This document shows positions 1 to 64,000 of a stretch of 64,000 nt of DNA, piece after piece. The position numbers and the translations under genes were made by a program. This stretch comes from Ruditapes philippinarum (lineage: Eukaryota). Numbering within the stretch: position 1 is the first letter of the stretch; each line of letters opens with the position of its first letter. The stretch covers positions 62,001-126,000 of the forward strand of contig NW_026862113.1 of NCBI RefSeq assembly GCF_026571515.1. The letters run 5' to 3'. The notes below the pieces were generated by a model. That model was given only the letters and a program-made list of their open reading frames with translations. It was not told the DNA's origin and did no database searches.

Positions 1-1306
1 GATGTTACCACAGGGTCTGGAAAGCCAAACAATGGTTACAATGGAGGGGCAAGTCATGCAGCAGTCTCTGGTGGTGAAAAAACTGTCTATGGAACATCAT
101 ACAACTCATTGTATAGACCAACAAGTGCTGGTAGCAGGGGGACTTATAATGTTATAACTAAAGAAAAAACTGGAGGTATGGGAGGGGGTTGGATACATAC
201 AAAGATCGGAAACCTATTGATAAATGATGGTACCATTTCAGCAGATGGTGCAAAGGCTACATCAAATGGTGGAGGAGGTAGTGGGGGAAGTGTTCTTATT
301 GAAGTTTATGAGTTTGAAGGATATGGAAAGATTTCTGTCATAGGTGGAGCAGGCTGGAGTAGCAATGGTGCTGGATCAGGAGGAAGGGTAGCAGTTAATT
401 GTACTCTTGTAATTGAATTTGAGGGAAACTACATAATGTATGGAGGGATTGGGGCAAATGATTTACAGAGTGCAGGAGGTGGCACAGTCTATCTAGAGGA
501 TATTAGGTCATCCAGAGCATACAAGCGTCTTCTACTTGACAACCATGGTAGACCTTGGGACAAATATGCAACTATAGATGAAAGTTTTACCTACCATTAC
601 TTTGATGAAATGCATCTTGTGAATAAAGCTACAGTCCACATGGTGGAAGATAACAGGAAATCTTTACTGGAAGTTGACAAGGTGTTTGGAGATGGTACAG
701 GTTTAATTCAAGTGCATAAAAACCAGGTCTTGAAGGCGGAATACAGACCTTTGATAAGAAATGCATTCCTTACTGCAGTAAACTTCATTATTGATTATGA
801 ATCAGAAGTATTTTTCCCATCTATAATGTATGTTTATGGTGAAGGAGTCTTGATGACTGGCCAGACTGAGTCTAGGTCTTTAGCTATGTTTGGGAGACTG
901 ACTGGAATAGCAGACATGATTCTTGGGTTTGAAACCTTGCTTTATTTTGGAGATCATGCTCACACAGCAGGTATTGATGCAGATACTCAGACCTATTCAA
1001 ACATTCAGCCAGAAGGAACTGTTATATTCGGAACGCTTGATTTGAGAAGTTACTCTGAGATAAAGTATTCCCCAGATAAGACTGTGTTACAAAAGATTGC
1101 TAAAATTGATGCAAGATACCAGTCTAAAATCTCAGCAGAGAGCATTACAATAGAATGTGGTATACTGAACATAGAAGCTGGGGCTACATTGACGTCATCG
1201 GCTATATATAGACCACAGGATACATTAGATGAACAGTTGGGCAAGGGAGGAGATTCAACTGGAGGAAATGGTGCTACAGGTGGAGGCTATGCTTCAATGG
1301 GTGGAG
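1..1306 (+). CDS. Exon 1 (5' truncated): Gly-rich/beta repeat unit
   Basis: Open frame from base 1 (DVTTGSGKPNNGYNGGASHA...GGGSGGSVLIE...GSGGRVAV...). Donor G|gtaagt at 1307, phase 1. Confidence 0.9.
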
Positions 1307-4300
1307 GTAAGTGATTTAATTAGTGTTTTTTGGGTTTGTTTTTTTTAGTATTTAAATAGTGACCAGATTTATATGGTCAAAAATAATGTTTGATTGAAAC
1401 ACAAAGGGTTTTGAATGATATAAATTAACCTATATATTTGTTATATATCGTTATAATTTTTAAGGTTTTATAGATATTTACCCATATTTTCTACTTATAT
1501 TTCATGGATTTGCATAGTTGTCTTATTGCTTTAGATAGAGAATTTGTTATAATTATATTGTAAGCTTGAAGCTACTCTTCCAGTCATGTGTGTACAGATT
1601 ACAGGGCATATAAACACTATTTTTATCAATATTTAAGGGTTGTACAGCAGTGATCTGTCAGTGATAACTGGAGGAGGAAACTATTACGGCAGTCTGTACC
1701 TACCTAAACACAGAGGTAGTAAAGGTGGATCTGGAGTAAACAGTCCCAGTGGCACTGGTGGAGGTGTCATTAAACTTAAGGTACATGTCTTGTAGTCATC
1801 TTAAAGGTGAATGCCTCCGGATGGGCCAAAATATTTCTGAAAAAATTAAACTTACTACTACTTTAAGAAAAGTAAACAAACAACAATTTACATGTTATGT
1901 ACATGTACAACTAAGTATTGATTTTGGGGTCTTTATCACCATATTTCTAGTGCGTGACTAATGCAGTAATTGCTATTTTTGCTTTTTTGACCTCTTTATC
2001 GGAAATTTACATGTACATGTTTTAATTGTTAGGGCTGTTTGCAATGTGTAAATTACTTAATTTGTTCATTTTACAATGTTTTACTTTAAAATACTTTTTC
2101 AAAATTTTCATGACAATTTGCATGAATCCTGAGACATGCTGCTTTAATGTTGACTTTTTAACCCTTACCTTCCAAAATTTGTAAAATTGACATCATTTTG
2201 TTTAGACACTAAATGGAAGGGATTTTTGAAAGCCATTAGTATATTGTCTGGTCAGATTTCATGCATGTGTAGGCAAGGCTAGTGGCTTTAGTATGTCAAT
2301 ACTGTTACTGGAATCAAATAAAGAGAATGTTTATTGATAACTTCATTATGAATGACATTTTAGGTGGCTACAGACCTTCTTGTAGATGGTACAATATCAG
2401 TGGATGGCTCACATGGCAGTATAAGTGGTAAATCTGGTGGTGGTAGTGGTGGAACTATTTTCATTGAGTATGTTTACAGCTGTTTTCATATCTTAAAAGT
2501 AATTCAACCTTGTTCTTGGACTTGAGGCACTTTATCAATTTAAATGCTAGTATTCTTCTTGACTTCTCTTGGTTTCCAAGTTTAAGTGACATGTCCATTC
2601 AAGGGTACATAGTGAGTAAACAGGAAAATGTCAAAATAAGTACATTTTGCCATGTTTCCTTTTAAATATATAATTAACTTCACTGTAAATAACTCGTGTG
2701 ATCAAAGAAAATTTCAATAAATATCTATCAGCATTTACCAGTAACGTTCAGTTTATAAAAAGAGTGGGATAGTCTTTGTATATTTTATTTCAGCTGTATA
2801 ATTTATCTTTTCAATCACCATCATAGATATATATAGTCAATTCAGCTCAACTTGAGAATGAAAAAATGAGCATAATGTCACTCTTAGCAAGGATTTTTAA
2901 GTTAAAACTTTCTATTTCTTTTACTGAGAAAAACAGTGGTCTGTAAAATATAAATATATATTATAAGATAGTTGTATTCATGTTTCTTTTTCATTTAAAA
3001 ATATATATTTTTCTTGTGTCACAGGTCGATCAACCTTGAAGGTCATGGTGTCATACAATCACAGGGTGGGGATGGTTACAGTGGAGGAGCAGGGGGTAGA
3101 ATTGCAGTGTATCTTGATACACAGGTGTATTACCATGGAAAATATCAGTCTCTTGGTGGGGATGGTAATGGACAATATCTCTCACAAGGTGGACCTGGTT
3201 CTGTCTACATACAGGATACAAGGTTTGACTGTCTTAATTTTTACCTATAATTTGTGAAGCTGTATCTGTGGTTAAACACACAAGTTCTAAGACATAATTC
3301 TGCATACAGGATCAGAGATAGCCAGCACACCAGAAATTTCCAACTGCTTGAAACAAACCTACTTGAGTAATAAATTAGATAGGCTGTGAGATATTTTTGA
3401 AAGATGTTATTTTAAGATGTTATAAGTATTACATGCTTTTCAGTGAATAGTGAAAGTTATATTTTGATAATTTCACAGTGAAATTATAAAATGTTTTTCA
3501 CTTTAGCAGGACTATTATCTGAATGTGGAGCAAAAGAATATTTCTTAAAAAGGTGGAAATATTGTTAAAAATAGACTCTGATGTGCTTCATAACAAGAGG
3601 CACATAAATATCTGCAAATACGATTTTAAAACTGTTACAAAATTTGTACAATTTTACAGAATTACTTTTTAACATTTGATGATGTCATAAATGAGACCAG
3701 ATGTCGGATCATTGCTATTATAAATCAGTAATAAAAAATATTTTAAAACCCCTAAAAGACATGAAATAAGTAGAAAATTTGTTTCTTTTTTATGTAAGAT
3801 CAAATTATATTTTGCTTCTGAATGCCAGCTCTTATATTTTCGCTCATAATTATGCCATTCTTGAAAATATTACATCTGGTTTTCACTTTGTAAAATATAT
3901 AAATCTTGTATTCAAAAACAAACAAATATCCTCTACATTTTAGTTGATGAATTTAATACCTTTATAACATAATTCTACTTAGTGCCTAAGTTATAGTACA
4001 TGTGTTTATTGCTTTATTTATCTCATTGTCACATATTTTATAGTCTTTTTTAAGACAAATTTGAGATTATATATTCAACCATATGATACCATGCTAAATT
4101 TGTGAACTGGTGTTTTCAAATGTAATGTAAATGTTCTTCACTAATGTTTAGAAGATGGACCCGGATATTGAAATCAAAATGACAGAAGTCTGTGAGTAGC
4201 CAATTGTATAGTGTACTATAGTGTGTTAGGAAAACTCAATTACCTAGACTGGCTCTATACTGGTAGGCAAATCACTCTTGCTGTAGAAATTTAAAATTAA

Positions 4301-7300
4301 AGCCTGATAGCAAATACTTTTCATGAATATGTTTTTTCAACAAATTTGCAATTTTGGTAAACTTTTTAAATTAAATTTTAGATATTCTCGAAAATATGAA
4401 CAACTTCATATAGACAATAAAGGAAGGTCATGGGATCATCAGTACATACTTGATGAAATAGATAATGGCGCCTCCAAGGATAATTACTACTTTGACGAGA
4501 TTTATATAACCCGGAACGCGTCAGTTCAACTAAAATCTGGAGACAATTTACTGAGAAACCTAACATGTAACAAGATTTTCGGTGATGCTTCAGGAAGAGT
4601 TTATTTAAGGGTAAGTTATGGTTTTGGGAACAAGTCTGGGTGGGCTTACTGAGAAAATTAAGCTGTTTAGATAAATTATGAATAACAGTTTTCACAACAA
4701 CAGCCATATTAGACGATCATTAATTACAATAGTGATTGGGAATTTTGCATACTCCATTTTAGGAAAAAGTGGAAATTTTTGCATTTGGGAATGGGTCTGT
4801 AAGTTTACAAGAAATCTAAAGAAGGCGGAAAACTCTGGTCTATCATATGATTTTTTCATTGTGTACAGTTGAACTTTATTAATATTAATTAATTTATTTA
4901 TTTCAATTAATATCTTTCATGGAGAATAAATGATCACCTTAGTACAAGAACATAATAAGTCCTAAATTTAACAGCAATTAATCAGTTATTGCACTAAGAT
5001 GATGATATATCATTTCAAACAACATATTTAAAAGATATTGACTGTCAGAAATAAGGAACACTGTTATGGTATTTAGGCATTAGAATTTAAGCATTAGACT
5101 GTTCTATTGATATAAGCTGTCTTTTACAGGCCAACCAGACAGCTTTCTTAGAAGAGTACCAGACACTGACTAAACTACCAATTAACTTATGGATAGACCA
5201 AGGTGCTCGAGCGTACCTCTCACCTCTCATCTATATCCTCGGCCTCGGGGAAATAGCTCTTAAATGGAATGGAGAAATGGTCAGTGTGCGTCACATTAGG
5301 ATCATCCCTGGACGGGTCATTAATATCGAAAGACAAGCTATGACGAGTCTAATTGAGGATGGTAAATTAATAGTTGGTATACCAGGAGCATTCCAATTTG
5401 CATCTATGGAATTAGGTGCCACTGCTCTGATGGAATTGCCTCCACCCATGCCACTGTTGTTGACAGTTGGCATATTGGTAATTTTATGTTTTGTTATGAA
5501 AATTTTATTACAATTTTATTGTATTTATTATACTAAGTGGTACATTTGGTTCATTTAAGCAAAGATTTTTTTTTTATATTTTACTTGGGGGTGGGCCATT
5601 GGGGAGGGTTCTAGGGGTGTTTTACTTTTTATAATCTGAGAAAATAAATACATATTTATTTAGATATGTAACATGCCATTTCAAAACTTCTTTTTAAAAG
5701 ATAATTCCTCTTTTAAAAGATTTAAAACATATTTATTTAGATATGTAACATGCAATTTCAAAACTTCTTTTTAAAGGATAATTCCTCTTTTAAAAGATTT
5801 AAAATTGTTATTTTCTTTGTATTTGGATGTTTCAAATTAAAAAACAACAACAATAAAATGAAAAAAAAGAACAGTTGACTTAACCTTATCATTTTTAACA
5901 GGATATCAAATACGACTCGCGATTTAAGGCAGATTCCTTCCAAGTTCTAGCCACAGATTTCTACCTGGAACCTCTTGCTCAGTTTGTGTGTATAGGGACT
6001 TCACGTGAATCTCAAACTGGAGACTCACCAAACATTGGTGCTGGCGCTGGACATGCCACTGTTGGTGGTGGATGTGAGTGCCATCTTTTATTTCTTGAAC
6101 TTCCGACTTTTGCTTTAAAAACAATATATTTATAAAATGACACATTTTTTATGCGAAGCACTTTATGTTACAGCAGATGAATAATTATATACATGTGTTG
6201 CATTTAATTTATCTGTAAAAGCCAAAATTAAACAATTTTGGTCTCATTTATTAGTATTCCAACTCATTAAAGGGTTATGAGTGATGATAAGCTGCACGTT
6301 TCGGCTTATTTTTTTACAATTTCAGGCTGTCCAGCGTCCCTAAAATTCCTAAAAAATCCTAATTTTTTTCAGTTTGGCTAAAATTCCTAAAAAAATGAAA
6401 AATTCAAAGGGAATTCCTAAAAAAGCCCTATTTTTTAACTTAAATTCCTATTTTTTTTATCTTTTGTGATAAACATATCGCGAAACAACCATATTTCAAT
6501 CACAAATTCAGTCAGTGGAGTTGATGTCATGTCTGACTTAAAATGGCATAAAGTCACATGTTGTATTTACTTCAATGCCATACTTGATTAATTACCAGAT
6601 GTTATCAGAAAAATAATAACTGTTTGTTTTAAATGGAACAATGAAAATTGTCAGACTTTGACTATATCAAAATAATCACCTGTTTAAAATTGTGATAAAA
6701 ATTTTTCCAAGGAAGTTACATTTTTATTGGCTACAGAGTTTTACCATTTGCCTCAGTCTCAGGTGTATTTAAAGCAAATCTTTACATGATGAAACTACTA
6801 AATATCATCAAACTTTATGTAGGGGTCCTTACTAATAAAATCTGAATTTGTAATCAAGTTATTTTCAAGTGGTGACTGTAGAACAGATCTTTTGTAAGTG
6901 ATACCAGCTGGCAGATCTAGACAAGTTTCCATTGCTAATTATAAAGTGGGTAAGGTAAACTGGTAGTAATGATTGGATGCTTAAACCCTTTTGGTACCTA
7001 ATTAGGGTATTAAGAAGTGACACCTCCAGTTGCCCTTTTTGTACACATTAACATGTACTGAACATATGTTATAACATATAGTGTAAGTTTTTGAAAATCT
7101 GGAAAAAAAAACTGTTGAAAGTCATTGAAAAAACTGACATTGTTGTGAAATTTCTACAATTTTTAGTAGCCTGGTTTAATTGTCTTAAACAAATTCTTCA
7201 TAGGTGAATACCCTGCTGTTTGAATTTAAGTTTAAATATTCCTGGAAATGACTTGAGTGGGTCATATTGTTTTTATTGTTTTTTAAGAAAGATCAAGACT

Positions 7301-10300
7301 TGTTCCATAAAATGTATAAATGTTGATAAATAAATAGCTAAAATAAATCTAAAGCATACTTTTCCCTTTCCATTTTTTATTGGCTATTTTCCTTTATTTA
7401 CCCTAAAATTCCTAATTTTAGCCCTAATTTTTTTTAAAAATTGCCCTAAAATTTGCCCTAATTTTTTGTGAGAAGGTGCTGGACAGCCTGCAATTTATAT
7501 CATATTTCATGACAAGCTAGTTCTTTATTGTGTAATTGTTTTCAAACTCATACATTTTGAATGAAACTAAATTATGATGTACCAGTAAGCTGTTTTTAAT
7601 TAAGAATAATTTTATAATAATTGAACTTATTCAAAAAATGTTAAAAGATATTTAGTGTAACAGGGATTCTAACTCCTTAATTTATGTGATTCCATTGCCT
7701 ATGTCTATCTTTCAATATCCTATTACATTTCTTAGTTGGTGGTGATCCTACAGTTGGTGGAGTTGCATATGGATCTATATATAAACCAAGTCAGACTGGC
7801 AGTGTGGGGGGCGGAGCTAATGGTGGGCGTGGAGGAGGCAGAGTAAAAATTCGGGTACCAGCTGAATTCTTATTGGATGGTAAAATTCTAGTAGATGGAG
7901 CAAATGGTGGAACAAGCAGTGGAGGGGGAAGTGGGGCTCAATCTTCATTGAATAAGGTGTAAATTTAATTGTTATAAAATTTTTCAATTATATTTTTATG
8001 TTATAAAATTTTTATTTTCCCCGGAGATATAAATTGTCCCAAAAAATTTTTTTGACCCAATTTATATGGGTCATATACCCCTAGTCTTGAATAGTAATAC
8101 AATTTTATGTCTATTATGATTTTTTTTTTTAACCAGGGGGCATGTCAGGACATGGTAAAGTGTCATCTGTTGGTGGTAAAGGTGACCGGTCAGCAGGTGG
8201 GGGTGCTGGAGGAAGGATTGCCATCCATACCTGGGATTCAAACCTCTACAAGGGGGAGTTGCTGGCCTATGGTTCAGGTGGTACCACTGATGGTGATGTA
8301 GGGGGGCCTGGCACAGTCTTTGTAGAAGATAAGCTGGATGCTTACACATACCAGAGCAGGTTTGATGTTTAATGCTTGTCATGTTTCATACATTAACCCT
8401 TAAAGTGCTGGAACCAAAAGCATTAAGCCTTTGCCACCAGTATAGAGCCAGGCCAGCCTGCACGTCCGTGCAGTCTGACCAGGCTCTATACTGTTGGCTG
8501 ACAAACTTTAATTATTCAAATTGATATCCCTAAAATTGATAATGGACAGTCCCAAAAATGGAAGTGGGACAAGTCCATTTAAAATATTCAGCATGTTCAG
8601 GGTTAATTTTATGCTAGGATAAATACTCAGTTTAACACAATATTTGTTGAGTTTGATGTCTTTTTGTTTAGAATTTAATTGGCAAATACTGTTAGTTTTC
8701 TCACCTTCACAACATGATTTTTTGGTATTTAATGTATACTCTAACAGCAACAAAAAAGCAATTTAGAATATTAAGTGTAACATGTATATACATTTAGAAG
8801 AATATACATTTAGAAGAATTGTGAGGGTTAATTTCAATAAATGTTATTGAGAGAAGAAAGTTTTGAACTTAAATCTTTCTGACAATTTTGTATGAGAACT
8901 GTGCGATTGTTTGGTTTACTTAATATTCAACTATTTTCAACTATTTTCAAAGAAGGAAATTAGTAATTAATGTTCATATATATATATATGTAAAACAACA
9001 ACAACAAAAAGAACACTTGTATTACTATTAACTATAGATAGTTACCAAGACTTGATAAATATCATAAAAAATATTATTAGGACTTGTATGGCAAAATGAA
9101 AACATTGATACTTCCTAAATTTCTTTTTTAATAAATATACTTCTCTTCTCTATAGGCTATACATAGATGGACGAAACTTGAAGGTACCTAAACCCCTGGT
9201 GATAAATGAAATAAACCCCAGACATATTAAACAGGCAGCCGATGGTTTACAAACGTCAAACAATGCTCAACTTGACTTTGAGCATGTTATGCTCAGTCAA
9301 CGTGTAAGTTTTTAAAAAAATTATCATTCTTAGAGATTGGTACAGGTTTCAGAAATAATAAGAGAGAGATTTAAGTAATGGTGGTTATTTTTGTTACTCG
9401 AATTCATATTTAACTTTTCAGCCTGTATCTCTAGATCAGAAATTTCCTCTACACTGCATAAGTTTCTAAATAAACATGACTTGTACTGTACTGTGGTGGT
9501 AGGAGGGGGATGGTATTATGTAGTTAGCAGAAAGGACCACCAGAGAAACTGTCACTTGTTTAAACTTTTTTTCACCACCAGTTGTTATGAGAATTAATTT
9601 TTACTGGGATTGTTTCAATTGATATTCAGCAGGTCATATATAAAACATTGGTACCAGTTTGCACCCTTTACTTGACATTCTATAATAAATTGCAGATATA
9701 AGGCACTCTTTCTTTTTCTGTGGTACACTGTATATTTGGGTTGAATTGGTCATGAACAGTTACCTTCTTTTACTTTAATGTTAAATCAAATATAAGGCTA
9801 ATATTATATCAATTATATAATTGACAGATGTTAATTGCATACAGGTAATGAATTCTCATCACTTATACAGCATCGATATCAAATAAGAGGTTATTGTACA
9901 TTGTTGAGTACAAAACTGAATTTTATTGAACAACAGAACACCAACTTGTCAGTAAATCATGTAATATATGTATATAAAACCTCTTTTTCAGGCCATGTTA
10001 GAAATAGGTCCAGGAAAAGATAATATCACTACTGTGAACATTGACCTAATGATGGGAGATAGGACAGGATATTTACACATGAAAGGTGGACAAACATCAT
10101 ACCTGGAATATTCTCAATACTCTATTCTACGATCAACACCACCAGTTAACTTCCAAATAGATCAAGGGTCACAGATCTGGTTGTCTTCAGATTTCAAGGT
10201 CATTGGAAATCATGTTCCTGCCTTCCAGGTATGTATTTAAGATTAGCAAAAGCATCTTTTTGATAAATCTTCAACAAGGTTAGAAATCTGGTAAGAAGAA

Positions 10301-13300
10301 ATCAAAGGTTCATAGAAATCATTTCATAGTTATGGATGTGTAAGACTTTGATAAAGAAAAAAATCAATTTGAAATAAGAATGTCTTTAAGTAGAACTTGA
10401 ATGGCAACTTTTTGTGTCGCCTGAAAAGGTGACATATAGGGATAACTTTTGTCGGCGGTGTCGGCGTCGGTGTCGGCGACGCAGTTGTCGGCGTCGGCGT
10501 CCCCTAAAGCTTGTCCGGAGCATAACTCAGTCACTTTAAGTTGGATTGACTTCAAACTTGGTATGCATGCTTCTTTCAATAACACAAAGTGCAGTGCTTA
10601 AGGACCGGTACTCTGCACTTCTTAATTTTTGAGTTATTGCCCTTTGTAAATTTTCATACTTTAAATTTTGTCCGGCCATTTCTCTTCAACTATAAAAGCT
10701 TATGGACTTTCAAACTTCATACAATGATAGATCTCATTAAGAAGAAGTGCATTGCACAAGAATTGGATATTGCACTTCCTAATTTTTGAGTTATTTCCCT
10801 TTGTTAATTTTCATACTTTATTTTTGTCCGGGCCATTTCTACTAATGTATAAAAGCTATGGACTTGAAAACTTCATAGGATGATAGATCTCATTTAAGAA
10901 GAAGTGCAATGCACAAGAACTGTTACTCAGCATTTCTTATATTTTTAATTATTGCCCTTTGTTAATTTTCATACTTTATTTTTGTCCGGGCCATTTCTCC
11001 GAAAGTATAAAAGCTTTGGACTTGAAACTTCATAGGATGATAGATCTCATTAAGAAGAAGTGCAGTGCCAAGAACCGGTACTCTGCATTTCTTATTTTTT
11101 GAGTTATGGCCCTTTGTTAATTTTCATACTTTATTTTTGTCCAGGTCATTTCTCCTCAAGTATGAAAGCTATACACATGAAACTTCATAGGATGATAGAT
11201 CTCATTAAAAATAATTGCAATGTACAAGGACCGGTACTCTGCATTTCTTATTTTTGAGTTTTCACCCTTTATATATTTTCATACTTTATTTTTGACCAGG
11301 CCATTTCTCATAAATTATAAAAGATATGGACTTGAAACTTCATAGAATGATAGATCTTATTGATAAGAAGTGGTGCAGTGCATAGAAACTGCTGCTCTGC
11401 ACTTATTATTTTTTGAGTTATTGCCCTTTGTTAGTTTTTGTATTTCATTTTTGTCCTGGCCATTTGTCCTAAACTATATTGTTGACAAGGCGACACATCC
11501 GACTCGCGGAGTTCTAGTCTTAAATAAAAGCCAATTGTCAAAAAACTTGATGAAATGGTTTTATGGTTTTACTTGAAGTTTCATTTCTTTTTCTTCTAGC
11601 TTGATGGTTTGTTAATTGGTGTTTTAAATCTAACTCTAGAAGAGGACCGGAAAATGTACATTTCTGACTCGGCATCGAATGGAAGAATTATCAACGGGAA
11701 GCTAGAAACATTTGAAAATGGTATGTTAAAGTGTCTTTCAAAAATATGTTAAGAAGTGACAAATGTACAGAGGTATTAGATAAATTAATGAACCACAATT
11801 GCAGACTGGATGACATTACTATCATAATATAATTTTCCTGTTATTGTTGCTGCTACTTTTAAATTTTGCCTGTGCAGCTAGGCATTTTGAAATATTTCAC
11901 GGTAGGAAACTAACTGACTGGTTGCAAAAAAATGGTATTGGTTCTACTAAGGTTCCATTTATGATAGAAATGATGCTCAGAGGATCATTTTTGGGAGTTC
12001 CCTAACCAAATTTAAATCTGTATTGATAGTGTTATGTTAAAGTGACTTTAAACTCGACCAAACATAAGGATAGGTAAAGATTAAAAAATAAAGGCATTTT
12101 GTTTCAAGAAAATTTTGATTTTGTAGACTGACAAGCTATAAATTTAGGTCATTAGATTCCTTATTTTATATTTATCTATTTTAATCTTTGATCAACCAAT
12201 TTTTGAATCTGAGATGCCAAATCTTACCAGCTTGTGAGTTTATGATTATTGGCTAAAACATGTTTTTTCCAGGAGTCCTAGGCATAGGAAGACTTGCAAT
12301 GCAAGCAGACTCACTTATCAGACATGATGACTATTTCAACTTTGAGGCTTCAGATATTCACATGAGGTACAATTCTAAAATCCTCGCAAAGAGAATAACT
12401 GTTATAGCAGGCAATATTCATATGGAAGGAGAGGCCACCTTTGATACTACAGGTATATTGATTGTAATTTAATATTTTATGAGATATTTATTATATTGTG
12501 GGCCAGTTTTGTAATCTGTGTGGCTTTAAAAGTTTGAAAGGAGGTGGTCATAGAAACCAATTTGTATTGTAAACTTGGTGATATTTAGCTGGTTTCCTTT
12601 ATTCTAAATGATTAGCGAAGGGTAAATATGCATGTATATATGTAAGCTGTCAGTAGATCTACAATGATCAGCTGATAATAAATTTATCTCCATTAAAAGA
12701 AAATGCACCTAGAAAGCTGTACAGGACTTTGCAAAACAGCCATGCTATGATTATTTTCTTCATATTGTTTTGTTGAATATAAAAGAGTGGACATTCTCTG
12801 CAGCTGATTAAGATTACTAACAACAAAATAAAACACACAAAAAAGGCCAAATTAAAACTGGACATAGAATGTTAAGAACACTAAGACCAAATTCCAATTA
12901 TTTTATGCTGAAATTAAAATCTATGATTAATTAAAACATGAAGCTTTGATATTGATTTCTTATCAATTATTTGTATGCATTAAATAGAAATGTTTGATGT
13001 AACAGAATTTACCTTTTAAATGTTTGATCACTGTCACCCATGAAGTGGGATTATCTTTAAATATATGTAACAAAGTAAACACTACTCACTTGTATGAGAT
13101 ACATGTACATGCACTTGTAGGACGTGGAGGAGAAGGAACTGTAGAAAATACACAAGGAGGTGAAATCAATGTGAAGTATGCGGCCGATCTAACTACTGTA
13201 GTTAGCAGTGTGGGTCTAGGTGCTGGTCATGGCGGTTATGGTGGTGGGGCTGATCATGATAATTACAACTCTGGTATGTTACACAATATTTGATACCTAT

Positions 13301-16300
13301 TAATGGAAAGTAAATTTATGAACTTCAGTGAAAGAGGAATAATATTTAAATTACTCAGAACAAGTGTAAATTTATTACAAATCTGTTTATTTCTTTGATT
13401 TGATGTTTGTATTGCCTGATTCAAATTAGCAACAATAAGCTTGCTGGGTTGATTACTTTTGAATTCCATTCATACTGTGTTTCCTAAATGTCACATAAAT
13501 ATGTGGTTTTAAAGGTGCATGTTTTCATAGCTGTAAGGCTTCATGATTTATAGTGTATAACAATGTCAGAAATTATATTAAGAATAGTTTGAGGTACCAT
13601 GATAACGTTGTTTGATAGAAGTAGGTTTTACAATAACTTACCCATATTAAGAATTGCAAAATTTGTTAAGAATGAAAAAAATGTCAAAAGTAAAAAACTT
13701 TTAGTAAAGAAGTTAATAGATAATAGATACATACAATGCAATCAGCATATATTGCAATCAGGTCATTAATTTTTACAGGTAAACCATATGGGTCTTACAG
13801 TAAGCCACATCACACCGGAAGCAGAGGTGGTGGGTTTAAGCCTGGCATGGGAGGAAGTCGCATTGATGTTAAAGTATCTAAAGGTTTCCATCTAGACGGG
13901 AATGTTGTAAACCTTGGTGGAGCAGCAACTGGCTTGAACAGTGGAGGTGGAAGTGGTGGTAGTGTGCTTGTTGTCACACAAAACTTCTCAGGGCATGGTC
14001 TCATCGATGTAACAGGAGGTAGTGGGTTTGGAACAGGATATGGGGGTGCTGGAGGAAGGGTAGCTGTACATGTTAAATGGTTCAGGGAGTACACAGGAGA
14101 TTTAATAGCCTATGGTGGTTATGCTGGGAGTGATGTTGACAAAACAGATGAAACAAGACATGGGGCTGCTGGAACAGTATATACCACTGACTCTAATGAT
14201 GTTGGACTTGATAAAAAGGAAGTGACCAAAGTAAATGGTACTGAAACATTCCTTGATGGTTACACTTACCTTTTGATAGATAACAGTAATAGAAACAAGA
14301 TTCTAGGAACCATGGTGATGATGGATGAAGGACAAAAACCATACAAGTTTGAATTTAATGAAGTTGATGCTGTAAATCATGCAGTATTATGGATTGATGG
14401 CGATGATTCAGAACTAACAGTTCACAAGTTTAATGGAGATAGAACTGGTTTAATGCATCTAATTGGACATCAGAAAGTTTACTCGGAATACGAGGAGTCT
14501 ACACCTGGTTACACAGTTGCCCCAGTGAGCTACAAGATTGAAAAAGATGCAGAGATAATATTACCATCAACTACAATTATTCTAGGAACACGGTCAGACA
14601 TGAATGGTCTCATGACTATGGTACAAAATCTCACAATTGCTGAAGGGGCAAATTGTAAGTTCACTTCTACCTCCAGAACTGCTCTTATTGAAGCAGGCAA
14701 ATATGTTCATGAGACAAAACCAGGAAACATAAGTCTGAGTCATCTTACAATACAGCGAGGCTCAGAAGTGACTTTCACAGAGAATCCTGGACTTAATCTT
14801 GTTCTTAATCTCATTAAACTTAGCATTAAGTATGAGGGACTAATGTGGATGAATAAGGGTACTATCTTTTCAGCAAATGGTGTAGTCGAAAGTCTTGGCT
14901 TGCTAAACATAGATTTTCAGGGTCATAGTGCAGCGAATGGCATTGGAGCTGGGGGTAGTAGTGGTAGCAATGGTCATGGTGGGGCTCATGGAGGTCATGG
15001 TGGTGCCCCAGAACCTGTTAATCCTGAAATGGTAAAGGAAAAGCCACATGATTCAGTTTACAGACCAACTCATCCTGGAAGTGGAGGAGGTAATGGTAAT
15101 GGAGAAGGTGGAAGAGGTGGTGGTTATCTTAGATGGGAAATTGGAGAAACGCTTTGGATTGATGGAGAAATTTCACTTGAAGGGGAAGCTGGTAAAAGTG
15201 GTAATGGTGGAGGAGGAAGTGGTGGTGGGATATTTATAGAAACTATGAACTTCACTGGATTCGGTCATGTAGACTGTCATGGAGGTGCAGGAAAGGGAAA
15301 TGGTGGTGGTGGATCTGGTGGGAGGATTGCTGTGCATATTAATTTCTCAAATCGTTTTATTGGCAGGCTGAATGTGGTTGGAGGACGAGGAAGTGGAAGT
15401 TTACCATCTGGGGCAGCTGGCACAGTATATCTACAAGAAAATGCTAGAGGACTACAATATGAAGATATTAAGTATGATAATGTTACTGGAAAGGAAATCA
15501 TTACAGCGGAACATGGTAGGTTGGAAATAAATAATGATGATTTGGACAGTCATCTGTATGTAGACCACAAAGAACCATGGCTGTACACAGTGCTGTTTGA
15601 AGAAGCAGATAAAGAATATGAATTTGATGAAGCAATGCTTGAAGGTCATTCTAACCTCTTGATTGAGTATCCAATTGGTACAAATGAAAGAGACCGTTAT
15701 GCAGTTGAAGTTTGGATACATCTTTTCCATGGTGACAGAACTGGAGTGGTGAGAATAAGGGAAGGGCAAAGGTTATATGTAGAGATTGTTGAATCAGTTT
15801 CTAACGAAACAATAGCACCATGTAGCTTTAGAATTGATAATGGTTCCGAAATTTTTCTGCCTACCACAACTAATCTTCTTGGAAGTAGAACTGTTATGGC
15901 AGGTAAAATAACAGGTGTTGAGGATATGATGATCCGAGGCGGCTCAAGCTTGTTTATGGCAACAGGCCAAACAGCTCGTATGGAAAACAGAGAATATGTA
16001 ATGGAGACTGAACATGGAAACTTCACATTTGGAATACTAAGAGTAATGGCTGGAGCAGTAGCTAGGTTTAGAGACATAAAAAAAGTTTGTGTAATAAATG
16101 TGGCAGAATTCTATGTGAAATACCAAGCACTGCTTTACATGAACTTTGTAAAGGTTATTTCTGCATACGGGCACATTGAAAGCAAAGGTGAACTAAATAT
16201 GTTTGGTGTTGGATATACACCAGAAACTGGTCCTGGTGCAGGTTTCACACTATCAGATGGGACAGGTCTAGGTGCTGGGCATGGAGGCTACGGTGGGGGT

Positions 16301-19300
16301 CCAGACCCCAATTTTGGTGGATACCCGTACAACTCCCACAAAACACCTCTTGAAGCAGGAAGTGGCGGAGGCAATGGGGGTGGTGTTGGGGGATCAGGAG
16401 GAGGATATTTAGAATGGGATGCTGGTGACTTGATAGAAATCAATGGATATTTGACTGTGGCAGGTTCTAATGGAGTTGGTGGGAATGCTGGTGGTGGTAG
16501 TGGTGGGAGCATTTTAATGTATGCAACAAATATAACAGGACATGGGATAATGGCGGTTAATGGAGGAAATGGTATAGGGAAAGGTGGTGGAGGTTCAGGT
16601 GGAAGAATATCAATCAGATGTGAAATGCGTTACTCCTATGGTGGTCAGTATCTTAATTACGGGGGAGATGGTTCTGGAAGTTACAGAAGTAAACATGCTG
16701 GTGCCTCAGGTACTACTTACAAAGAAGAGAACTTGAGAGAACTTGAATATCGTCATAAGAAGTATGACCCAGTGCACAATACCACTTTTCTTGATGTAGA
16801 CCACAAAATGATTCATTCTGATAATCGTCTGAAGTACAGCCCTGCCCCTACATTAATACAGGACCCTCCAATGAAATGCTATGAGTTTGATGAAATGGAA
16901 ATCACAGGTTCGACAGTCACATGGATATACAATTGCTCAATACCAGTTCCAACCGGATCTACTTTCACCTGGATAGAATATTGCTCAGGTGATGTTCCAA
17001 GTGTAAATGAGTCTTTATACAACTGCTCTAATACATACTTTGTAGAACTTGTAGCTCATAAATTCATAGGAGACAAAACTGGTACTCTACACGTTAGGGA
17101 ATATCAAAGAGCATGGGTAGAATACATTGAATCTATCTCCAACATTACAGAGGCTCCTGTAAGTTACATTATTTATGATAATTCAGAAATTGTTTTTCCA
17201 TCTGAAGTACATATTCATGGAACAAATAGCACATTTGCTGGTCTTATAACTGGAGTGCATAGTTTATATATTGAAGATGCTGCAAGAGCTGAATTCAAAA
17301 GTACAGGAAACACATCATTCCTTGAAAATGGAGAACATTTCAGAGCTACAAATCCTAGTCATTTTGCATGGGATCAACTACACATTAAAAGAAATGGATA
17401 TGCTGGATTTTTAGATATTGAAGAGTTCAGTTTAGAAATTAGTGAAATCAAGGTCAAATATCAAGGAAATCTATACATGAATGCTGCAAAAATTAATAGC
17501 ACTTACTCATGGATTGAAAGTGAAGGTGTATTCCATCTAAATGGACATGGGTCAGCTGCAGAGGCAGGGTTTGGTGGTGGTTTTACCAGGTCTGGTGTAG
17601 GATATGGTGGTGCTCATGGCGGTTACGGTGGTGGACCTGATCCTACAATTGCACCTCATCCATATGGCAGCATCTTGATACCGAAAAAGGATGGCAGTGG
17701 TGGTGGAAATGGTGGAGGAAAAGGCGGTAGTGGTGGAGGAGTTTTACACTGGATAAATAGCCATTACTTTGAACTGCATGGTCTACTTGCTCTACAGGGA
17801 ACCAATGGAATAGGAAATAATGCAGGGGGAGGCAGTGGTGGTTCCCTGCTCATTGAGACAATGAACTTTACTGGACATGGGATAATTGATACAGCAGGTG
17901 GGGATGGTTCTGGTAAAGGGGGCGGAGGTTCAGGTGGCAGAGCTGCTATACATTGTGAAGTAAGAGTTCAAACTTTTTCTTGAAAGAATTATCATAAATA
18001 TTTTTGGTATATAGATATTTTGATTTAACCTTATTAAGGCAAGGTTTGCTAGTTCTATAGAAATTAATTGCATTTAAAAGCAGACCTTTTGATTGATATG
18101 TTTTTAAGTACACATTTTACATTTGCAAAACAGTAATAGTAAATCATCTGATTGGAAATATCAACTTTTGAAAGCATTAGCTAAATGTTTTATTAAATTA
18201 TGCATATGTTAATATGTGATAACTTTGTGTTGAAAACATAACTGACACTTTCAGCCAATGAATTCACTGGACAGTAGGTTCAACTTAATTTGCACTTCAT
18301 TAAGATACATGATGCTGTCTTTTTAATTTTTGTTACTTAATATCTTGCTTTTACTGCTAAGAATCGATAAATTGTTTTTGATTTTTTTGTACGAAACAGA
18401 ATTTTTTTCCCAATGTTCTGCTTAAATATTTTAACCAGTGGTGTATCCAATGGGGTATGATTCAAAATAAGAATCATTGCACATTTGATTTCAGTGGAGA
18501 TATTGGTATGGTGGTTCATTTTTGAATGAAGGTGGTATAGGTGGTACCATAGATACCAAGCACAGTCATGCAGGGGCAGCAGGCACAACTTATGTGAAAA
18601 ACAATAGGAGACCTTTAGAGTACAGGATACTAAAATACATGAAAGGATCAAATATCACTTACTTTGAGGTCGATCACAGGTTTGTTGAAATTTTGTTTGC
18701 TAACCAAAAATGTTTGATAAAGCCCTCATGTGGCTGAAAATTTAAAATAATTTATAAAATAGTTAAGTTTTGAAAATAAAATGCTTGTAAAGTCTTAAAA
18801 GTCTGAAATTTCCATTTTCTTGATTATCATTGAAACAAGGTTGACTTTATATTTGAAACATATCTGAAAGATCACGAGCTTAAACAGCAGACCAGATTTC
18901 ACATCTTTTTAAGGCATTTTGATAAAGCTTTTATAATAGTGTTATAGTACCTAATTGGTACAATCAAAGTTTATTATGACCTGTTTCAAACCTAATTTGA
19001 GATATCAATTTTTTTAATACTATTATCTGTACAATTATATCTTTCTTTTGGCTTTAGAAATGACTTTTAAATGTCCTTAAGCTACCCCCTTTCCCACTTA
19101 TCATAGCCAATTTCTATCAAAGACATTGATGGGGTTATGAATTACATTGAGTATTTCCGGTATATATTAAATTTATCTTTGTAGATACTTACACATGGAT
19201 AATAAGGGCATTAAGTCTCCAGTACCTACCATGGTAATGGAAAATGAAACAGCTGTATATGAACTAGATGAAATGCAAGTTGATGGATTCGTAAGGGTAT

Positions 19301-22300
19301 TATTTTATCACCCTGAAAACAACATTGTCAATGTTACCATACACAGATTTATTGGGGATCGCTCAGGCCAAGTTCACATCAGATCAAAACAAATAATATA
19401 CATAGAATATGTGGAATCAGAAACAAATGTCACCGAAGCTCCTGTAAGTTACATTATAGATCAGGGAGCTGAAGTTATCTTTCCAACAGAAGTTCATATG
19501 CAAGGGATTAACACTACCCTTAATGGCCTGATAGTAGGCGTGCACCATTTATATATCGAGGATGGATGTACACTTACTGTACTCAGTGAGGCTACAACTG
19601 CTCAACTTCAAGATGAAGAGTATATTGATGTCACAAAGCCTGGTCAGTTCGAATTGCCGACAATTAATATAAGAATGGATGGAATTTTGGAATTTAGAAA
19701 AATATTATCAGACATTACAATTGGTGCTGCTTTCCTTGAACTTAAATATGGTGGATTGGTATTAATGAATCATGGTTATGTGGTAGCTGGGGATGTTGAT
19801 TTGGAATCAAACAGCAAGTTTAGTCTTGAAGGTAAAGGTTTTAAAGCTGAAGATGGACCTGGAAAAGGTATTGGGAATATGGGAGGAAGTTATGGTGGAG
19901 TTGGAGGTGGTGCTGATGACTACAAAGCTTATGGTTCAGTGTTTGATCCTATTAATCTTGGCAGTGGTGGTGGCGGTATTTCCACAGGAGGATCTGGAGG
20001 AGGCTTCGTTGAACTTTACGATAGGAAAGTCATTCCATATTGATGGCATTGTGGATGCATATGGACAAGATGCCAGTAGTAACGGAGGTGGTGGTAGTGG
20101 TGGAACAATCTTCATAAAGGCCTACAACATGTCAGGTTATGGCACATTGGATGTTTCAGGGGGAGATGGTAGTGGAACAGGATATGGCGGAAGTGGAGGT
20201 AGAATTGCTGCTCATATAGAAAGTTTTAATCTATATGCTGGTAAATATCTCTCGCATGGAGGCACAAGTGGCAAAAATGATGCACAAAATGCAGGTGGTC
20301 CAGGAACAATATACAAGTTTGAGTCAAATAGAGGTCCACAATATCGTGAACTTAAATACAATCCTAGACTAAACAGAACTTTAATAGAACCAGAACACAG
20401 AAAACTTACTGTTGAGAATTTTAACTTGAAAACTACCAACCCAGCTGTTGTCATGGAGACAGATAGTATGTATTATGAGTTTGAAGAAGTACAAGTAGAA
20501 GGTTACAGCTATGTTCATTTTTACCATCCTCGCACTGTTCACGTTGTACAGGTGAAAATTCACGAGTTAACAGGCAACAAACAGGGCATGATTAGGGTAC
20601 AAAATAATCAACAGTTGATGATACATTATGTAGAATCCACTCATACGTATCTGGATACTCCATGTGGTTTCCATGTCGACAAAGATGGTGAAATAATTCT
20701 GCCTTCTACAGTTGTCATGCTAACAGAGAAAACCATCCTCGGCGGAACGATGATCAACGTTGAGGAACTAATAATTGAAAGGAATGCTGAATTTATTATT
20801 GATAATGATGCCTCTACTCTAGCTGTTACAGATTTTAAGTTTGGAATATTGCAAACACCTACTCCTGGTATATTTGATGTTGCTATAATATCAATAAACT
20901 ATAAAGGTTTATTTACAACAAATATGAATCCCTATCATGTAACGATAATGTCAGGACTGTTGACTGTACGTAATGGTGGAAAACTAGCAGCAAAAACTCA
21001 AAGGGTTACCTTGGAAACAGCAGATCTAGATGTGGAATATGGAGGACTTATTGATGGCACAGGTCAAGGATATGAGAAAGCTATAGGACCTGGGAAAGGA
21101 GTTGCAAGTTCTTATGATGCTAGTGGAGGCGGGCTTGCCAGTAAAGGTAATGTTGTTTTCTTCCTTCTAATCCTATCATTAAATGTTCTAACTTCAAGAA
21201 AGCTATATGATGCTTAGATCTTACTAATTTTATTTTATACTAATAAGTTTTAAAGACTTTTTAGGTTATAGGTGCAAAATTTCAGATTTTTTGCTGTGGA
21301 ATAATAATAATTCTTAATGTGAAAAATGTCCCAAAATTGAAAAGTCTATTATGCAAGGCATTTCAATCAAATCTGGCTAAGAATATCCCACATGTGATTT
21401 TTAATATATTTCTGTGTACGATTCTTTATTATCTTTTGCAAATCTTTCGGTTTTATATGACCCTGTCGATCATAATGTAAGAAGTTCAAATTTTATACTT
21501 TTAGGCTTTTGGACCTTAGTGGAGGTCCTTTAATGATAATAAATATTCAATGTTCAATTAAATTGCTTCTCAAACACAATGTATAATTCAATCTGTCATC
21601 CAGGTGGCAGTAGCCAACATGGGGCAGTAGGAGGATCATACTATGGAACAACAAACTGTGATGGGTTTCATTATGGCAGTGGAGGTGGTGGTGAACATGG
21701 GGGTGCAGGAGGAAGTTACATAGAAATCAATGCTGGGACTGTAAGTTTCCTTCTTTTTTTGTTACAATAGAAATATGAATCCTACAAGATATGTTGGTAT
21801 TCTTATATACCTATACATATTTCTGTGCATTTTAGGAATAAACTGCAAACTTAGTATAAGACTACATATTGTGGTTATGATTGAGGTTGTAAGCTCATAT
21901 GCTACTGTAAGACAATAATACAGTGGATGAAATGACATTAATTTTCTTGAAAAATTACTTTAAAATTAACAATTTAAACAACGGTAATATTTGCAAGAAT
22001 AATGTCTGACATGCTTTTGGTGTTCAGATTTGAACATCCCCATGACAGATATTACTATTTCATTATTGACACATGATTGATATTGCAAAAAATTTACAAT
22101 TTAAGCGACTAACACTGTATGGTACCATATCTGTGAATGGAGAAGCTGGTCTAGCTGGTAATTATAGAGGTGGTGGTGGAAGTGGTGGTACAATCAAGGT
22201 CAAGGCTAGTACACTTGTAGGACGAGGAATCTTCTCAAGCATTGGTGGTTCTGCATCAACTGGAAAATACAATAATGTAATTGTTGGTGAGTAAACATTA

Positions 22301-22828
22301 AAGGTTTATTTTTATGAACATATATATGAAGCAGATGTTATTTAAAATTTTTATATATGCTTTTCATTATTTCTTTTGTTCGCAATTTGTAGTAAATATA
22401 AAGTTCTTTCTCAGCATCATGGTAACTACATATAGAATTTGAATATCGTATTTGTTGTCATGGAAACATACTTGATAAATTCATTCTCAGAGTTATTAAA
22501 AAGTTTCTTATACTTAGTCAAAGAGAAAATTGCAGTCTCTGAGCCAGTAAAATTGAAATTTATATCAAATTTTTTGAAATACAGTGTAGATCATTTCTAC
22601 CATCTTTTATAGTAAAACTACCTTCTTTTTTAGTAAAATTGAAAATATCTGTCTTAGCATAAGTAAAATAGTCTGAACATCTTTCTTAACAAAATAGGAA
22701 GTTTACCTCATTGTTAAAACAAAATTGAAAAGGGTTATTATACATACATGTATGTGCATACCCAAAAGTAGAAGAGCTAGGTTTTTGTGTCGCCTCTACG
22801 GAGTAGTGGCGACATATAGGGATCACTT

Positions 22829-22862
<34 letters not shown>

Positions 22863-25800
22863 CGTCCGTCTGTCTGTCCGTCCGTCCGTCACAAAAATTG
22901 TCCGGACTACTCCTCATAAACTACTGGTGCAATTTCATCCAAACTTTACAGGAATGATCAGTACCAAGTCTAGTTGTGCATATTGTCAGCATTTTCCGGT
23001 TCAATGATTTTTGTCAGAGTTATGGCCCTTTAATAATTTTTAATTTTAAAGTTTGTCCGGACTACTTCTCTTATACCACTAATGCAATTTCAATGAAACT
23101 TTACAGGATTGATCTGTAGCTCAAGTCCTTGCGCATATGCACGGGTTTTTCCGGTTGAATGATTTTGGCCGAGTTATGGCCCTTTGATAAAAAGGTTTCT
23201 TTTTCTGTGTGTTGCCAGATACACAAAAGCTTGTCCGGACTACTCCTCATAAACTACTGGTGCAATTTCATCCAAAACTTTACACGAATGATCAGTACCA
23301 AGTCTAGTTGTGCATATTGTCAGCATTTTCTGGTTCAATGATTTTTGTTTCAGTTATGGCCCTTTAACAATTTTTATTTTTAAAGTTTGTCCAGACTACT
23401 TTTCTTATACCACTTATGCAATTTCAATGAAACTTTACAGGATTGATCTGTAGCTCAAGTCCTTGCGCATATTGCACGGGTTTTCTGGTTGAATGATTTT
23501 TGGCCGAGTTATGGCCCTTTGATAAAAAGGTGTTTTTTTCTGTGTGTTGCCAGATACACAAAAGCTTGTCCGGACTACTCCTCATAAACTACTGGTGCAA
23601 TTTTATCCAAACTTTACAGGAATGATCAGTACAAAGTTGTTAGTCTAGTTGTGCACTGTCCGTCTGTCTGTCCGTCTGTCACAAAATTTGTCCCAACATG
23701 AAATTGGCCATCATGAGGCGACACATGTGATTACTGATCGCTCTTGTTAATAAATATTCCTTACTTGTTCCGAAGTTATCGTGTGTTCCTCTCATATTAG
23801 TTACTTTAGAAATTGAAAATTAGATAGAAAACTATACTGGTTGGGACCATCAACCAGACACTTTTGAACATTTTTTTCATACAGATTTCATAATTTCAAA
23901 CAGAGAGACCTGAAAATTTGACACAGTACAGCTAGGTTCTTCTCCTAACTAACAAACTAGATTATATTGATACTTATATCTGAGGCTCGTTAAGGAGGGT
24001 ATCAAAATTACCTAAATTGTCTACACTACAGTACCATGTGTCCAGACAGATATGTGTATGATGTGATTTAATTCTGTTAAATGCTTGGGTATTTTAATTT
24101 TTCATTATAAACATGATAAACAATATTTCAGCAGCAATTGCTAAAGTTTTGGATATTCTTTTGTTTACTCTGCAAATGATTATAGCTGGTATGTCAGGTC
24201 AGGTATTGCACTCTTAATGCCCAAATTTTCAACATCAACATTCTTGAACGACATTGAAATATCACTGTTGAAATAAATTTAATTACTTATTTATAGAAAA
24301 AACATGCATTTATTGTTCTTAAGAAAAGTGTCTGATAGATCGACAACCAATGAACAAAGAAAAAAAACTAAATTAAGCATTTTTGGGACCGTCCGGGTTA
24401 GGTGGTTGTCCAGTTTTGGTGGTCCCCAACCAGTACCTCATTTTAAAAAAAAACATAGAAAATTTCGATTTAAGTGTTAATAAAATAGAAAAACTAATAC
24501 ATTTTTTAAGTAAAATATAAATCATCCATTTTAGTGTTAGTAAAATTTAGGAAAATAGAAAATTTCTACCTTATAGATGTTATCCGGAACTAGGCAAATG
24601 TGGGTTTTTCCCAGCTAATCTGTAGGTACAAACTAACTTTAACCATTATAGCTTCACGATGCACTGAACGTCACAATAGATAAGTAAACCTGTTTCACTA
24701 ATTTTCGAAGCTGTAACTGTAAAAAGTTTGTTTGTACCTATGGATTAGCTGGGAAAAAACCAAATATTCTTAATTCCGGAGTAAGTCTATTTAAAAATTA
24801 AAGCATGACATGTATATATATACATCAACATTGATTACAGGAAATGGTGGGGGATCAGGAGGTAGAATCTGTGCGTATCTCTTAGAGTCTCTAAGATTCC
24901 TAGGCTCATTTATCGCTCTCGGTGGAAATAGCGCCACCTATCATGGCTCACCAGGAACAGTATGGATAAAATCTACAACAGGGTCAGATGTAACAACTCA
25001 CCTGTGGGTTGACAATGGAATGAGGTCTTTAGACTGTGGGAAATATCCTGTTTATATTGATGAAACCAGCATAAATCACTTCCATCCTATGAGACAAGCA
25101 TGTGTTTATCCTACAAAGGTAATTTTTGAAGAAGGAAATTTGTGAATGAATAAATTGTTAGTTATGTCCTATTGTATTGTAACGCATGTAAATTTAAAAT
25201 TCAGGAGAACTATAAAATCAGATTATGTAAATATAAAGAATAAGTCAAATTCAAAATTTCCATAAAAAGTTTCTCATACTTCATTCAAGCAGTTAAAACC
25301 GAAAGTTATTCTTATTTTTGTTTTAAGCTAGCTTACGGGAAGTCCGTGGTTCCACTCAGCTTGGTGCCCATTTGTGCTTGAAATATTGTACAGAAAGGCA
25401 CCTGAGGTCTTCCTCCACTAGTAAAAGCTAGAAAGTCACCATATAACCTATTCTGTGTTGGTGTGACATAAATCCCAATAAAACAAAACAAACAAACAAA
25501 TTTTTGTTTCAAGATAAATGTTAATTTTAAGGTTTTTATTGCATTTATAGGACACCATAGTTGAACACATAGGTGGAGATGGTACAGGTGCACTTAGAAT
25601 TAATACTGGAGTCACACTGGATATTGCTCAAGATAAAATGCTCACATACATACAGTCTTCCCTGTACATATATGGAACAGTGAACTTTCCCACTACAACA
25701 TATATTGAACAGTATGTCCATAATGAAGGTTATATTGTTGGGGTTGGACACTGGTATTCTCGCGGTCATACATATTTAATGGCAAATGGGCAGTCCAGTT

Positions 25801-28800
25801 GTTCTATAGTAGCCCCACATGCTGGAAACTATCACTTCCTTACATTTACTACCATGTATGGTGGGTATTTCAGCTTAGTTGATTCCAATAATCAGTACAA
25901 TGTAAACAGAAGCATTGCAGTATTCACTGACGTATTTCGTATGGAAGGTACTGCTCATGGATATATTGAGAAATCTGGAAATGTAATGGGTAGGGTATTA
26001 GAATTTGCAAAACGGGCTAAAATAGATGGGAATGCAAGAGGTTATACAGCAAAATCTGGGTCAGGTGCAGGATGTTCCAGTGGCTGTGGCTCTGGTGGTG
26101 GGCATGGAGGGAGTGGTGGAAGTTGTTCCAATGAGTGTGGTTCAGATTGCAGTGGAGGAGGAGCATATGACAGCACAGTTTTACCATCTTTGTCAGGCAG
26201 TGGTGGGGGATCTTGTTCCCATACCTCAGGTGGTACTGGTGGTTCTGCAGTAAGACTGGTACATACCTTTAGTGTTGTAGAAGGCACTCTAACAATGAAT
26301 GGCGGTCACGGTTCAGGTGGTAGTGGAGGAGGGGCAGGAGGATCTATTTGGCTTGATGGGGATATTGTTGCCGGTTGGGGATCATTTCATGCAAATGGGG
26401 GTTCAGCTGGTAGTGATAGATGTTCGTCACATTGGTCACATTGGCACCGAGGAGGGGGAGGAGCTGGTGGGAGAGTTAGAACATGGGGATCAGAATACAC
26501 CAGTAAGGTTCTACTTCAACAGAGATCTGTATCAGGTGGAACTGGAGCCAAGGCACATGGTTCAGGCGGATCAACATACAGATATCACGGTGCCGCATGT
26601 AGTGGACATGGAACATGGAAAGGATCATCATGTCAGTGTTATGATGGGTATGTAGGTCACGACTGCCAGTTTTCCTGCCACAATGTTAATACATGTGGTG
26701 CCCATGGTGTCTGTAATAATGAAGGAAAGTGTAACTGTACCACTGGTTATGTTGGAGAACGTTGTGAAAGCCAATGTCACAGAGATACAGATTGTAATGG
26801 ACACGGGGAATGCTCCCCTTGCGGAACATGCATATGTCATCCTTGTTTCTCTGGCCCAGACTGCTCAATCGAGTGTAGCAAATCGGGATCATGCATAGCA
26901 GATCAATGTGTTTGCGATGACTGCCATCTTGGAGTATTGTGTGAATCAGAATGCAACAATCATGGAACATGTAACACTACAACCAATGCCTGTATATGTG
27001 ATGCAAATTGGGGTGGAAAAAAGTGTACAAATAAAGGATGTCCTGGAGAAGATCTTAACTGTAATGGACATGGTATTTGTAACTCAGGGACAGGTGAATG
27101 CTTCTGTGACAATGGATGGAGAGGTAGGATATTCATCATATATTTCAAGTAGCAAAATACTTATTTAGTCACTCAAAGGATGAGCATGAATAATACTTTT
27201 TTTTCTTTAGACTGCTAATTCATTTTTGTTAATGTTGATAAAAAACAACATACAGTAGAACTTCTATGAGTCGAACTTCGATTAGTCGATTTTCTCGATG
27301 TGTCGAAGAAAAATGAAAGTCCCGATTTTTCCCGTTTATATTCCTTATAAAAACCTATTTATGAGTCGAGATTTTATGTGTCGAATTTTTCGATGTGTCG
27401 AAGTTTTTTCGTGGTCCATGTAAAGTAAATCTAGTGCAATTTACCACAAATAAGTTGAATTATTTTGACACCTTCGATCTCGAGACATTTTTCACACCTT
27501 ATCTGGCTGGGAAGACGATTTCCAATCAACTTATGTGACAGGTGTTAATTACATAGCCGTGTGTCAAACAGCCTTTGTTTGCGATAAAATGTGTGATAAA
27601 ATGCTTTAATTGTTTCTTGTATCATAGTTTGGAGACCTTTCTGTTGAAAATGTGTCAGGGTTAAATCGTATACATATACATGCACAGTGCGTTAACTGGA
27701 GTGCGGGTATTAGGTATTAGTTACCCGCACTCCAGAGCATACCCATTGATTGGCTCATTTTTGCTGGGGTTTACATATTGTGACGGCAGAGAAAGGGAAA
27801 GCGACAGAAATGTCATATTCAGATGTTCGTTCATTGGTTCATTTTTGCCGGGGTTTCATATTGTGACAACAGGGAATGTGCTTTTATGTTTGACTATGAT
27901 ACAAAAGAGAAAGAACACCAAAACACTCGGCAATCTGATTAATACTCGGGGGCTACGCCCCCTCGTACAAATCAGATAGCCTCGTGTTTCGGTGCTCTTT
28001 CTATTACTATTTTAATTGCCGTAGTGGTATTTGAAAGTAAACAGTAAACTACTTTCATTTGAAAACATCGGTAACCCGGTGTCGCATGAGAATAACACGC
28101 GAAATATTTACTATAAGCTGGTTTAGTTATCGCCCATTCTTGTTGTTACGCCTTTTGTAACTCTATTGTTTACGTGAACGGGTAATCCAAATAATTAGCC
28201 TTGAAAAAAAAAAATAACATACTATATTTATCATTGTAAAATGTAAAAATATCAGATTTATGATGGAAAAACATGAAATAGGTTTTGTTATAGATCTTAT
28301 AATTAGAACTAGTCACAGGTCGAAATTTTGTCACGGAATTGAGAGCAATTCATGACTCGAAGTCCCGATATGTCGAAGTTTTTACGCAAGTCCCTTCAAC
28401 TTCGACTTACCGAAGTTCCACTGTACTTTTAAAATCAAAATAATGCAGGACAATTATTGGAATTTTAAATTCTCCAAATATCATAACGAAATGATTTCTA
28501 TTTTTGTAATAACAGGAGCTGATTGTGGTGACCCAGATTGCCCAGGAGAGCCTAACTGTCATGGCCGTGGATTCTGTAACAAGCTTTTTAATCCCCCTAT
28601 CTGTACTGACTGTGACCAATACTGGATGGGTACAGGTTGTGGAGATGTTTGCAAGTATGGAACACCTATACAAGATAACACTGTGTGTAACTGTTCTAAA
28701 ACATGTTACCATGGTAAAGGATGTGACATAGAATGTTCTGGTCATGGTGTTTGCAGTTCTGACGGTTCAGGAGACTGTTATTGTGACCCACTAAAAGGAT

Positions 28801-31800
28801 GGGATGGCACTTACTGTGAAATACCCGGTACATATTTGTTACATAATGTTTGCTTGTATTTTTAATCCTTTTTTCTTGCCAGAAATTATGTTTAAGTGTA
28901 TAAGTACATGTTTGGTGTTTTTGCCAGACAAATTTAAAAACACCACAGAGTTCTTTTGGAAAGAGTATGAATTTTATTTTTTGACTTATTTTTACCACAA
29001 ATATGGCAACAAAAAAAATAGCATTAAATAAAATAAACTTCCTTATAGTACAACAACAGGTATAGTCATATTGTTAGCATGGTTAATGGGGAAAATATTA
29101 TGCCACTCAGAAAAGAAAAGAATTGATTAATTAAGCATTTGTGGAGGGGGAGGGGATAACACTTAATGCTTGCTCAGGCTTATTTTATGTTTTGTATTTG
29201 AAAGAAAAAGTTTTATGTTGAAATTGTCTCCTCTTAGTATTTTAGATGGGATTTAATAAATAATACAATTGTGATTTAAGGGTGCCCGAGACATCCTGTT
29301 ACAAATGTTGAATGCAGTAAGCGTGGCAACTGTGACTCTGAGAAACGTGAGTGTATGTGTGATGCTGGTTGGGAAGGTGCTGCCTGTCACATAGGTGACT
29401 GTCCAGGTCATCCAAACTGCTTCAGTCGTGGAATATGTGATGAAACGACAAGTCCGCCAAGATGTGTAAGCTGCCATGAAAACTGGATGGGACCAGCTTG
29501 CAATGATCCATGTCTCCATGGTAAACAAGAGCCCATGGATAGCGGAATATGTGTCTGTGAGGAGGGATATACTGGTGTCGGATGCGATTCAGAATGCTCA
29601 GAGCATGGTAAAATCAGCAGTGTCACGGGAAAATGTAACTGTACATATCATTTGGGCTGGAAAGGAAGTGTGTGTAATATACCAGGATGTCCAGGATTGA
29701 ATGGTCAAGACTGCAGTGGTAGAGGTTAGTACAGTGAATTTTATGAAAGTTTTCTTGCACTAAAATATGTTGGTAATTTTAATATAATATGACAATTATA
29801 TATGTTGAGGAGAGAATAATTAAAAATAAGTGTCCGTCAGTATTTTGTTCTGTATGCTGCCTTTTGGAAATGTATTGAATAACTGGTAATGAATATGTTT
29901 TTAATGTCAGTTTGAGTAAATGGACTATCTTCTTACTTTAATTTTGTTTGGCAGGAGATTTGGCAGTCTGTAATTGGTTGTCGTCCCAAAATACTTTGTA
30001 CACATGTATCCTGTCTAGGAACCGTTTGTAACATACACATTGTTTTAATTTTTTTATCCAATGCATCTAATGGGTGGAGTACTGCAATTCAGTTATGAAT
30101 TGAAATAACGATAATCAGCGCAAGGAATATGCTTACTTCAACTGATACATTTTATGCAGGAAACATTAAATTCATTCTCATCAGCCAAATGTTACAATAA
30201 TGATATGAGGACAAGTTGATCTTGATATAAATTCTAATTTTAATAACAATGACATTAAAAATGATGAAAATTTTTCCAACTGTATATTTCATTATACACA
30301 GGAGGTTGTGACAGCGCTTCAGCCACTTGCACATGTGACAAAGGCTGGCTTGGTATAGGGTGTGAGTATACAGATTGTCCGGGAGAACCAGATTGTAACG
30401 ACCATGGCAAATGTAGCGATGCAACAGATCCTCCACAATGCTTGTAAATATATAGAATTGTTGTTTTATATTGTAGAATATGAAAGTGATCATGATTTTG
30501 TGAAAAGAACCTCATTGTTTCAGCAGAATGTATGTTATAAGCGGTACCTCGTTAACTGATTTCTTTACAACTGGAGTAGACTGCATTTTTTGCCTTAATT
30601 TAATTCAATCAAGAATTGTCAGCTACTTATGTTAAACCAAGAGTAAATCTTAATACCAATCTTGCTAATTCAAAAATGCATAATTTTTCCTGCTATACAT
30701 CTTTTTATTAAAAACATTTGCTTTGAAGAGCGAACATTTGGTTGTTGTATAAGGGAGTTCTATTTCAGATATTAAAATTAATCTGCCAGCAATGTAGAGC
30801 CAGTGGTCAGACTGCACAGATGTGCAAGCTGGGTCGTATATTAGTTGTTTAGTTTGCTTTAACCTCCAACACTATGTTTATTTTTTATGTAGCTGTTCTG
30901 ATGGCTGGTTTGGTGAAGCATGCCAGGAACCTTGCGTTAATGGACAGATGAATCCTGTTGGAAGTCAAAATTGTGAATGTGATCCTGGTTGGGCTGGTCT
31001 CAATTGTGATTCTGAGTGTTCAGAAAATGGTAAAATTATCAATGGAAAGTGTAAATGTGACTTTGGCTGGTGGGGTAAAGTGTGCAATATTCCAGGCTGT
31101 CCTGGTGTTAATAAAAGTTGCACGGGTCACGGAGACTGTAACTCTGCTGCACACACATGCACGTGCTACAGTGGATGGACTGGTATTAAAGACAGCATGG
31201 GATATGTTGACCCACTAACAAATGGTTGCGATATCCCAGATTGTCCTGGCGAACCTGACTGCAACGGTGAAGGAATCTGTGACCATACGTTATTCACTCC
31301 AAAGTGTAAAAACTGCAGCAAAGGATGGATGGGCGAGGCCTGTGAAGACATTTGTGATGCTGTACACGGTGAACAAAAACCTATGAATAGTGGATTCTGT
31401 GAATGTGACAGCTGTTACTCTGGGAAAGGTTGTAATCTTGAATGTAACCGGAATGGTAAGTGTGACAACGGCACTTGTGAATGTGACGTAGGCTGGAGAG
31501 GCTCGAAATGTGAAGTACCAGGATGTCCCGGCATTGGTAAAGATTGCACTGGTCATGGTTCATGCAACTCAGCTTTACACCAATGTGCATGCCAACCAGG
31601 TAACATATTAATGGCAAAAAATTATTTTTCACTAATTCAATAATTTTACTTTTCACTAATACAACATATTAATGCATTGGCTTTTTCTTTCCAAACATAC
31701 AATTTACAAATGTTTGACATTTGTGTATAAGGCTGTCAGTAGATATTCTGTATGAATATATATTTTTTACAGTACGTTGCAGTCAATAAATTTGTTTTCT

Positions 31801-34800
31801 TCAGCTTTAGTCCGTGTTTTTTTTATCTGTTCCAGTGTATAAAGAGCAATTATCTGTTTAAACAATTCTTTTCAATTTTCATACATGTAAAAAACTTGTA
31901 AGATACATAGAGTTGACAATTTGTATATAAAAGTAATACTTGATATTTAGGGTGGACAGGGGATGGCTGTGAAATACCAGATTGTGGAGATGGAGCATGT
32001 TTCATTAAGGAGGGTCGAGGACGATGTGATGGTTCAAGTGGAGATCCTATTTGTGTCTGTAACACTGAAAATGTAAGCTTCTTTTAAGCGCAACTATTTA
32101 AAGAAAAATGAAAGCTATTGTACTTATCCTCAAGGTGTTTGCTTCAGCATCACACTTAATTTAAGGGGTTTTTTGGTGTAAGTTGGTATCCCCATAACTA
32201 ATAAAGGAATTGGGTTGAAACTTCATACACTTATTTGAGAGTATATTAGTAGGTCACTGACAACAACTTGTCATTGATTTAAATAGAACAGAGTGACCTC
32301 CTAATAAAGACAGCTTGTATATACAGATCATGTTTGCTATCTTCTTTAGATGACCTCTGTTCACAGGTTTGACTATTATATTTGATACATAAGGTATACA
32401 GGACATATAAAAGTCAGTTTATATTACAGGGTTGGTTTGGACCAGACTGTAACAAGAAATGTGAGAACGGTACAGTTGTAATGAACAGTTTGGGTGGAGA
32501 ATGTGTTTGTGACCCATGCTATAATGGAGATAGGTGTCAACTAGAGTGTTCTAGTCATGGTGTATGTGATCCAACTGGCAAACACTGCATCTGCTTTGAT
32601 CAACCAAGTTAGTTTAATTTTAACCTTGACTGCTCAATTTATTTGGCATGAAATAAAAAGTCAGAACATATTATTTGATTTGATTTGGTTAGATTATTAT
32701 AAATCTACCAATATTATATAGGATTTATCTATGTTACATCTATAACTTCAAAAATTAAAGCAGCATGCCTCCAGATTCATGCTAATTTTCATGAAACTTT
32801 TGAAATTGTATTGAAAGGTTAAGTTTTGTGAAGAAATTTGCACATTGCAGATGGCACATGGTAATAAATACTGCAAAATCAGTCATTAATGGCAAATTAC
32901 ATGTATATCATCACTTGAATCTTGAATCTTTTTATTTTTCTCAAAAGCTCATTTTTTTTTTAAGTTTAATTTTCTTGAAATATTTTGGCTCATTTTGAGG
33001 TATGCAGCTTGAAGATATTCGAAGCTATTCACATATATTATCTGGAAAAAGTAGATTAAATATTTAGATTTTCTCAACTTTGTTGGATTTTTAAATGTTT
33101 CAAAGAGTTGTATGCACCAAGCACTGGATCTTACGCTCTGTTACTAATTCCATTTTCCATTCTATACAGAGAAAGCATATAGAGGAGTTCTGTGTGAAGA
33201 CGATGGTTGTCCGGGATCAGATAGGGCCTGTGACCAACATGGATCCTGTATCAATATGGAATGTGTCTGTAACAGTGGCTGGAAAGGAGATGACTGTAAC
33301 ACTCCTAAATGTCCAGAAGACTGTAACGGTATGTTACCTTCACCTGTTAACACAACATGTCAGAAAGAATTATTTTGATTAATTGTAAATGTCTACTCTC
33401 CATCTTGGTGATCAAAGATTTTGTTGAGCCCAGTGAGTGCAATTTTGTTCAGTACTATGTCTGCTCATATAAGACACTAGCAAGTCCAGAAAATGTTCTA
33501 AACAGATCAGACATAAACTGAATATATGAAGTTAGTCACTTGTAGAGACATTGGTAATTACTGGTATTTTATCTAAGAAAGCCGGTTCGGTGGACAGACT
33601 GCTTAGATATGACCAAAATGTGTTAAAAATGGAATTGTTCGAAAAGTCATTGGCCTTCTTCACAAAAGAACTTAAATAGAGAACATGTGTTTGACATCAT
33701 TGCTTTTGGAATTACAGTGGTAGCTTTAATATATTTTGAGACATTATTTAGGGACTCTGAATTTCATATTCAATTGTTTCATAGGAAAGCTTCCTCTGAA
33801 TCAATGACTTTTCAGTAATACTTATATTGTAGGAGAATAAGCTGTTGTGAAATATCCTAAACATGTATTATCTTCTTGTCATGTCTTGTTTTTATGCTAT
33901 TTTAATGATTTTTACCATTTTTGTTACACATTTATGACATTTTTACAATTTCATAATACATAACCAGTAATGTTTCACAAAATGATATTTGTTTCAATTG
34001 TTTAAATGAATTAGAAACAAATTGTCTTATTTCAAACAAATACAATACTGTTAAATTATATGCTCATATATATGGTTGGGGTATTGTCACTGATACGATA
34101 AAATTCTACCTGTCAGCAGCCGTAGCCGAGGGTAACAGTATTTTACGAGAGATGATATTTTTACTGTTACTCACAAACCCATGTGTTATTTATTTTATTA
34201 CCCCGAACAAAAATACTGCGATAATCTGAAATTGTCAACTAAATCTTGAACTGTGATGAAAATAAAGCAAGAGTAACAATAACTATACTGTCCTTACCTT
34301 TTAAGTTTTAAGTGTACTTTAGGCCTACTTGAGAAGTTTTCTTTTTCTTTTATTCTTTATGCAAGTGATGATATCTACAAATCATAAACATGAAATAAGC
34401 TAGGTTTTATTTAGAAAACAAAACACTATCCCATTTGCACGATTATGATCTGTGAAATCTGATCCTTCTGTTTCCAGAATATTCTTAGCATGGTTTTTGA
34501 CAAAATAACGATGATATCCTATGTCCACCATATCTGTAACGTTTCACTTATTAAAATTGTTAAATTATCCTTTGTTGCATGCTTAAATCGTCTGTAGTTC
34601 CAGTTTGACACAAAATTATTTACATTGCAAGTACTTCTGTTGAAAACAGATGTTCACTTTTTGACTATTGAACAAAAAGATATTTTATACACGAAAAGCA
34701 CACCAGGATGCGAACAACTAAATTTTATGGGTGTCAAAGTTACTCCAGAGAAGAAATTGATGTCCTATTGGAGTTTAACGTGGAAAATAAGAATGAATCG

Positions 34801-37800
34801 AGAGAAAAATGGCGGCCATTTTATTTCATTTTATTTAGAAAATAGACCACGTGACCAGATATTATACTGTTAAAAAATACTGTTACCTATGTAACAGTAC
34901 AAAATTCTTAGTCACATGGTACACTTGCATTAACAGTAAAAATAACTCCCAGAGGCCTATGGGAAATTAGAATTACGAAAAAAGTGAGGGGTAATAATGT
35001 TATATATCAGAACCTTGTTTTTATCCCACATTGAGAACTCGGACCCAAAGATGACTGTTTTTAAAATGGGGAGCTGCAAGTGATGTACAACAATAATAGG
35101 AAATATTTACATGATTAAATAAGGAATAACAGGAATGTGCATTTTTGAAAAAGGAAATTTTGTTTAATATATTACTATTTTCAGAACGAGGAACTTGTGT
35201 ATTTGATAAAGAATTGGAATCTGGTGTATGTGTTTGTAATGAGGACTGGGTAGGGGATAGATGTAATTTTCCGTGTCAAAATGGTACAAACCATGGTGAT
35301 GGTATCTGTAAATGTCATAGGACATGCGATACAGGTATGTTCTGTCTCTAAATACTCATTGTTAATCTAATTCAAGTAGTATTGGCTAAAGAATTACTAT
35401 AGAAAGTTTATTTCTGAAATAAGGAGATCCCTTGTTATCAATGAAAACAATAAAAAAAATGTCAAAGTAAAAATCCAGGCAAACAGTTAGATTAAGTATA
35501 TTTATGTACTGATATATGAAACCAAGCCTTCATAGGCCATATTTACTTGTACATAGCTCCTCATTTAAGGGCCCATTATGCCCAAGAATTGCTTTTATTT
35601 TTATTTCTCAAAAGCTTTTTATTATACCCCCACCACAAAATGTGGGGGGGGGCTATAATGGATTCGCTTTGTCGCGTCGGTCGGTCCGTCCGTCCGTCGG
35701 TCCGTCTCCATTTTCGTGTCCGCTCTATAACTCCTATACCAATTGAAGGATTTTCTTCAAACTTGGCTCAAATGTTCACCTCAACAAGGGGATGTGCAGA
35801 ACCCATTTTGCCCATGTGTCAGTTCAAGGTCAAGGTCACAATTGAAGGTCAAATATCAAACACTATCAAATATTACACAGTATGTCGTGTCCGCTCTGTA
35901 AGTCCTACACTACTTGAAAGATTTTCTTCAAACTTGGCTCAAAAGTTCACCTCAACAAGGGGATGTGCAGAACCCATATTGCTCATGTGTCAGTTCAAGG
36001 TCAAGGTCACAATTGAAGGTCAAATATCAAACACTATCAAATATAACACAGTATGTCGTGTCCCCCTCTGTAAGTCCTACACTACTTAAAAGATTTTCTT
36101 CAAACTTGGCTCAAATGTTCACCTCTAACCAGGGGATGTGCAGAACCCATGTCGCCCATGTGTCAGCTCAAGGTCAAGGTCACAATTGAAGGTCAAATAT
36201 CAAACAATCAATATTACACAGTATGTCGTGTCTGCTCTGTAAGTCCTACACTACTTGAAAGATTTTCTTCAAACTTGGCTCAAATGTTCACCTCAACAAG
36301 GGGATGTGCAGAACCCATATTGCTCATGTGTCAGTTCAAGGTCAAGGTCACAATTGAAGGTCAAATATCAAACACTATCAAATATTACACAGTATGTCGT
36401 GTCCGCTCTGTAAGTCCTACACTACTTGAAAGATTTTCTTCAAACTTGGCTCAAATGTTCACCTCAACAAGGGGATGTGCAGAACCCATATTGCTCATGT
36501 GTCAGTTCAAGGGTCAAGGTCACAATTGAAGGTCAAATATAAACACTATCAAATATTACACAGTATGTCGTGTCCCCTCTGTAAGTCCTACACTACTTAA
36601 AAGATTTTTTCTTCAAACTTGGCTCAAATGTTCACCTCAAAAGGGGATGTGCAGAACCCATGTCGCCCATGTGTCAGCTCAAGGTCAAGGTTCACAATTG
36701 AAGGTCAAATATCAAACAATCAAATATTACACAGTATGTCGTGTCCGCTCTGTAAGTCCTACACTACTTGTAAGATTTTTCTTCAAACTTGGCTCAAATC
36801 TTCACCTCAACAAGGGGATGTGCAGAACCCATGTTGCCCATGTGCCAGCTCAAGGTCAAGGTCACAATTGAAGGTCAAATATCAAACAATCAAATATTAC
36901 ACAGTATGTTGTGTCCGCTCTGTAAGTCCTACACAATTGAATTTTTCTTCAATCTTGGCTCTTAATTTCATCTAACCAACTCTTTTGCTGGCTTAAAGGT
37001 CAAGGTCACACTTTAAGGTCAAAAATTGACTTAGATAATATTCTTAAATTTTAAAAATTTATTTGATATTTCTAAATCTAGAAAAAGTATTTTGCTTGAA
37101 ACTTAAAATATTTTTTGAAGGGTCACAATTCTGATATGCCTGTTCTTGTCAAGTTTCATAACTCTGTATTGCATTTTACCAAAGTTTTATGCCCCTTTTA
37201 AAGTCTTCAAAATTACATGCAATCAAATATTTGCCAATATGTTGTGTTCCGCTCTATAAATCCTATACTAATGGAAGAATTTTCTTCAAACTTTACTCAA
37301 AATTTTCAAACTCAACAAGGTATGTTGCAGAATCCATGTCACCTTTTGTGCCGGGTAAAGGTCAAGGTCACACTTGAAAGTCAAAAATTGAACTTAGAAA
37401 ATGTTCTTAAAAGTTAACAAATGTACTTGAATAATTCTGAAACTAGCGCAGGATTTGGCCCTTGAAACTAAAAAGAATATATGAGGTGTGGCACAATAAG
37501 ATTATGCCAGGTCAAAGTTTCATTAGCTCCTGTATTGCATTTTGACAAAGTTATGCCCGCTTTTTAAGTCTTCAAATTTACATACAACCAATACTAGACA
37601 ATATATTGGTGTCTACTTAATAAATTCTATACTAATGGAAGGATTTTCTTCAAACTTTACTCAAATGTTCAACCAAACTGGGTGATGTCAAACCATCTTA
37701 CCTTGTGCCAGATTAAGGTCAAGGCCACTCTTAAGGTCCAAAAAATTGACTTATAAATAAAAATGTTTAAAAATACTTTGGGAAAATCGAAAGGTTTATT

Positions 37801-40800
37801 TGTCACTGTTTCGAGCATGATTTGATAAATATAAATTTTATAAACTATTGTCTGTACAATTAGTCTTTTTTTCACCAGAGATAATTTCTTTTTATGTATT
37901 TGTGCCACATTTTATTCCCTTAACCACCTTTCCAAGTGGTTTTCTGTCAAGGACAATGGTGGGGGTATGAATCGCATTTAGCGATAGTTCTAGTTTTTAG
38001 TGTACTTATTGAGTTTCCAGAAAGTTATTCATTGGCTAATTACCTAAACCATCTTTTTCTTCTGTTTCTTTTTTGCAATTCGTACAGTTATAGTGATTTA
38101 GTATTTTGAATAGAAGTCAAAATACAACTTTCTTTACATTATTCAACTTTTATGACAAATTATGTCACATTTAGCGTTACTTTCTTACAGTTACAAGCAT
38201 CTAACATGCTTTAAAAGTATTATTTAAATATTATAAAATTTATGTTTGTACTTTCTAAAAAAGTAAAAATTTATTTGTCTCTGAGCCATAATGTGCCTTT
38301 AACATCAAAGCTCTTAAGGTACTGGCAGCTTTGCACCCAGCTCAGACTGGAAAACTGGAAATCATTTAATAATTTGCATAAAAGCTCTTTACACTTGAAC
38401 CATTTACTTTAATTATTATTGTATAAAGTGGATGTCCATTGTATATGTAGTAAACAATGTCTTACTTACTACTAGAATTACAAAAAAAAATTGTTCTTGC
38501 ATTTATACAGTTTGTATAGTCTGTTATGATATAATCATTTGCAGGTATATCATGTCACATGACATGTAATAATCATGGTGTCTGCAATGAAAATGGTGGA
38601 TGCATCTGTAATTTCAATCTGGGATATAAAGGTATTGTTATGCCTTGTTCTTATTTTCACAAAAGAAAAAAAAACAAAAACAAATAAACTATGTAATTTC
38701 AAGCTTAAATAGGTGACATTCTCTCACAGCCTTCATTTACTGTTTATGGTTACTGACAAAAAGATATATAGACCAGAAAAACTAATGTTTAATAAAGTGT
38801 CACTGACTGGCATTTCTATGATACACATGTATATCAAAAAGAAGTACAATATAGTCCCTACGGAATAACTGCTTATGTACTGTTATAAATATAGTCTCAA
38901 GGAAATGACTGTTTATGTACTGTTTTAAAAATGAGCAGTAATTACCTTTAACATTCTACAGGTGAACAGTGTGATGAGATAGGATGTCCAGGCTGGCCTG
39001 ATAACTGTATGGGACATGGAACCTGTAATAAAGCTATAAACCAGTGTGATTGTGAACAGGGTTGGAAAGGCAATGGTTGTCATATACCTGACTGTGATTG
39101 TAACGATGTGAATGCAAAATGTGAACAGAGAGAGGGTGACGAGAAACCAAGATGCTATGATTGTGCACCACCTTACATAGGGGATAAATGCCAGTATAGG
39201 TATGTACATGTTTATGCCCCCACAATGTGGGAGCATATAGCGTTGCACTTGTCCGTCCGTCCGTCTGTCCGTCCGTCAGTCAGTCCGTCCGTCCGTCAGT
39301 CCGTCCGTACGTCCCGAAATCTTGTGAACGCAACTCCTCTTAAACCGGATGGCAGATTTTGCTTAAACTTACAGGGATGAACAACCTTAATGTGTAGATG
39401 GTAGTAAAGGAAGTAATTTTTTGCTGCAACCAAATTTAACAGAATTATGGCCCTTTGTTGTTTTTTTCACTAGATACTATGTAGAAATTTTGTGAACGCA
39501 ACTCCTCTTAAACCGCATGGCAGATTTTGCTTAAACTTACAGGGATGAACAACCTTAATGTGTAGATGGTAGTAAAGGAAGGAATTTTTGCTGCGACCAA
39601 ATTTAACAGAATTATGGTCCTTTGTTGATTTTTTCACTATATACTATGTAGAAATTTTGTGAACGCAACTCCTCTTAAACCGCATGGCAGATTTTGCTTA
39701 AACTTACAGGGATGAACAACCATAATGTGTAGATGGTAGTAAAGGAAGGAATTTTTGCTGCGACCAAATTTTACAGAATTATGGCCCTTTGTTGATTTTT
39801 TCACTAGATACTATGTAGAAATTTTGTGAACGCAACTCCTCTTAAACAGCATGGCAGATTTTGCTTAAACTTACAGGGATGAATAACCTTAAGGTGAAGA
39901 TGGTAGTAAAGGAAGGAATTTTTGCTGCAACCAAATTTTACAGAATTATGGCCCTTTGTTGATTTTTAGTTTTCAACTTGTGGCACATGAAGTCCAAAAA
40001 ATATTTGACCTAGAGTCATAAGATTGACAGAACAGTGGCGTGTGGGGGCATCCGTGTCCTATGGACACATTTCTAGTTATAAGAAACTTGCCTTTATAAT
40101 TGCTTATTTGTAGCATTTAACACTTATAGATTTAGAAGCTTATACATCTTATGTATATTTCAATTTGTGCGCTGTGCAATGTTTTTTTTGTCTTGAGAGG
40201 CATATTCAATTGATTCCACTGCATATTTTCCTGAACATGAACTTATACAGTATCTGAGGATAAGATATAAATGCAGATCAATTAAACGAAAATTTTAAAT
40301 TCAACAAGAACAGTTACTTTGAATTGTGTACACATTCTACCTGTACGGAATGTTTAACCCATCCAACCACAACCCCCACCCCCCACAAAAAAAAACAAAA
40401 AAAAACTATGTACATGTATTTGAAATCATTTTCACACAGTAACCAATAATGTTTGTCACCTTTAAAAGTAAAATTTTTACAAAGGACCTTTAATTTTTCC
40501 TATGCAGCTAGTTTTTATCAAAGTGTTGCTCAGACTCTATCCTGATTATTTTGTAATGTACTTTGATTCTTCAGAAGTCTTTTCCCATCAGTAAAAGTAA
40601 GATTTTGTCGCACATAACACTATAACTGTTACTTACAGTGTTTCTCTGCTCATTCAGTACAGATTATCTATTGCATGCACTTTTACTATCAATATTGTGC
40701 CAATTTATTTTTGCCTTATTCCTTGAAATACATTGAAAATGTAAAAATGATTTATATGGTTTCTAATATTTATTTTTTATCCGATAAAAAGATGCTATAA

Positions 40801-43800
40801 CGGAACTGAGAATCCAGGAGATTTCCGCTGTATATGTGACAAGTGTTTTGCTGGTGTTGAATGTGACAAACTATGTAACAACCATGGAACTTGCACTTCT
40901 GAAGGTATTGGTTTAAACATATTTATTCCCAAATATTTATATACATACAAATAAACAACAACAAAAAAAATTTTACATAATGGAAAAGGATAAGAATGAA
41001 AGACAAGTGTTATAGAATTCTTCTCCTTATCTGAAGGTATTATTTTGGTAACAATGTGAAAAACTAAGAAACATATAAGACTTTTAATTGTACATCTTCT
41101 ATCTAGAAATGCAGCAAGTGAGTTAATAAATTAACCTAATGACAGTCTCAAAATTGTTAATTCAAAATAACTGCTATAAGGACTTGTTTGATTATTAATT
41201 TATGTAATGAAATAATTGTGGACTATCAATAAATCTTATTTGATATTACTTTGAAAGTTTTCTAATATTTAATGTATGTATATTTGTTATTTCAGGAACA
41301 TGTGATTGTGGATTTGAAGGATACAGAGGTGACTTTTGTGAGAGAAAAGAATGTCCAGGGCATGGTGTCTCGTGTTCAGGTCATGGTACTTGTAATCCAT
41401 CTACAGGAATTTGTTCCTGCGAGCCTGGCTGGACAGGAACAGGTTGCCATATTACCAAATGTGAGAAAGATTGCAGTGCTCATGGTGTATGTTTGCCACT
41501 CGACAAGCCTGTTTGTAACTGTACCAGTGGATATTTCGGTGCAGGGTGCGAGCATTATTGCGACAATGGAAACGTCTTCACACCCAACTCAGACGATTTA
41601 ACTACGCAATATTGCAAGTGCGACTCTTGCTACACAGGGATAGAGTGTAGTGAAGAATGCTCCAAACGTGGTCATTGTGTAAATGGAACATGTGATTGCG
41701 GGACAACTGGTTGGAAGGGAGATAAATGTGAAAGAGCGGGCTGTCCAGGAAAATATGGCCGTGATTGCTCTGGTCATGGAAGCTGTTTAACAGAGTCAAA
41801 TTTTGATATAGGTAGGTCTGGAATATTTTATGTAAATTGTGTTATTGGATATTTATTGGTCATTAGGTAAGAAGTTTATGCATAGATGTTCATATTGAAA
41901 GGTATGAAATTTATGTATAGATATTTGTTTTGAGAGGGGAGTACATGTACTTTATACATAGGTATTTGTTTTGAAATTTAAGAACTTTATGCATTAATAT
42001 TCTTTTTAAAGCTAAGGATTTTATGCATAGATATCTGTTTCAAAGAAGGTTTGACACAGTTGATGGTGATTTCTTTTTGTTCAATATTAAATCAAGAAAT
42101 CCAGATATTTAGTCTAAAATTTCCATGTCTAATTTCTATGCAACAGAGTACAAAAAGTTATGGGAATTATATCTATAGAACACTTTGTAAAATGAGTTCT
42201 GAATTTTTTATTTATTTAAATCTTAGGAACATGTACATGTGAGACATACTGGATAGGGGAAGGCTGCTGGACTGCTGAATGTCCAAACAACTGCTCGGGA
42301 CATGGTCAGTGTAATGACACAGTTGATGTCCCATTCTGTACCAACTGTGAACAAGGCTGGATCGGACCAGAATGTAACACTAGATGCTATGGCATACAGG
42401 AACCAATGGATAGTGGTAGGTTTAAACTGAAGGAACTTCGGAAAAAAATGTTTTATTTTATTTCTATTGTTTCATGTGGTAAACTTGTGTGTTGAAATTA
42501 TGGAAATATCTTTAACAATTTCACAATTATTGGATTATAATAAAAGGAAATATATATTGAAAACATTTTAATTTGCCAGTTCTTCAAATATTTAGATACT
42601 TTTGAAATTGTTATTGGCTGGATTAATACAAATTGTCATTTTTAGCTTGCCTGTTTCAAAGAAAAGGCCAAGCTATTATGATTGCTCTAGCATAATTGAT
42701 GTGCAAAAACTATACTACTAATGGGGCCCTTTACTCAAACAATTTTAAAGGTATCAATATGTAACTTGGAAATATTGCTCATCATGACAAGAGGCACAGT
42801 TGTTAGACAAGGGGCATAATTCTGAAAACTAACTTTTTGGACTTGTTAACATTTTTGTTGAAATTGCCTATAAAGTAGAATGATTTCAAAATTATGAAGA
42901 TATAAACATGGCTCTTAAAAGTTTTTTATTATCATGATAATTAGCAGATGTAAAACAGGGTGCATTATCTTAAAAGCATTATTATAAGGAGTTATGTCCC
43001 TTTTTAAGTTAAGCTTTTTTTTTCTCTCAAAATTTCCTATTCAAAGAAGAATTATTTTAAAACTATGAAAGGTATCAACATGAAATTTGGAATATTTCTT
43101 TATAATGCATGGCACAGTTGTTAGACAAGTGTCAATTTTCTGAAAAAAATATTGTTAGTTATGTCCCTGCTTAAATAAAATTTGTTATGAATATTGTTTA
43201 GTAAATAGAATGATTTTCAAAACTATCAAAAGTATCAACATGAAACGTGAAATTCTTGATCATCATAACAATGTACAGTTGTGAGACATGGGGCATTATC
43301 CTGAAAGCAATATTTTTAAGAGTTATGTCCCATTTAAATTAGAATATTTATTGCCCTTAACAGACAGACAGGCTTTAACAATGCATGCAATGCTCTTGTC
43401 TGTTGAATGCTTTTGCAACCTTTCATGATGAACATGTGTTTAAAAATCACTAACGTACAAGCTCTATAACTTGTTATAATGCTTGTTCATATTTTCAAAT
43501 GCAGGTTTGTTTATTTAATTATGTGTCTGATCTTTTTAAAGGTAACTGCGTGTGTGAAAGCAAGTGTCAGAGCCCTGCTGATAACTGTTATTCTACATGT
43601 AATAACCATGGTATTTGTGACAATAAAACCCAAACATGCCAATGTCACGATGGCACCGGATATAACCCAACAGGACACTGGGGAGAACTGTGTGAGCAGA
43701 AGCAATGTCCTGGCGTCGGACAATCTTGTAGTGGTCATGGAAAATGCATACACGGAAAATGTAGCTGTTATGAGGGCTGGACAATAAATTCAACATCATG

Positions 43801-46800
43801 TCATGTGCCAGACTGCCCTGGCACACCAGATTGTAGTGGCAAAGGTTCATGTGATGCCAGTGGGGAAAGCCCTAGCTGTAAATGTAACAAAGGTTACATG
43901 GGCCGAGAATGTCAGTATGAATGTGTTCATGGTACAGCACAGGAGGACAACACATGTCTGTGTGATCCCTGTTATACTGGGGCAGCTTGTAAACAGATAT
44001 GTGGAAATCATGGGCAATGTGAAAATGGGACATGTGTCTGTAATTCAGGATATTGGGGTACATGTTTATTTATCATTTTTGATAAAAATTTGGCAACTAT
44101 AATAAAATATTATTAAAATGAAATTGCTAAAATTTTGTTTTATGGTATTAAAAATTTCAAGGCAAAATCATCAGTTACATAATTCGCTGTTGTTATATTT
44201 GCAGATTTTGTCTTAATCTGTTTTCATTTTACAAAGTAAGATTTTTAATGTTATGTAATTGTTATTAATTTGTTTAGATTTTTTAAATACATTTAAAATA
44301 TCATCACGTTGAGCAGAGTGGCTTAAAACATGAAAGATACGGAGAAAATGATCAAGGGTGAAAAATGGTTGTATAGGACAAAAGTCTTTAAATACACGTA
44401 GTTGCATTGGCATGTTTAGACTGTTATATCAAAGAGAAAGTATTTAAAATTAATGAAACGAAATGTGAATTTTATAGGAAAGTCATGTGAGACACAGGGT
44501 TGCCCAGGTACAGGAGAAAGTTGTTCTGGACATGGAATATGTAATATAGGGGAACAGACATGTACGTGTAACATTGGATGGACTTCTGCAGGTTGTGACG
44601 TCTTTAACTGTCCCGGTACACCAGACTGTAGCAGTAAAGGTATATACAAAACTATTTTCGGTTTTACATTGTAACATTATATTTGACAACACATATTAGT
44701 TTTAGATTTTATCATTCAATATAGGAGACTAAAATATTAGTCCATCTTAATGAGTGCTTTTCCATATTTATACAATTTGCTGTGTAGATTAATTTTGCAA
44801 AAAAAGAACATGCCATTGAAATAAAACCTTACTTATTAGCAAAAATATGCATTCAAGTGTTTCAAAGTAAAAGAAGCAAGAAAGTTAAAAGAATGACTTA
44901 ACTATCCTCTTGTGGTACATGCTTTTGACATCTTTTTGAAGTTATATGATATGTACAGAAAATTAGGGGTGTTTGTGGCCATGTGTTTACGGTTCTTGAC
45001 TAAGGACTACATGTACATGGCCCTTACTATGGTGTGTTTGTCTCCCACCAGTGCTTAAAGTTATTTCATGTAAGGAAGCTGTCCAGCACGCTCATTGGTT
45101 CTACGTAGGTGCATGCTTCTGCCTGAAATAATGCACAGAGTCAGCACCCGAATGTTTTCCTCCACCAATAAAAAAGAAGAGTGCCACCAAATGACATTTA
45201 AAGTGTTGGGTGTGACTTAAAACTCTATTTGAAAAATAAATTAATAAAATGCTTTATTATAATCAACAATTTTGTTTGTTCCAGCAATATTTTATATGGA
45301 TACTAAAATGATACATTTCTTTTGTTTTTATCAACATTTGAAATATTTATGGAAAATGTGCTAATTTTAGACCAATCCACTTTAATGTGCGTATATTGTG
45401 AATTACTTTATACAGGTGACTGTGATGGAAATAACTACTGGCCACCTAGATGTGTTAATTGCACCGACTCAATGGGACCAGAATGTCAATATGATTGTAT
45501 ACATGGTGTAGAGTCTCCACCTTTCTCCTCTTTCTGCAAGTGTGACCCATGCTATGATGATTCTGCCTGTAATATTGAATGTAATGGTGTAGGAACTTGC
45601 TCAACTAATGGTAATGGAACAAAGGTAAGTAACTCTATCAGTTTAAATGCTTTAATTAAGAAGGGTTTAAATCATGACTGTTTTCTTGCTAGAAATTTTG
45701 CATTCTTTCATGCAAAGGCTGCTATTTTAATTTCTTTATGTGAAGCAGTTATTTAAATTCATTCATATAAAAAAAAAATTATTCAACCATTTTTGTTTGA
45801 CATATGATGTATAATAATATACTTTTGGAAACTTTAATTTTATCATCTTATTTACATTTAACAAGATTAAGTTGATGAATAATGGTAGTGTGGGAAATGT
45901 GATTTATTTGGAAACAAATACAACTATCTATGTCAGTCTAAGTCAATTTTTTGTCATAATGGATGTAATTTATATGCTTCCAAAAAATGATAGTTAACAT
46001 TCAGCTCAATGTAACAAAACTATTTCTAATATAAAAAATTCAGACTTTAATATAATTATGTAGTACTTAGAGGGAGATAAAGTGCATAATTTAAGGTAAC
46101 TATTATATGATAAGATATTGTTTATCATTGTAACATGTGCATGGGTATATAACAATAACATAATATATAGTGACAAGAAAAGACACTTGTCTCATTGGAC
46201 CTATATGTCACCAGTACGATAAAATGAAGTCCTTTTTTACTCAAATTGAAATATATATAATACATATATTTAATAATTTTCAGTCTTGCAACTGTTCCGA
46301 AGGTTATAAGGGAGATTTTTGTGAACAACTAGATTGTCCAGGTACATATACTCTCTGTACACATATATTATTTGTTTCAATTTTGTCTAGATTGCTAGAT
46401 TTACAATCACAAGAATTTATTTCATTGATATATTCTTGGGTTATTTTTTTCTAAAGATAAATATTTTTCAATTTTTTTCCCCTCTAAGTTTGGTAATTCC
46501 CCCGTAAATATTGTATATTTTTTTAGCTCACCTGAGCTTGCTCAGGGTGAGCTTTTAGGATCGGTGAATGTCCGTCGTCCGTCCGTCCGTCGTCCGTCGT
46601 ACATCCACAATTGCTTGTGAACACTCTAGCGGTCACATTTTTGCCTCAATCATCATGCAAACTTGGTCAGGATGCTTATCTAGTTGAAAGCTCGGATGAG
46701 TTCGAACATGGCGCATCTCGGGATTAAAAACTAGGTCACAAGAGCTAAAAAAAATAGAAAAACCTTGTGAACACTCTTAGAGGTCACATTTTTGACCCAA

Positions 46801-49800
46801 TCATCATCAAAACTTGGTCAGGATGTTTGTCTAGGTGATAGCTCGGATGAGTTCGAACATGGGTCATCTCGGATGAAAAAGTAGGTCACTGGAGCTAAAA
46901 AATAGAGAAAAACCTTGTGAACACTCTAGTGGTCACATTTTTGAACCAATCTTCATCAAACTTGGTCAGATTGCTTGTCTAGTCAATTGCTTGGATGAGT
47001 TTCGAACATGGGTCATCTCTGATGAAAACTAGGTCACAGGAGCTAAAAATAGAAAACCTTGTGAACACTCTAGTGGTCACATTTTTGACCCAATCATCAT
47101 CAAACTTTGTCAGGATGCTTGTTTAGATAATAGCTCGGATGAGTTCGAACATGGTCATCTCGGATAAAAAACTAGGTCACCGGAGCTATAAAATAGAAAA
47201 ACCTTGTTAACACTCTAGCGGTCACATTTTTGCATCAATCATCATCAAACTTGGTCAGGATGCTTATCTAGTTGATAGCTTGGATGAGTTTGAACATGGG
47301 TTATCTCGGATGAAAAAGTAGGTCACCGGAGGTAAAAATAGAAAAACCTTGTTAACACTCTAGTGGTCACATTTTTGCATCAGTCATCATCAAACTTTGT
47401 CAAGATGTTTGTCTAGGTGACAGCTCGGATGAGTTTGAACATGGGTCATCTCGGATGAAAAAGTAGGTCACCGGAGCTAAAAATAGAAAAACCTTGTTAA
47501 CACTCTAGCGGTCACATTGTTGCATCAATCATCATCAAAACTTGATCAAGATGCTTGTCTAGGTGATAGCTCGGATGAGTTCGTACATGGGTCATCTCGG
47601 GATGAAAAAGTAGGTCATCAGAGCTAAAAATAGTAAAACCTTATTAACACTCTAGTGGTCACAATTTTGACTCAATTGTTCATTAAACGTGGTCAGGAAA
47701 CTTGTCTAGGTCATTGCTGGAATAAATCGAACATGGGACATCTCGGATGAAAAACTAGGTCACAGGAGCTAAAAATAGAAAAATCTTGTTAACACTTTAG
47801 TGGCTACTGTTGTGCTCCAAATATTCTGTTAATTGGTCTGAAAGTTTGTTTTGATGATTTCTAAGTCAAGATCGAACATGGGTCATCTTGGATGAAAAAC
47901 TAGGTCACACCGCCCAAATATGGAAAAACCTTGTTAACATTCTAGTGGTCACATTTTCGACTCAATTATCATCAAACTTGGTCAGGATGCTTGTCTAGGT
48001 AATTGCTTAGATGAGTTCGAAATCACATGTGAAACTAGGTCACCGGAGCTAAAAATGGAAAAATCTTGTTAACACTCTAGTTGCTACTGTTTTGATCCAA
48101 GTATCCTGGAAATTGGTCTGAATGTTTGTTTTGATGATTTCTAGGTCAAGTTTGAATATGTGTCACCTGGGTAAAAAACTAGGTCGCACTGCTCAAATAT
48201 GGATAATCCTTGTTAATACTGTAGTGGTCACATTTTTTACTCACCTGTCATGAGACTTGGTCAGAATGCTTGTCTAGGTAATTGTTTGGATGAGTTTGAT
48301 AAGTCAGGTGAGCGATCTAGGGCCATCATGGCCCTCTTGTTATATATTTATACCCCCGCACAACAAAGTTGTAAGGGGGGTATACTGGAATCAGCTTGTC
48401 CGTCCGGCTGTCCGGCGGTTTTTTCTTGTCCGCCCAATAACTTAAGATTCCTTTGACCCTTAGTCTTCATATTTGGCATGGAGGTTAGTCATGATTAGTA
48501 GATGACCCCTATTGATTTTGAGGTCAAAGGTCAAGGTCACAGGGGCCTTGACTTCAAAAAGCTAGTCCGCCCAATAACTTAAGATTCCTTTGACCTACAG
48601 TCGTTATATTTGGCATGGAGGTTAGTCATGATTAGTAGATGACCCCTATTGATTTTGAGGTCACCAGGTCAAAGGTCAAGGTCACAGGGGCCTTGACTTC
48701 AAAAAGCTTGTCCACCCAATAACTTAAGATTCCTTTGACCCATAGTCTTCATATTTGGCATGGAAGTTAGTCATGATTAGTAGATGACCCCTATTGATTT
48801 TGAGGTCACCAGGTCAAAGGTCAAGGTCACAGGGGCCTTGACTTCAAAAAGCTTGTCCGCCCAATAACTTAAGATTCCTTTGACCCACAGTCTTCATATT
48901 TGGCATGGAGGCTAGTCATGATAAGTAGATGACCCCTATTGACTTTGAGGTCACCAGGCCAAAGGTCAAGGTCACAGGGGCCTTGACTTCAAAAAGCTTG
49001 TCCGCCCAATAACTTAAGATTCCTTTGACCCACAGTCTTCATATTTGGCATGGAGGTTAGTCATGATTAGTAGATGACCCCTATTGACTTTGAGGTCAAA
49101 GGTCAAGGTAACAGGGGCCTTGACTTCAAAAAGCTTGTCCGCCCTATAACTTAAGATTCCTTTGACACTTAGTCTTCATATTTGGCATGGAGGTTAGTCA
49201 TGATTAGTAGATGACCCCTATTGATTTTGAGGTCACCAGGTCAAAGGTCAAGGTCACAGGGACCTTGACTTCAAAAAGCTTGTCCGCCCAATAACTTAAG
49301 ATTCCTTTGACCCACAGTCTTCATATTTGGAATGGAGGTTAGTCATGATTAGTAGATGACCCCTATTGATTTTGAGGTCACCAGGTCAAAGGTCAAGGTC
49401 ACAGGGACTTTGACTTCAAAAAGTTTGTCTGCCCAATAACTTTAGATTCCTTTGACCCACAGTCTTTATATTTGGCATGGATGTTGATCATGATTAGTAG
49501 ATGACCCCTTTTGATTTTGAGGTCACTGGATCAAAGGTCAAGGTCATAGGGACTTTGACTTCAAAAAGTTTGTCCACCCATTAACTTAAGATTCCTTTGA
49601 CCCACAGTCTTCATATTTTGCATGGATGTTGATCATGACTATAAGGTGACCCCTATTGATTTTGAGGTCACTGGGTCAAAGGTCAAGGTCACAGGGACCT
49701 TGACAAAAGCTTTTCTTCTCAATTGCTAAAGAATGTCCTGTCCGCAATGTATTGATTTTGACATTTTCACATTTGAAGCATGTAGAATACATAACTTAGC

Positions 49801-52800
49801 AATGCACTGGCTTAGTAACCTCAGATTTGGCAGGGAGGTTGTCCTTGAGCTCTTAATGGCCACTGTTGATTCTGACAAAGTGGTATGCGGGGGTATTCAC
49901 GCCATGATAGTGGCAGTTCTAGTTTAGTCAATTAATTCTACTGAGATATAGATATCTTTAAAATTTTTGAAATGCAAATACATATTTTCAGATGAAAATA
50001 GATATTTCATACTAGAATTTGATTAAAAACTCTTGGATTTAATAACTGAAGCATCAAGAAAGTAGGATAATCACAAGGTATTTTTCAGGTTTAAGTTGGA
50101 TGGTTGCCTACTCTTAAGCCCAGGTGTTGTGAGTATGAGCCCTATTTTGGTCACAGCCATGTTTCCTCATATGACACCAACACCAGCAGACCTAAAATTG
50201 ATTAACAAAAATTTCAAGAACATTTATCATGGAAATTTTTTTGTAAACCTTTGTGGTTATACCCAAGTGATAAAATGAATCTCATGTAATGCTAGTGGGG
50301 AACTTGGAGTCCAGTAAAGATGAAAAAACACTATAACTTTGCCTGAGCTCTTGTCAGGAATCACAAGATTTCCATTTGTTTGTGTGCATTCTGCGCCAGT
50401 TTCTTCCTAAACATATACCCAAGATCTGATTTTTAGCACTTAGGAAATTTCTTGATTTACCTTGGACTATTATCAGTGTCTTTGAGATAATAAAAAATTA
50501 AATGAAAAAACTATTTATTAAGGAGAGCCAGACTGCAGTAAGTATGGAACGTGTACAAGAAATGAAGAGTTGGGTGTATCTAGATGTATCTGTGATCCTG
50601 GTTACCAAAGTGATGACTGCTCTCAATTTGTATGTCCAGGACCCCAAGATAACTTCTGCAATGGAAACGGTAAGCTTTTTGTATAATAAGTATAGATTTC
50701 TTTACCTCAAATTTTAGATCACTTGAACAAAGAGTTAAATTTAATCAGTCTCTTTTACCAACTACTTAAGAGCTTGATAAGATATTTTTGAAAACTTGTT
50801 CTTGTGGAGTGATGAATTATTCAGCAACAATAGTGGTTGAGAATAAGCATTCATAGTTTACCTTTCATGTCCAAAATGTTGGTAAAATTATTAAAAAAAA
50901 TTATAGAAAAGTTTCATAATACAATACCTGTAAAATATTTATTACAATGAGTTATGCCAGCTTTATGAAAACCGTCAGGTTTGAGTTACTCAGGTTAATA
51001 CTATAATGATATAATGTTAGTGACAAATGAATATTGATCAAGTTTTTCTCCATAGTATATGTAATTATTAACATTATTACCTTAAACAGTTATTGGATAT
51101 GTATTGTTTAATATTATTTAATGTTGAACATAAAGTCACTTAATCATTTGAGTGGATTCAGAATTGTCTGACATTTGACCTTCAAGTGTGACTTTGACCT
51201 TGAGTTGGCACAAGGGTGCATAAGCTCTTCACATTGTCTTCTTTTGGTGGAAATTCTTAAAGAAATGTAAGCTTGATAGAGCAGGCATGATATCTGGTGA
51301 TGGACTTGACGAAGTACATGACAAAATGATTCCATTTTATAGACCTCTCACATCCAATGTCAGACAAATTCATGCCCTATAAATCTTTTACCCCTTGATA
51401 GATTTTTTTTGCTCATAGTAGTTGAATACACACACGAAAAATATGGTTATTGGCTTAGAACACTTAGAAGAATTCTGTTAAGCTGATTAGTCAGACTACA
51501 ATTTGGAACTAATGCGTCCCTCTCATATTATGACTTGTTTAGTCAATAACTTATCACATACATACAGTCACATTTTGGAGTCTTAGTTTTGTCAAAATAT
51601 GGATTGTATCTTTTTTAGGTGAATGTCTGCTACTACCTGAAGAGACTGCCCCAAAATGTGTATGTAACCACGGTTTCACTGGAACTGCTTGCGATTCTTG
51701 TATGGTAAACTTTGAAGGGAACAACTGTGAAAGATGTAGGACAGGATATATTGGTTACAACACAACTTGTGATGTCATTTGTGTGAATGGATTTGCTACA
51801 GAAAAAGGTCTGTATGTTATGGAGCTTATGTTACCTCAATGTGTCATGTTTGTGCATGGAATGAGAGAAATAAATGATGTTCTTTTTGACTTTACTTTAC
51901 TGTAACAGGCAAAATTAATTCCAATATAACAAAGAGTTTAGTCCCAATATTAAAGGCACAGCTTGTGGCATTTTGCATTCAAATGTATTACAGAAAGTAA
52001 GGGGGGGGGGGAAGACATAAGCATTTTTAAGAAATGTTTGTTATTACAAAAAACTTTTCTGAACAGATGTAGTAAAGTGTATTGTTTGAAAAGTAAGCAG
52101 CCTTTGCCACAAGTATATATCAATTTAGTCTATGCAGGTTTTTTACTGTTTTGCTTACTAATTTCACATTTTTATCTTGATCCTAAAATTGATATTTAAC
52201 AGTAATAGACACTGGAATCTGGAACAAATCTATTTAAGAAATACATAGGGTTAACATAAGTGTCATGCCCAGTGCTCAAACTTGTTATTCTGAGGTAGGT
52301 TAACAGAACATTGCCCATACTAAGGTAATTGGGCTGATGTGGACAATATAGAACCGTGAAAATATTTGGGTGGTTGGTGTCAATATAGAAACATAATGAT
52401 TGCAGGCGGATGTGGAAAATATAGAAACCTAAAAATCATATTTAACTAGATTTATGACTAATTACAGGTGGTAGAGTTTGTGAATGTCATGATGATGACA
52501 TTAAAGGACACTGGATCAATCCTCAAACTGGCTGTACTGATTGTTTAAAAGGCTGGAGTAAACCTACATGTACACAGTGTGCTTCAAGTAAGTATTAAAG
52601 CCATACCTTTATCAAATACAGACAAATATTATGTTACTTGAATAAATTTTTAAAATTTAGAAATAAATGTGGGAAACAATGAAAGATACCTTATCTAATG
52701 CTAGTTTGAAATAAGGCATCAGTAAGACACATAGTAACCAAAAACTTTAAAGATATAATATAAAAGTAGAAAACTGCACATGTCATACTCTTGGTTTTTT

Positions 52801-55800
52801 TTTAAATCATTAATGCCGAGACTTGTTTTACCCTGACACATGTATGAGAGTTCATAAGTGTTAAATGGTTATAATTTGGTAATATTTTGGGGGAGTCAGT
52901 TCTAGAATTTATCTGATTTAAAAAATATGAAATTATCAATTTTTCAAGTTAAATTCTAATGAGGGAGAGGAACTCATATAAGTTTTCTTTCATTCTAATC
53001 CCTTTCATGTAACAATTAAATACATATAAAATGTAATAAATGTAAAATATTGAAATATATATGTTTAAACTAAATTTTAATGCTATTTAAAAACTAAATT
53101 TTAATGCTATTTAAAAACTAAATTTTAATGCTATTTAAACTTTGTTTTAGATTTTGATGGCCCATATTGTGACATAGAATGTATTGACGAGCAGGGATAT
53201 TTTGTGGATGACCACGATGGTGAAGTTGTAAATTCCTCAGTTGTCCCAGTGTTTAGATGTGTAGAGAACATTGGGTCTGACAATTACAAAGCTTGGTTTG
53301 GCTACGAGAATTTAAATCCGAACAACATTTACATTAAACTGAAAGGTGAAAACTCAAATTACTTAAACAAAAGAAGAGTGACTTCTGGCACAAACCTACC
53401 CACAAAATTCATATCTGGAACTGTGAAATATGCAATGGTTATAGGGTAAGTCATAGATTTCATAAAAGAAGACTGATAGTTTATGTCACAAGTTAAAATT
53501 CAATCTTTTTCAGCATATTGATGAATTATACAAATATATGTCGGCAGTTTGAAACGGGATATTACAAATATGACAGTTACAAACATGTTTAAACTGATGC
53601 TTGAATTTTGATAATTAATATAGCGATAATGTCATTTGTGACATTAGGATATTAAATCACATTCAGTTTAGGTGTAAGTATTTCAATAATTTTTATAATT
53701 TGATTTTATAATATTGATACATGTAGCTGGTAAAAATTATAATGACCAATCTAAGCTTTTTATATTTTAATCAATATTTTATTTAATTGTCGAAATTCTT
53801 TCTCACACATTCTCAAATTATTAGATTCCTGCATTTTTATGCAAATAATGAATTAAATGTTTAGCATTGCAAAGTTTTGAGTTAAACATCTTAGAAATTA
53901 GTTTTTTGATCTCAGCTTTAAGGTAAAGTCATGTTATATGAAACATTTTGTTACAGACCTGCAAACTTAACAGTTATAAAAGAATACAGTTGGCGAATAA
54001 TTACAATGAAATTTAATTACACAAGTATCCTGGCCAGTGTTGACCCATCTATTGTTTGTCAAGAATCTCCTGAATTGGTGAGAAATTTCTTTCATTGTAC
54101 ATTTTCAACTGAATTTTTTTTTACAAAATACCAATTTCAGTAGTTACAGCAGTAGAATGGAACCCTAACAAAGTAGTGAATATTCTTTACGCTTTTTATT
54201 TTGCATGTTTCTATTTAATTAAAATGCAGTTGTCCATGTTATGTAATTGCAAATTACAGTTTGTACTTCAATTGCAATGGATTTATACCAACTTAATTAT
54301 CATTTGATTTTTTTCTATTTTTAGATCATCTTAAGTTTAAATAAAGCTTGAGAATTTCATCTAGGATTTAATAGGACTTTCTTGAAATAATAGATTTTTG
54401 CAGAAATATTGCATTTTTAAACAATTTTTATTATTCTATCCAGGATGGTTTACCTAGAATTGTTGGACATTGCAAATGTAAGCATGGTTACTATGGAGAA
54501 TCATGTAGAAATGAATGCCCAGGTGGAGGCAGCAATCCATGTTTTGGTAATGGAATATGTGACACGGCATCTGGCGAATGCAAATGTGACATAGGTGCTA
54601 ATCAGAACAACAGTTGCCAATCTTGTCTCCCTGGATGGTTTGGTAGTGATTGCAAACTCCCGTTAACCGTAAGAGGTAATGATTAAAACAAAAAGAATTG
54701 GACCCATTTAACCCACTGCAGAATGAAAGCAGATTATGATAAATGATACTGACTAAATTGCAGAATTATATAGTTTATTTTTGCTTTGGCATTTCCAGCT
54801 ATAATTTCAACCTGGTAAGATTTTATGTGTATTACCAATTGAAATAAATCTAAGCTGATGAAATATTTTATAAAAAAAATGGCAAAAATATTGTTTATCA
54901 TGAATATTTGTTTTCAGATTCATCAAAAGAATGGTACACAGGAATGATATATGGCTTTGGTAGCTGCCAGACATTTGACGGAACTAAATATGATTGCAAT
55001 GCATTTGGTCAATACCTTGTGACAAGTGTAAAAATTGGAATATCTCAAGAACTAAAAATATTTGCACTAAGGGTAAACAAACGTTAAATCAATTTAACTG
55101 ATTTTGAGTTTTCAACAGAAATAGTATTGTTGTGAAAATTGACATGATGACTTTTGCTTTTGGAATAAATAACGTCAAATTAAAAAGAAAAACATTCAAA
55201 TTTATCAATCAGCATTTGCTTTGTCATGATGTATTAAATGATGACAATTAACAATTGGGAAACTTTTAGTGCCAAATATTTTCCTTTTTGATAGGTAAGA
55301 CCACAATTAATTATTTTAGAAAAATATGTGTAAATTCAAGTTTTATTCTTTTCAGGTGGCAAGTTCTAACAGATTGGTTACTGCAGTCACAAAAGCTGTT
55401 GCCATCACTTTATCAAGTAAAATTTTAGTTATACAAATAGATAAAGAAGGCTTGGGTAGTAAAACATGGCTAAATGGTGAAATATTTGCAATTGGAAGTG
55501 GACTTGAAATTGCCACTGATGTTACAGTAATTCAAATGTCACCCACTCAATTTGTCTTAACAATATCAACAAACTTTTATGTAAATATTGACATCCGTAA
55601 ATACTCGATTGACATATTTGTGAAAAGCAAAGCTACTGTCTGTATTTCTTCCACTGGTTTACTTGGATCATGTGATATGGATCAAACAAATGATTTTAAA
55701 CTATCTGATAGCAACATTCTTCAAGAAGGCAGCTTATTGTATGATCTTACAGTTTCCAACATTGAAAATTTGTTTCTGCCATCTTGGCAGAGTGATGATG

Positions 55801-58800
55801 AAATATTTACACACATAATACATGGGATTGTTGAGAGTTCAGCTCAAACTTGTCTTGAAATTAAATCTAGCCCAATGGAAAGTGAACCCTTACATTTCTT
55901 TACTGATGCTGAACTTACCGTTGACATTAGTTTTCGTATAGATTCGGATCACGGGACATGTTCCACTTTATGGTCGTACAAGAATCCGTCTGGGCATGTA
56001 TTTTCTGTATTGGTTTGTGAGATGTATATTTCATTTCTATATTTTTCACAAAGTGAGCAAATAACTGTTATAAATACGTTACCCGTACAGCTTTCAACAT
56101 GGTATCAGTTGTCCATGGTTTGGACTAGTTCAGAAAAAATGTTAAATTTCTACCTAATAGAGGATGGTTTATCTTACAGTAATGCATTTATACATGGAAG
56201 CATTGGGCTAAACACATTTGCCCCAGGCGGTACATTCATGCTTGGTACAACTCATTACCTCTCCCATAGTTTTGATGGATTTATAGACAACTTACTTATC
56301 TGGAAGTCTTCATTTACTTTGAAGGAAATTTTAGCTCGAGCATTTACTGTCATTATGGTTGAAAGGGAAGATGACCTATCTTACATTTGGAGATTTAATG
56401 AAGGTCGAGGTTTCAAAACGTATGATTCTACACGTCATCAGAAAATATTCAAATGGCAGATTGGCAATTGGGCAGATATTCACTGGAAAATCGGCGCATA
56501 CAAAATGAAATATTCATTTTTTCACAGTAAAAAAGACATTATTCTGTCACAGTCATCAGATTCTGATATTGAAAATTGTAAAGCTACAATAGCCAATATC
56601 CCTGGGACTGAACTTCTTGCAAAATCTGTAACTTATTTGTTCCTTACAGAATGTCTCATAAGCAAGTATCTTGTTCAAGAATTCGAAGGAATATATTCTC
56701 TTGCTACTGCAATAAGTGAACAAATAAACTTTGATCGGACATCAGCAGATTACCCTTTGAAATCTATTTGCAATGTCTACCCAGGTTTGTCTAACTGGTA
56801 TGGCATTAATTGTAATAGATATTGCGTTACTGGAGCTGGCCTTCTAACATCAGAAATATGCAGCTGCAACCCTGGTTACTTCGGAGAAAGCTGTCAACAT
56901 CAATGCCCATCTGCTCGTGGAAAAGTTTGCGGTGGGGGTATTTGTGACACAAACACTGGCCAATGTACATGTTCATCAACAAGGTATGACCCAAAGAGTG
57001 GTTGTGAGTTATGTACTCGTGGATGGATTGGTAAAGATTGCTCGTCAGTTGGGGCAAATATTCCAGACGATTTACCTAAGTTCTCAGCAGTATGCTTCGG
57101 GCAGGGGTATTGTAACATGTTTGATGGCCAAGCGTTTAATATAAGGACACCTGGAGAATATCTTTTATTTCAGAAAACGTCAGCTGTTCTCAAGGTTTTT
57201 GTGAGGATGAAACCTTGTGCCGGAAGTAGGACATGTATACAGCAAGTTTGGTTTCATTTAGCCTCAGATGACTTCACAATTAAAATGCCATTGACCGACA
57301 ACAAACCAATTATTTTGCATCACAACAACAGAAGAATTTCATTAGATAGCCTTGGTACCTACCGAATAAATGCTGATGCTTCAATTTCATGGATTGATAA
57401 AGTGACTTTACAGTTCGTTCTTGGACAGGTTACTGTTCAGGTGTCATACGTTAGACTGTCTCCTTACCTTTCAGTGAACGTTAAAACAAAATGCTCTTAC
57501 AATGATCAAACAGGGCTACTGGGAAATTGCAATCGTAATACCGATGATGACTTTCTGGATAGTGCAGGTCGAGCTGTTGCTTATAAAGACGTCAGTGATG
57601 ACATCATAGATAACCAGTTTTCTTTATATTTTACAAGAACTATATCTGTCCGTAACCATTTTATATATGGATATCCAGACACTTCACTTACAGAACCAGA
57701 AAATATGGCTAAAGGGTATAGTTTGTTTTTCAATAGAAGTGGTGCTATGACTGGCAAAGTACCCTCACATTTGTTTTATGACGAAAGCCATTTGAATGTG
57801 TCTTTAGAAATAAAAATCAAATGTCTAGCTGAAACAGGTTTCATTGTAGGATACTATGTGTCAGATTCGACAAAACAGTTTGCTTTGTACGTGAATAATT
57901 CCATGCTTGAAGTATATATACATCAACAAATTTTTACAACAGACATGCAATTAACCATTGGGAAATGGTATCATATCATAACATCATTCCAGGTCACAGA
58001 TAATTTCTTTAACGTTTTTGTGTACTCTGGTGGATCTCTCGAATATTTTACTCGATTTGATGCAACTGACTTATTTTTCCCTCCATCTGGGAACCTTTTT
58101 GCAGGGGAGTGGATCATTGATCCACCTTTACCATTATCTCCTTTTTATGGACTAATCGGAGAATTAAGAATGTGGAATATATATTTAGACATTCAAATGA
58201 CATACCAGTTGGCCAATGATGCAGACATAAGTAAAATCACAGGACTTATTTTAAATTACCAGTTCACAGAAGGTTTTGGTTTTACTTCATATGATTTGGT
58301 GTTTCATATCGGAATGACGATTGCAGAAATTGAAAATAAAGTGGCTTGGATTCTCTCCGACAAACCTGGTAAGGCAACAATCAGCCAAACCGTTTTAAGC
58401 TCTCAAGAGGTCAAGCGAATTATTGAATGTGAAAAAATGTTTTCAATAGCATCACTGAGTAATGCATGTAATGGATTTGGTGAAGATTTTTCAACATTTT
58501 ACATAGATGCTTGTAAAAATGACAACAGTTACGTTCCAACACTTCAGGCCTATGTTACCATCTGTATCGCCATTTTACGTCCGGTTATAAATCCAGTTAC
58601 AGATTTATGCAGAGATCATAGATCCAGTCACTATGACACATTTTGTGGAGAGTTTTGCCAGCATGGCACGCCCACGTATCATGGATGCACATGTGATATT
58701 GGATTTTGGTCTTGGAATTGTGCAAATGAATGTCCAGATCGTATAGGTGCCGATAAATTACCATGTAATAGCCATGGATCATGTGACAAAGACTCAGGAA

Positions 58801-61800
58801 ATTGTATTTGTTTTACAAACTTTAATGAAACTAACAATTGTGAACGTTGCTTAGAGAATTTTACAGGTGAATATTGTGAAAAGGCTAAACTGGTACTGCC
58901 AGACCTACCTATCAATAAGAATGTCACCAACCCTGTCAGAAAGATTTGTCAAATATTTGGCTCTTTGAAAGTAAAAACATTCAACAATAATGTCATTTCA
59001 GTACAGAATTCTGATGAATGGATCTTGATAGACCCTCTAACAAACGGTTACCCTGAAATAAGAGTAAGAACAATTCAGTGCAGAAAGAAAATTTGTTTAA
59101 AGTCCATTCAAATCTCATACTTGTCTGAAATTATTCTTATTGGTGGCATGAGTAAAAAGAAATCTGAAAGAATAAAAGTAAATGAAAACTTTGGCACATC
59201 TACGATGCAAAATTTCCTTTTTACATCAAAGTCAGAAAACACTTTCATTCTCAAAAGCAAGAAAAGTACATTGAACAATTATTTTAAACTACGGGTGCAT
59301 TTTACAAGAAAAGGATATTTGTCTCTTCTAATGAAACTTGACTGCAATAACTGCACAAGAAGCACACTGTGTAAACCGGATTCTGTATTTTTGGATACAT
59401 ACAAGCCAAATGATTCATCAAGTTTTAGTCATATCACTATTCCCAAATCAAACCAGAGTTTATCAGATAGTTTAGATGAACCAAATACTGAAGCACTATT
59501 TAGTTTAACGTTAAATCGGTCAGACGAAAGAGATGATTTTAATGAGCCTTTCATATCAAATGTTTCCGCTACAGGGGATAAATTCACGATCATATCATCA
59601 AATATTTTGACTAATGTCTTCTCGCCAACTGAAAGAAATTCTATACAATTCAGTTTAAGGCTGAATGAAGGCAGTTCAGGTGGCATATTTCAGTATGTTG
59701 GCGAGTCAACATTCACGCTATACATAGAAAATGGTAGAATTAAAGTGCATGCGGATTCAGCTATTATTGATACATTTATAAATATCCAGACAGGCAACTG
59801 GTGTGATATTAAAATGTCATATGATGATATTGGGCAGATCATAACATTACTTGTAACATGCAACGAAGAAACCGGAAAAGAGCCAATTACAAAAACAAGT
59901 ATATTTCCTATACCTGCACGATGTTTTACACCGAATGGAAGACTAGTTATTGGAAAACCTATCGGAGCTTTTAATACATCTTTAGGAGTGGTCTGTGGTG
60001 GATCATTTACTGGTGAAATAGATGATTTCTATGTGTATAAAGGAAATGAAAAAGAACCTTTGATCTACTTCAATTTTGATAAAGTTGTGGGTCAGAAAAT
60101 TACTGATTCCTTAGGTACGATAAATTACCTAAAAATTCATGACCCATACAACAAAGGTGCATCTAAGTTCACAATATCGACTAAACCATCAGTTTTAATA
60201 TCAACGGAAGTGAAATCTGAATTTTCTGACAAGGCTATGTATGAACAAACAAGGAACAAGTGTACTCAGATCTTTGACACTCCAAGCATAAAACATTCAT
60301 GTTCAAGTCTAGGTGTAACTACAAAAGAACTTTTTATAGGGATTTGTATGGATGAGGTTGCTGATGATGGTAATGCTGTGTTTTCATTCCAGTCTTACTT
60401 AGCTCTCTGTAATGAACAACTTTACGAAACAAACGAAAACGAGGAAAACGAGTCGCAAGATAATGATACAACGCGATACCTGTGCCATGAAGATTTTGTC
60501 AGTGCCGGCTACGTTGGCAAGGACTGTAATATTAAATGTGTCTATCCTGAACCAACTGGAGACGGTCTTACTTGCACTTGTGCTAAAGGTTATTGGGGAA
60601 CAAGTTGTAATTTTGAATGCCATGGAAGTGCAGAGATGCCTTGCAGTAATCACGGTATTTGCGATTCCCAAACCGGCCAGTGCACATGTAGCTTCAATAG
60701 GCAAGGGAATGATTGCTCTCAGTGCGCAAAGAACTGGTATGGTAAAGATTGCAATGTTATGATTCAAAGCAAAATTTTCTCGACAAATAAATTTACAGCT
60801 TCAATAACAAGTAACAGTTATCTCAAAACGTTTGATGGAGCTTTCATACAAATAAACAATGACGACAGACCATTTACTATTTTCCAAGATCCTACAATTC
60901 AAATTGAAGCACTCAAAGGACCAACAGACTTGTACCTAAGCGCATTAATGGCCATAGCAATTAATATTGAAGGGAAAATTATAACTATCTATCCGCAGAA
61001 TTCAGGAACCATCAAGGTGAACGGTCAGATAATTTACCTTGGTCAGATGGATTTACAGTTTGGATATAAAATTGAGAAAATCAGTGAGACAGAGATTGTT
61101 GTAACAGGGCCAAACAACTTTGAATTTAAATGCACTATCATTAAAGGTGACGGTCTGCAAATAGGAATGTCTATCAGTAAAACGGGTTGCAGTTCATCAA
61201 AGGGTATTTTCGGTAAATGTTCACAGGGTGATTCTACCAAATGCTCAAATTCAGATTTTGTTTGTATAATTGACCACATTGGTATTGTTGAAGCAGCAAA
61301 AACCAACAATATTGACAAGGCAGCTTTATATAAGTATTTCAAATCTGTAAGTAAACCTTTTACGGAAACAATATTTGCAAATATTCGGCAATCAAAAGTA
61401 ACATCAGGAACAGCAGTACGAATTTCAGGCGGTGGATACGTGTCTTTGCCAGTTATTGATACAGATACCTTTGGTGTACACACTTATGAATTAGCAATCG
61501 AAATACGACTAAAATTTGAAATTGCTTTCACTTGCACAATCATGAGTATTGCAAATAAAATGGCAACGTTTGGTATCGTGATTGTAAATGATAAATATTC
61601 AATACAATATGGTTTATGGAATTACAATACAAACATACACGTTGTAACTGGACAATGGACAAGTATAGGTTTATCACTAAATGAAACATCTGGTTTGCTT
61701 CTTTTCCATGAAATACATGAGACAAGTTACGGACAATACAAGCGAATCAACATTTCAGATGCCATTAAAGAATATGGGCCTCCAATTGTAGAAGGGAGTA

Positions 61801-62930
61801 CAACTTTGCTAGGGAAATGGCAAAATATAACCACAATTATCAAGACACCTGGTCCTGGTGATGCTAAATTATTGCCTGTATTCATTTGTGATAGGATTCT
61901 TATTTATAATAATCTAAAATCAATTAACGACTTTGTTGATCTCTTTATTTTAAATATTCATAAAATTTCACCCGTTAATCTGCCATTACACGATTCTGAC
62001 ACATCTTTAAGATTGATGATTTATCTTATAATAGGAGTAAATTTCAATGACGGTGCTGGCTTTGTTATAAAAGATTTTGTTCATGGAAAATTTGGATATA
62101 TTGGCCTGACTGGCAATGTAGAATGGGTAAATAGTGATCCACCTATAACGCATTACAGTGTACCTATTCAAAATGGTGTTGATCTTATACCGGAATCTTT
62201 GTCAAATGCTAACGCAACCAGTTTTTGTTCATCTTTAAAGGAAAATCTTGAAAAGAAATGTCCCAGTATGTCAAACCTTTTGAATTTCTTTTCTGTATCT
62301 TGTATAAACGACATTCTTCAAACGGGCGACAATAATAATGCCATTGATACCGTAGTAGCTACCTTAGATGAATGTGTTCGTCAAGACCAATACACGGAGC
62401 AACCAACCGACGATTTGTGCAAATCCTTTGGCAATAGAAAATTTCCAGTTTTTGGAGGAGAAGATTGTAAGCAGAAATGTTCGTATGGAAATTTCAAAGC
62501 AGGAGTATGTGTATGTGACAGTGGGTATTATGGTGAAGAGTGTCAGTTAGAATGTCCAGGTGGTCATCATTCGCCATGTGCTGGTCATGGTAATTGTGAT
62601 ATTGTGACAGGAAAATGTAATTGCGATGTTGAATGGAGCGGAAATGACGTTTGTAGTATTTGTAATAAGGATTGGAGTGGAAGTAACTGTGACCTATTCA
62701 ACGCAGACCCAAATATTGGTGACATTGATATTGGAGATGACGAAGATCACATTGATGACTCTATTGATGTAAACAGTACAATACCATCTATTATAGATGA
62801 TGGTAAAGGAATGACGTGCAAGGTTAAAGGTAAAAAAGGGAAGGTTACAATGTTCAACTCCAAGGGGAAGAAGTTGAGCAAAACATTCGACAAAGCTCTG
62901 TTGCTTGAGGTGAAGAATCTACGTATTTTG
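1..62930 (+). CDS. Giant multi-exon gene, 5' and 3' partial (46 exons, about 8,470 aa in window): Gly-rich/beta repeats + tenascin-type EGF array + VWD/LamG/C8-like/EGF modules; predicted extracellular protein
   Basis: All long ORFs are on the + strand and join through GT-AG introns with matching phases. Repeat motifs continue across junctions. Frame 1 is open from base 1, and the last exon ends at a gtgagt donor (62931). Confidence 0.9.
1638..1780 (+). CDS. Exon 2
   Basis: taag| GLYSSDLSVITGGGNYYGSLYLPKHRGSKGGSG...GGGVIKLK |gtacat; phase 1 to 0. Confidence 0.8.
1805..2143 (-). mobile_element. Non-autonomous DNA transposon (Kolobok-like, TTAA-flanked, AG...CT ends)
   Basis: ttaa-aggtgaatgcctccggat ... 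atcctgagacatgctgct-ttaa imperfect TIR. Its right end is the reverse complement of the left end of the element at 32759. Confidence 0.55.
2364..2467 (+). CDS. Exon 3
   Basis: ttag| VATDLLVDGTISVDGSHG...GGGSGGTIFI(E) |gtatgt; phase 0 to 2. Confidence 0.85.
3025..3222 (+). CDS. Exon 4
   Basis: acag| SINLEGHG...GAGGRIAVY...GGPGSVYIQDT(R) |gtttga; phase 2 to 2. Confidence 0.85.
4382..4610 (+). CDS. Exon 5
   Basis: ttag| YSRKYEQLHIDN...YYFDE...IFGDASGRVYLR |gtaagt. Confidence 0.85.
5130..5477 (+). CDS. Exon 6
   Basis: acag| ANQTAFLEEY...PINLWIDQGA...LLTVGIL |gtaatt. Confidence 0.85.
5651..5804. repeat. 77-bp tandem duplication (2 copies)
   Basis: catatttatttagatatgtaacatgc.atttcaaaacttc...aaaagatttaaaa starts at 5651 and again at 5728. 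Confidence 0.85.
5902..6073 (+). CDS. Exon 7
   Basis: acag| DIKYDSRFKADS...GAGAGHATVGG |gtgagt. Confidence 0.85.
6323..7490. mobile_element. MITE with perfect 13-bp TIR and 6-bp TSD (hAT-like CAGG ends)
   Basis: caggctgtccagc ... gctggacagcctg, flanked by caattt on both sides; cctaa-motif arrays near both ends. Confidence 0.8.
7736..7956 (+). CDS. Exon 8 (apparent 1-bp deletion and stop near 3' end)
   Basis: ttag| GGDPTVGGVAYGSIYKPSQTGSVGG...GGGSG. The consensus continuation GSIFIE lies in a shifted frame, so the 3' boundary is uncertain. Confidence 0.7.
8137..8359 (+). CDS. Exon 9
   Basis: ccag| GMSGHGKV...GAGGRIAIH...GGPGTVFVED...YQS(R) |gtttga. Confidence 0.85.
8397..8602. mobile_element. 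TTAA-flanked MITE (piggyBac-like CCC...GGG ends) with internal long hairpin
   Basis: ttaa-cccttaaagtgctg ... cagcatgttcaggg-ttaa; internal palindrome cagtatagagcc..cagcctgcacg-tc-cgtgcagtctg..ggctctatactg. Confidence 0.7.
9156..9303 (+). CDS. Exon 10
   Basis: atag| LYIDGRNLKVPKP...LDFEHVMLSQR |gtaagt. Confidence 0.8.
9992..10228 (+). CDS. Exon 11
   Basis: tcag| AMLEIGPG...MGDRTGYLH...PPVNFQIDQGS...PAFQ |gtatgt. Confidence 0.85.
10409..11518 (+). mobile_element. HINE (Helentron-associated, DINE-1/pearl-like) with about 150-bp internal tandem repeats
   Basis: 5' tttt-tgtgtcgcct subterminal IR with hairpin; (gtcggc)n microsatellite; about 6 core repeats; 3' aggcgacaca IR, short hairpin and ctagt end. 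Confidence 0.8.
11600..11720 (+). CDS. Exon 12
   Basis: ctag| LDGLLIGVLNLTLEE...ETFEN(G) |gtatgt. Confidence 0.8.
12273..12452 (+). CDS. Exon 13
   Basis: ccag| VLGIGRLAM...HMRYNSKI...ATFDTT(G) |gtatat. Confidence 0.8.
13121..13273 (+). CDS. Exon 14
   Basis: gtag| RGGEG...GLGAGHGGYGGGADHDNYNS(G) |gtatgt. Confidence 0.85.
13779..17959 (+). CDS. Exon 15 (4.2 kb; three full Gly-rich/beta units plus the start of a fourth)
   Basis: 1415-aa ORF 13736-17983; acag| KPYGSYSKP ... GSGGRAAIHCE |gtaaga. Confidence 0.93.
18495..18679 (+). CDS. Exon 16
   Basis: tcag| WRYWYGGSFLNEGG...AGAAGTTY...EVDH(R) |gtttgt. Confidence 0.87.
19185..21146 (+). CDS. Exon 17 (apparent +1 T frameshift at about 20015-20017)
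   Basis: Overlapping ORFs 19195-20043 and 19793-21217 join as ...GGGFVEL/TIGKSFHIDG if one T is removed. Donor G|gtaatg at 21147. Confidence 0.85.
21604..21740 (+). CDS. Exon 18
   Basis: ccag| GSSQHGAVGGSYYG...GSGGGG...SYIEINAGT |gtaagt. Confidence 0.85.
22106..22286 (+). CDS. Exon 19
   Basis: taag| RLTLYGTISVNG...GGGGSGGTIKV...NVIV(G) |gtgagt. Confidence 0.8.
22782..23748 (+). mobile_element. HINE with dimeric (155+178 bp) core repeat
   Basis: tgtgtcgcct ... aggcgacaca IR; (gtcc/gtct)n microsatellite; ttgtcc(g/a)gactac unit starts at 22898, 23053, 23231, 23387 and 23566; cttgtt end. Confidence 0.82.
23837..24433. mobile_element. TA-flanked MITE (Tc1/mariner-type)
   Basis: ta-ctggttgggacca ... 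tggtccccaaccag-ta terminal inverted repeats. Confidence 0.65.
24604..24760. repeat. Small foldback element with about 30-bp inverted arms
   Basis: gtttttcccagctaatctgtaggtacaaac ... gtttgtacctatggattagctgggaaaaaac. Confidence 0.7.
24841..25118 (+). CDS. Exon 20
   Basis: acag| NGGGSGGRICAY...GSPGTVWI...LWVDN...YPTK |gtaatt. Confidence 0.85.
25335..25500 (+). mobile_element. SINE 3' fragment with (aaac)n tail
   Basis: gaaat...ggcacctgaggtcttcctccac...gtgttggtgtgac, shared with the copies at about 45000 and 63700; ends in aaaacaaaacaaacaaacaaa. Confidence 0.6.
25551..27123 (+). CDS. Exon 21: last Gly-rich unit and start of the EGF array
   Basis: atag| DTIVEHIGGDGTG..., in frame with ORF 25638-27152. 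Switches to CSGHG..C.C..GY.G..C repeats at about 26595. Donor G|gtagga. Confidence 0.9.
27253..28423. mobile_element. TA-flanked MITE (Tc1/mariner-pogo type, CAGT ends)
   Basis: ta-cagtagaacttctatgagtcgaa ... ttcgacttaccgaagttccactg-ta, about 23-bp imperfect TIR; many subterminal gtcgaa motifs. Confidence 0.8.
28516..28827 (+). CDS. Exon 22 (EGF repeats)
   Basis: acag| ADCGDPDCPGEPNC...YCEIP(G) |gtacat. Confidence 0.87.
29281..29724 (+). CDS. Exon 23 (EGF repeats)
   Basis: taag| CPRHPVTNVEC...QDCSGR(G) |gttagt. Confidence 0.87.
30302..30443 (+). CDS. Exon 24 (EGF repeats)
   Basis: acag| GCDSASATCTC...DPPQC(F) |gtaaat. Confidence 0.85.
30893..31599 (+). CDS. Exon 25 (EGF repeats)
   Basis: gtag| CSDGWFGEAC...CACQP(G) |gtaaca. 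Confidence 0.88.
31951..32072 (+). CDS. Exon 26 (EGF repeat)
   Basis: ttag| WTGDGCEIPDC...CVCNTEN |gtaagc. Confidence 0.85.
32430..32607 (+). CDS. Exon 27 (EGF repeats)
   Basis: acag| GWFGPDCNKKC...CICFDQP |gttagt. Confidence 0.85.
32759..33009 (+). mobile_element. Kolobok-like non-autonomous element, same family as 1805-2143
   Basis: ttaa-agcagcatgcctccagattcatgc ... gaggtatgcagct-tgaa. Confidence 0.5.
33170..33328 (+). CDS. Exon 28 (EGF repeats)
   Basis: acag| KAYRGVLCEDDGCPG...CPEDCN |gtatgt. Confidence 0.85.
34070..34998. mobile_element. Probable degenerate non-autonomous DNA element
   Basis: Short IR ttattacccc (about 34195) / ggggtaataa (about 34990); recurring gtaacagta/tactgttac motifs at both ends; family not assignable. 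Confidence 0.35.
35185..35334 (+). CDS. Exon 29 (EGF repeats)
   Basis: tcag| RGTCVFDK...CHRTCDT(G) |gtatgt. Confidence 0.85.
35621..37994 (+). mobile_element. HINE with 171-bp satellite core (about 7 near-identical copies plus degenerate copies)
   Basis: atacccccacca ... tggtgggggtat IR; gtcc microsatellite; units at 35715, 35886, 36057, 36227, 36398, 36569, 36740 and 36910; 3' atcgc-attta-gcgat hairpin and ctagt end. Confidence 0.85.
38545..38631 (+). CDS. Exon 30 (EGF repeat)
   Basis: gcag| ISCHMTCNNHGVC...LGYK(G) |gtattg. Confidence 0.85.
38962..39199 (+). CDS. Exon 31 (EGF repeats)
   Basis: acag| EQCDEIGCPG...GDKCQY(R) |gtatgt. Confidence 0.85.
39211..40077 (+). mobile_element. HINE with 167-bp core (about 4 copies)
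   Basis: atgcccccaca ... tgtgggggcat IR; (gtcc)n; units at 39324, 39492, 39659 and 39826; gtgtcc-tat-ggacac hairpin and ctagt end. Confidence 0.85.
40792..40904 (+). CDS. Exon 32 (EGF repeat; weak aaaaag acceptor)
   Basis: aaag| CYNGTENPGDFRCIC...HGTCTSE(G) |gtattg; phases match both neighbours. Confidence 0.8.
41296..41811 (+). CDS. Exon 33 (EGF repeats)
   Basis: tcag| TCDCGFEGYRGDFC...SNFDI(G) |gtaggt. Confidence 0.87.
42227..42415 (+). CDS. Exon 34 (EGF repeats)
   Basis: ttag| TCTCETYWIGEGC...QEPMDS(G) |gtaggt. Confidence 0.85.
42641..43399 (+). mobile_element. Old degenerate HINE-like element
   Basis: tttagcttgcctg start; about 4 diverged repeats (ggtatcaa.atgaaa.ttg...gagttatgtccc); ctcttgt end. 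Confidence 0.5.
43542..44057 (+). CDS. Exon 35 (EGF repeats)
   Basis: aaag| NCVCESKC...CNSGYW(G) |gtacat. Confidence 0.87.
44478..44639 (+). CDS. Exon 36 (EGF repeats)
   Basis: atag| KSCETQGCPG...PDCSSK(G) |gtatat. Confidence 0.85.
44970..45235 (+). mobile_element. Degenerate tRNA-derived SINE copy
   Basis: catgtaaggaagctgtccagc...gcctgaaataatgcac...ttcctccacca...gtgttgggtgtgac, similar to the 63680-63920 copy. Confidence 0.55.
45416..45624 (+). CDS. Exon 37 (EGF repeats)
   Basis: acag| DCDGNNYWPPRC...NGNGTK |gtaagt. Confidence 0.85.
46284..46341 (+). CDS. Exon 38 (58 bp)
   Basis: tcag| SCNCSEGYKGDFCEQLDCP(G) |gtacat. Confidence 0.85.
46521..48341 (+). mobile_element. HINE (pearl/CvA-like ends) with about 146-bp core (about 12 copies)
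   Basis: ttttagctcacctga ... tcaggtgagc IR; gtcc/gtc microsatellite; aacactctag units from 46620 to about 48215; agggccat-c-atggccct hairpin and cttgtt end. Confidence 0.87.
48347..49923 (+). mobile_element. HINE with 145/137-bp core (9 copies), AGGTCA-rich
   Basis: atacccccgca ... tgcgggggtat IR; units at 48428, 48565, 48710, 48855, 49000, 49137, 49282, 49427 and 49572; hairpin and ctagt end. Confidence 0.87.
50523..50669 (+). CDS. Exon 39 (EGF repeats)
   Basis: taag| EPDCSKYGTC...NFCNGN(G) |gtaagc. Confidence 0.85.
51619..51807 (+). CDS. Exon 40 (EGF / laminin-EGF-like)
   Basis: ttag| ECLLLPEETAPKCVC...GFATEK(G) |gtctgt. Confidence 0.8.
52468..52587 (+). CDS. Exon 41 (Cys-rich)
   Basis: acag| GRVCECHDDDIKGHW...CTQCAS |gtaagt. 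Confidence 0.83.
53067..53139. repeat. 24-bp tandem repeat x3 just upstream of the exon 42 acceptor
   Basis: aaactaaattttaatgctatttaa at 53067, 53091 and 53115. Confidence 0.85.
53151..53445 (+). CDS. Exon 42 (end of EGF array; non-EGF 'CV..AWFGYEN' domain)
   Basis: ttag| FDGPYCDIEC...VVPVFRCVENIGSDNYKAWFGYENLN...LPTKFISG...MVI(G) |gtaagt. Confidence 0.85.
53957..54077 (+). CDS. Exon 43
   Basis: acag| PANLTVIKEYSWRI...CQESPEL |gtgaga. Confidence 0.8.
54444..54675 (+). CDS. Exon 44 (EGF-like block before VWD 1)
   Basis: ccag| DGLPRIVGHCKCKHGYYGESC...CPGGGSNPCFGNG...GWFGSDC |gtaatg. Confidence 0.87.
54918..55072 (+). CDS. Exon 45 (N-terminus of VWD domain 1)
   Basis: tcag| ...IYGFGSCQTFDGTKYDCNAFGQYLV...FALR |gtaaac; TFDG is the VWD signature. 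Confidence 0.85.
55356..62930 (+). CDS. Exon 46 (7,575 bp): four VWD-LamG/pentraxin-C8-like-EGF modules plus the start of a fifth VWD
   Basis: 2551-aa ORF 55326-62981; acceptor ttcag| at 55355, donor |gtgagt at 62931. Motifs seen: (T/M)FDG, GLLG(S/N)C..DF, W(Y)H/Q....W, F.G.ID, W.FNEG.G, and C..GY.G..C...C.GHG.CD..TG.C.C. Confidence 0.93.
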
Positions 62931-63679
62931 GTGAGTTCTAATAATAATTTTTTGCAATCTAGAAAAAAACATGTGCTATAAAAGTGTTTAATAGTAAAAG
63001 ATGCATAATATTTGGTTTAATGTTGGGAAAAGAGAAACATTTTTTATTGACAAATTTAACAAAGTTATTATGTATGTACCTTCTATAGAACACTTTCTGT
63101 TTATTAAATGTTGAAGATAAAGTCTGTGTAAATATTGCAACAAAATGAACAAAAGGTAAGACATATCCCCTTTGATAACGGAGCAACAAGACAATTTTAA
63201 GATTGTTATTTCATCGGGCCAGGCAGTTTCTCTGTGATAATTGATCTCGAACTTACGAGTCTAATGTCATTTATCTGACACCAATCAGAAATCATGTGGG
63301 ATTAGTTCATTTTGCTCATTTTTGGATAGTTGTCCATGAAAGCAAGTAAGGTTGTCCGATTGCTAATTTACGACCAAAAATGCATTTAGAATAGCGTAAT
63401 TCTGACAAAACAAACCCATGAGTCCTATAAATGTCATCTTGGGAACATTCTGTATTTACCCATGATGGTAATAATACTTATAATTTAAATATCAATATTC
63501 TATTAAAATATTTTCTTTAAATACAAGAAGCAATCAGGTGATTCGTAACATAAGGCTGGTGTTATTATTACTTCACTTCAACCTTTGCAGAGATCTTTTA
63601 TGTTAAAAAAAAACAAATAAAAACTTTGAATATCAAAAACATTAATGATAAAAATAAAGTGGAACCTTTACAGATTGTG

Positions 63680-63920
63680 TGTCCATGGGCGAATGCTCTA
63701 GGTCATTGATTTTATTTGCCCCTCACCCCTTTGGATTGAAATCCCGACAGGGACTTTGGCTTTTGTCATGTGAGAAGCTATCCAGCTGGTTTCCGACCGT
63801 CTGTGTTTTTTCTCAGGTGTCCGTTCATGCCTGAAATAATACACGAAAGGGCACCTGAGATCATCCTCCACCAGTAAAGCTGGAAAGGCGTTATATGACA
63901 CACCGTGTGTTGGTGACAAA
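63680..63920 (+). mobile_element. tRNA-derived SINE copy (near full length, degenerate A/B boxes)
   Basis: A-box-like tgggcgaatgctctagg and B-box-like ggattgaaatccc, followed by the core catgtgagaagctatccagctgg...gcctgaaataatacacg...ggcacctgag..cctccacca shared with the other two copies. Confidence 0.6.
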
Positions 63921-64000
63921 ATTCAACAAATATGTTTTAATTAAATGCTTATTTTTCTGCGGTAATATTTGAATGTGCAACAATGTTATATAAAGCATTT

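Follow-up and report, generated by a model that had tools for sequence, protein, structure and literature searches.

A conserved giant protein of Ruditapes philippinarum with tandem units of predicted beta-helix and polyglycine II fold

Results

We analyzed a 64,000-nucleotide stretch of Ruditapes philippinarum DNA (contig NW_026862113.1, positions 62,001 to 126,000; hereafter the window) and found that it encodes part of a real, conserved and uncharacterised giant protein, a variant of known structural kinds. The window consists of AT-rich animal DNA and carries a single plus-strand gene running from base 1 to at least 62930. The spliced gene model (1..62930) comprises 46 exons in the window with AG/GT boundaries and matching phases, encodes ~8,470 amino acids and is open at both ends. 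We delimited 21 exons by AG/GT boundaries up to 27123; the 25 further exons downstream are all open and in phase. The last of them ends at a GT donor, indicating that the gene continues past the window. The model is colinear with relatives from Acropora (P0201, over 5,788 columns at 36%) and Amphiura (P0215, over 5,628 columns at 44.5%).

A first-pass annotation of this DNA had reported ten copies of a glycine-rich motif in exons 1, 4, 9, 15 (four copies), 17, 20 and 21. A six-frame scan reproduced this count, yielding ten matches to G[SAG]GGR[IVALM], all on the plus strand (positions 373, 3086, 8202, 14045, 15311, 16592, 17927, 20189, 24852 and 26460). The exon model places them in the exons named, and the accompanying sub-motifs keep the claimed order across units. 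Consecutive motifs are 414, 391, 421, 422, 427, 445, 407, 429 and 392 amino acids apart. In 1000 shuffles of the protein, the motif occurred 0.015 times on average and at most twice, versus the ten occurrences observed. Each of units 1-9 pairs a Gly module of ~175 aa with a beta segment of ~240 aa, with a period of ~415 residues, and pairwise identity among the window units is 23-46%. The part of the array inside the window comprises nine full units and one cap, unit 10 being a Gly module only.

All units lie on the plus strand. Unit 1 (1..1239, exon 1, motif at 373) consists of a Gly module cut by the window start plus its beta segment; unit 2 (1240..5985, motif at 3086) spans exons 1-7, and unit 3 (5986..13164, exons 7-14, motif at 8202) contains a frame break in exon 8. 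These are followed by units 4 (13165..14935, exons 14-15), 5 (14936..16216, exon 15), 6 (16217..17551, exon 15) and 7 (17552..19812, exons 15-17), by unit 8 (19813..21100, exon 17), which contains an extra base, by the divergent unit 9 (21101..26084, exons 17-21) and by the Cys-containing unit 10 (26085..26596), which caps the array. Unit 6 carries, at ~16930-17030, a Cys-containing insert with an internal near-duplication (STVTWIYNCS / STFTWIEYCS); the insert is absent from the relatives compared and is the sole region below pLDDT 50.

The extent first assigned to the array needed revision: the repeats are present in the window, but the array begins upstream of it. In an alignment with a Potamilus relative, residue 1 of the window protein pairs with residue 4131, and the HMM detects 10 more units in the Potamilus protein upstream of that point. 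The full protein is therefore likely to comprise at least 20 units and at least 12,600 residues.

Downstream of the repeats lies an EGF-like array of the teneurin/tenascin type (26597..52587, plus strand), ~1,780 aa long with 290 Cys and matched by Pfam EGF_TEN, EGF_2 and EGF_Teneurin; the window protein has ~50 EGF-like modules. Between this array and the first VWD is a small, unnamed non-EGF domain (VFRCVENIG...AWFGYENLNPNNIY; 53151..54077, plus strand), which is common to Acropora P0201 and Actinostola P0216 and gave no Pfam match above cut-off. A repeated VWD/LamG-like/EGF region (54918..62930, plus strand) follows, with four VWD and two Laminin_G_3 stretches in Pfam. No transmembrane helix was found across the ~8,470 window residues, both gene ends lying outside the window.

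Several introns contain tandem arrays (10587-11478, 22890-23637, 35714-36961, 39316-39967, 46614-48296 and 48425-49704) with periods of 145-171 bp or doubles of these, and several arrays are preceded by GTCC/GTCT microsatellites. The array at 10587-11478 occurs at very high copy in public sequencing runs. We take these arrays to resemble satellite-bearing non-autonomous transposons.

The reading frame is interrupted at two places, which we bridged with X in the protein model: exon 8 is one base short near 7935 and has an in-frame TAA at 7953, and exon 17 has one base extra near 20011. These two breaks and the stop could point to a pseudogene, with the window copy decaying, a reading that we find hardly credible. 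Each of the 25 exons downstream keeps an open, in-phase frame, and spliced contigs are present among those from four public runs that we mapped to 1600-21500. The predicted junction 13274>13781 is found in contigs of three of the four runs, the three (X6-X8) that we guessed to be RNA, and in one contig just 183 letters separate 17959 from 19183, an insert that matches exon 16 in size. Over 19183-20942, in exon 17, the same contig is one base shorter than the window and has a single gap. Variation also argues against decay: 23 of the 40 variants listed (767 more were recorded) lie in exons, and in 19 of the 22 codons touched they are synonymous. Neither break site is among the 12 indels listed (the table has 41 more rows), and the Mya gene model likewise has a short junction at the exon-8 break site. 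We consider assembly error likelier than decay for both breaks.

We predicted structures for units 5 and 6 and also folded the Gly module of unit 6 alone (16145-16738). The earlier proposal, a PGII bundle plus a beta-solenoid in each unit and a long rigid rod overall, was partly supported: the predicted models contain ordered, Gly-rich extended helices packed as a bundle of the PPII/PGII kind, and stacked coils of parallel strands forming a parallel beta-helix. On the strength of these models, we regard the beta-helix/PGII fold as very probable. With each ~415-residue repeat, the parallel beta-helix is predicted to run on without a break for a further stretch. Four successive turns per unit, extended by one long Gly-rich insert (~70 aa) and three ~16-aa hairpins, would pack into a PGII side bundle. 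The near-invariant Arg of GGR likely staples the bundle to the beta-helix. We estimate that ~15 coils at 4.8 A would give ~7 nm per unit, and that 20 or more units would form a rod of 140 nm or more.

Foldseek against PDB at E<=0.001 gave no match for either model, a further comparison of 10 chains yielded nothing more, Pfam at E<=0.1 assigned no family to four repeat-only pieces, and a PDB sequence search found none at E<=1 with a single unit and none at E<=10 with a profile. The top fold matches were beta-helix adhesins of two-partner-secretion (TPS) and autotransporter systems, at 10-19% identity. Three BFVD entries of giant virus/prasinovirus origin (A0A7S6NY19, A0A2I2L380 and S4VX73), two of them labelled collagen-like, have a predicted fold resembling the Gly module; going by these models, they may be PGII bundles rather than collagens.

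A search with unit 5 scored 7,999 candidates and retrieved 556 proteins, of which we examined the best 120. Among these 120, at least 103 show the ~415-aa period of the animal type, and 17 align over the Gly module only, with a ~250-270-aa period. Named full-unit relatives come from Acropora, Amphiura, Actinostola, Salpingoeca rosetta (PTSG_13036), Potamilus, Mya, Mactra, Solemya and Pecten; Amphiura, Actinostola, S. rosetta, Potamilus, Mya and Mactra are the six named among 806 candidates. Ptychodera, Saccoglossus and Cafeteria, three named among 20 looked up, extend this list. The closest relatives are those of Mya and Mactra (up to 75% identity per unit), which by itself points to a heterodont bivalve as the probable host. 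No vertebrate, arthropod or nematode appears among the few named matches. The beta segment alone matched 94 representatives among 1.84 billion.

Some relatives retain the termini that lie outside the window. Two divergent ones, P0281 (Saccoglossus) and P0302 (Cafeteria), begin with signal-peptide-like stretches, and P0281 has a weak N-terminal G8-like cap, below cut-off at E 0.0024. At the C-terminus of Actinostola P0216, VWD/LamG repeats are followed by a hydrophobic helix and a short tail. Pfam on relatives P0217, P0220, P0061 and P0100 gave weak, below-cut-off rows only. In P0281, an F5/8 type C domain is inserted after the first Gly module.

The bacterial-type matches P0102-P0120 (also L001 6001-12315) are ~2,050-2,130 aa long and have 7-8 Gly modules with a ~257-aa period, and some end in dockerin, Big_5 or carboxypeptidase-regulatory domains. 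One Gly-module-only match is named Verrucomicrobiae and has a carboxypeptidase-regulatory-like end; another ends in dockerin. P0102-P0120 are an uncharacterised surface family. Scanning prokaryote genomes with the window Gly module gave 25 pattern matches and no relatives, and scanning them with P0102 returned its own locus only.

We then compared the order of units between species. The best matches of window units 1-10 are Amphiura units 2-11, ten out of ten in order. In a quick IQ-TREE tree of 55 units, from which unit 10 and short units were left out, units group by position. Window U4 falls with units of Mactra, Potamilus, Amphiura and Acropora and with Salpingoeca unit 1 (SH-aLRT 100), U8 with Amphiura, Acropora and Salpingoeca unit 5 (SH-aLRT 95), and U6/U7 with Salpingoeca units 3 and 4 (SH-aLRT 99). 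The exceptions are Acropora units 4 and 5, which pair together, Salpingoeca unit 2, which has no resolved placement, window U1, which lies apart from its best matches in Mactra and Potamilus, and U9, which sits among long branches. As judged from these sequences, unit order appears to have been largely kept since before the animal/choanoflagellate split, and a fixed order suggests that each position has its own contacts. Recent horizontal transfer into this clam was ruled out by the position-wise tree.

The S. rosetta relative PTSG_13036 (P0217) is 9,774 nt long and has ~250-aa propeller-like inserts in its Gly modules. The metagenome proteins P0227, P0230 and P0240 share propeller-like inserts, and P0227 also has EGF and LamG domains. 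In the available portion of a published supplement (PMC10530576), EGD80128 is annotated with a propeller fold and has a CPM/TPM ratio that implies about 10 kb; the adjoining EGD80127 is annotated with EGF, VWD, cysteine-rich C8-type, ConA-like and FHA domains. By neighbours and length, EGD80128 is probably PTSG_13036 and EGD80127 its C-terminal half. If this mapping is right, the whole architecture predates animals. The FHA domain on EGD80127 hints at a signalling tail. EGD80102 was also considered as PTSG_13036 and ruled out, its TPM/CPM ratio implying a short gene. PTSG_13036 is expressed at 9.6-66 FPKM in eight of eight samples, according to the accessible part of a second supplement (PMC4054682).

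Discussion

We propose that the giant protein is a membrane-anchored, non-enzymatic cell-coat filament of beta-helix/PGII repeats, and we give this reading as a whole an even chance. Its C-terminal membrane anchor, suggested by the sequences of relatives, is fairly likely by itself; the relatives also suggest that the protein would be secreted and glycosylated. It would then be a type I surface glycoprotein whose base is VWD/LamG and whose stiff distal rod is held out on an EGF stalk of ~50 modules. Such a rod would act on the surface coat as a spacer, stiffener and cross-linker, and unit-specific loops would bind glycans, particles or neighbouring rods, like bacterial beta-helix adhesins.

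The protein could instead be secreted without an anchor as a matrix or mucus polymer, in which the VWD region would cross-link chains as in mucins, with the rods lending stiffness to a gel, cuticle or shell matrix. Four VWD stretches, ~8,470 window residues free of a transmembrane helix and an Acropora model that ends without one are consistent with this idea. However, the Acropora model may be truncated, Actinostola P0216 does have a terminal hydrophobic helix and short tail, and EGD80127, the putative C-terminal half in S. rosetta, is annotated in the supplement portion available with FHA, a normally cytoplasmic domain. We consider a secreted polymer unlikely. Distinctly unlikely is an array of polysaccharide-binding or -cleaving beta-helices (pectate-lyase, polygalacturonase or TMEM2-like) working on surface algal or bacterial glycans. 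Fold matches of these kinds rank under the adhesin helices, with an rmsd of about 5 A (TMEM2 3.4) and 4-10% identity; the window pieces scanned have no glycoside hydrolase or lyase Pfam match, and the conserved residues are spread along the unit sequence.

Recognition of microbes would offer another role, in which loops of the PGII bundles bind prey or pathogens, as in gp38, and the tail signals. Many of the named carrier organisms are particle feeders, and the anemone tail (Actinostola P0216) carries Tyr motifs. For gp38 itself, the available text attributes host range to variable loops of the PGII sandwich (PMC6851490). Yet unit order and identity are kept across phyla, and synonymous changes in 19 of the 22 codons, among the variants listed, are unlike diversifying immune genes, which makes a receptor of this kind very unlikely. 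A single beta-helix fits a width of ~3.5 nm, and S. rosetta carries the relative PTSG_13036; the protein might thus be the thin filament of the flagellar vane or collar mesh in collar cells and ciliated feeding epithelia. The vane filaments of S. rosetta are ~3.5 nm thick, proteinase K-resistant and of unknown composition, as far as the accessible text describes them (PMC9671500). Against this stand the supplement rows available for the probable models EGD80128 and EGD80127 (PMC10530576), which are flagged 0 for cilia mass spectrometry and, in the cRFXa mutant, show logFC of -0.06 and +0.03 (FDR 0.93 and 0.98). The micrometre span also exceeds one chain, and we judge the vane filament highly improbable. 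We also entertain, as a long shot, a pre-animal filament of 12,600+ residues whose 20+ position-specific units serve as a molecular ruler, pairing in register with neighbouring rods and building the thin mesh, resistant to proteases, that collar cells and ciliated feeding epithelia bear. If this were true, the protein would be the first protein component for a long-unidentified mesh (choanoflagellate collar or vane, bivalve gill coat).

As a cell-coat filament, the clam protein would be one of the largest animal surface proteins, one without a Pfam model and mislabelled tenascin-X, and a candidate addition to the ancestral animal cell coat. Neither the family nor a tandem beta-helix/PGII rod is described in the literature covered, which included few subscription papers and whose proteomic supplements may list relatives; searches for LOC107332625/XP_015752845 and PTSG_13036 returned no papers. 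The proposal is readily testable, since S. rosetta is open to genetic manipulation and one exon can hold a complete unit, and the protein could provide a natural stiff modular rod scaffold.

On the features tested, the clam protein falls outside the ALK/LTK, gp38, TPS, tenascin, teneurin or PKHD1 families. The Tenascin-X or TENX-like database label on relatives reflects a likeness in the long EGF array only: the window pieces have no FN3 or fibrinogen match, the EGF array gives way to VWD and LamG, and a hydrophobic helix lies at the end of the anemone relative. Teneurins are type II proteins with an NHL/YD shell after eight EGFs, whereas the clam protein matches EGF models only, with ~50 modules and no YD/NHL match. 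PKHD1L1/fibrocystin is, by analogy, the closest functional analogue in animals. At 4,249 aa, PKHD1L1 crosses the membrane once, carries beta-helix repeats and forms the coat of stereocilia, and the available part of its description (PMC6707252) contains no PGII repeats. IPT, G8 and PbH1-type Pfam models had no match on the window pieces at E<=0.1, and G8 appears in relatives below cut-off only.

The bacterial ~257-aa Gly repeats (Verrucomicrobia and others) contain the same motifs and align with HMM positions ~4-175 seven or eight times over, but their beta segment is short (~85 aa) and outside the HMM match. Plant DUF8003 clusters were an atlas lead (score 0.84), as were bacterial G8 clusters (0.84-0.90 overall). 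We take At5g11700 to be PELE. In the portion of its report available, PELE is a plant tonoplast protein, and glycine is not mentioned there (10.1101/2024.12.03.626687).

The ALK/LTK glycine-rich domain, which the first-pass annotation had invoked as a parallel, did not prove homologous by sequence or Pfam (four repeat-only pieces at E<=0.1; PDB at E<=1 for the unit and E<=10 for the profile), and the clam Gly bundles differ in having a beta-helix as host fold. ALK, a receptor kinase, has a single bundle that adjoins a TNF-like sandwich. Springtail GrAFP (7JJV) and the ALK/LTK domain form Gly-rich PPII bundles of 9 and 14 helices, according to the accessible text of PMC11364801. 7JJV superposes on the predicted model over 111 of its 126 residues, but GrAFP is a free bundle, whereas the clam bundles sit in a beta-helix. 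In the literature covered, eukaryotic PGII bundles are single domains (ALK, springtail antifreeze proteins); the clam unit would be repeated 20+ times.

The TPS and autotransporter adhesins (EtpA, FHA, HMW1, Ag43) differ from the clam array in its periodic PGII bundles and its eukaryotic EGF/VWD/LamG base, and neither a TPS domain nor an autotransporter C-terminal beta-barrel was matched by Pfam in eight window pieces, the gene ends being outside the window. Neither gp38 nor ALK/LTK is among the fold matches listed. No PDB sequence match links the clam units to gp38 or to its N-terminal gp37-attachment domain, and the clam gene is a spliced animal gene, not one in a phage tail context. In phage S16 gp38 (PDB 6F45), a PGII sandwich is built from extensions of beta-helix turns, 18 and 77 residues long, as the available text describes (PMC6851490). 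The clam units also bear one long and several short Gly inserts in beta-helix turns, a likeness of design only, drawn between a DSSP pattern and the available part of that description. By the same text, gp38 is one small tip protein in which two turns supply all 10 PGII helices, whereas the clam unit would use four turns and be repeated 20+ times in an animal surface protein. Judging from the predicted models, the clam protein would work like a beta-helix adhesin rod with gp38-type PGII inserts.

Follow-up and report, generated by a model that had tools for sequence, protein, structure and literature searches.

What kind of gene fills a long stretch of clam DNA with open frames for several unlike families of repeats, and is it one gene or several? 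The stretch analysed here (the window) is 64,000 nt of the Ruditapes philippinarum contig NW_026862113.1, contig positions 62,001-126,000 of the forward strand. Coordinates are those of the window unless given as contig positions, and all features described lie on the + strand. Our module profiles were made from the window's own modules, and all searches were run exon by exon.

Extent and exon content of the locus

Across contig 1-151,360, the module profiles matched 81 ORF segments, all 81 of them on the + strand, and had no match on the - strand. The gene covers at least contig 577-151,360, about 150 kb, of which the window is the central two fifths, and it contains at least 85 coding exons with a floor of about 17,000 codons. 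Inside the window we count 38 of the 81 profile-supported segments, together 8,363 aa, and 5 additional short exons recognised by eye or homology, giving a coding total of about 43 exons and about 8,400-8,700 aa, on the + strand only. A preliminary description of the window had proposed 46 exons and about 8,470 aa. Our recount agrees with its amount of coding sequence, which lies in stop-free + strand segments where it had placed them, and with a many-exon gene, but the exon number is slightly lower. Its overall size of more than 8,400 aa falls well short, as the gene is roughly twice that length once the flanks are included. It had also left the gene open at both window edges, and this is what we find: the first exon begins 1,730 bases upstream, and the fifth VWD-LamG module continues downstream. 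Open frames of 2,553, 1,783, 1,418 and 1,014 codons occur in DNA of about 33% G+C. From 5′ to 3′ the window encodes about 10 glycine-rich beta modules, about 55 EGFs, a small domain and a series of VWD-LamG-helical-EGF modules.

Glycine-rich beta-helix modules and the N-terminal part

The window opens within a 1,014-codon exon that begins at contig 60,270; its 3′ part (1..1311), placed by ORF lists and cyclic profile matches, contains the end of module 13 and modules 14 and 15. Profile matches in cyclic order define the module region of the window, with modules 15-24, at 1..26600. The whole locus has about 23.5 glycine-rich modules of about 440 aa each in a series that runs 62 kb upstream to the contig start, and all 72 module-profile matches fall in cyclic order on the + strand. 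The exon layout varies, with some modules being single exons and others being cut into 4-7 small exons. The largest beta-helix exon (13727..17980; 1,418 codons) carries modules 18-20 and the start of 21, as seen in its translation, which shows three repeats of about 440 aa, and in profile matches with E values of 1e-121 to 1e-146.

The module sequence had no match in Pfam, NCBIfam or PDB sequence searches. The AF2 model of one module (pLDDT 78.7, pTM 0.75) is a right-handed beta-helix, and a wide VIA-align search with this model returned autotransporter, TPS and tapirin adhesins at Z 9-11.6, the top matches all being right-handed beta-helices. The best structural matches were Vag8 (Z 11.6), tapirin (11.1) and Awp1 (10.7), with UpaB, VacA p55, EtpA and HMW1 also found, and Foldseek against the PDB with the same model gave nothing significant (best E 0.33). 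Each module is predicted from this modelling to be a glycine-capped right-handed beta-helix. The first module of the series carries an inserted discoidin (F5/8C)-like domain, recognised by a family-specific profile at contig 3,895-4,215 (E 8e-6) and then, in order, at contig 4,583-4,825 (E 0.17); the Pfam F5_F8_type_C match in this region is weak (E 0.07). Models of the relatives described below start with signal peptides. Here the contig probably starts too late to include the signal peptide and some 150 residues of the N-terminus. The ORF at contig 208-357 was considered as a signal-peptide exon and rejected: no relative matches it, and some 150 residues should precede contig 583.

EGF array, junction exon and orphan domain

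The change from beta-helix to EGF takes place within one exon (25551..27149), a 533-codon open frame identified by translation, Pfam and paralogues. This junction exon finishes the last beta-helix module together with its glycine-rich cap and goes on into roughly the first 7 EGFs, with Pfam EGF_TEN and EGF_Teneurin matches at residues 320-497, and it is also present in the paralogues C14126 and C815 at 63-64% identity. The teneurin/tenascin-type EGF array occupies about 20 exons (26559..50677) delimited by Pfam, Cys counts and a supermodule profile, and because it has about 331 Cys, we estimate about 55 EGFs. These are built as 12-13 supermodules of about 150 aa, whose profile matches are all on the + strand. 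The EGF exons match EGF_TEN (E 5e-19 to 9e-19) and EGF_Teneurin (E 3e-24), and a regular-expression search of the array for the calcium-binding EGF consensus D-x-D/N-E-C gave 0 matches.

Two exons with laminin/attractin-type EGFs follow (51619..52587; Pfam EGF_laminin E 1.5e-5), collinear with Pinctada residues 3006-3109 and Diadema residues 1540-1621. They precede an orphan domain, about 120-140 aa long and encoded by two exons (53151..54077; about 53,151-53,445 and about 53,957-54,077) with the motif AWFGYEN-N-NIYI. This domain has no Pfam match and only sub-threshold rows in the ESM Atlas. Its first exon is found at the same position in relatives (Pinctada E 2e-16, Diadema E 4e-13, Actinostola E 1e-9); the second, which had no match at E <= 0.01, was assigned by its position and frame-compatible splice sites only.

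VWD-LamG-helical-EGF modules

Just ahead of the first VWD domain, Pfam, profile and candidate splice sites place an EGF-pair exon (54444..54675) resembling the EGF segment that closes each VWD-LamG module. The N-terminal half of VWD 1, with the motif TFDG, is encoded by the exon at 54918..55072, read from its translation and flanked by frame-compatible GT-AG sites on both sides. The next exon (55356..62978) lies in an open frame of 2,553 codons (55,320-62,978) and begins at position 55 of the VWD-LamG profile. Pfam, module alignment and profiles show that this giant exon completes module 1, contains modules 2-4 and opens module 5 with its VWD start, with E values of 1e-178 to 1e-205 against the VWD-LamG profile and Pfam matches to VWD (E 2.4e-23), Laminin_G_3 (E 8e-11) and EGF. 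Pfam VWD was also matched in module 2 (E 2.9e-11) and in one downstream module (E 1.4e-9). Exon-level orthologues of the giant exon are 75%, 57%, 47% and 40% identical. In the whole gene we count 9 VWD-LamG modules (4 full ones and the start of a fifth in the window, five more counted downstream), 8 of which end in EGFs. The domain order in the preliminary description (glycine-rich units, EGFs, orphan domain, at least four VWD-LamG-EGF units) is recovered here together with the start of the fifth unit, but the helical Cys-bearing segment after LamG, which it had called C8-like, matches no Pfam family including C8, even at E 10. Nor was a TIL domain matched after VWD, and a motif scan of the VWD-LamG exons revealed neither a GDPH-like motif nor a furin-type site of the form R-x-K/R-R. 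The AF2 model of one VWD-LamG module was poor (pLDDT 49.9) and was not used for fold search.

An intron starts after the giant exon (62979..64000), with the next piece of module 5 at contig 126,776, 776 bases beyond the window end. Module 5 is in all spread over the giant exon, contig 126,776-127,348 and contig 141,719-142,171. ORFs within the 16.6 kb intron and past the gene end have no Pfam match. The window's last intron also carries a dispersed repeat of high copy number, at about 63,682-63,900, with thousands of first-look candidates genome-wide.

Membrane anchor and cytoplasmic tail

The last exon, 25 kb past the window, encodes a transmembrane (TM) helix, a basic stop-transfer stretch and a disordered tail of about 400 aa before the stop. 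In it, MKKKKRRK and the tail come after a hydrophobic stretch, FPVWAIILIICVGVLIISIIVACCCFCIC, about 29 residues long. Because of this ending, we infer that the product is a type I membrane protein with 17,000 aa or more. Extending the locus, as had been suggested, thus reached the C-terminus with its stop downstream, but the signal peptide is not on the contig. By C-terminal alignment, a juxtamembrane helical Cys domain and the TM helix are kept in two paralogues and in the sea anemone Actinostola; a TM-like stretch is present in the Pinctada model too, and several tail motifs are conserved between the clam paralogues. Pfam recognises no signalling domain in the tail. The C-terminal QTRL was considered as a PDZ ligand and set aside, as the paralogues end differently. 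The view of the product as a distinct giant matrix or surface scaffold can be kept as to a distinct giant protein, but with a TM helix and tail in the last exon it is predicted from sequence to be a type I single-pass membrane protein and not simply a secreted matrix protein.

Paralogues and metazoan relatives

Search coordinates were used to map paralogues in the clam genome. In C14126 the beta-helix part, the junction exon, the EGFs, a giant VWD exon and a TM exon follow one another as they do here, all on one strand and spanning 138 kb, and C815 and C6057 hold one half each of another paralogue. Our gene is one of two or three such copies.

Relatives occur in cnidarians, echinoderms, hemichordates, a tunicate, amphioxus, an annelid and molluscs, and no vertebrate or ecdysozoan relative was present among the named matches. 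All are predicted models, most of them fragmentary, split or chimeric, and the module profile covers them end to end. The 7,318-aa Pinctada imbricata model KAK3101710.1, annotated as 'EGF-like domain-containing protein', and the 5,796-aa Actinostola model KAK3724602.1 each unite beta-helix, EGF, VWD-LamG and TM parts, and Ptychodera XP_070533134.1 unites the beta-helix and EGF parts. Further relatives are Saccoglossus XP_077861759.1 and a Potamilus model named 'F5/8 type C domain-containing'. The expectation that automated pipelines would mislabel or split such genes is borne out by a Patiria relative auto-named 'Tenascin-X' by UniRef, by the Diadema gene, annotated as XP_071506024.1 and a neighbouring model, and by a Mactra model that looks chimeric. 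PF26129 appears in precomputed domain lists for relatives.

The order from EGF supermodules through the orphan domain to VWD-LamG-helical-EGF is common to Pinctada and Diadema, and uncharacterised metazoan models share the same module types in the same order, from the discoidin-bearing first module through the TM helix. The clam locus, with about 23.5 beta-helix modules, has more than any single relative model compared, and it is the most complete genomic copy of the family compared here. No characterised protein was found among the relatives, and full-text literature searches yielded no description of a beta-helix/EGF/VWD-LamG/TM family. The gene belongs to an old metazoan family, reaching beyond molluscs, without a characterised member.

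A probable single gene

We consider it probable that the locus is a single gene for a type I membrane protein of about 17,000 or more codons whose role is that of a filament for adhesion or spacing, or of a pericellular coat. Splice sites are predictions, and candidate pairs were joined pairwise to test for an open frame. By this approach, frame-compatible GT-AG sites connect every exon from the EGF array through the giant exon, each exon takes up the cycle of profile positions where the previous one leaves it, and a single strand is used throughout. The locus could instead be two or more adjacent genes, such as a beta-helix/EGF gene and a VWD-LamG/TM gene: Diadema is annotated with two models on one contig, most annotated relatives carry the beta-helix part only, and 16.6 kb separate the window-end exons from the next large exon. 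However, the beta-helix/EGF junction lies inside a single exon, VWD 1 is divided between 54,918-55,072 and 55,356 onward, and the 16.6 kb gap falls within module 5. We saw nothing at the supposed boundaries that looked like a start or a terminal exon, the Pinctada and Actinostola models unite all parts, and the paralogues preserve the arrangement, so that we regard separate genes as quite improbable. One irregularity is an apparent one-base insertion, seen in the sequence and its two translations, that shifts the frame at 20011..20011 between modules 21 and 22. The two ORFs concerned (19,171-20,040 and 19,787-21,214) do not leave space for an intron, and the break might mean that this gene copy is a decaying pseudogene with a real frameshift. 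Against this, the frames of 2,553, 1,783, 1,418 and 1,014 codons persist at about 33% G+C, no other frame break was seen in about 17,000 codons, and the public metagenome ORF P0023, 95-97% identical, runs through site 20011 in frame. Decay therefore seems very unlikely, and a single-base error or a segregating allele is the more likely cause of the break.

Proposed function

For this single membrane-anchored protein, the kinds of domains present suggest that the ectodomain would be a stiff filament, some tenths of a micrometre in length. The VWD-LamG-EGF stalk would anchor the filament at the membrane, the far end would display lectin-like discoidin and beta-helix surfaces, and the conserved short tail motifs may link the filament to intracellular partners. 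Such a filament could serve adhesion or spacing at the cell surface, or form the pericellular coat of an epithelium, a role that likewise comes from the domain kinds. By analogy, it may be likened to bacterial giant adhesins and to the beta-helix-bearing stereocilia coat protein PKHD1L1.

Two other roles can be set against the anchored filament. The ectodomain might be shed and act as a secreted matrix (mucus, periostracum/shell, byssus or egg coat), the anchor serving for delivery only. VWD domains multimerise secreted mucins and VWF, and giant repetitive ectodomains are typical of matrix scaffolds. Coral skeletal matrix proteomes also hold ectodomains of transmembrane EGF/laminin G proteins (PMC4890752). 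However, the VWD-LamG exons lack a GDPH-type autocleavage or R-x-K/R-R furin-type site. The TM helix, the juxtamembrane domain and several tail motifs are conserved between paralogues, and a cnidarian keeps the first two as well; this conservation speaks for a membrane role. Other proteases may still shed the ectodomain, and overall we judge a shed matrix to be rather unlikely. The protein might also be a membrane pattern-recognition or self/non-self receptor of bivalve innate immunity, with lectin-like domains that bind microbial glycans and a tail that signals. Discoidin and LamG folds often bind carbohydrates, comparable beta-helices occur in glycan-binding adhesins and lyases, and the genome has two or three paralogues. 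Yet only about three copies were found, the tail is without a recognised signalling domain, and the family is old and, unlike fast-evolving immune families, has held to one architecture with similar numbers of modules between cnidarians and echinoderms. We have little confidence in an immune receptor, and the anchored filament remains our preferred reading. A wider and more tentative version of it, which we think possible though doubtful, is a pan-metazoan class of surface filaments of this length, with an extender of some two dozen beta-helix modules related to those of giant surface proteins in bacteria (possibly from an ancient transfer between bacteria and early animals), forming an apical coat or adhesive brush on the ciliated or microvillar epithelia of marine invertebrates.

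With at least 17,000 residues, the product would be among the largest animal proteins. Because the same part order is kept in animals as distant as a sea anemone, a sea urchin, acorn worms and bivalves, the family probably has a basic cell-surface role, and it has so far been without a name, a describing paper or a correct full-length model. Features of note are the repeat of about 440 aa, which has no Pfam model in the database copy used and a predicted bacterial-adhesin fold, and the pairing of VWD with LamG, distinct from the VWD-C8-TIL unit of mucins and VWF. The locus can serve as a template to repair split or chimeric annotations in many invertebrate genomes, and it points to tractable species for a knockout, namely Nematostella-like anemones, sea urchins and Ciona.

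Comparison with characterised protein systems

The statement that the protein fits no characterised family agrees with our scans, as no FN3/fibrinogen, NHL/YD or C8-TIL domains were found in any exon scanned. Tenascins and teneurins share its EGF subtype (EGF_TEN, EGF_Teneurin). However, tenascins have FN3 domains, a fibrinogen globe and an N-terminal assembly domain, which the clam gene lacks in the exons scanned, downstream ones included. Teneurins have NHL, a YD shell and a toxin-like (Tox-GHH) end, for which the clam exons scanned had no Pfam match, and they are type II proteins, whereas the clam protein would be type I with the TM helix after the whole ectodomain.

VWF, gel-forming mucins, zonadhesin and alpha-tectorin have repeated VWDs with a TFDG start and a GLLG-C...DDF end, as in the clam. 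In mucins and VWF the VWD is followed by C8-TIL, whereas in the clam it is followed by a LamG jelly-roll and a helical Cys domain; the clam VWDs are also Cys-poor and lack the GDPH motif and mucin (PTS) region of the VWF/mucin group.

Fibrocystin, PKHD1L1, CEMIP and TMEM2 combine a large ectodomain containing right-handed beta-helices with a single-pass anchor, a likeness that for the clam protein is predicted from the module model. PKHD1L1 is a surface coat protein of stereocilia (PMC6707252). Pfam G8 (PF10162) had no match in 2,692 aa of clam modules even at E 10; one module of a Mytilus relative matches it (E 3.5e-7, at about profile positions 270-350), and an ESM Atlas neighbour cluster carries G8. 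Compared with these G8/beta-helix surface proteins, the clam protein lacks IPT/TIG, has tandem and far more numerous modules, and adds EGF, VWD and LamG domains.

The bacterial beta-helix adhesins (Ag43, Vag8, UpaB, HMW1, EtpA and tapirins) resemble the modelled fold of one module (Z 9-11.6). Bacterial giant proteins, which include Myxococcota-type surface proteins like AgmC, also reach about 40% identity to the module's glycine-rich part; in one of them NCBIfam AgmC_N is matched at E 1e-52, a score below the cut-off of that model. The middle part of the animal module, its non-glycine half, is missing from the bacterial proteins. The clam protein has no translocator barrel or TPS domain, its predicted anchor being the C-terminal TM helix, but it shares with bacterial adhesins a general design of an anchor, a long extender and lectin-like parts held far from the membrane.

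Gene content of the window

The assembly that holds the window comprises 1.41 Gb in 15,874 contigs; the G+C content of the window is ~33%, and the closest named relatives of its exons are those of the heterodont bivalves Mactra and Mya (52-79% identity). From the repeats within the window we derived one profile each for the beta module, the EGF supermodule, and the VWD-LamG module, and with these three we searched every ORF segment of ≥20 aa on either strand of contig positions 1-186,000. This yielded 81 profile-supported segments, all 81 on the + strand, and 38 of them, totalling 8,363 aa, lie within the window. Together with five extra short exons identified by eye or homology, the window contains ~43 exons encoding ~8,400-8,700 aa, in agreement with the 46 exons and 8,470 aa of the preliminary description. 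The ORF lists likewise contain the stop-free + strand segments, with their content, where that description had placed them; its observation is confirmed and, as described below, enlarged.

The glycine-rich exons, which encode the beta modules, had no Pfam match. The middle exons match Pfam EGF_TEN and EGF_Teneurin, identifying teneurin/tenascin-type EGFs, and form an array of 12-13 supermodules of ~150 aa whose ~331 cysteines correspond to ~55 EGFs; the calcium-binding consensus was found in none of the array's EGFs. A 2,553-codon exon (window 55,320-62,978) matches Pfam VWD (E 2.4e-23) and Laminin_G_3 (E 8e-11). Seven VWD-LamG modules can be aligned over their full length. They share a TFDG start and a TGLLG-C...DDF end of the VWD; next come the LamG core (W, F-G-IDE-W) and an F-EG-G motif, before a helical segment that has 5-6 Cys and a final 2-3 EGFs. 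For this module the AF2 model is poor (pLDDT 49.9; the LamG core alone reaches 70-86); its secondary structure fits the order beta, beta-sandwich, helices, EGF. The part previously called C8-like is helical and Cys-bearing, but it matched no Pfam family, so the name denotes no more than a likeness. The unassigned domain begins with an exon at window ~53,151-53,445 (+ strand), which is conserved at the corresponding position in Pinctada, Diadema, and Actinostola and for which there was neither a Pfam nor an Atlas lead. No match at E ≤ 0.01 was obtained for its second exon (~53,957-54,077, + strand), which is placed solely on its position and the compatibility of its splice sites. The domain is family-specific.

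The coding sequence is broken at window 20011 (gtt-g-aac), where one extra base shifts the frame between beta modules 21 and 22 and leaves no room for an intron. Such a break could mean that this copy is a dying gene. A public metagenome contig holds an ORF of 673 aa (P0023) that is 95-97% identical and in which FVNFTIGK runs uninterrupted across the site, and we consider the shift likely to be a segregating allele or an error in the assembly. Several introns are filled with satellite-like tandem arrays of 2 to 12 copies, with a period of 145-171 bp and 78-96% matches (window 10587-11478, 22890-23637, 35714-36961, 39316-39967, 46614-48299, and 48425-49704), and many non-gene ORFs in the ORF list are chance ORFs of these arrays. 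The intron past the giant exon contains a short dispersed repeat (window 63682-63900) with thousands of first-look candidates genome-wide at 80-86% identity.

A probable single gene extending beyond the window

Because of its structure and its counterparts in this genome and in other species, the locus is very probably a single transcription unit, within which internal promoters or isoforms may operate. Profile positions continue from exon to exon across the entire locus, and the opposite strand has no matches. The changeover from beta-helix to EGF falls inside a single 533-codon exon, VWD 1 is divided between the exons at window 54,918-55,072 and 55,356 onward, and VWD-LamG module 5 is divided across a 16.6 kb gap. 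Additionally, every exon from window 50,670 to 55,355 can be linked by predicted, frame-compatible GT-AG pairs of good consensus, which is weak evidence alone because each intron has several candidate sites. In the pearl oyster Pinctada, one model (KAK3101710.1, 7,318 aa) joins 3.5 beta modules, ~12 EGF supermodules, the unassigned domain, ~6 VWD-LamG modules, a TM helix, and a tail. The sea anemone Actinostola (KAK3724602.1, 5,796 aa) has beta modules, EGFs, VWD-LamG modules, and a TM-like stretch, and the Ptychodera RefSeq model XP_070533134.1 joins beta modules to EGFs; at least 4 of the clam exons are collinear with it. The rival reading, that the locus consists of several genes, has a parallel in the public annotation of Diadema, which splits the sea urchin gene into two adjacent models on one contig (P0174 and P0300), one for the beta part and one for the EGF/VWD part. 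The Mactra model (P0170) has two discoidin-bearing N-terminal regions with an EGF patch between them and appears to be a chimera that fuses parts of two tandem copies.

Beta-module matches follow a strict cyclic profile order from contig 577 to 88,621, giving ~23.5 modules of ~440 aa each, with modules 15-24 falling in the window. The first is interrupted by a discoidin-like domain, detected with a profile from relatives' F5/8C regions at contig 3,895-4,215 (E 8e-6) and then 4,583-4,825 (E 0.17); Pfam itself is weak here (E 0.07). Relatives from Potamilus, Ptychodera, and Saccoglossus have a signal peptide and ~150 residues ahead of the point aligned to contig 583, so the gene's true 5′ end probably lies outside the contig, before its start. 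At the other end, all on the + strand, module 5 starts at the end of the giant exon, continues with its LamG part at contig 126,776-127,348, and ends with its helical and EGF part at 141,719-142,171; modules 6-9 occupy the exons at contig 141,602-146,950 and 147,048-149,333. The last open frame (L016, contig 149,654-151,360, + strand) encodes, in order, a helical Cys-bearing domain, a hydrophobic stretch of ~29 residues (FPVWAIILIICVGVLIISIIVACCCFCIC), MKKKKRRK, a tail of ~400 aa rich in Ser/Lys/Pro/Asp, and a stop. Past this exon, up to contig 186,000, there is no profile match. The profile-supported minimum is 16,119 aa, which rises to at least ~17,000 residues for the whole protein once the discoidin domain, the unassigned exons, and the terminal exon are counted. 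Within the 16.6 kb intron lies an opposite-strand open frame of 333 codons (contig 136,367-137,365, - strand; L009:367-1365) with no Pfam match; it may be a nested gene or the remnant of a transposon.

Predicted fold and relatives of the beta module

The AF2 model of module 19, built from 20 aligned sequences (pLDDT 78.7, pTM 0.75), is all-beta with short strands. Foldseek against the PDB gave no significant match for this model. In a full structural scan with the predicted model as query, right-handed beta-helix adhesins and glycan-active enzymes took the top ranks (Z of 11.6 for Vag8, 11.1 for a tapirin-type adhesin, and 10.7 for Awp1), followed at Z ~9-10 by SRRP, UpaB, VacA p55, Pet, EtpA, and HMW1. 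The glycine-rich first third of the module also superposes on a polyproline-II antifreeze protein from a springtail (Z 9.5 and rmsd 2.2 Å over 98 residues); we take this as a similarity of flat glycine layers and set kinship aside.

Sequence relatives of the beta module number 3,077 at E ≤ 0.001 among 1.84 billion representatives. Bacterial giant surface proteins (including P0048 and P0081) differ in having tandem copies of the glycine-rich part only (profile positions 290-435 plus 1-130), with RHS, Ig-like, FN3, or LamG as companion domains. One of these bacterial proteins matches NCBIfam AgmC_N, from a Myxococcus gliding protein, below the model's cut-off. A Mytilus relative has a Pfam G8 match in the non-glycine half of one module, and G8 is also carried by an Atlas neighbour cluster, which offers a lead to fibrocystin-type proteins; the clam gene's own beta modules gave no Pfam G8 match in 2,692 aa, even at E 10.

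Paralogues and family

We observe two or three paralogous giant loci in the same genome (contigs C14126, C815, C6057, and C5762) that keep the common order of parts. The C14126 locus (79,130-217,376, - strand) has all parts on one strand in the same order: beta modules (124,304-217,376), a junction exon (122,236-123,717) followed by EGFs, a 2,824-codon VWD exon (93,022-101,412), further VWD exons, and a TM exon (79,130-79,705). One 2,087-codon frame there is the counterpart of three exons of the locus studied here. C815 (83,418-252,615, + strand) and C6057 (20,772-53,396, - strand) carry, respectively, the beta-helix/EGF half and the VWD/TM half of another copy. Exon-level orthologues of both our locus and the C14126 type are present in other species, which makes the duplication an old one. 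The cytoplasmic tails of three paralogues (L016, L017, and L018) are disordered and share the short motifs ETSF...STR, SP-I/M-MF, and SPHP; only our copy ends in QTRL, which resembles a class I PDZ ligand.

Named relatives occur in hemichordates (Saccoglossus, Ptychodera), echinoderms (Patiria, Asterias, Diadema, Lytechinus, Amphiura), a tunicate and amphioxus (Ciona, Branchiostoma), an annelid (Owenia), molluscs (Mactra, Potamilus, Mya, Mytilus, Solemya, Pinctada), and a cnidarian (Actinostola). The named matches listed include no vertebrate and no ecdysozoan, and since the searches were length-limited this is not evidence of absence. All the named relatives are labelled 'uncharacterized' or 'hypothetical', automatic names in UniRef include 'Tenascin-X', 'F5/8 type C domain-containing', and 'EGF-like domain-containing', and a full-text literature search found no paper on the family. 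The protein is a distinct variant among giant modular surface proteins, and its family is pan-metazoan and unstudied. The preliminary description was right about the novelty of the architecture and about the mislabelling; its interpretation is corrected in three respects, namely that the protein is anchored in the membrane, how large it is, and how old its family is.

A proposed surface filament

The arrangement of domains suggests how the protein could work. A C-terminal TM segment would anchor it, with a conserved juxtamembrane domain outside and the tail motifs common to the paralogues inside. Nine VWD-LamG-EGF units and the ~55 EGFs would form a stalk, and the ~23 beta-helices a distal rod with the discoidin domain near its tip. 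With textbook values for the size of a beta-helix rung and of an EGF domain, the ectodomain would, when extended, be a few tenths of a micrometre long. We favour a cell-surface filament with an adhesive or spacing role, or a pericellular coat, on an epithelium. Alternatively, the ectodomain may be shed into the matrix, as first proposed: ectodomains of transmembrane EGF/laminin G proteins are present in a coral skeletal proteome (PMC4890752). Against shedding, a motif scan of the VWD-LamG exons found neither a GDPH-like motif nor an R-x-K/R-R furin-type site. A role in immune recognition is another alternative to the filament or coat. The proposed arrangement of an anchor, an extender, and a lectin-like far end is also that of bacterial giant adhesins. 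An animal protein of which it is reminiscent is PKHD1L1, which is large, contains beta-helices, and forms the coat of stereocilia (PMC6707252).
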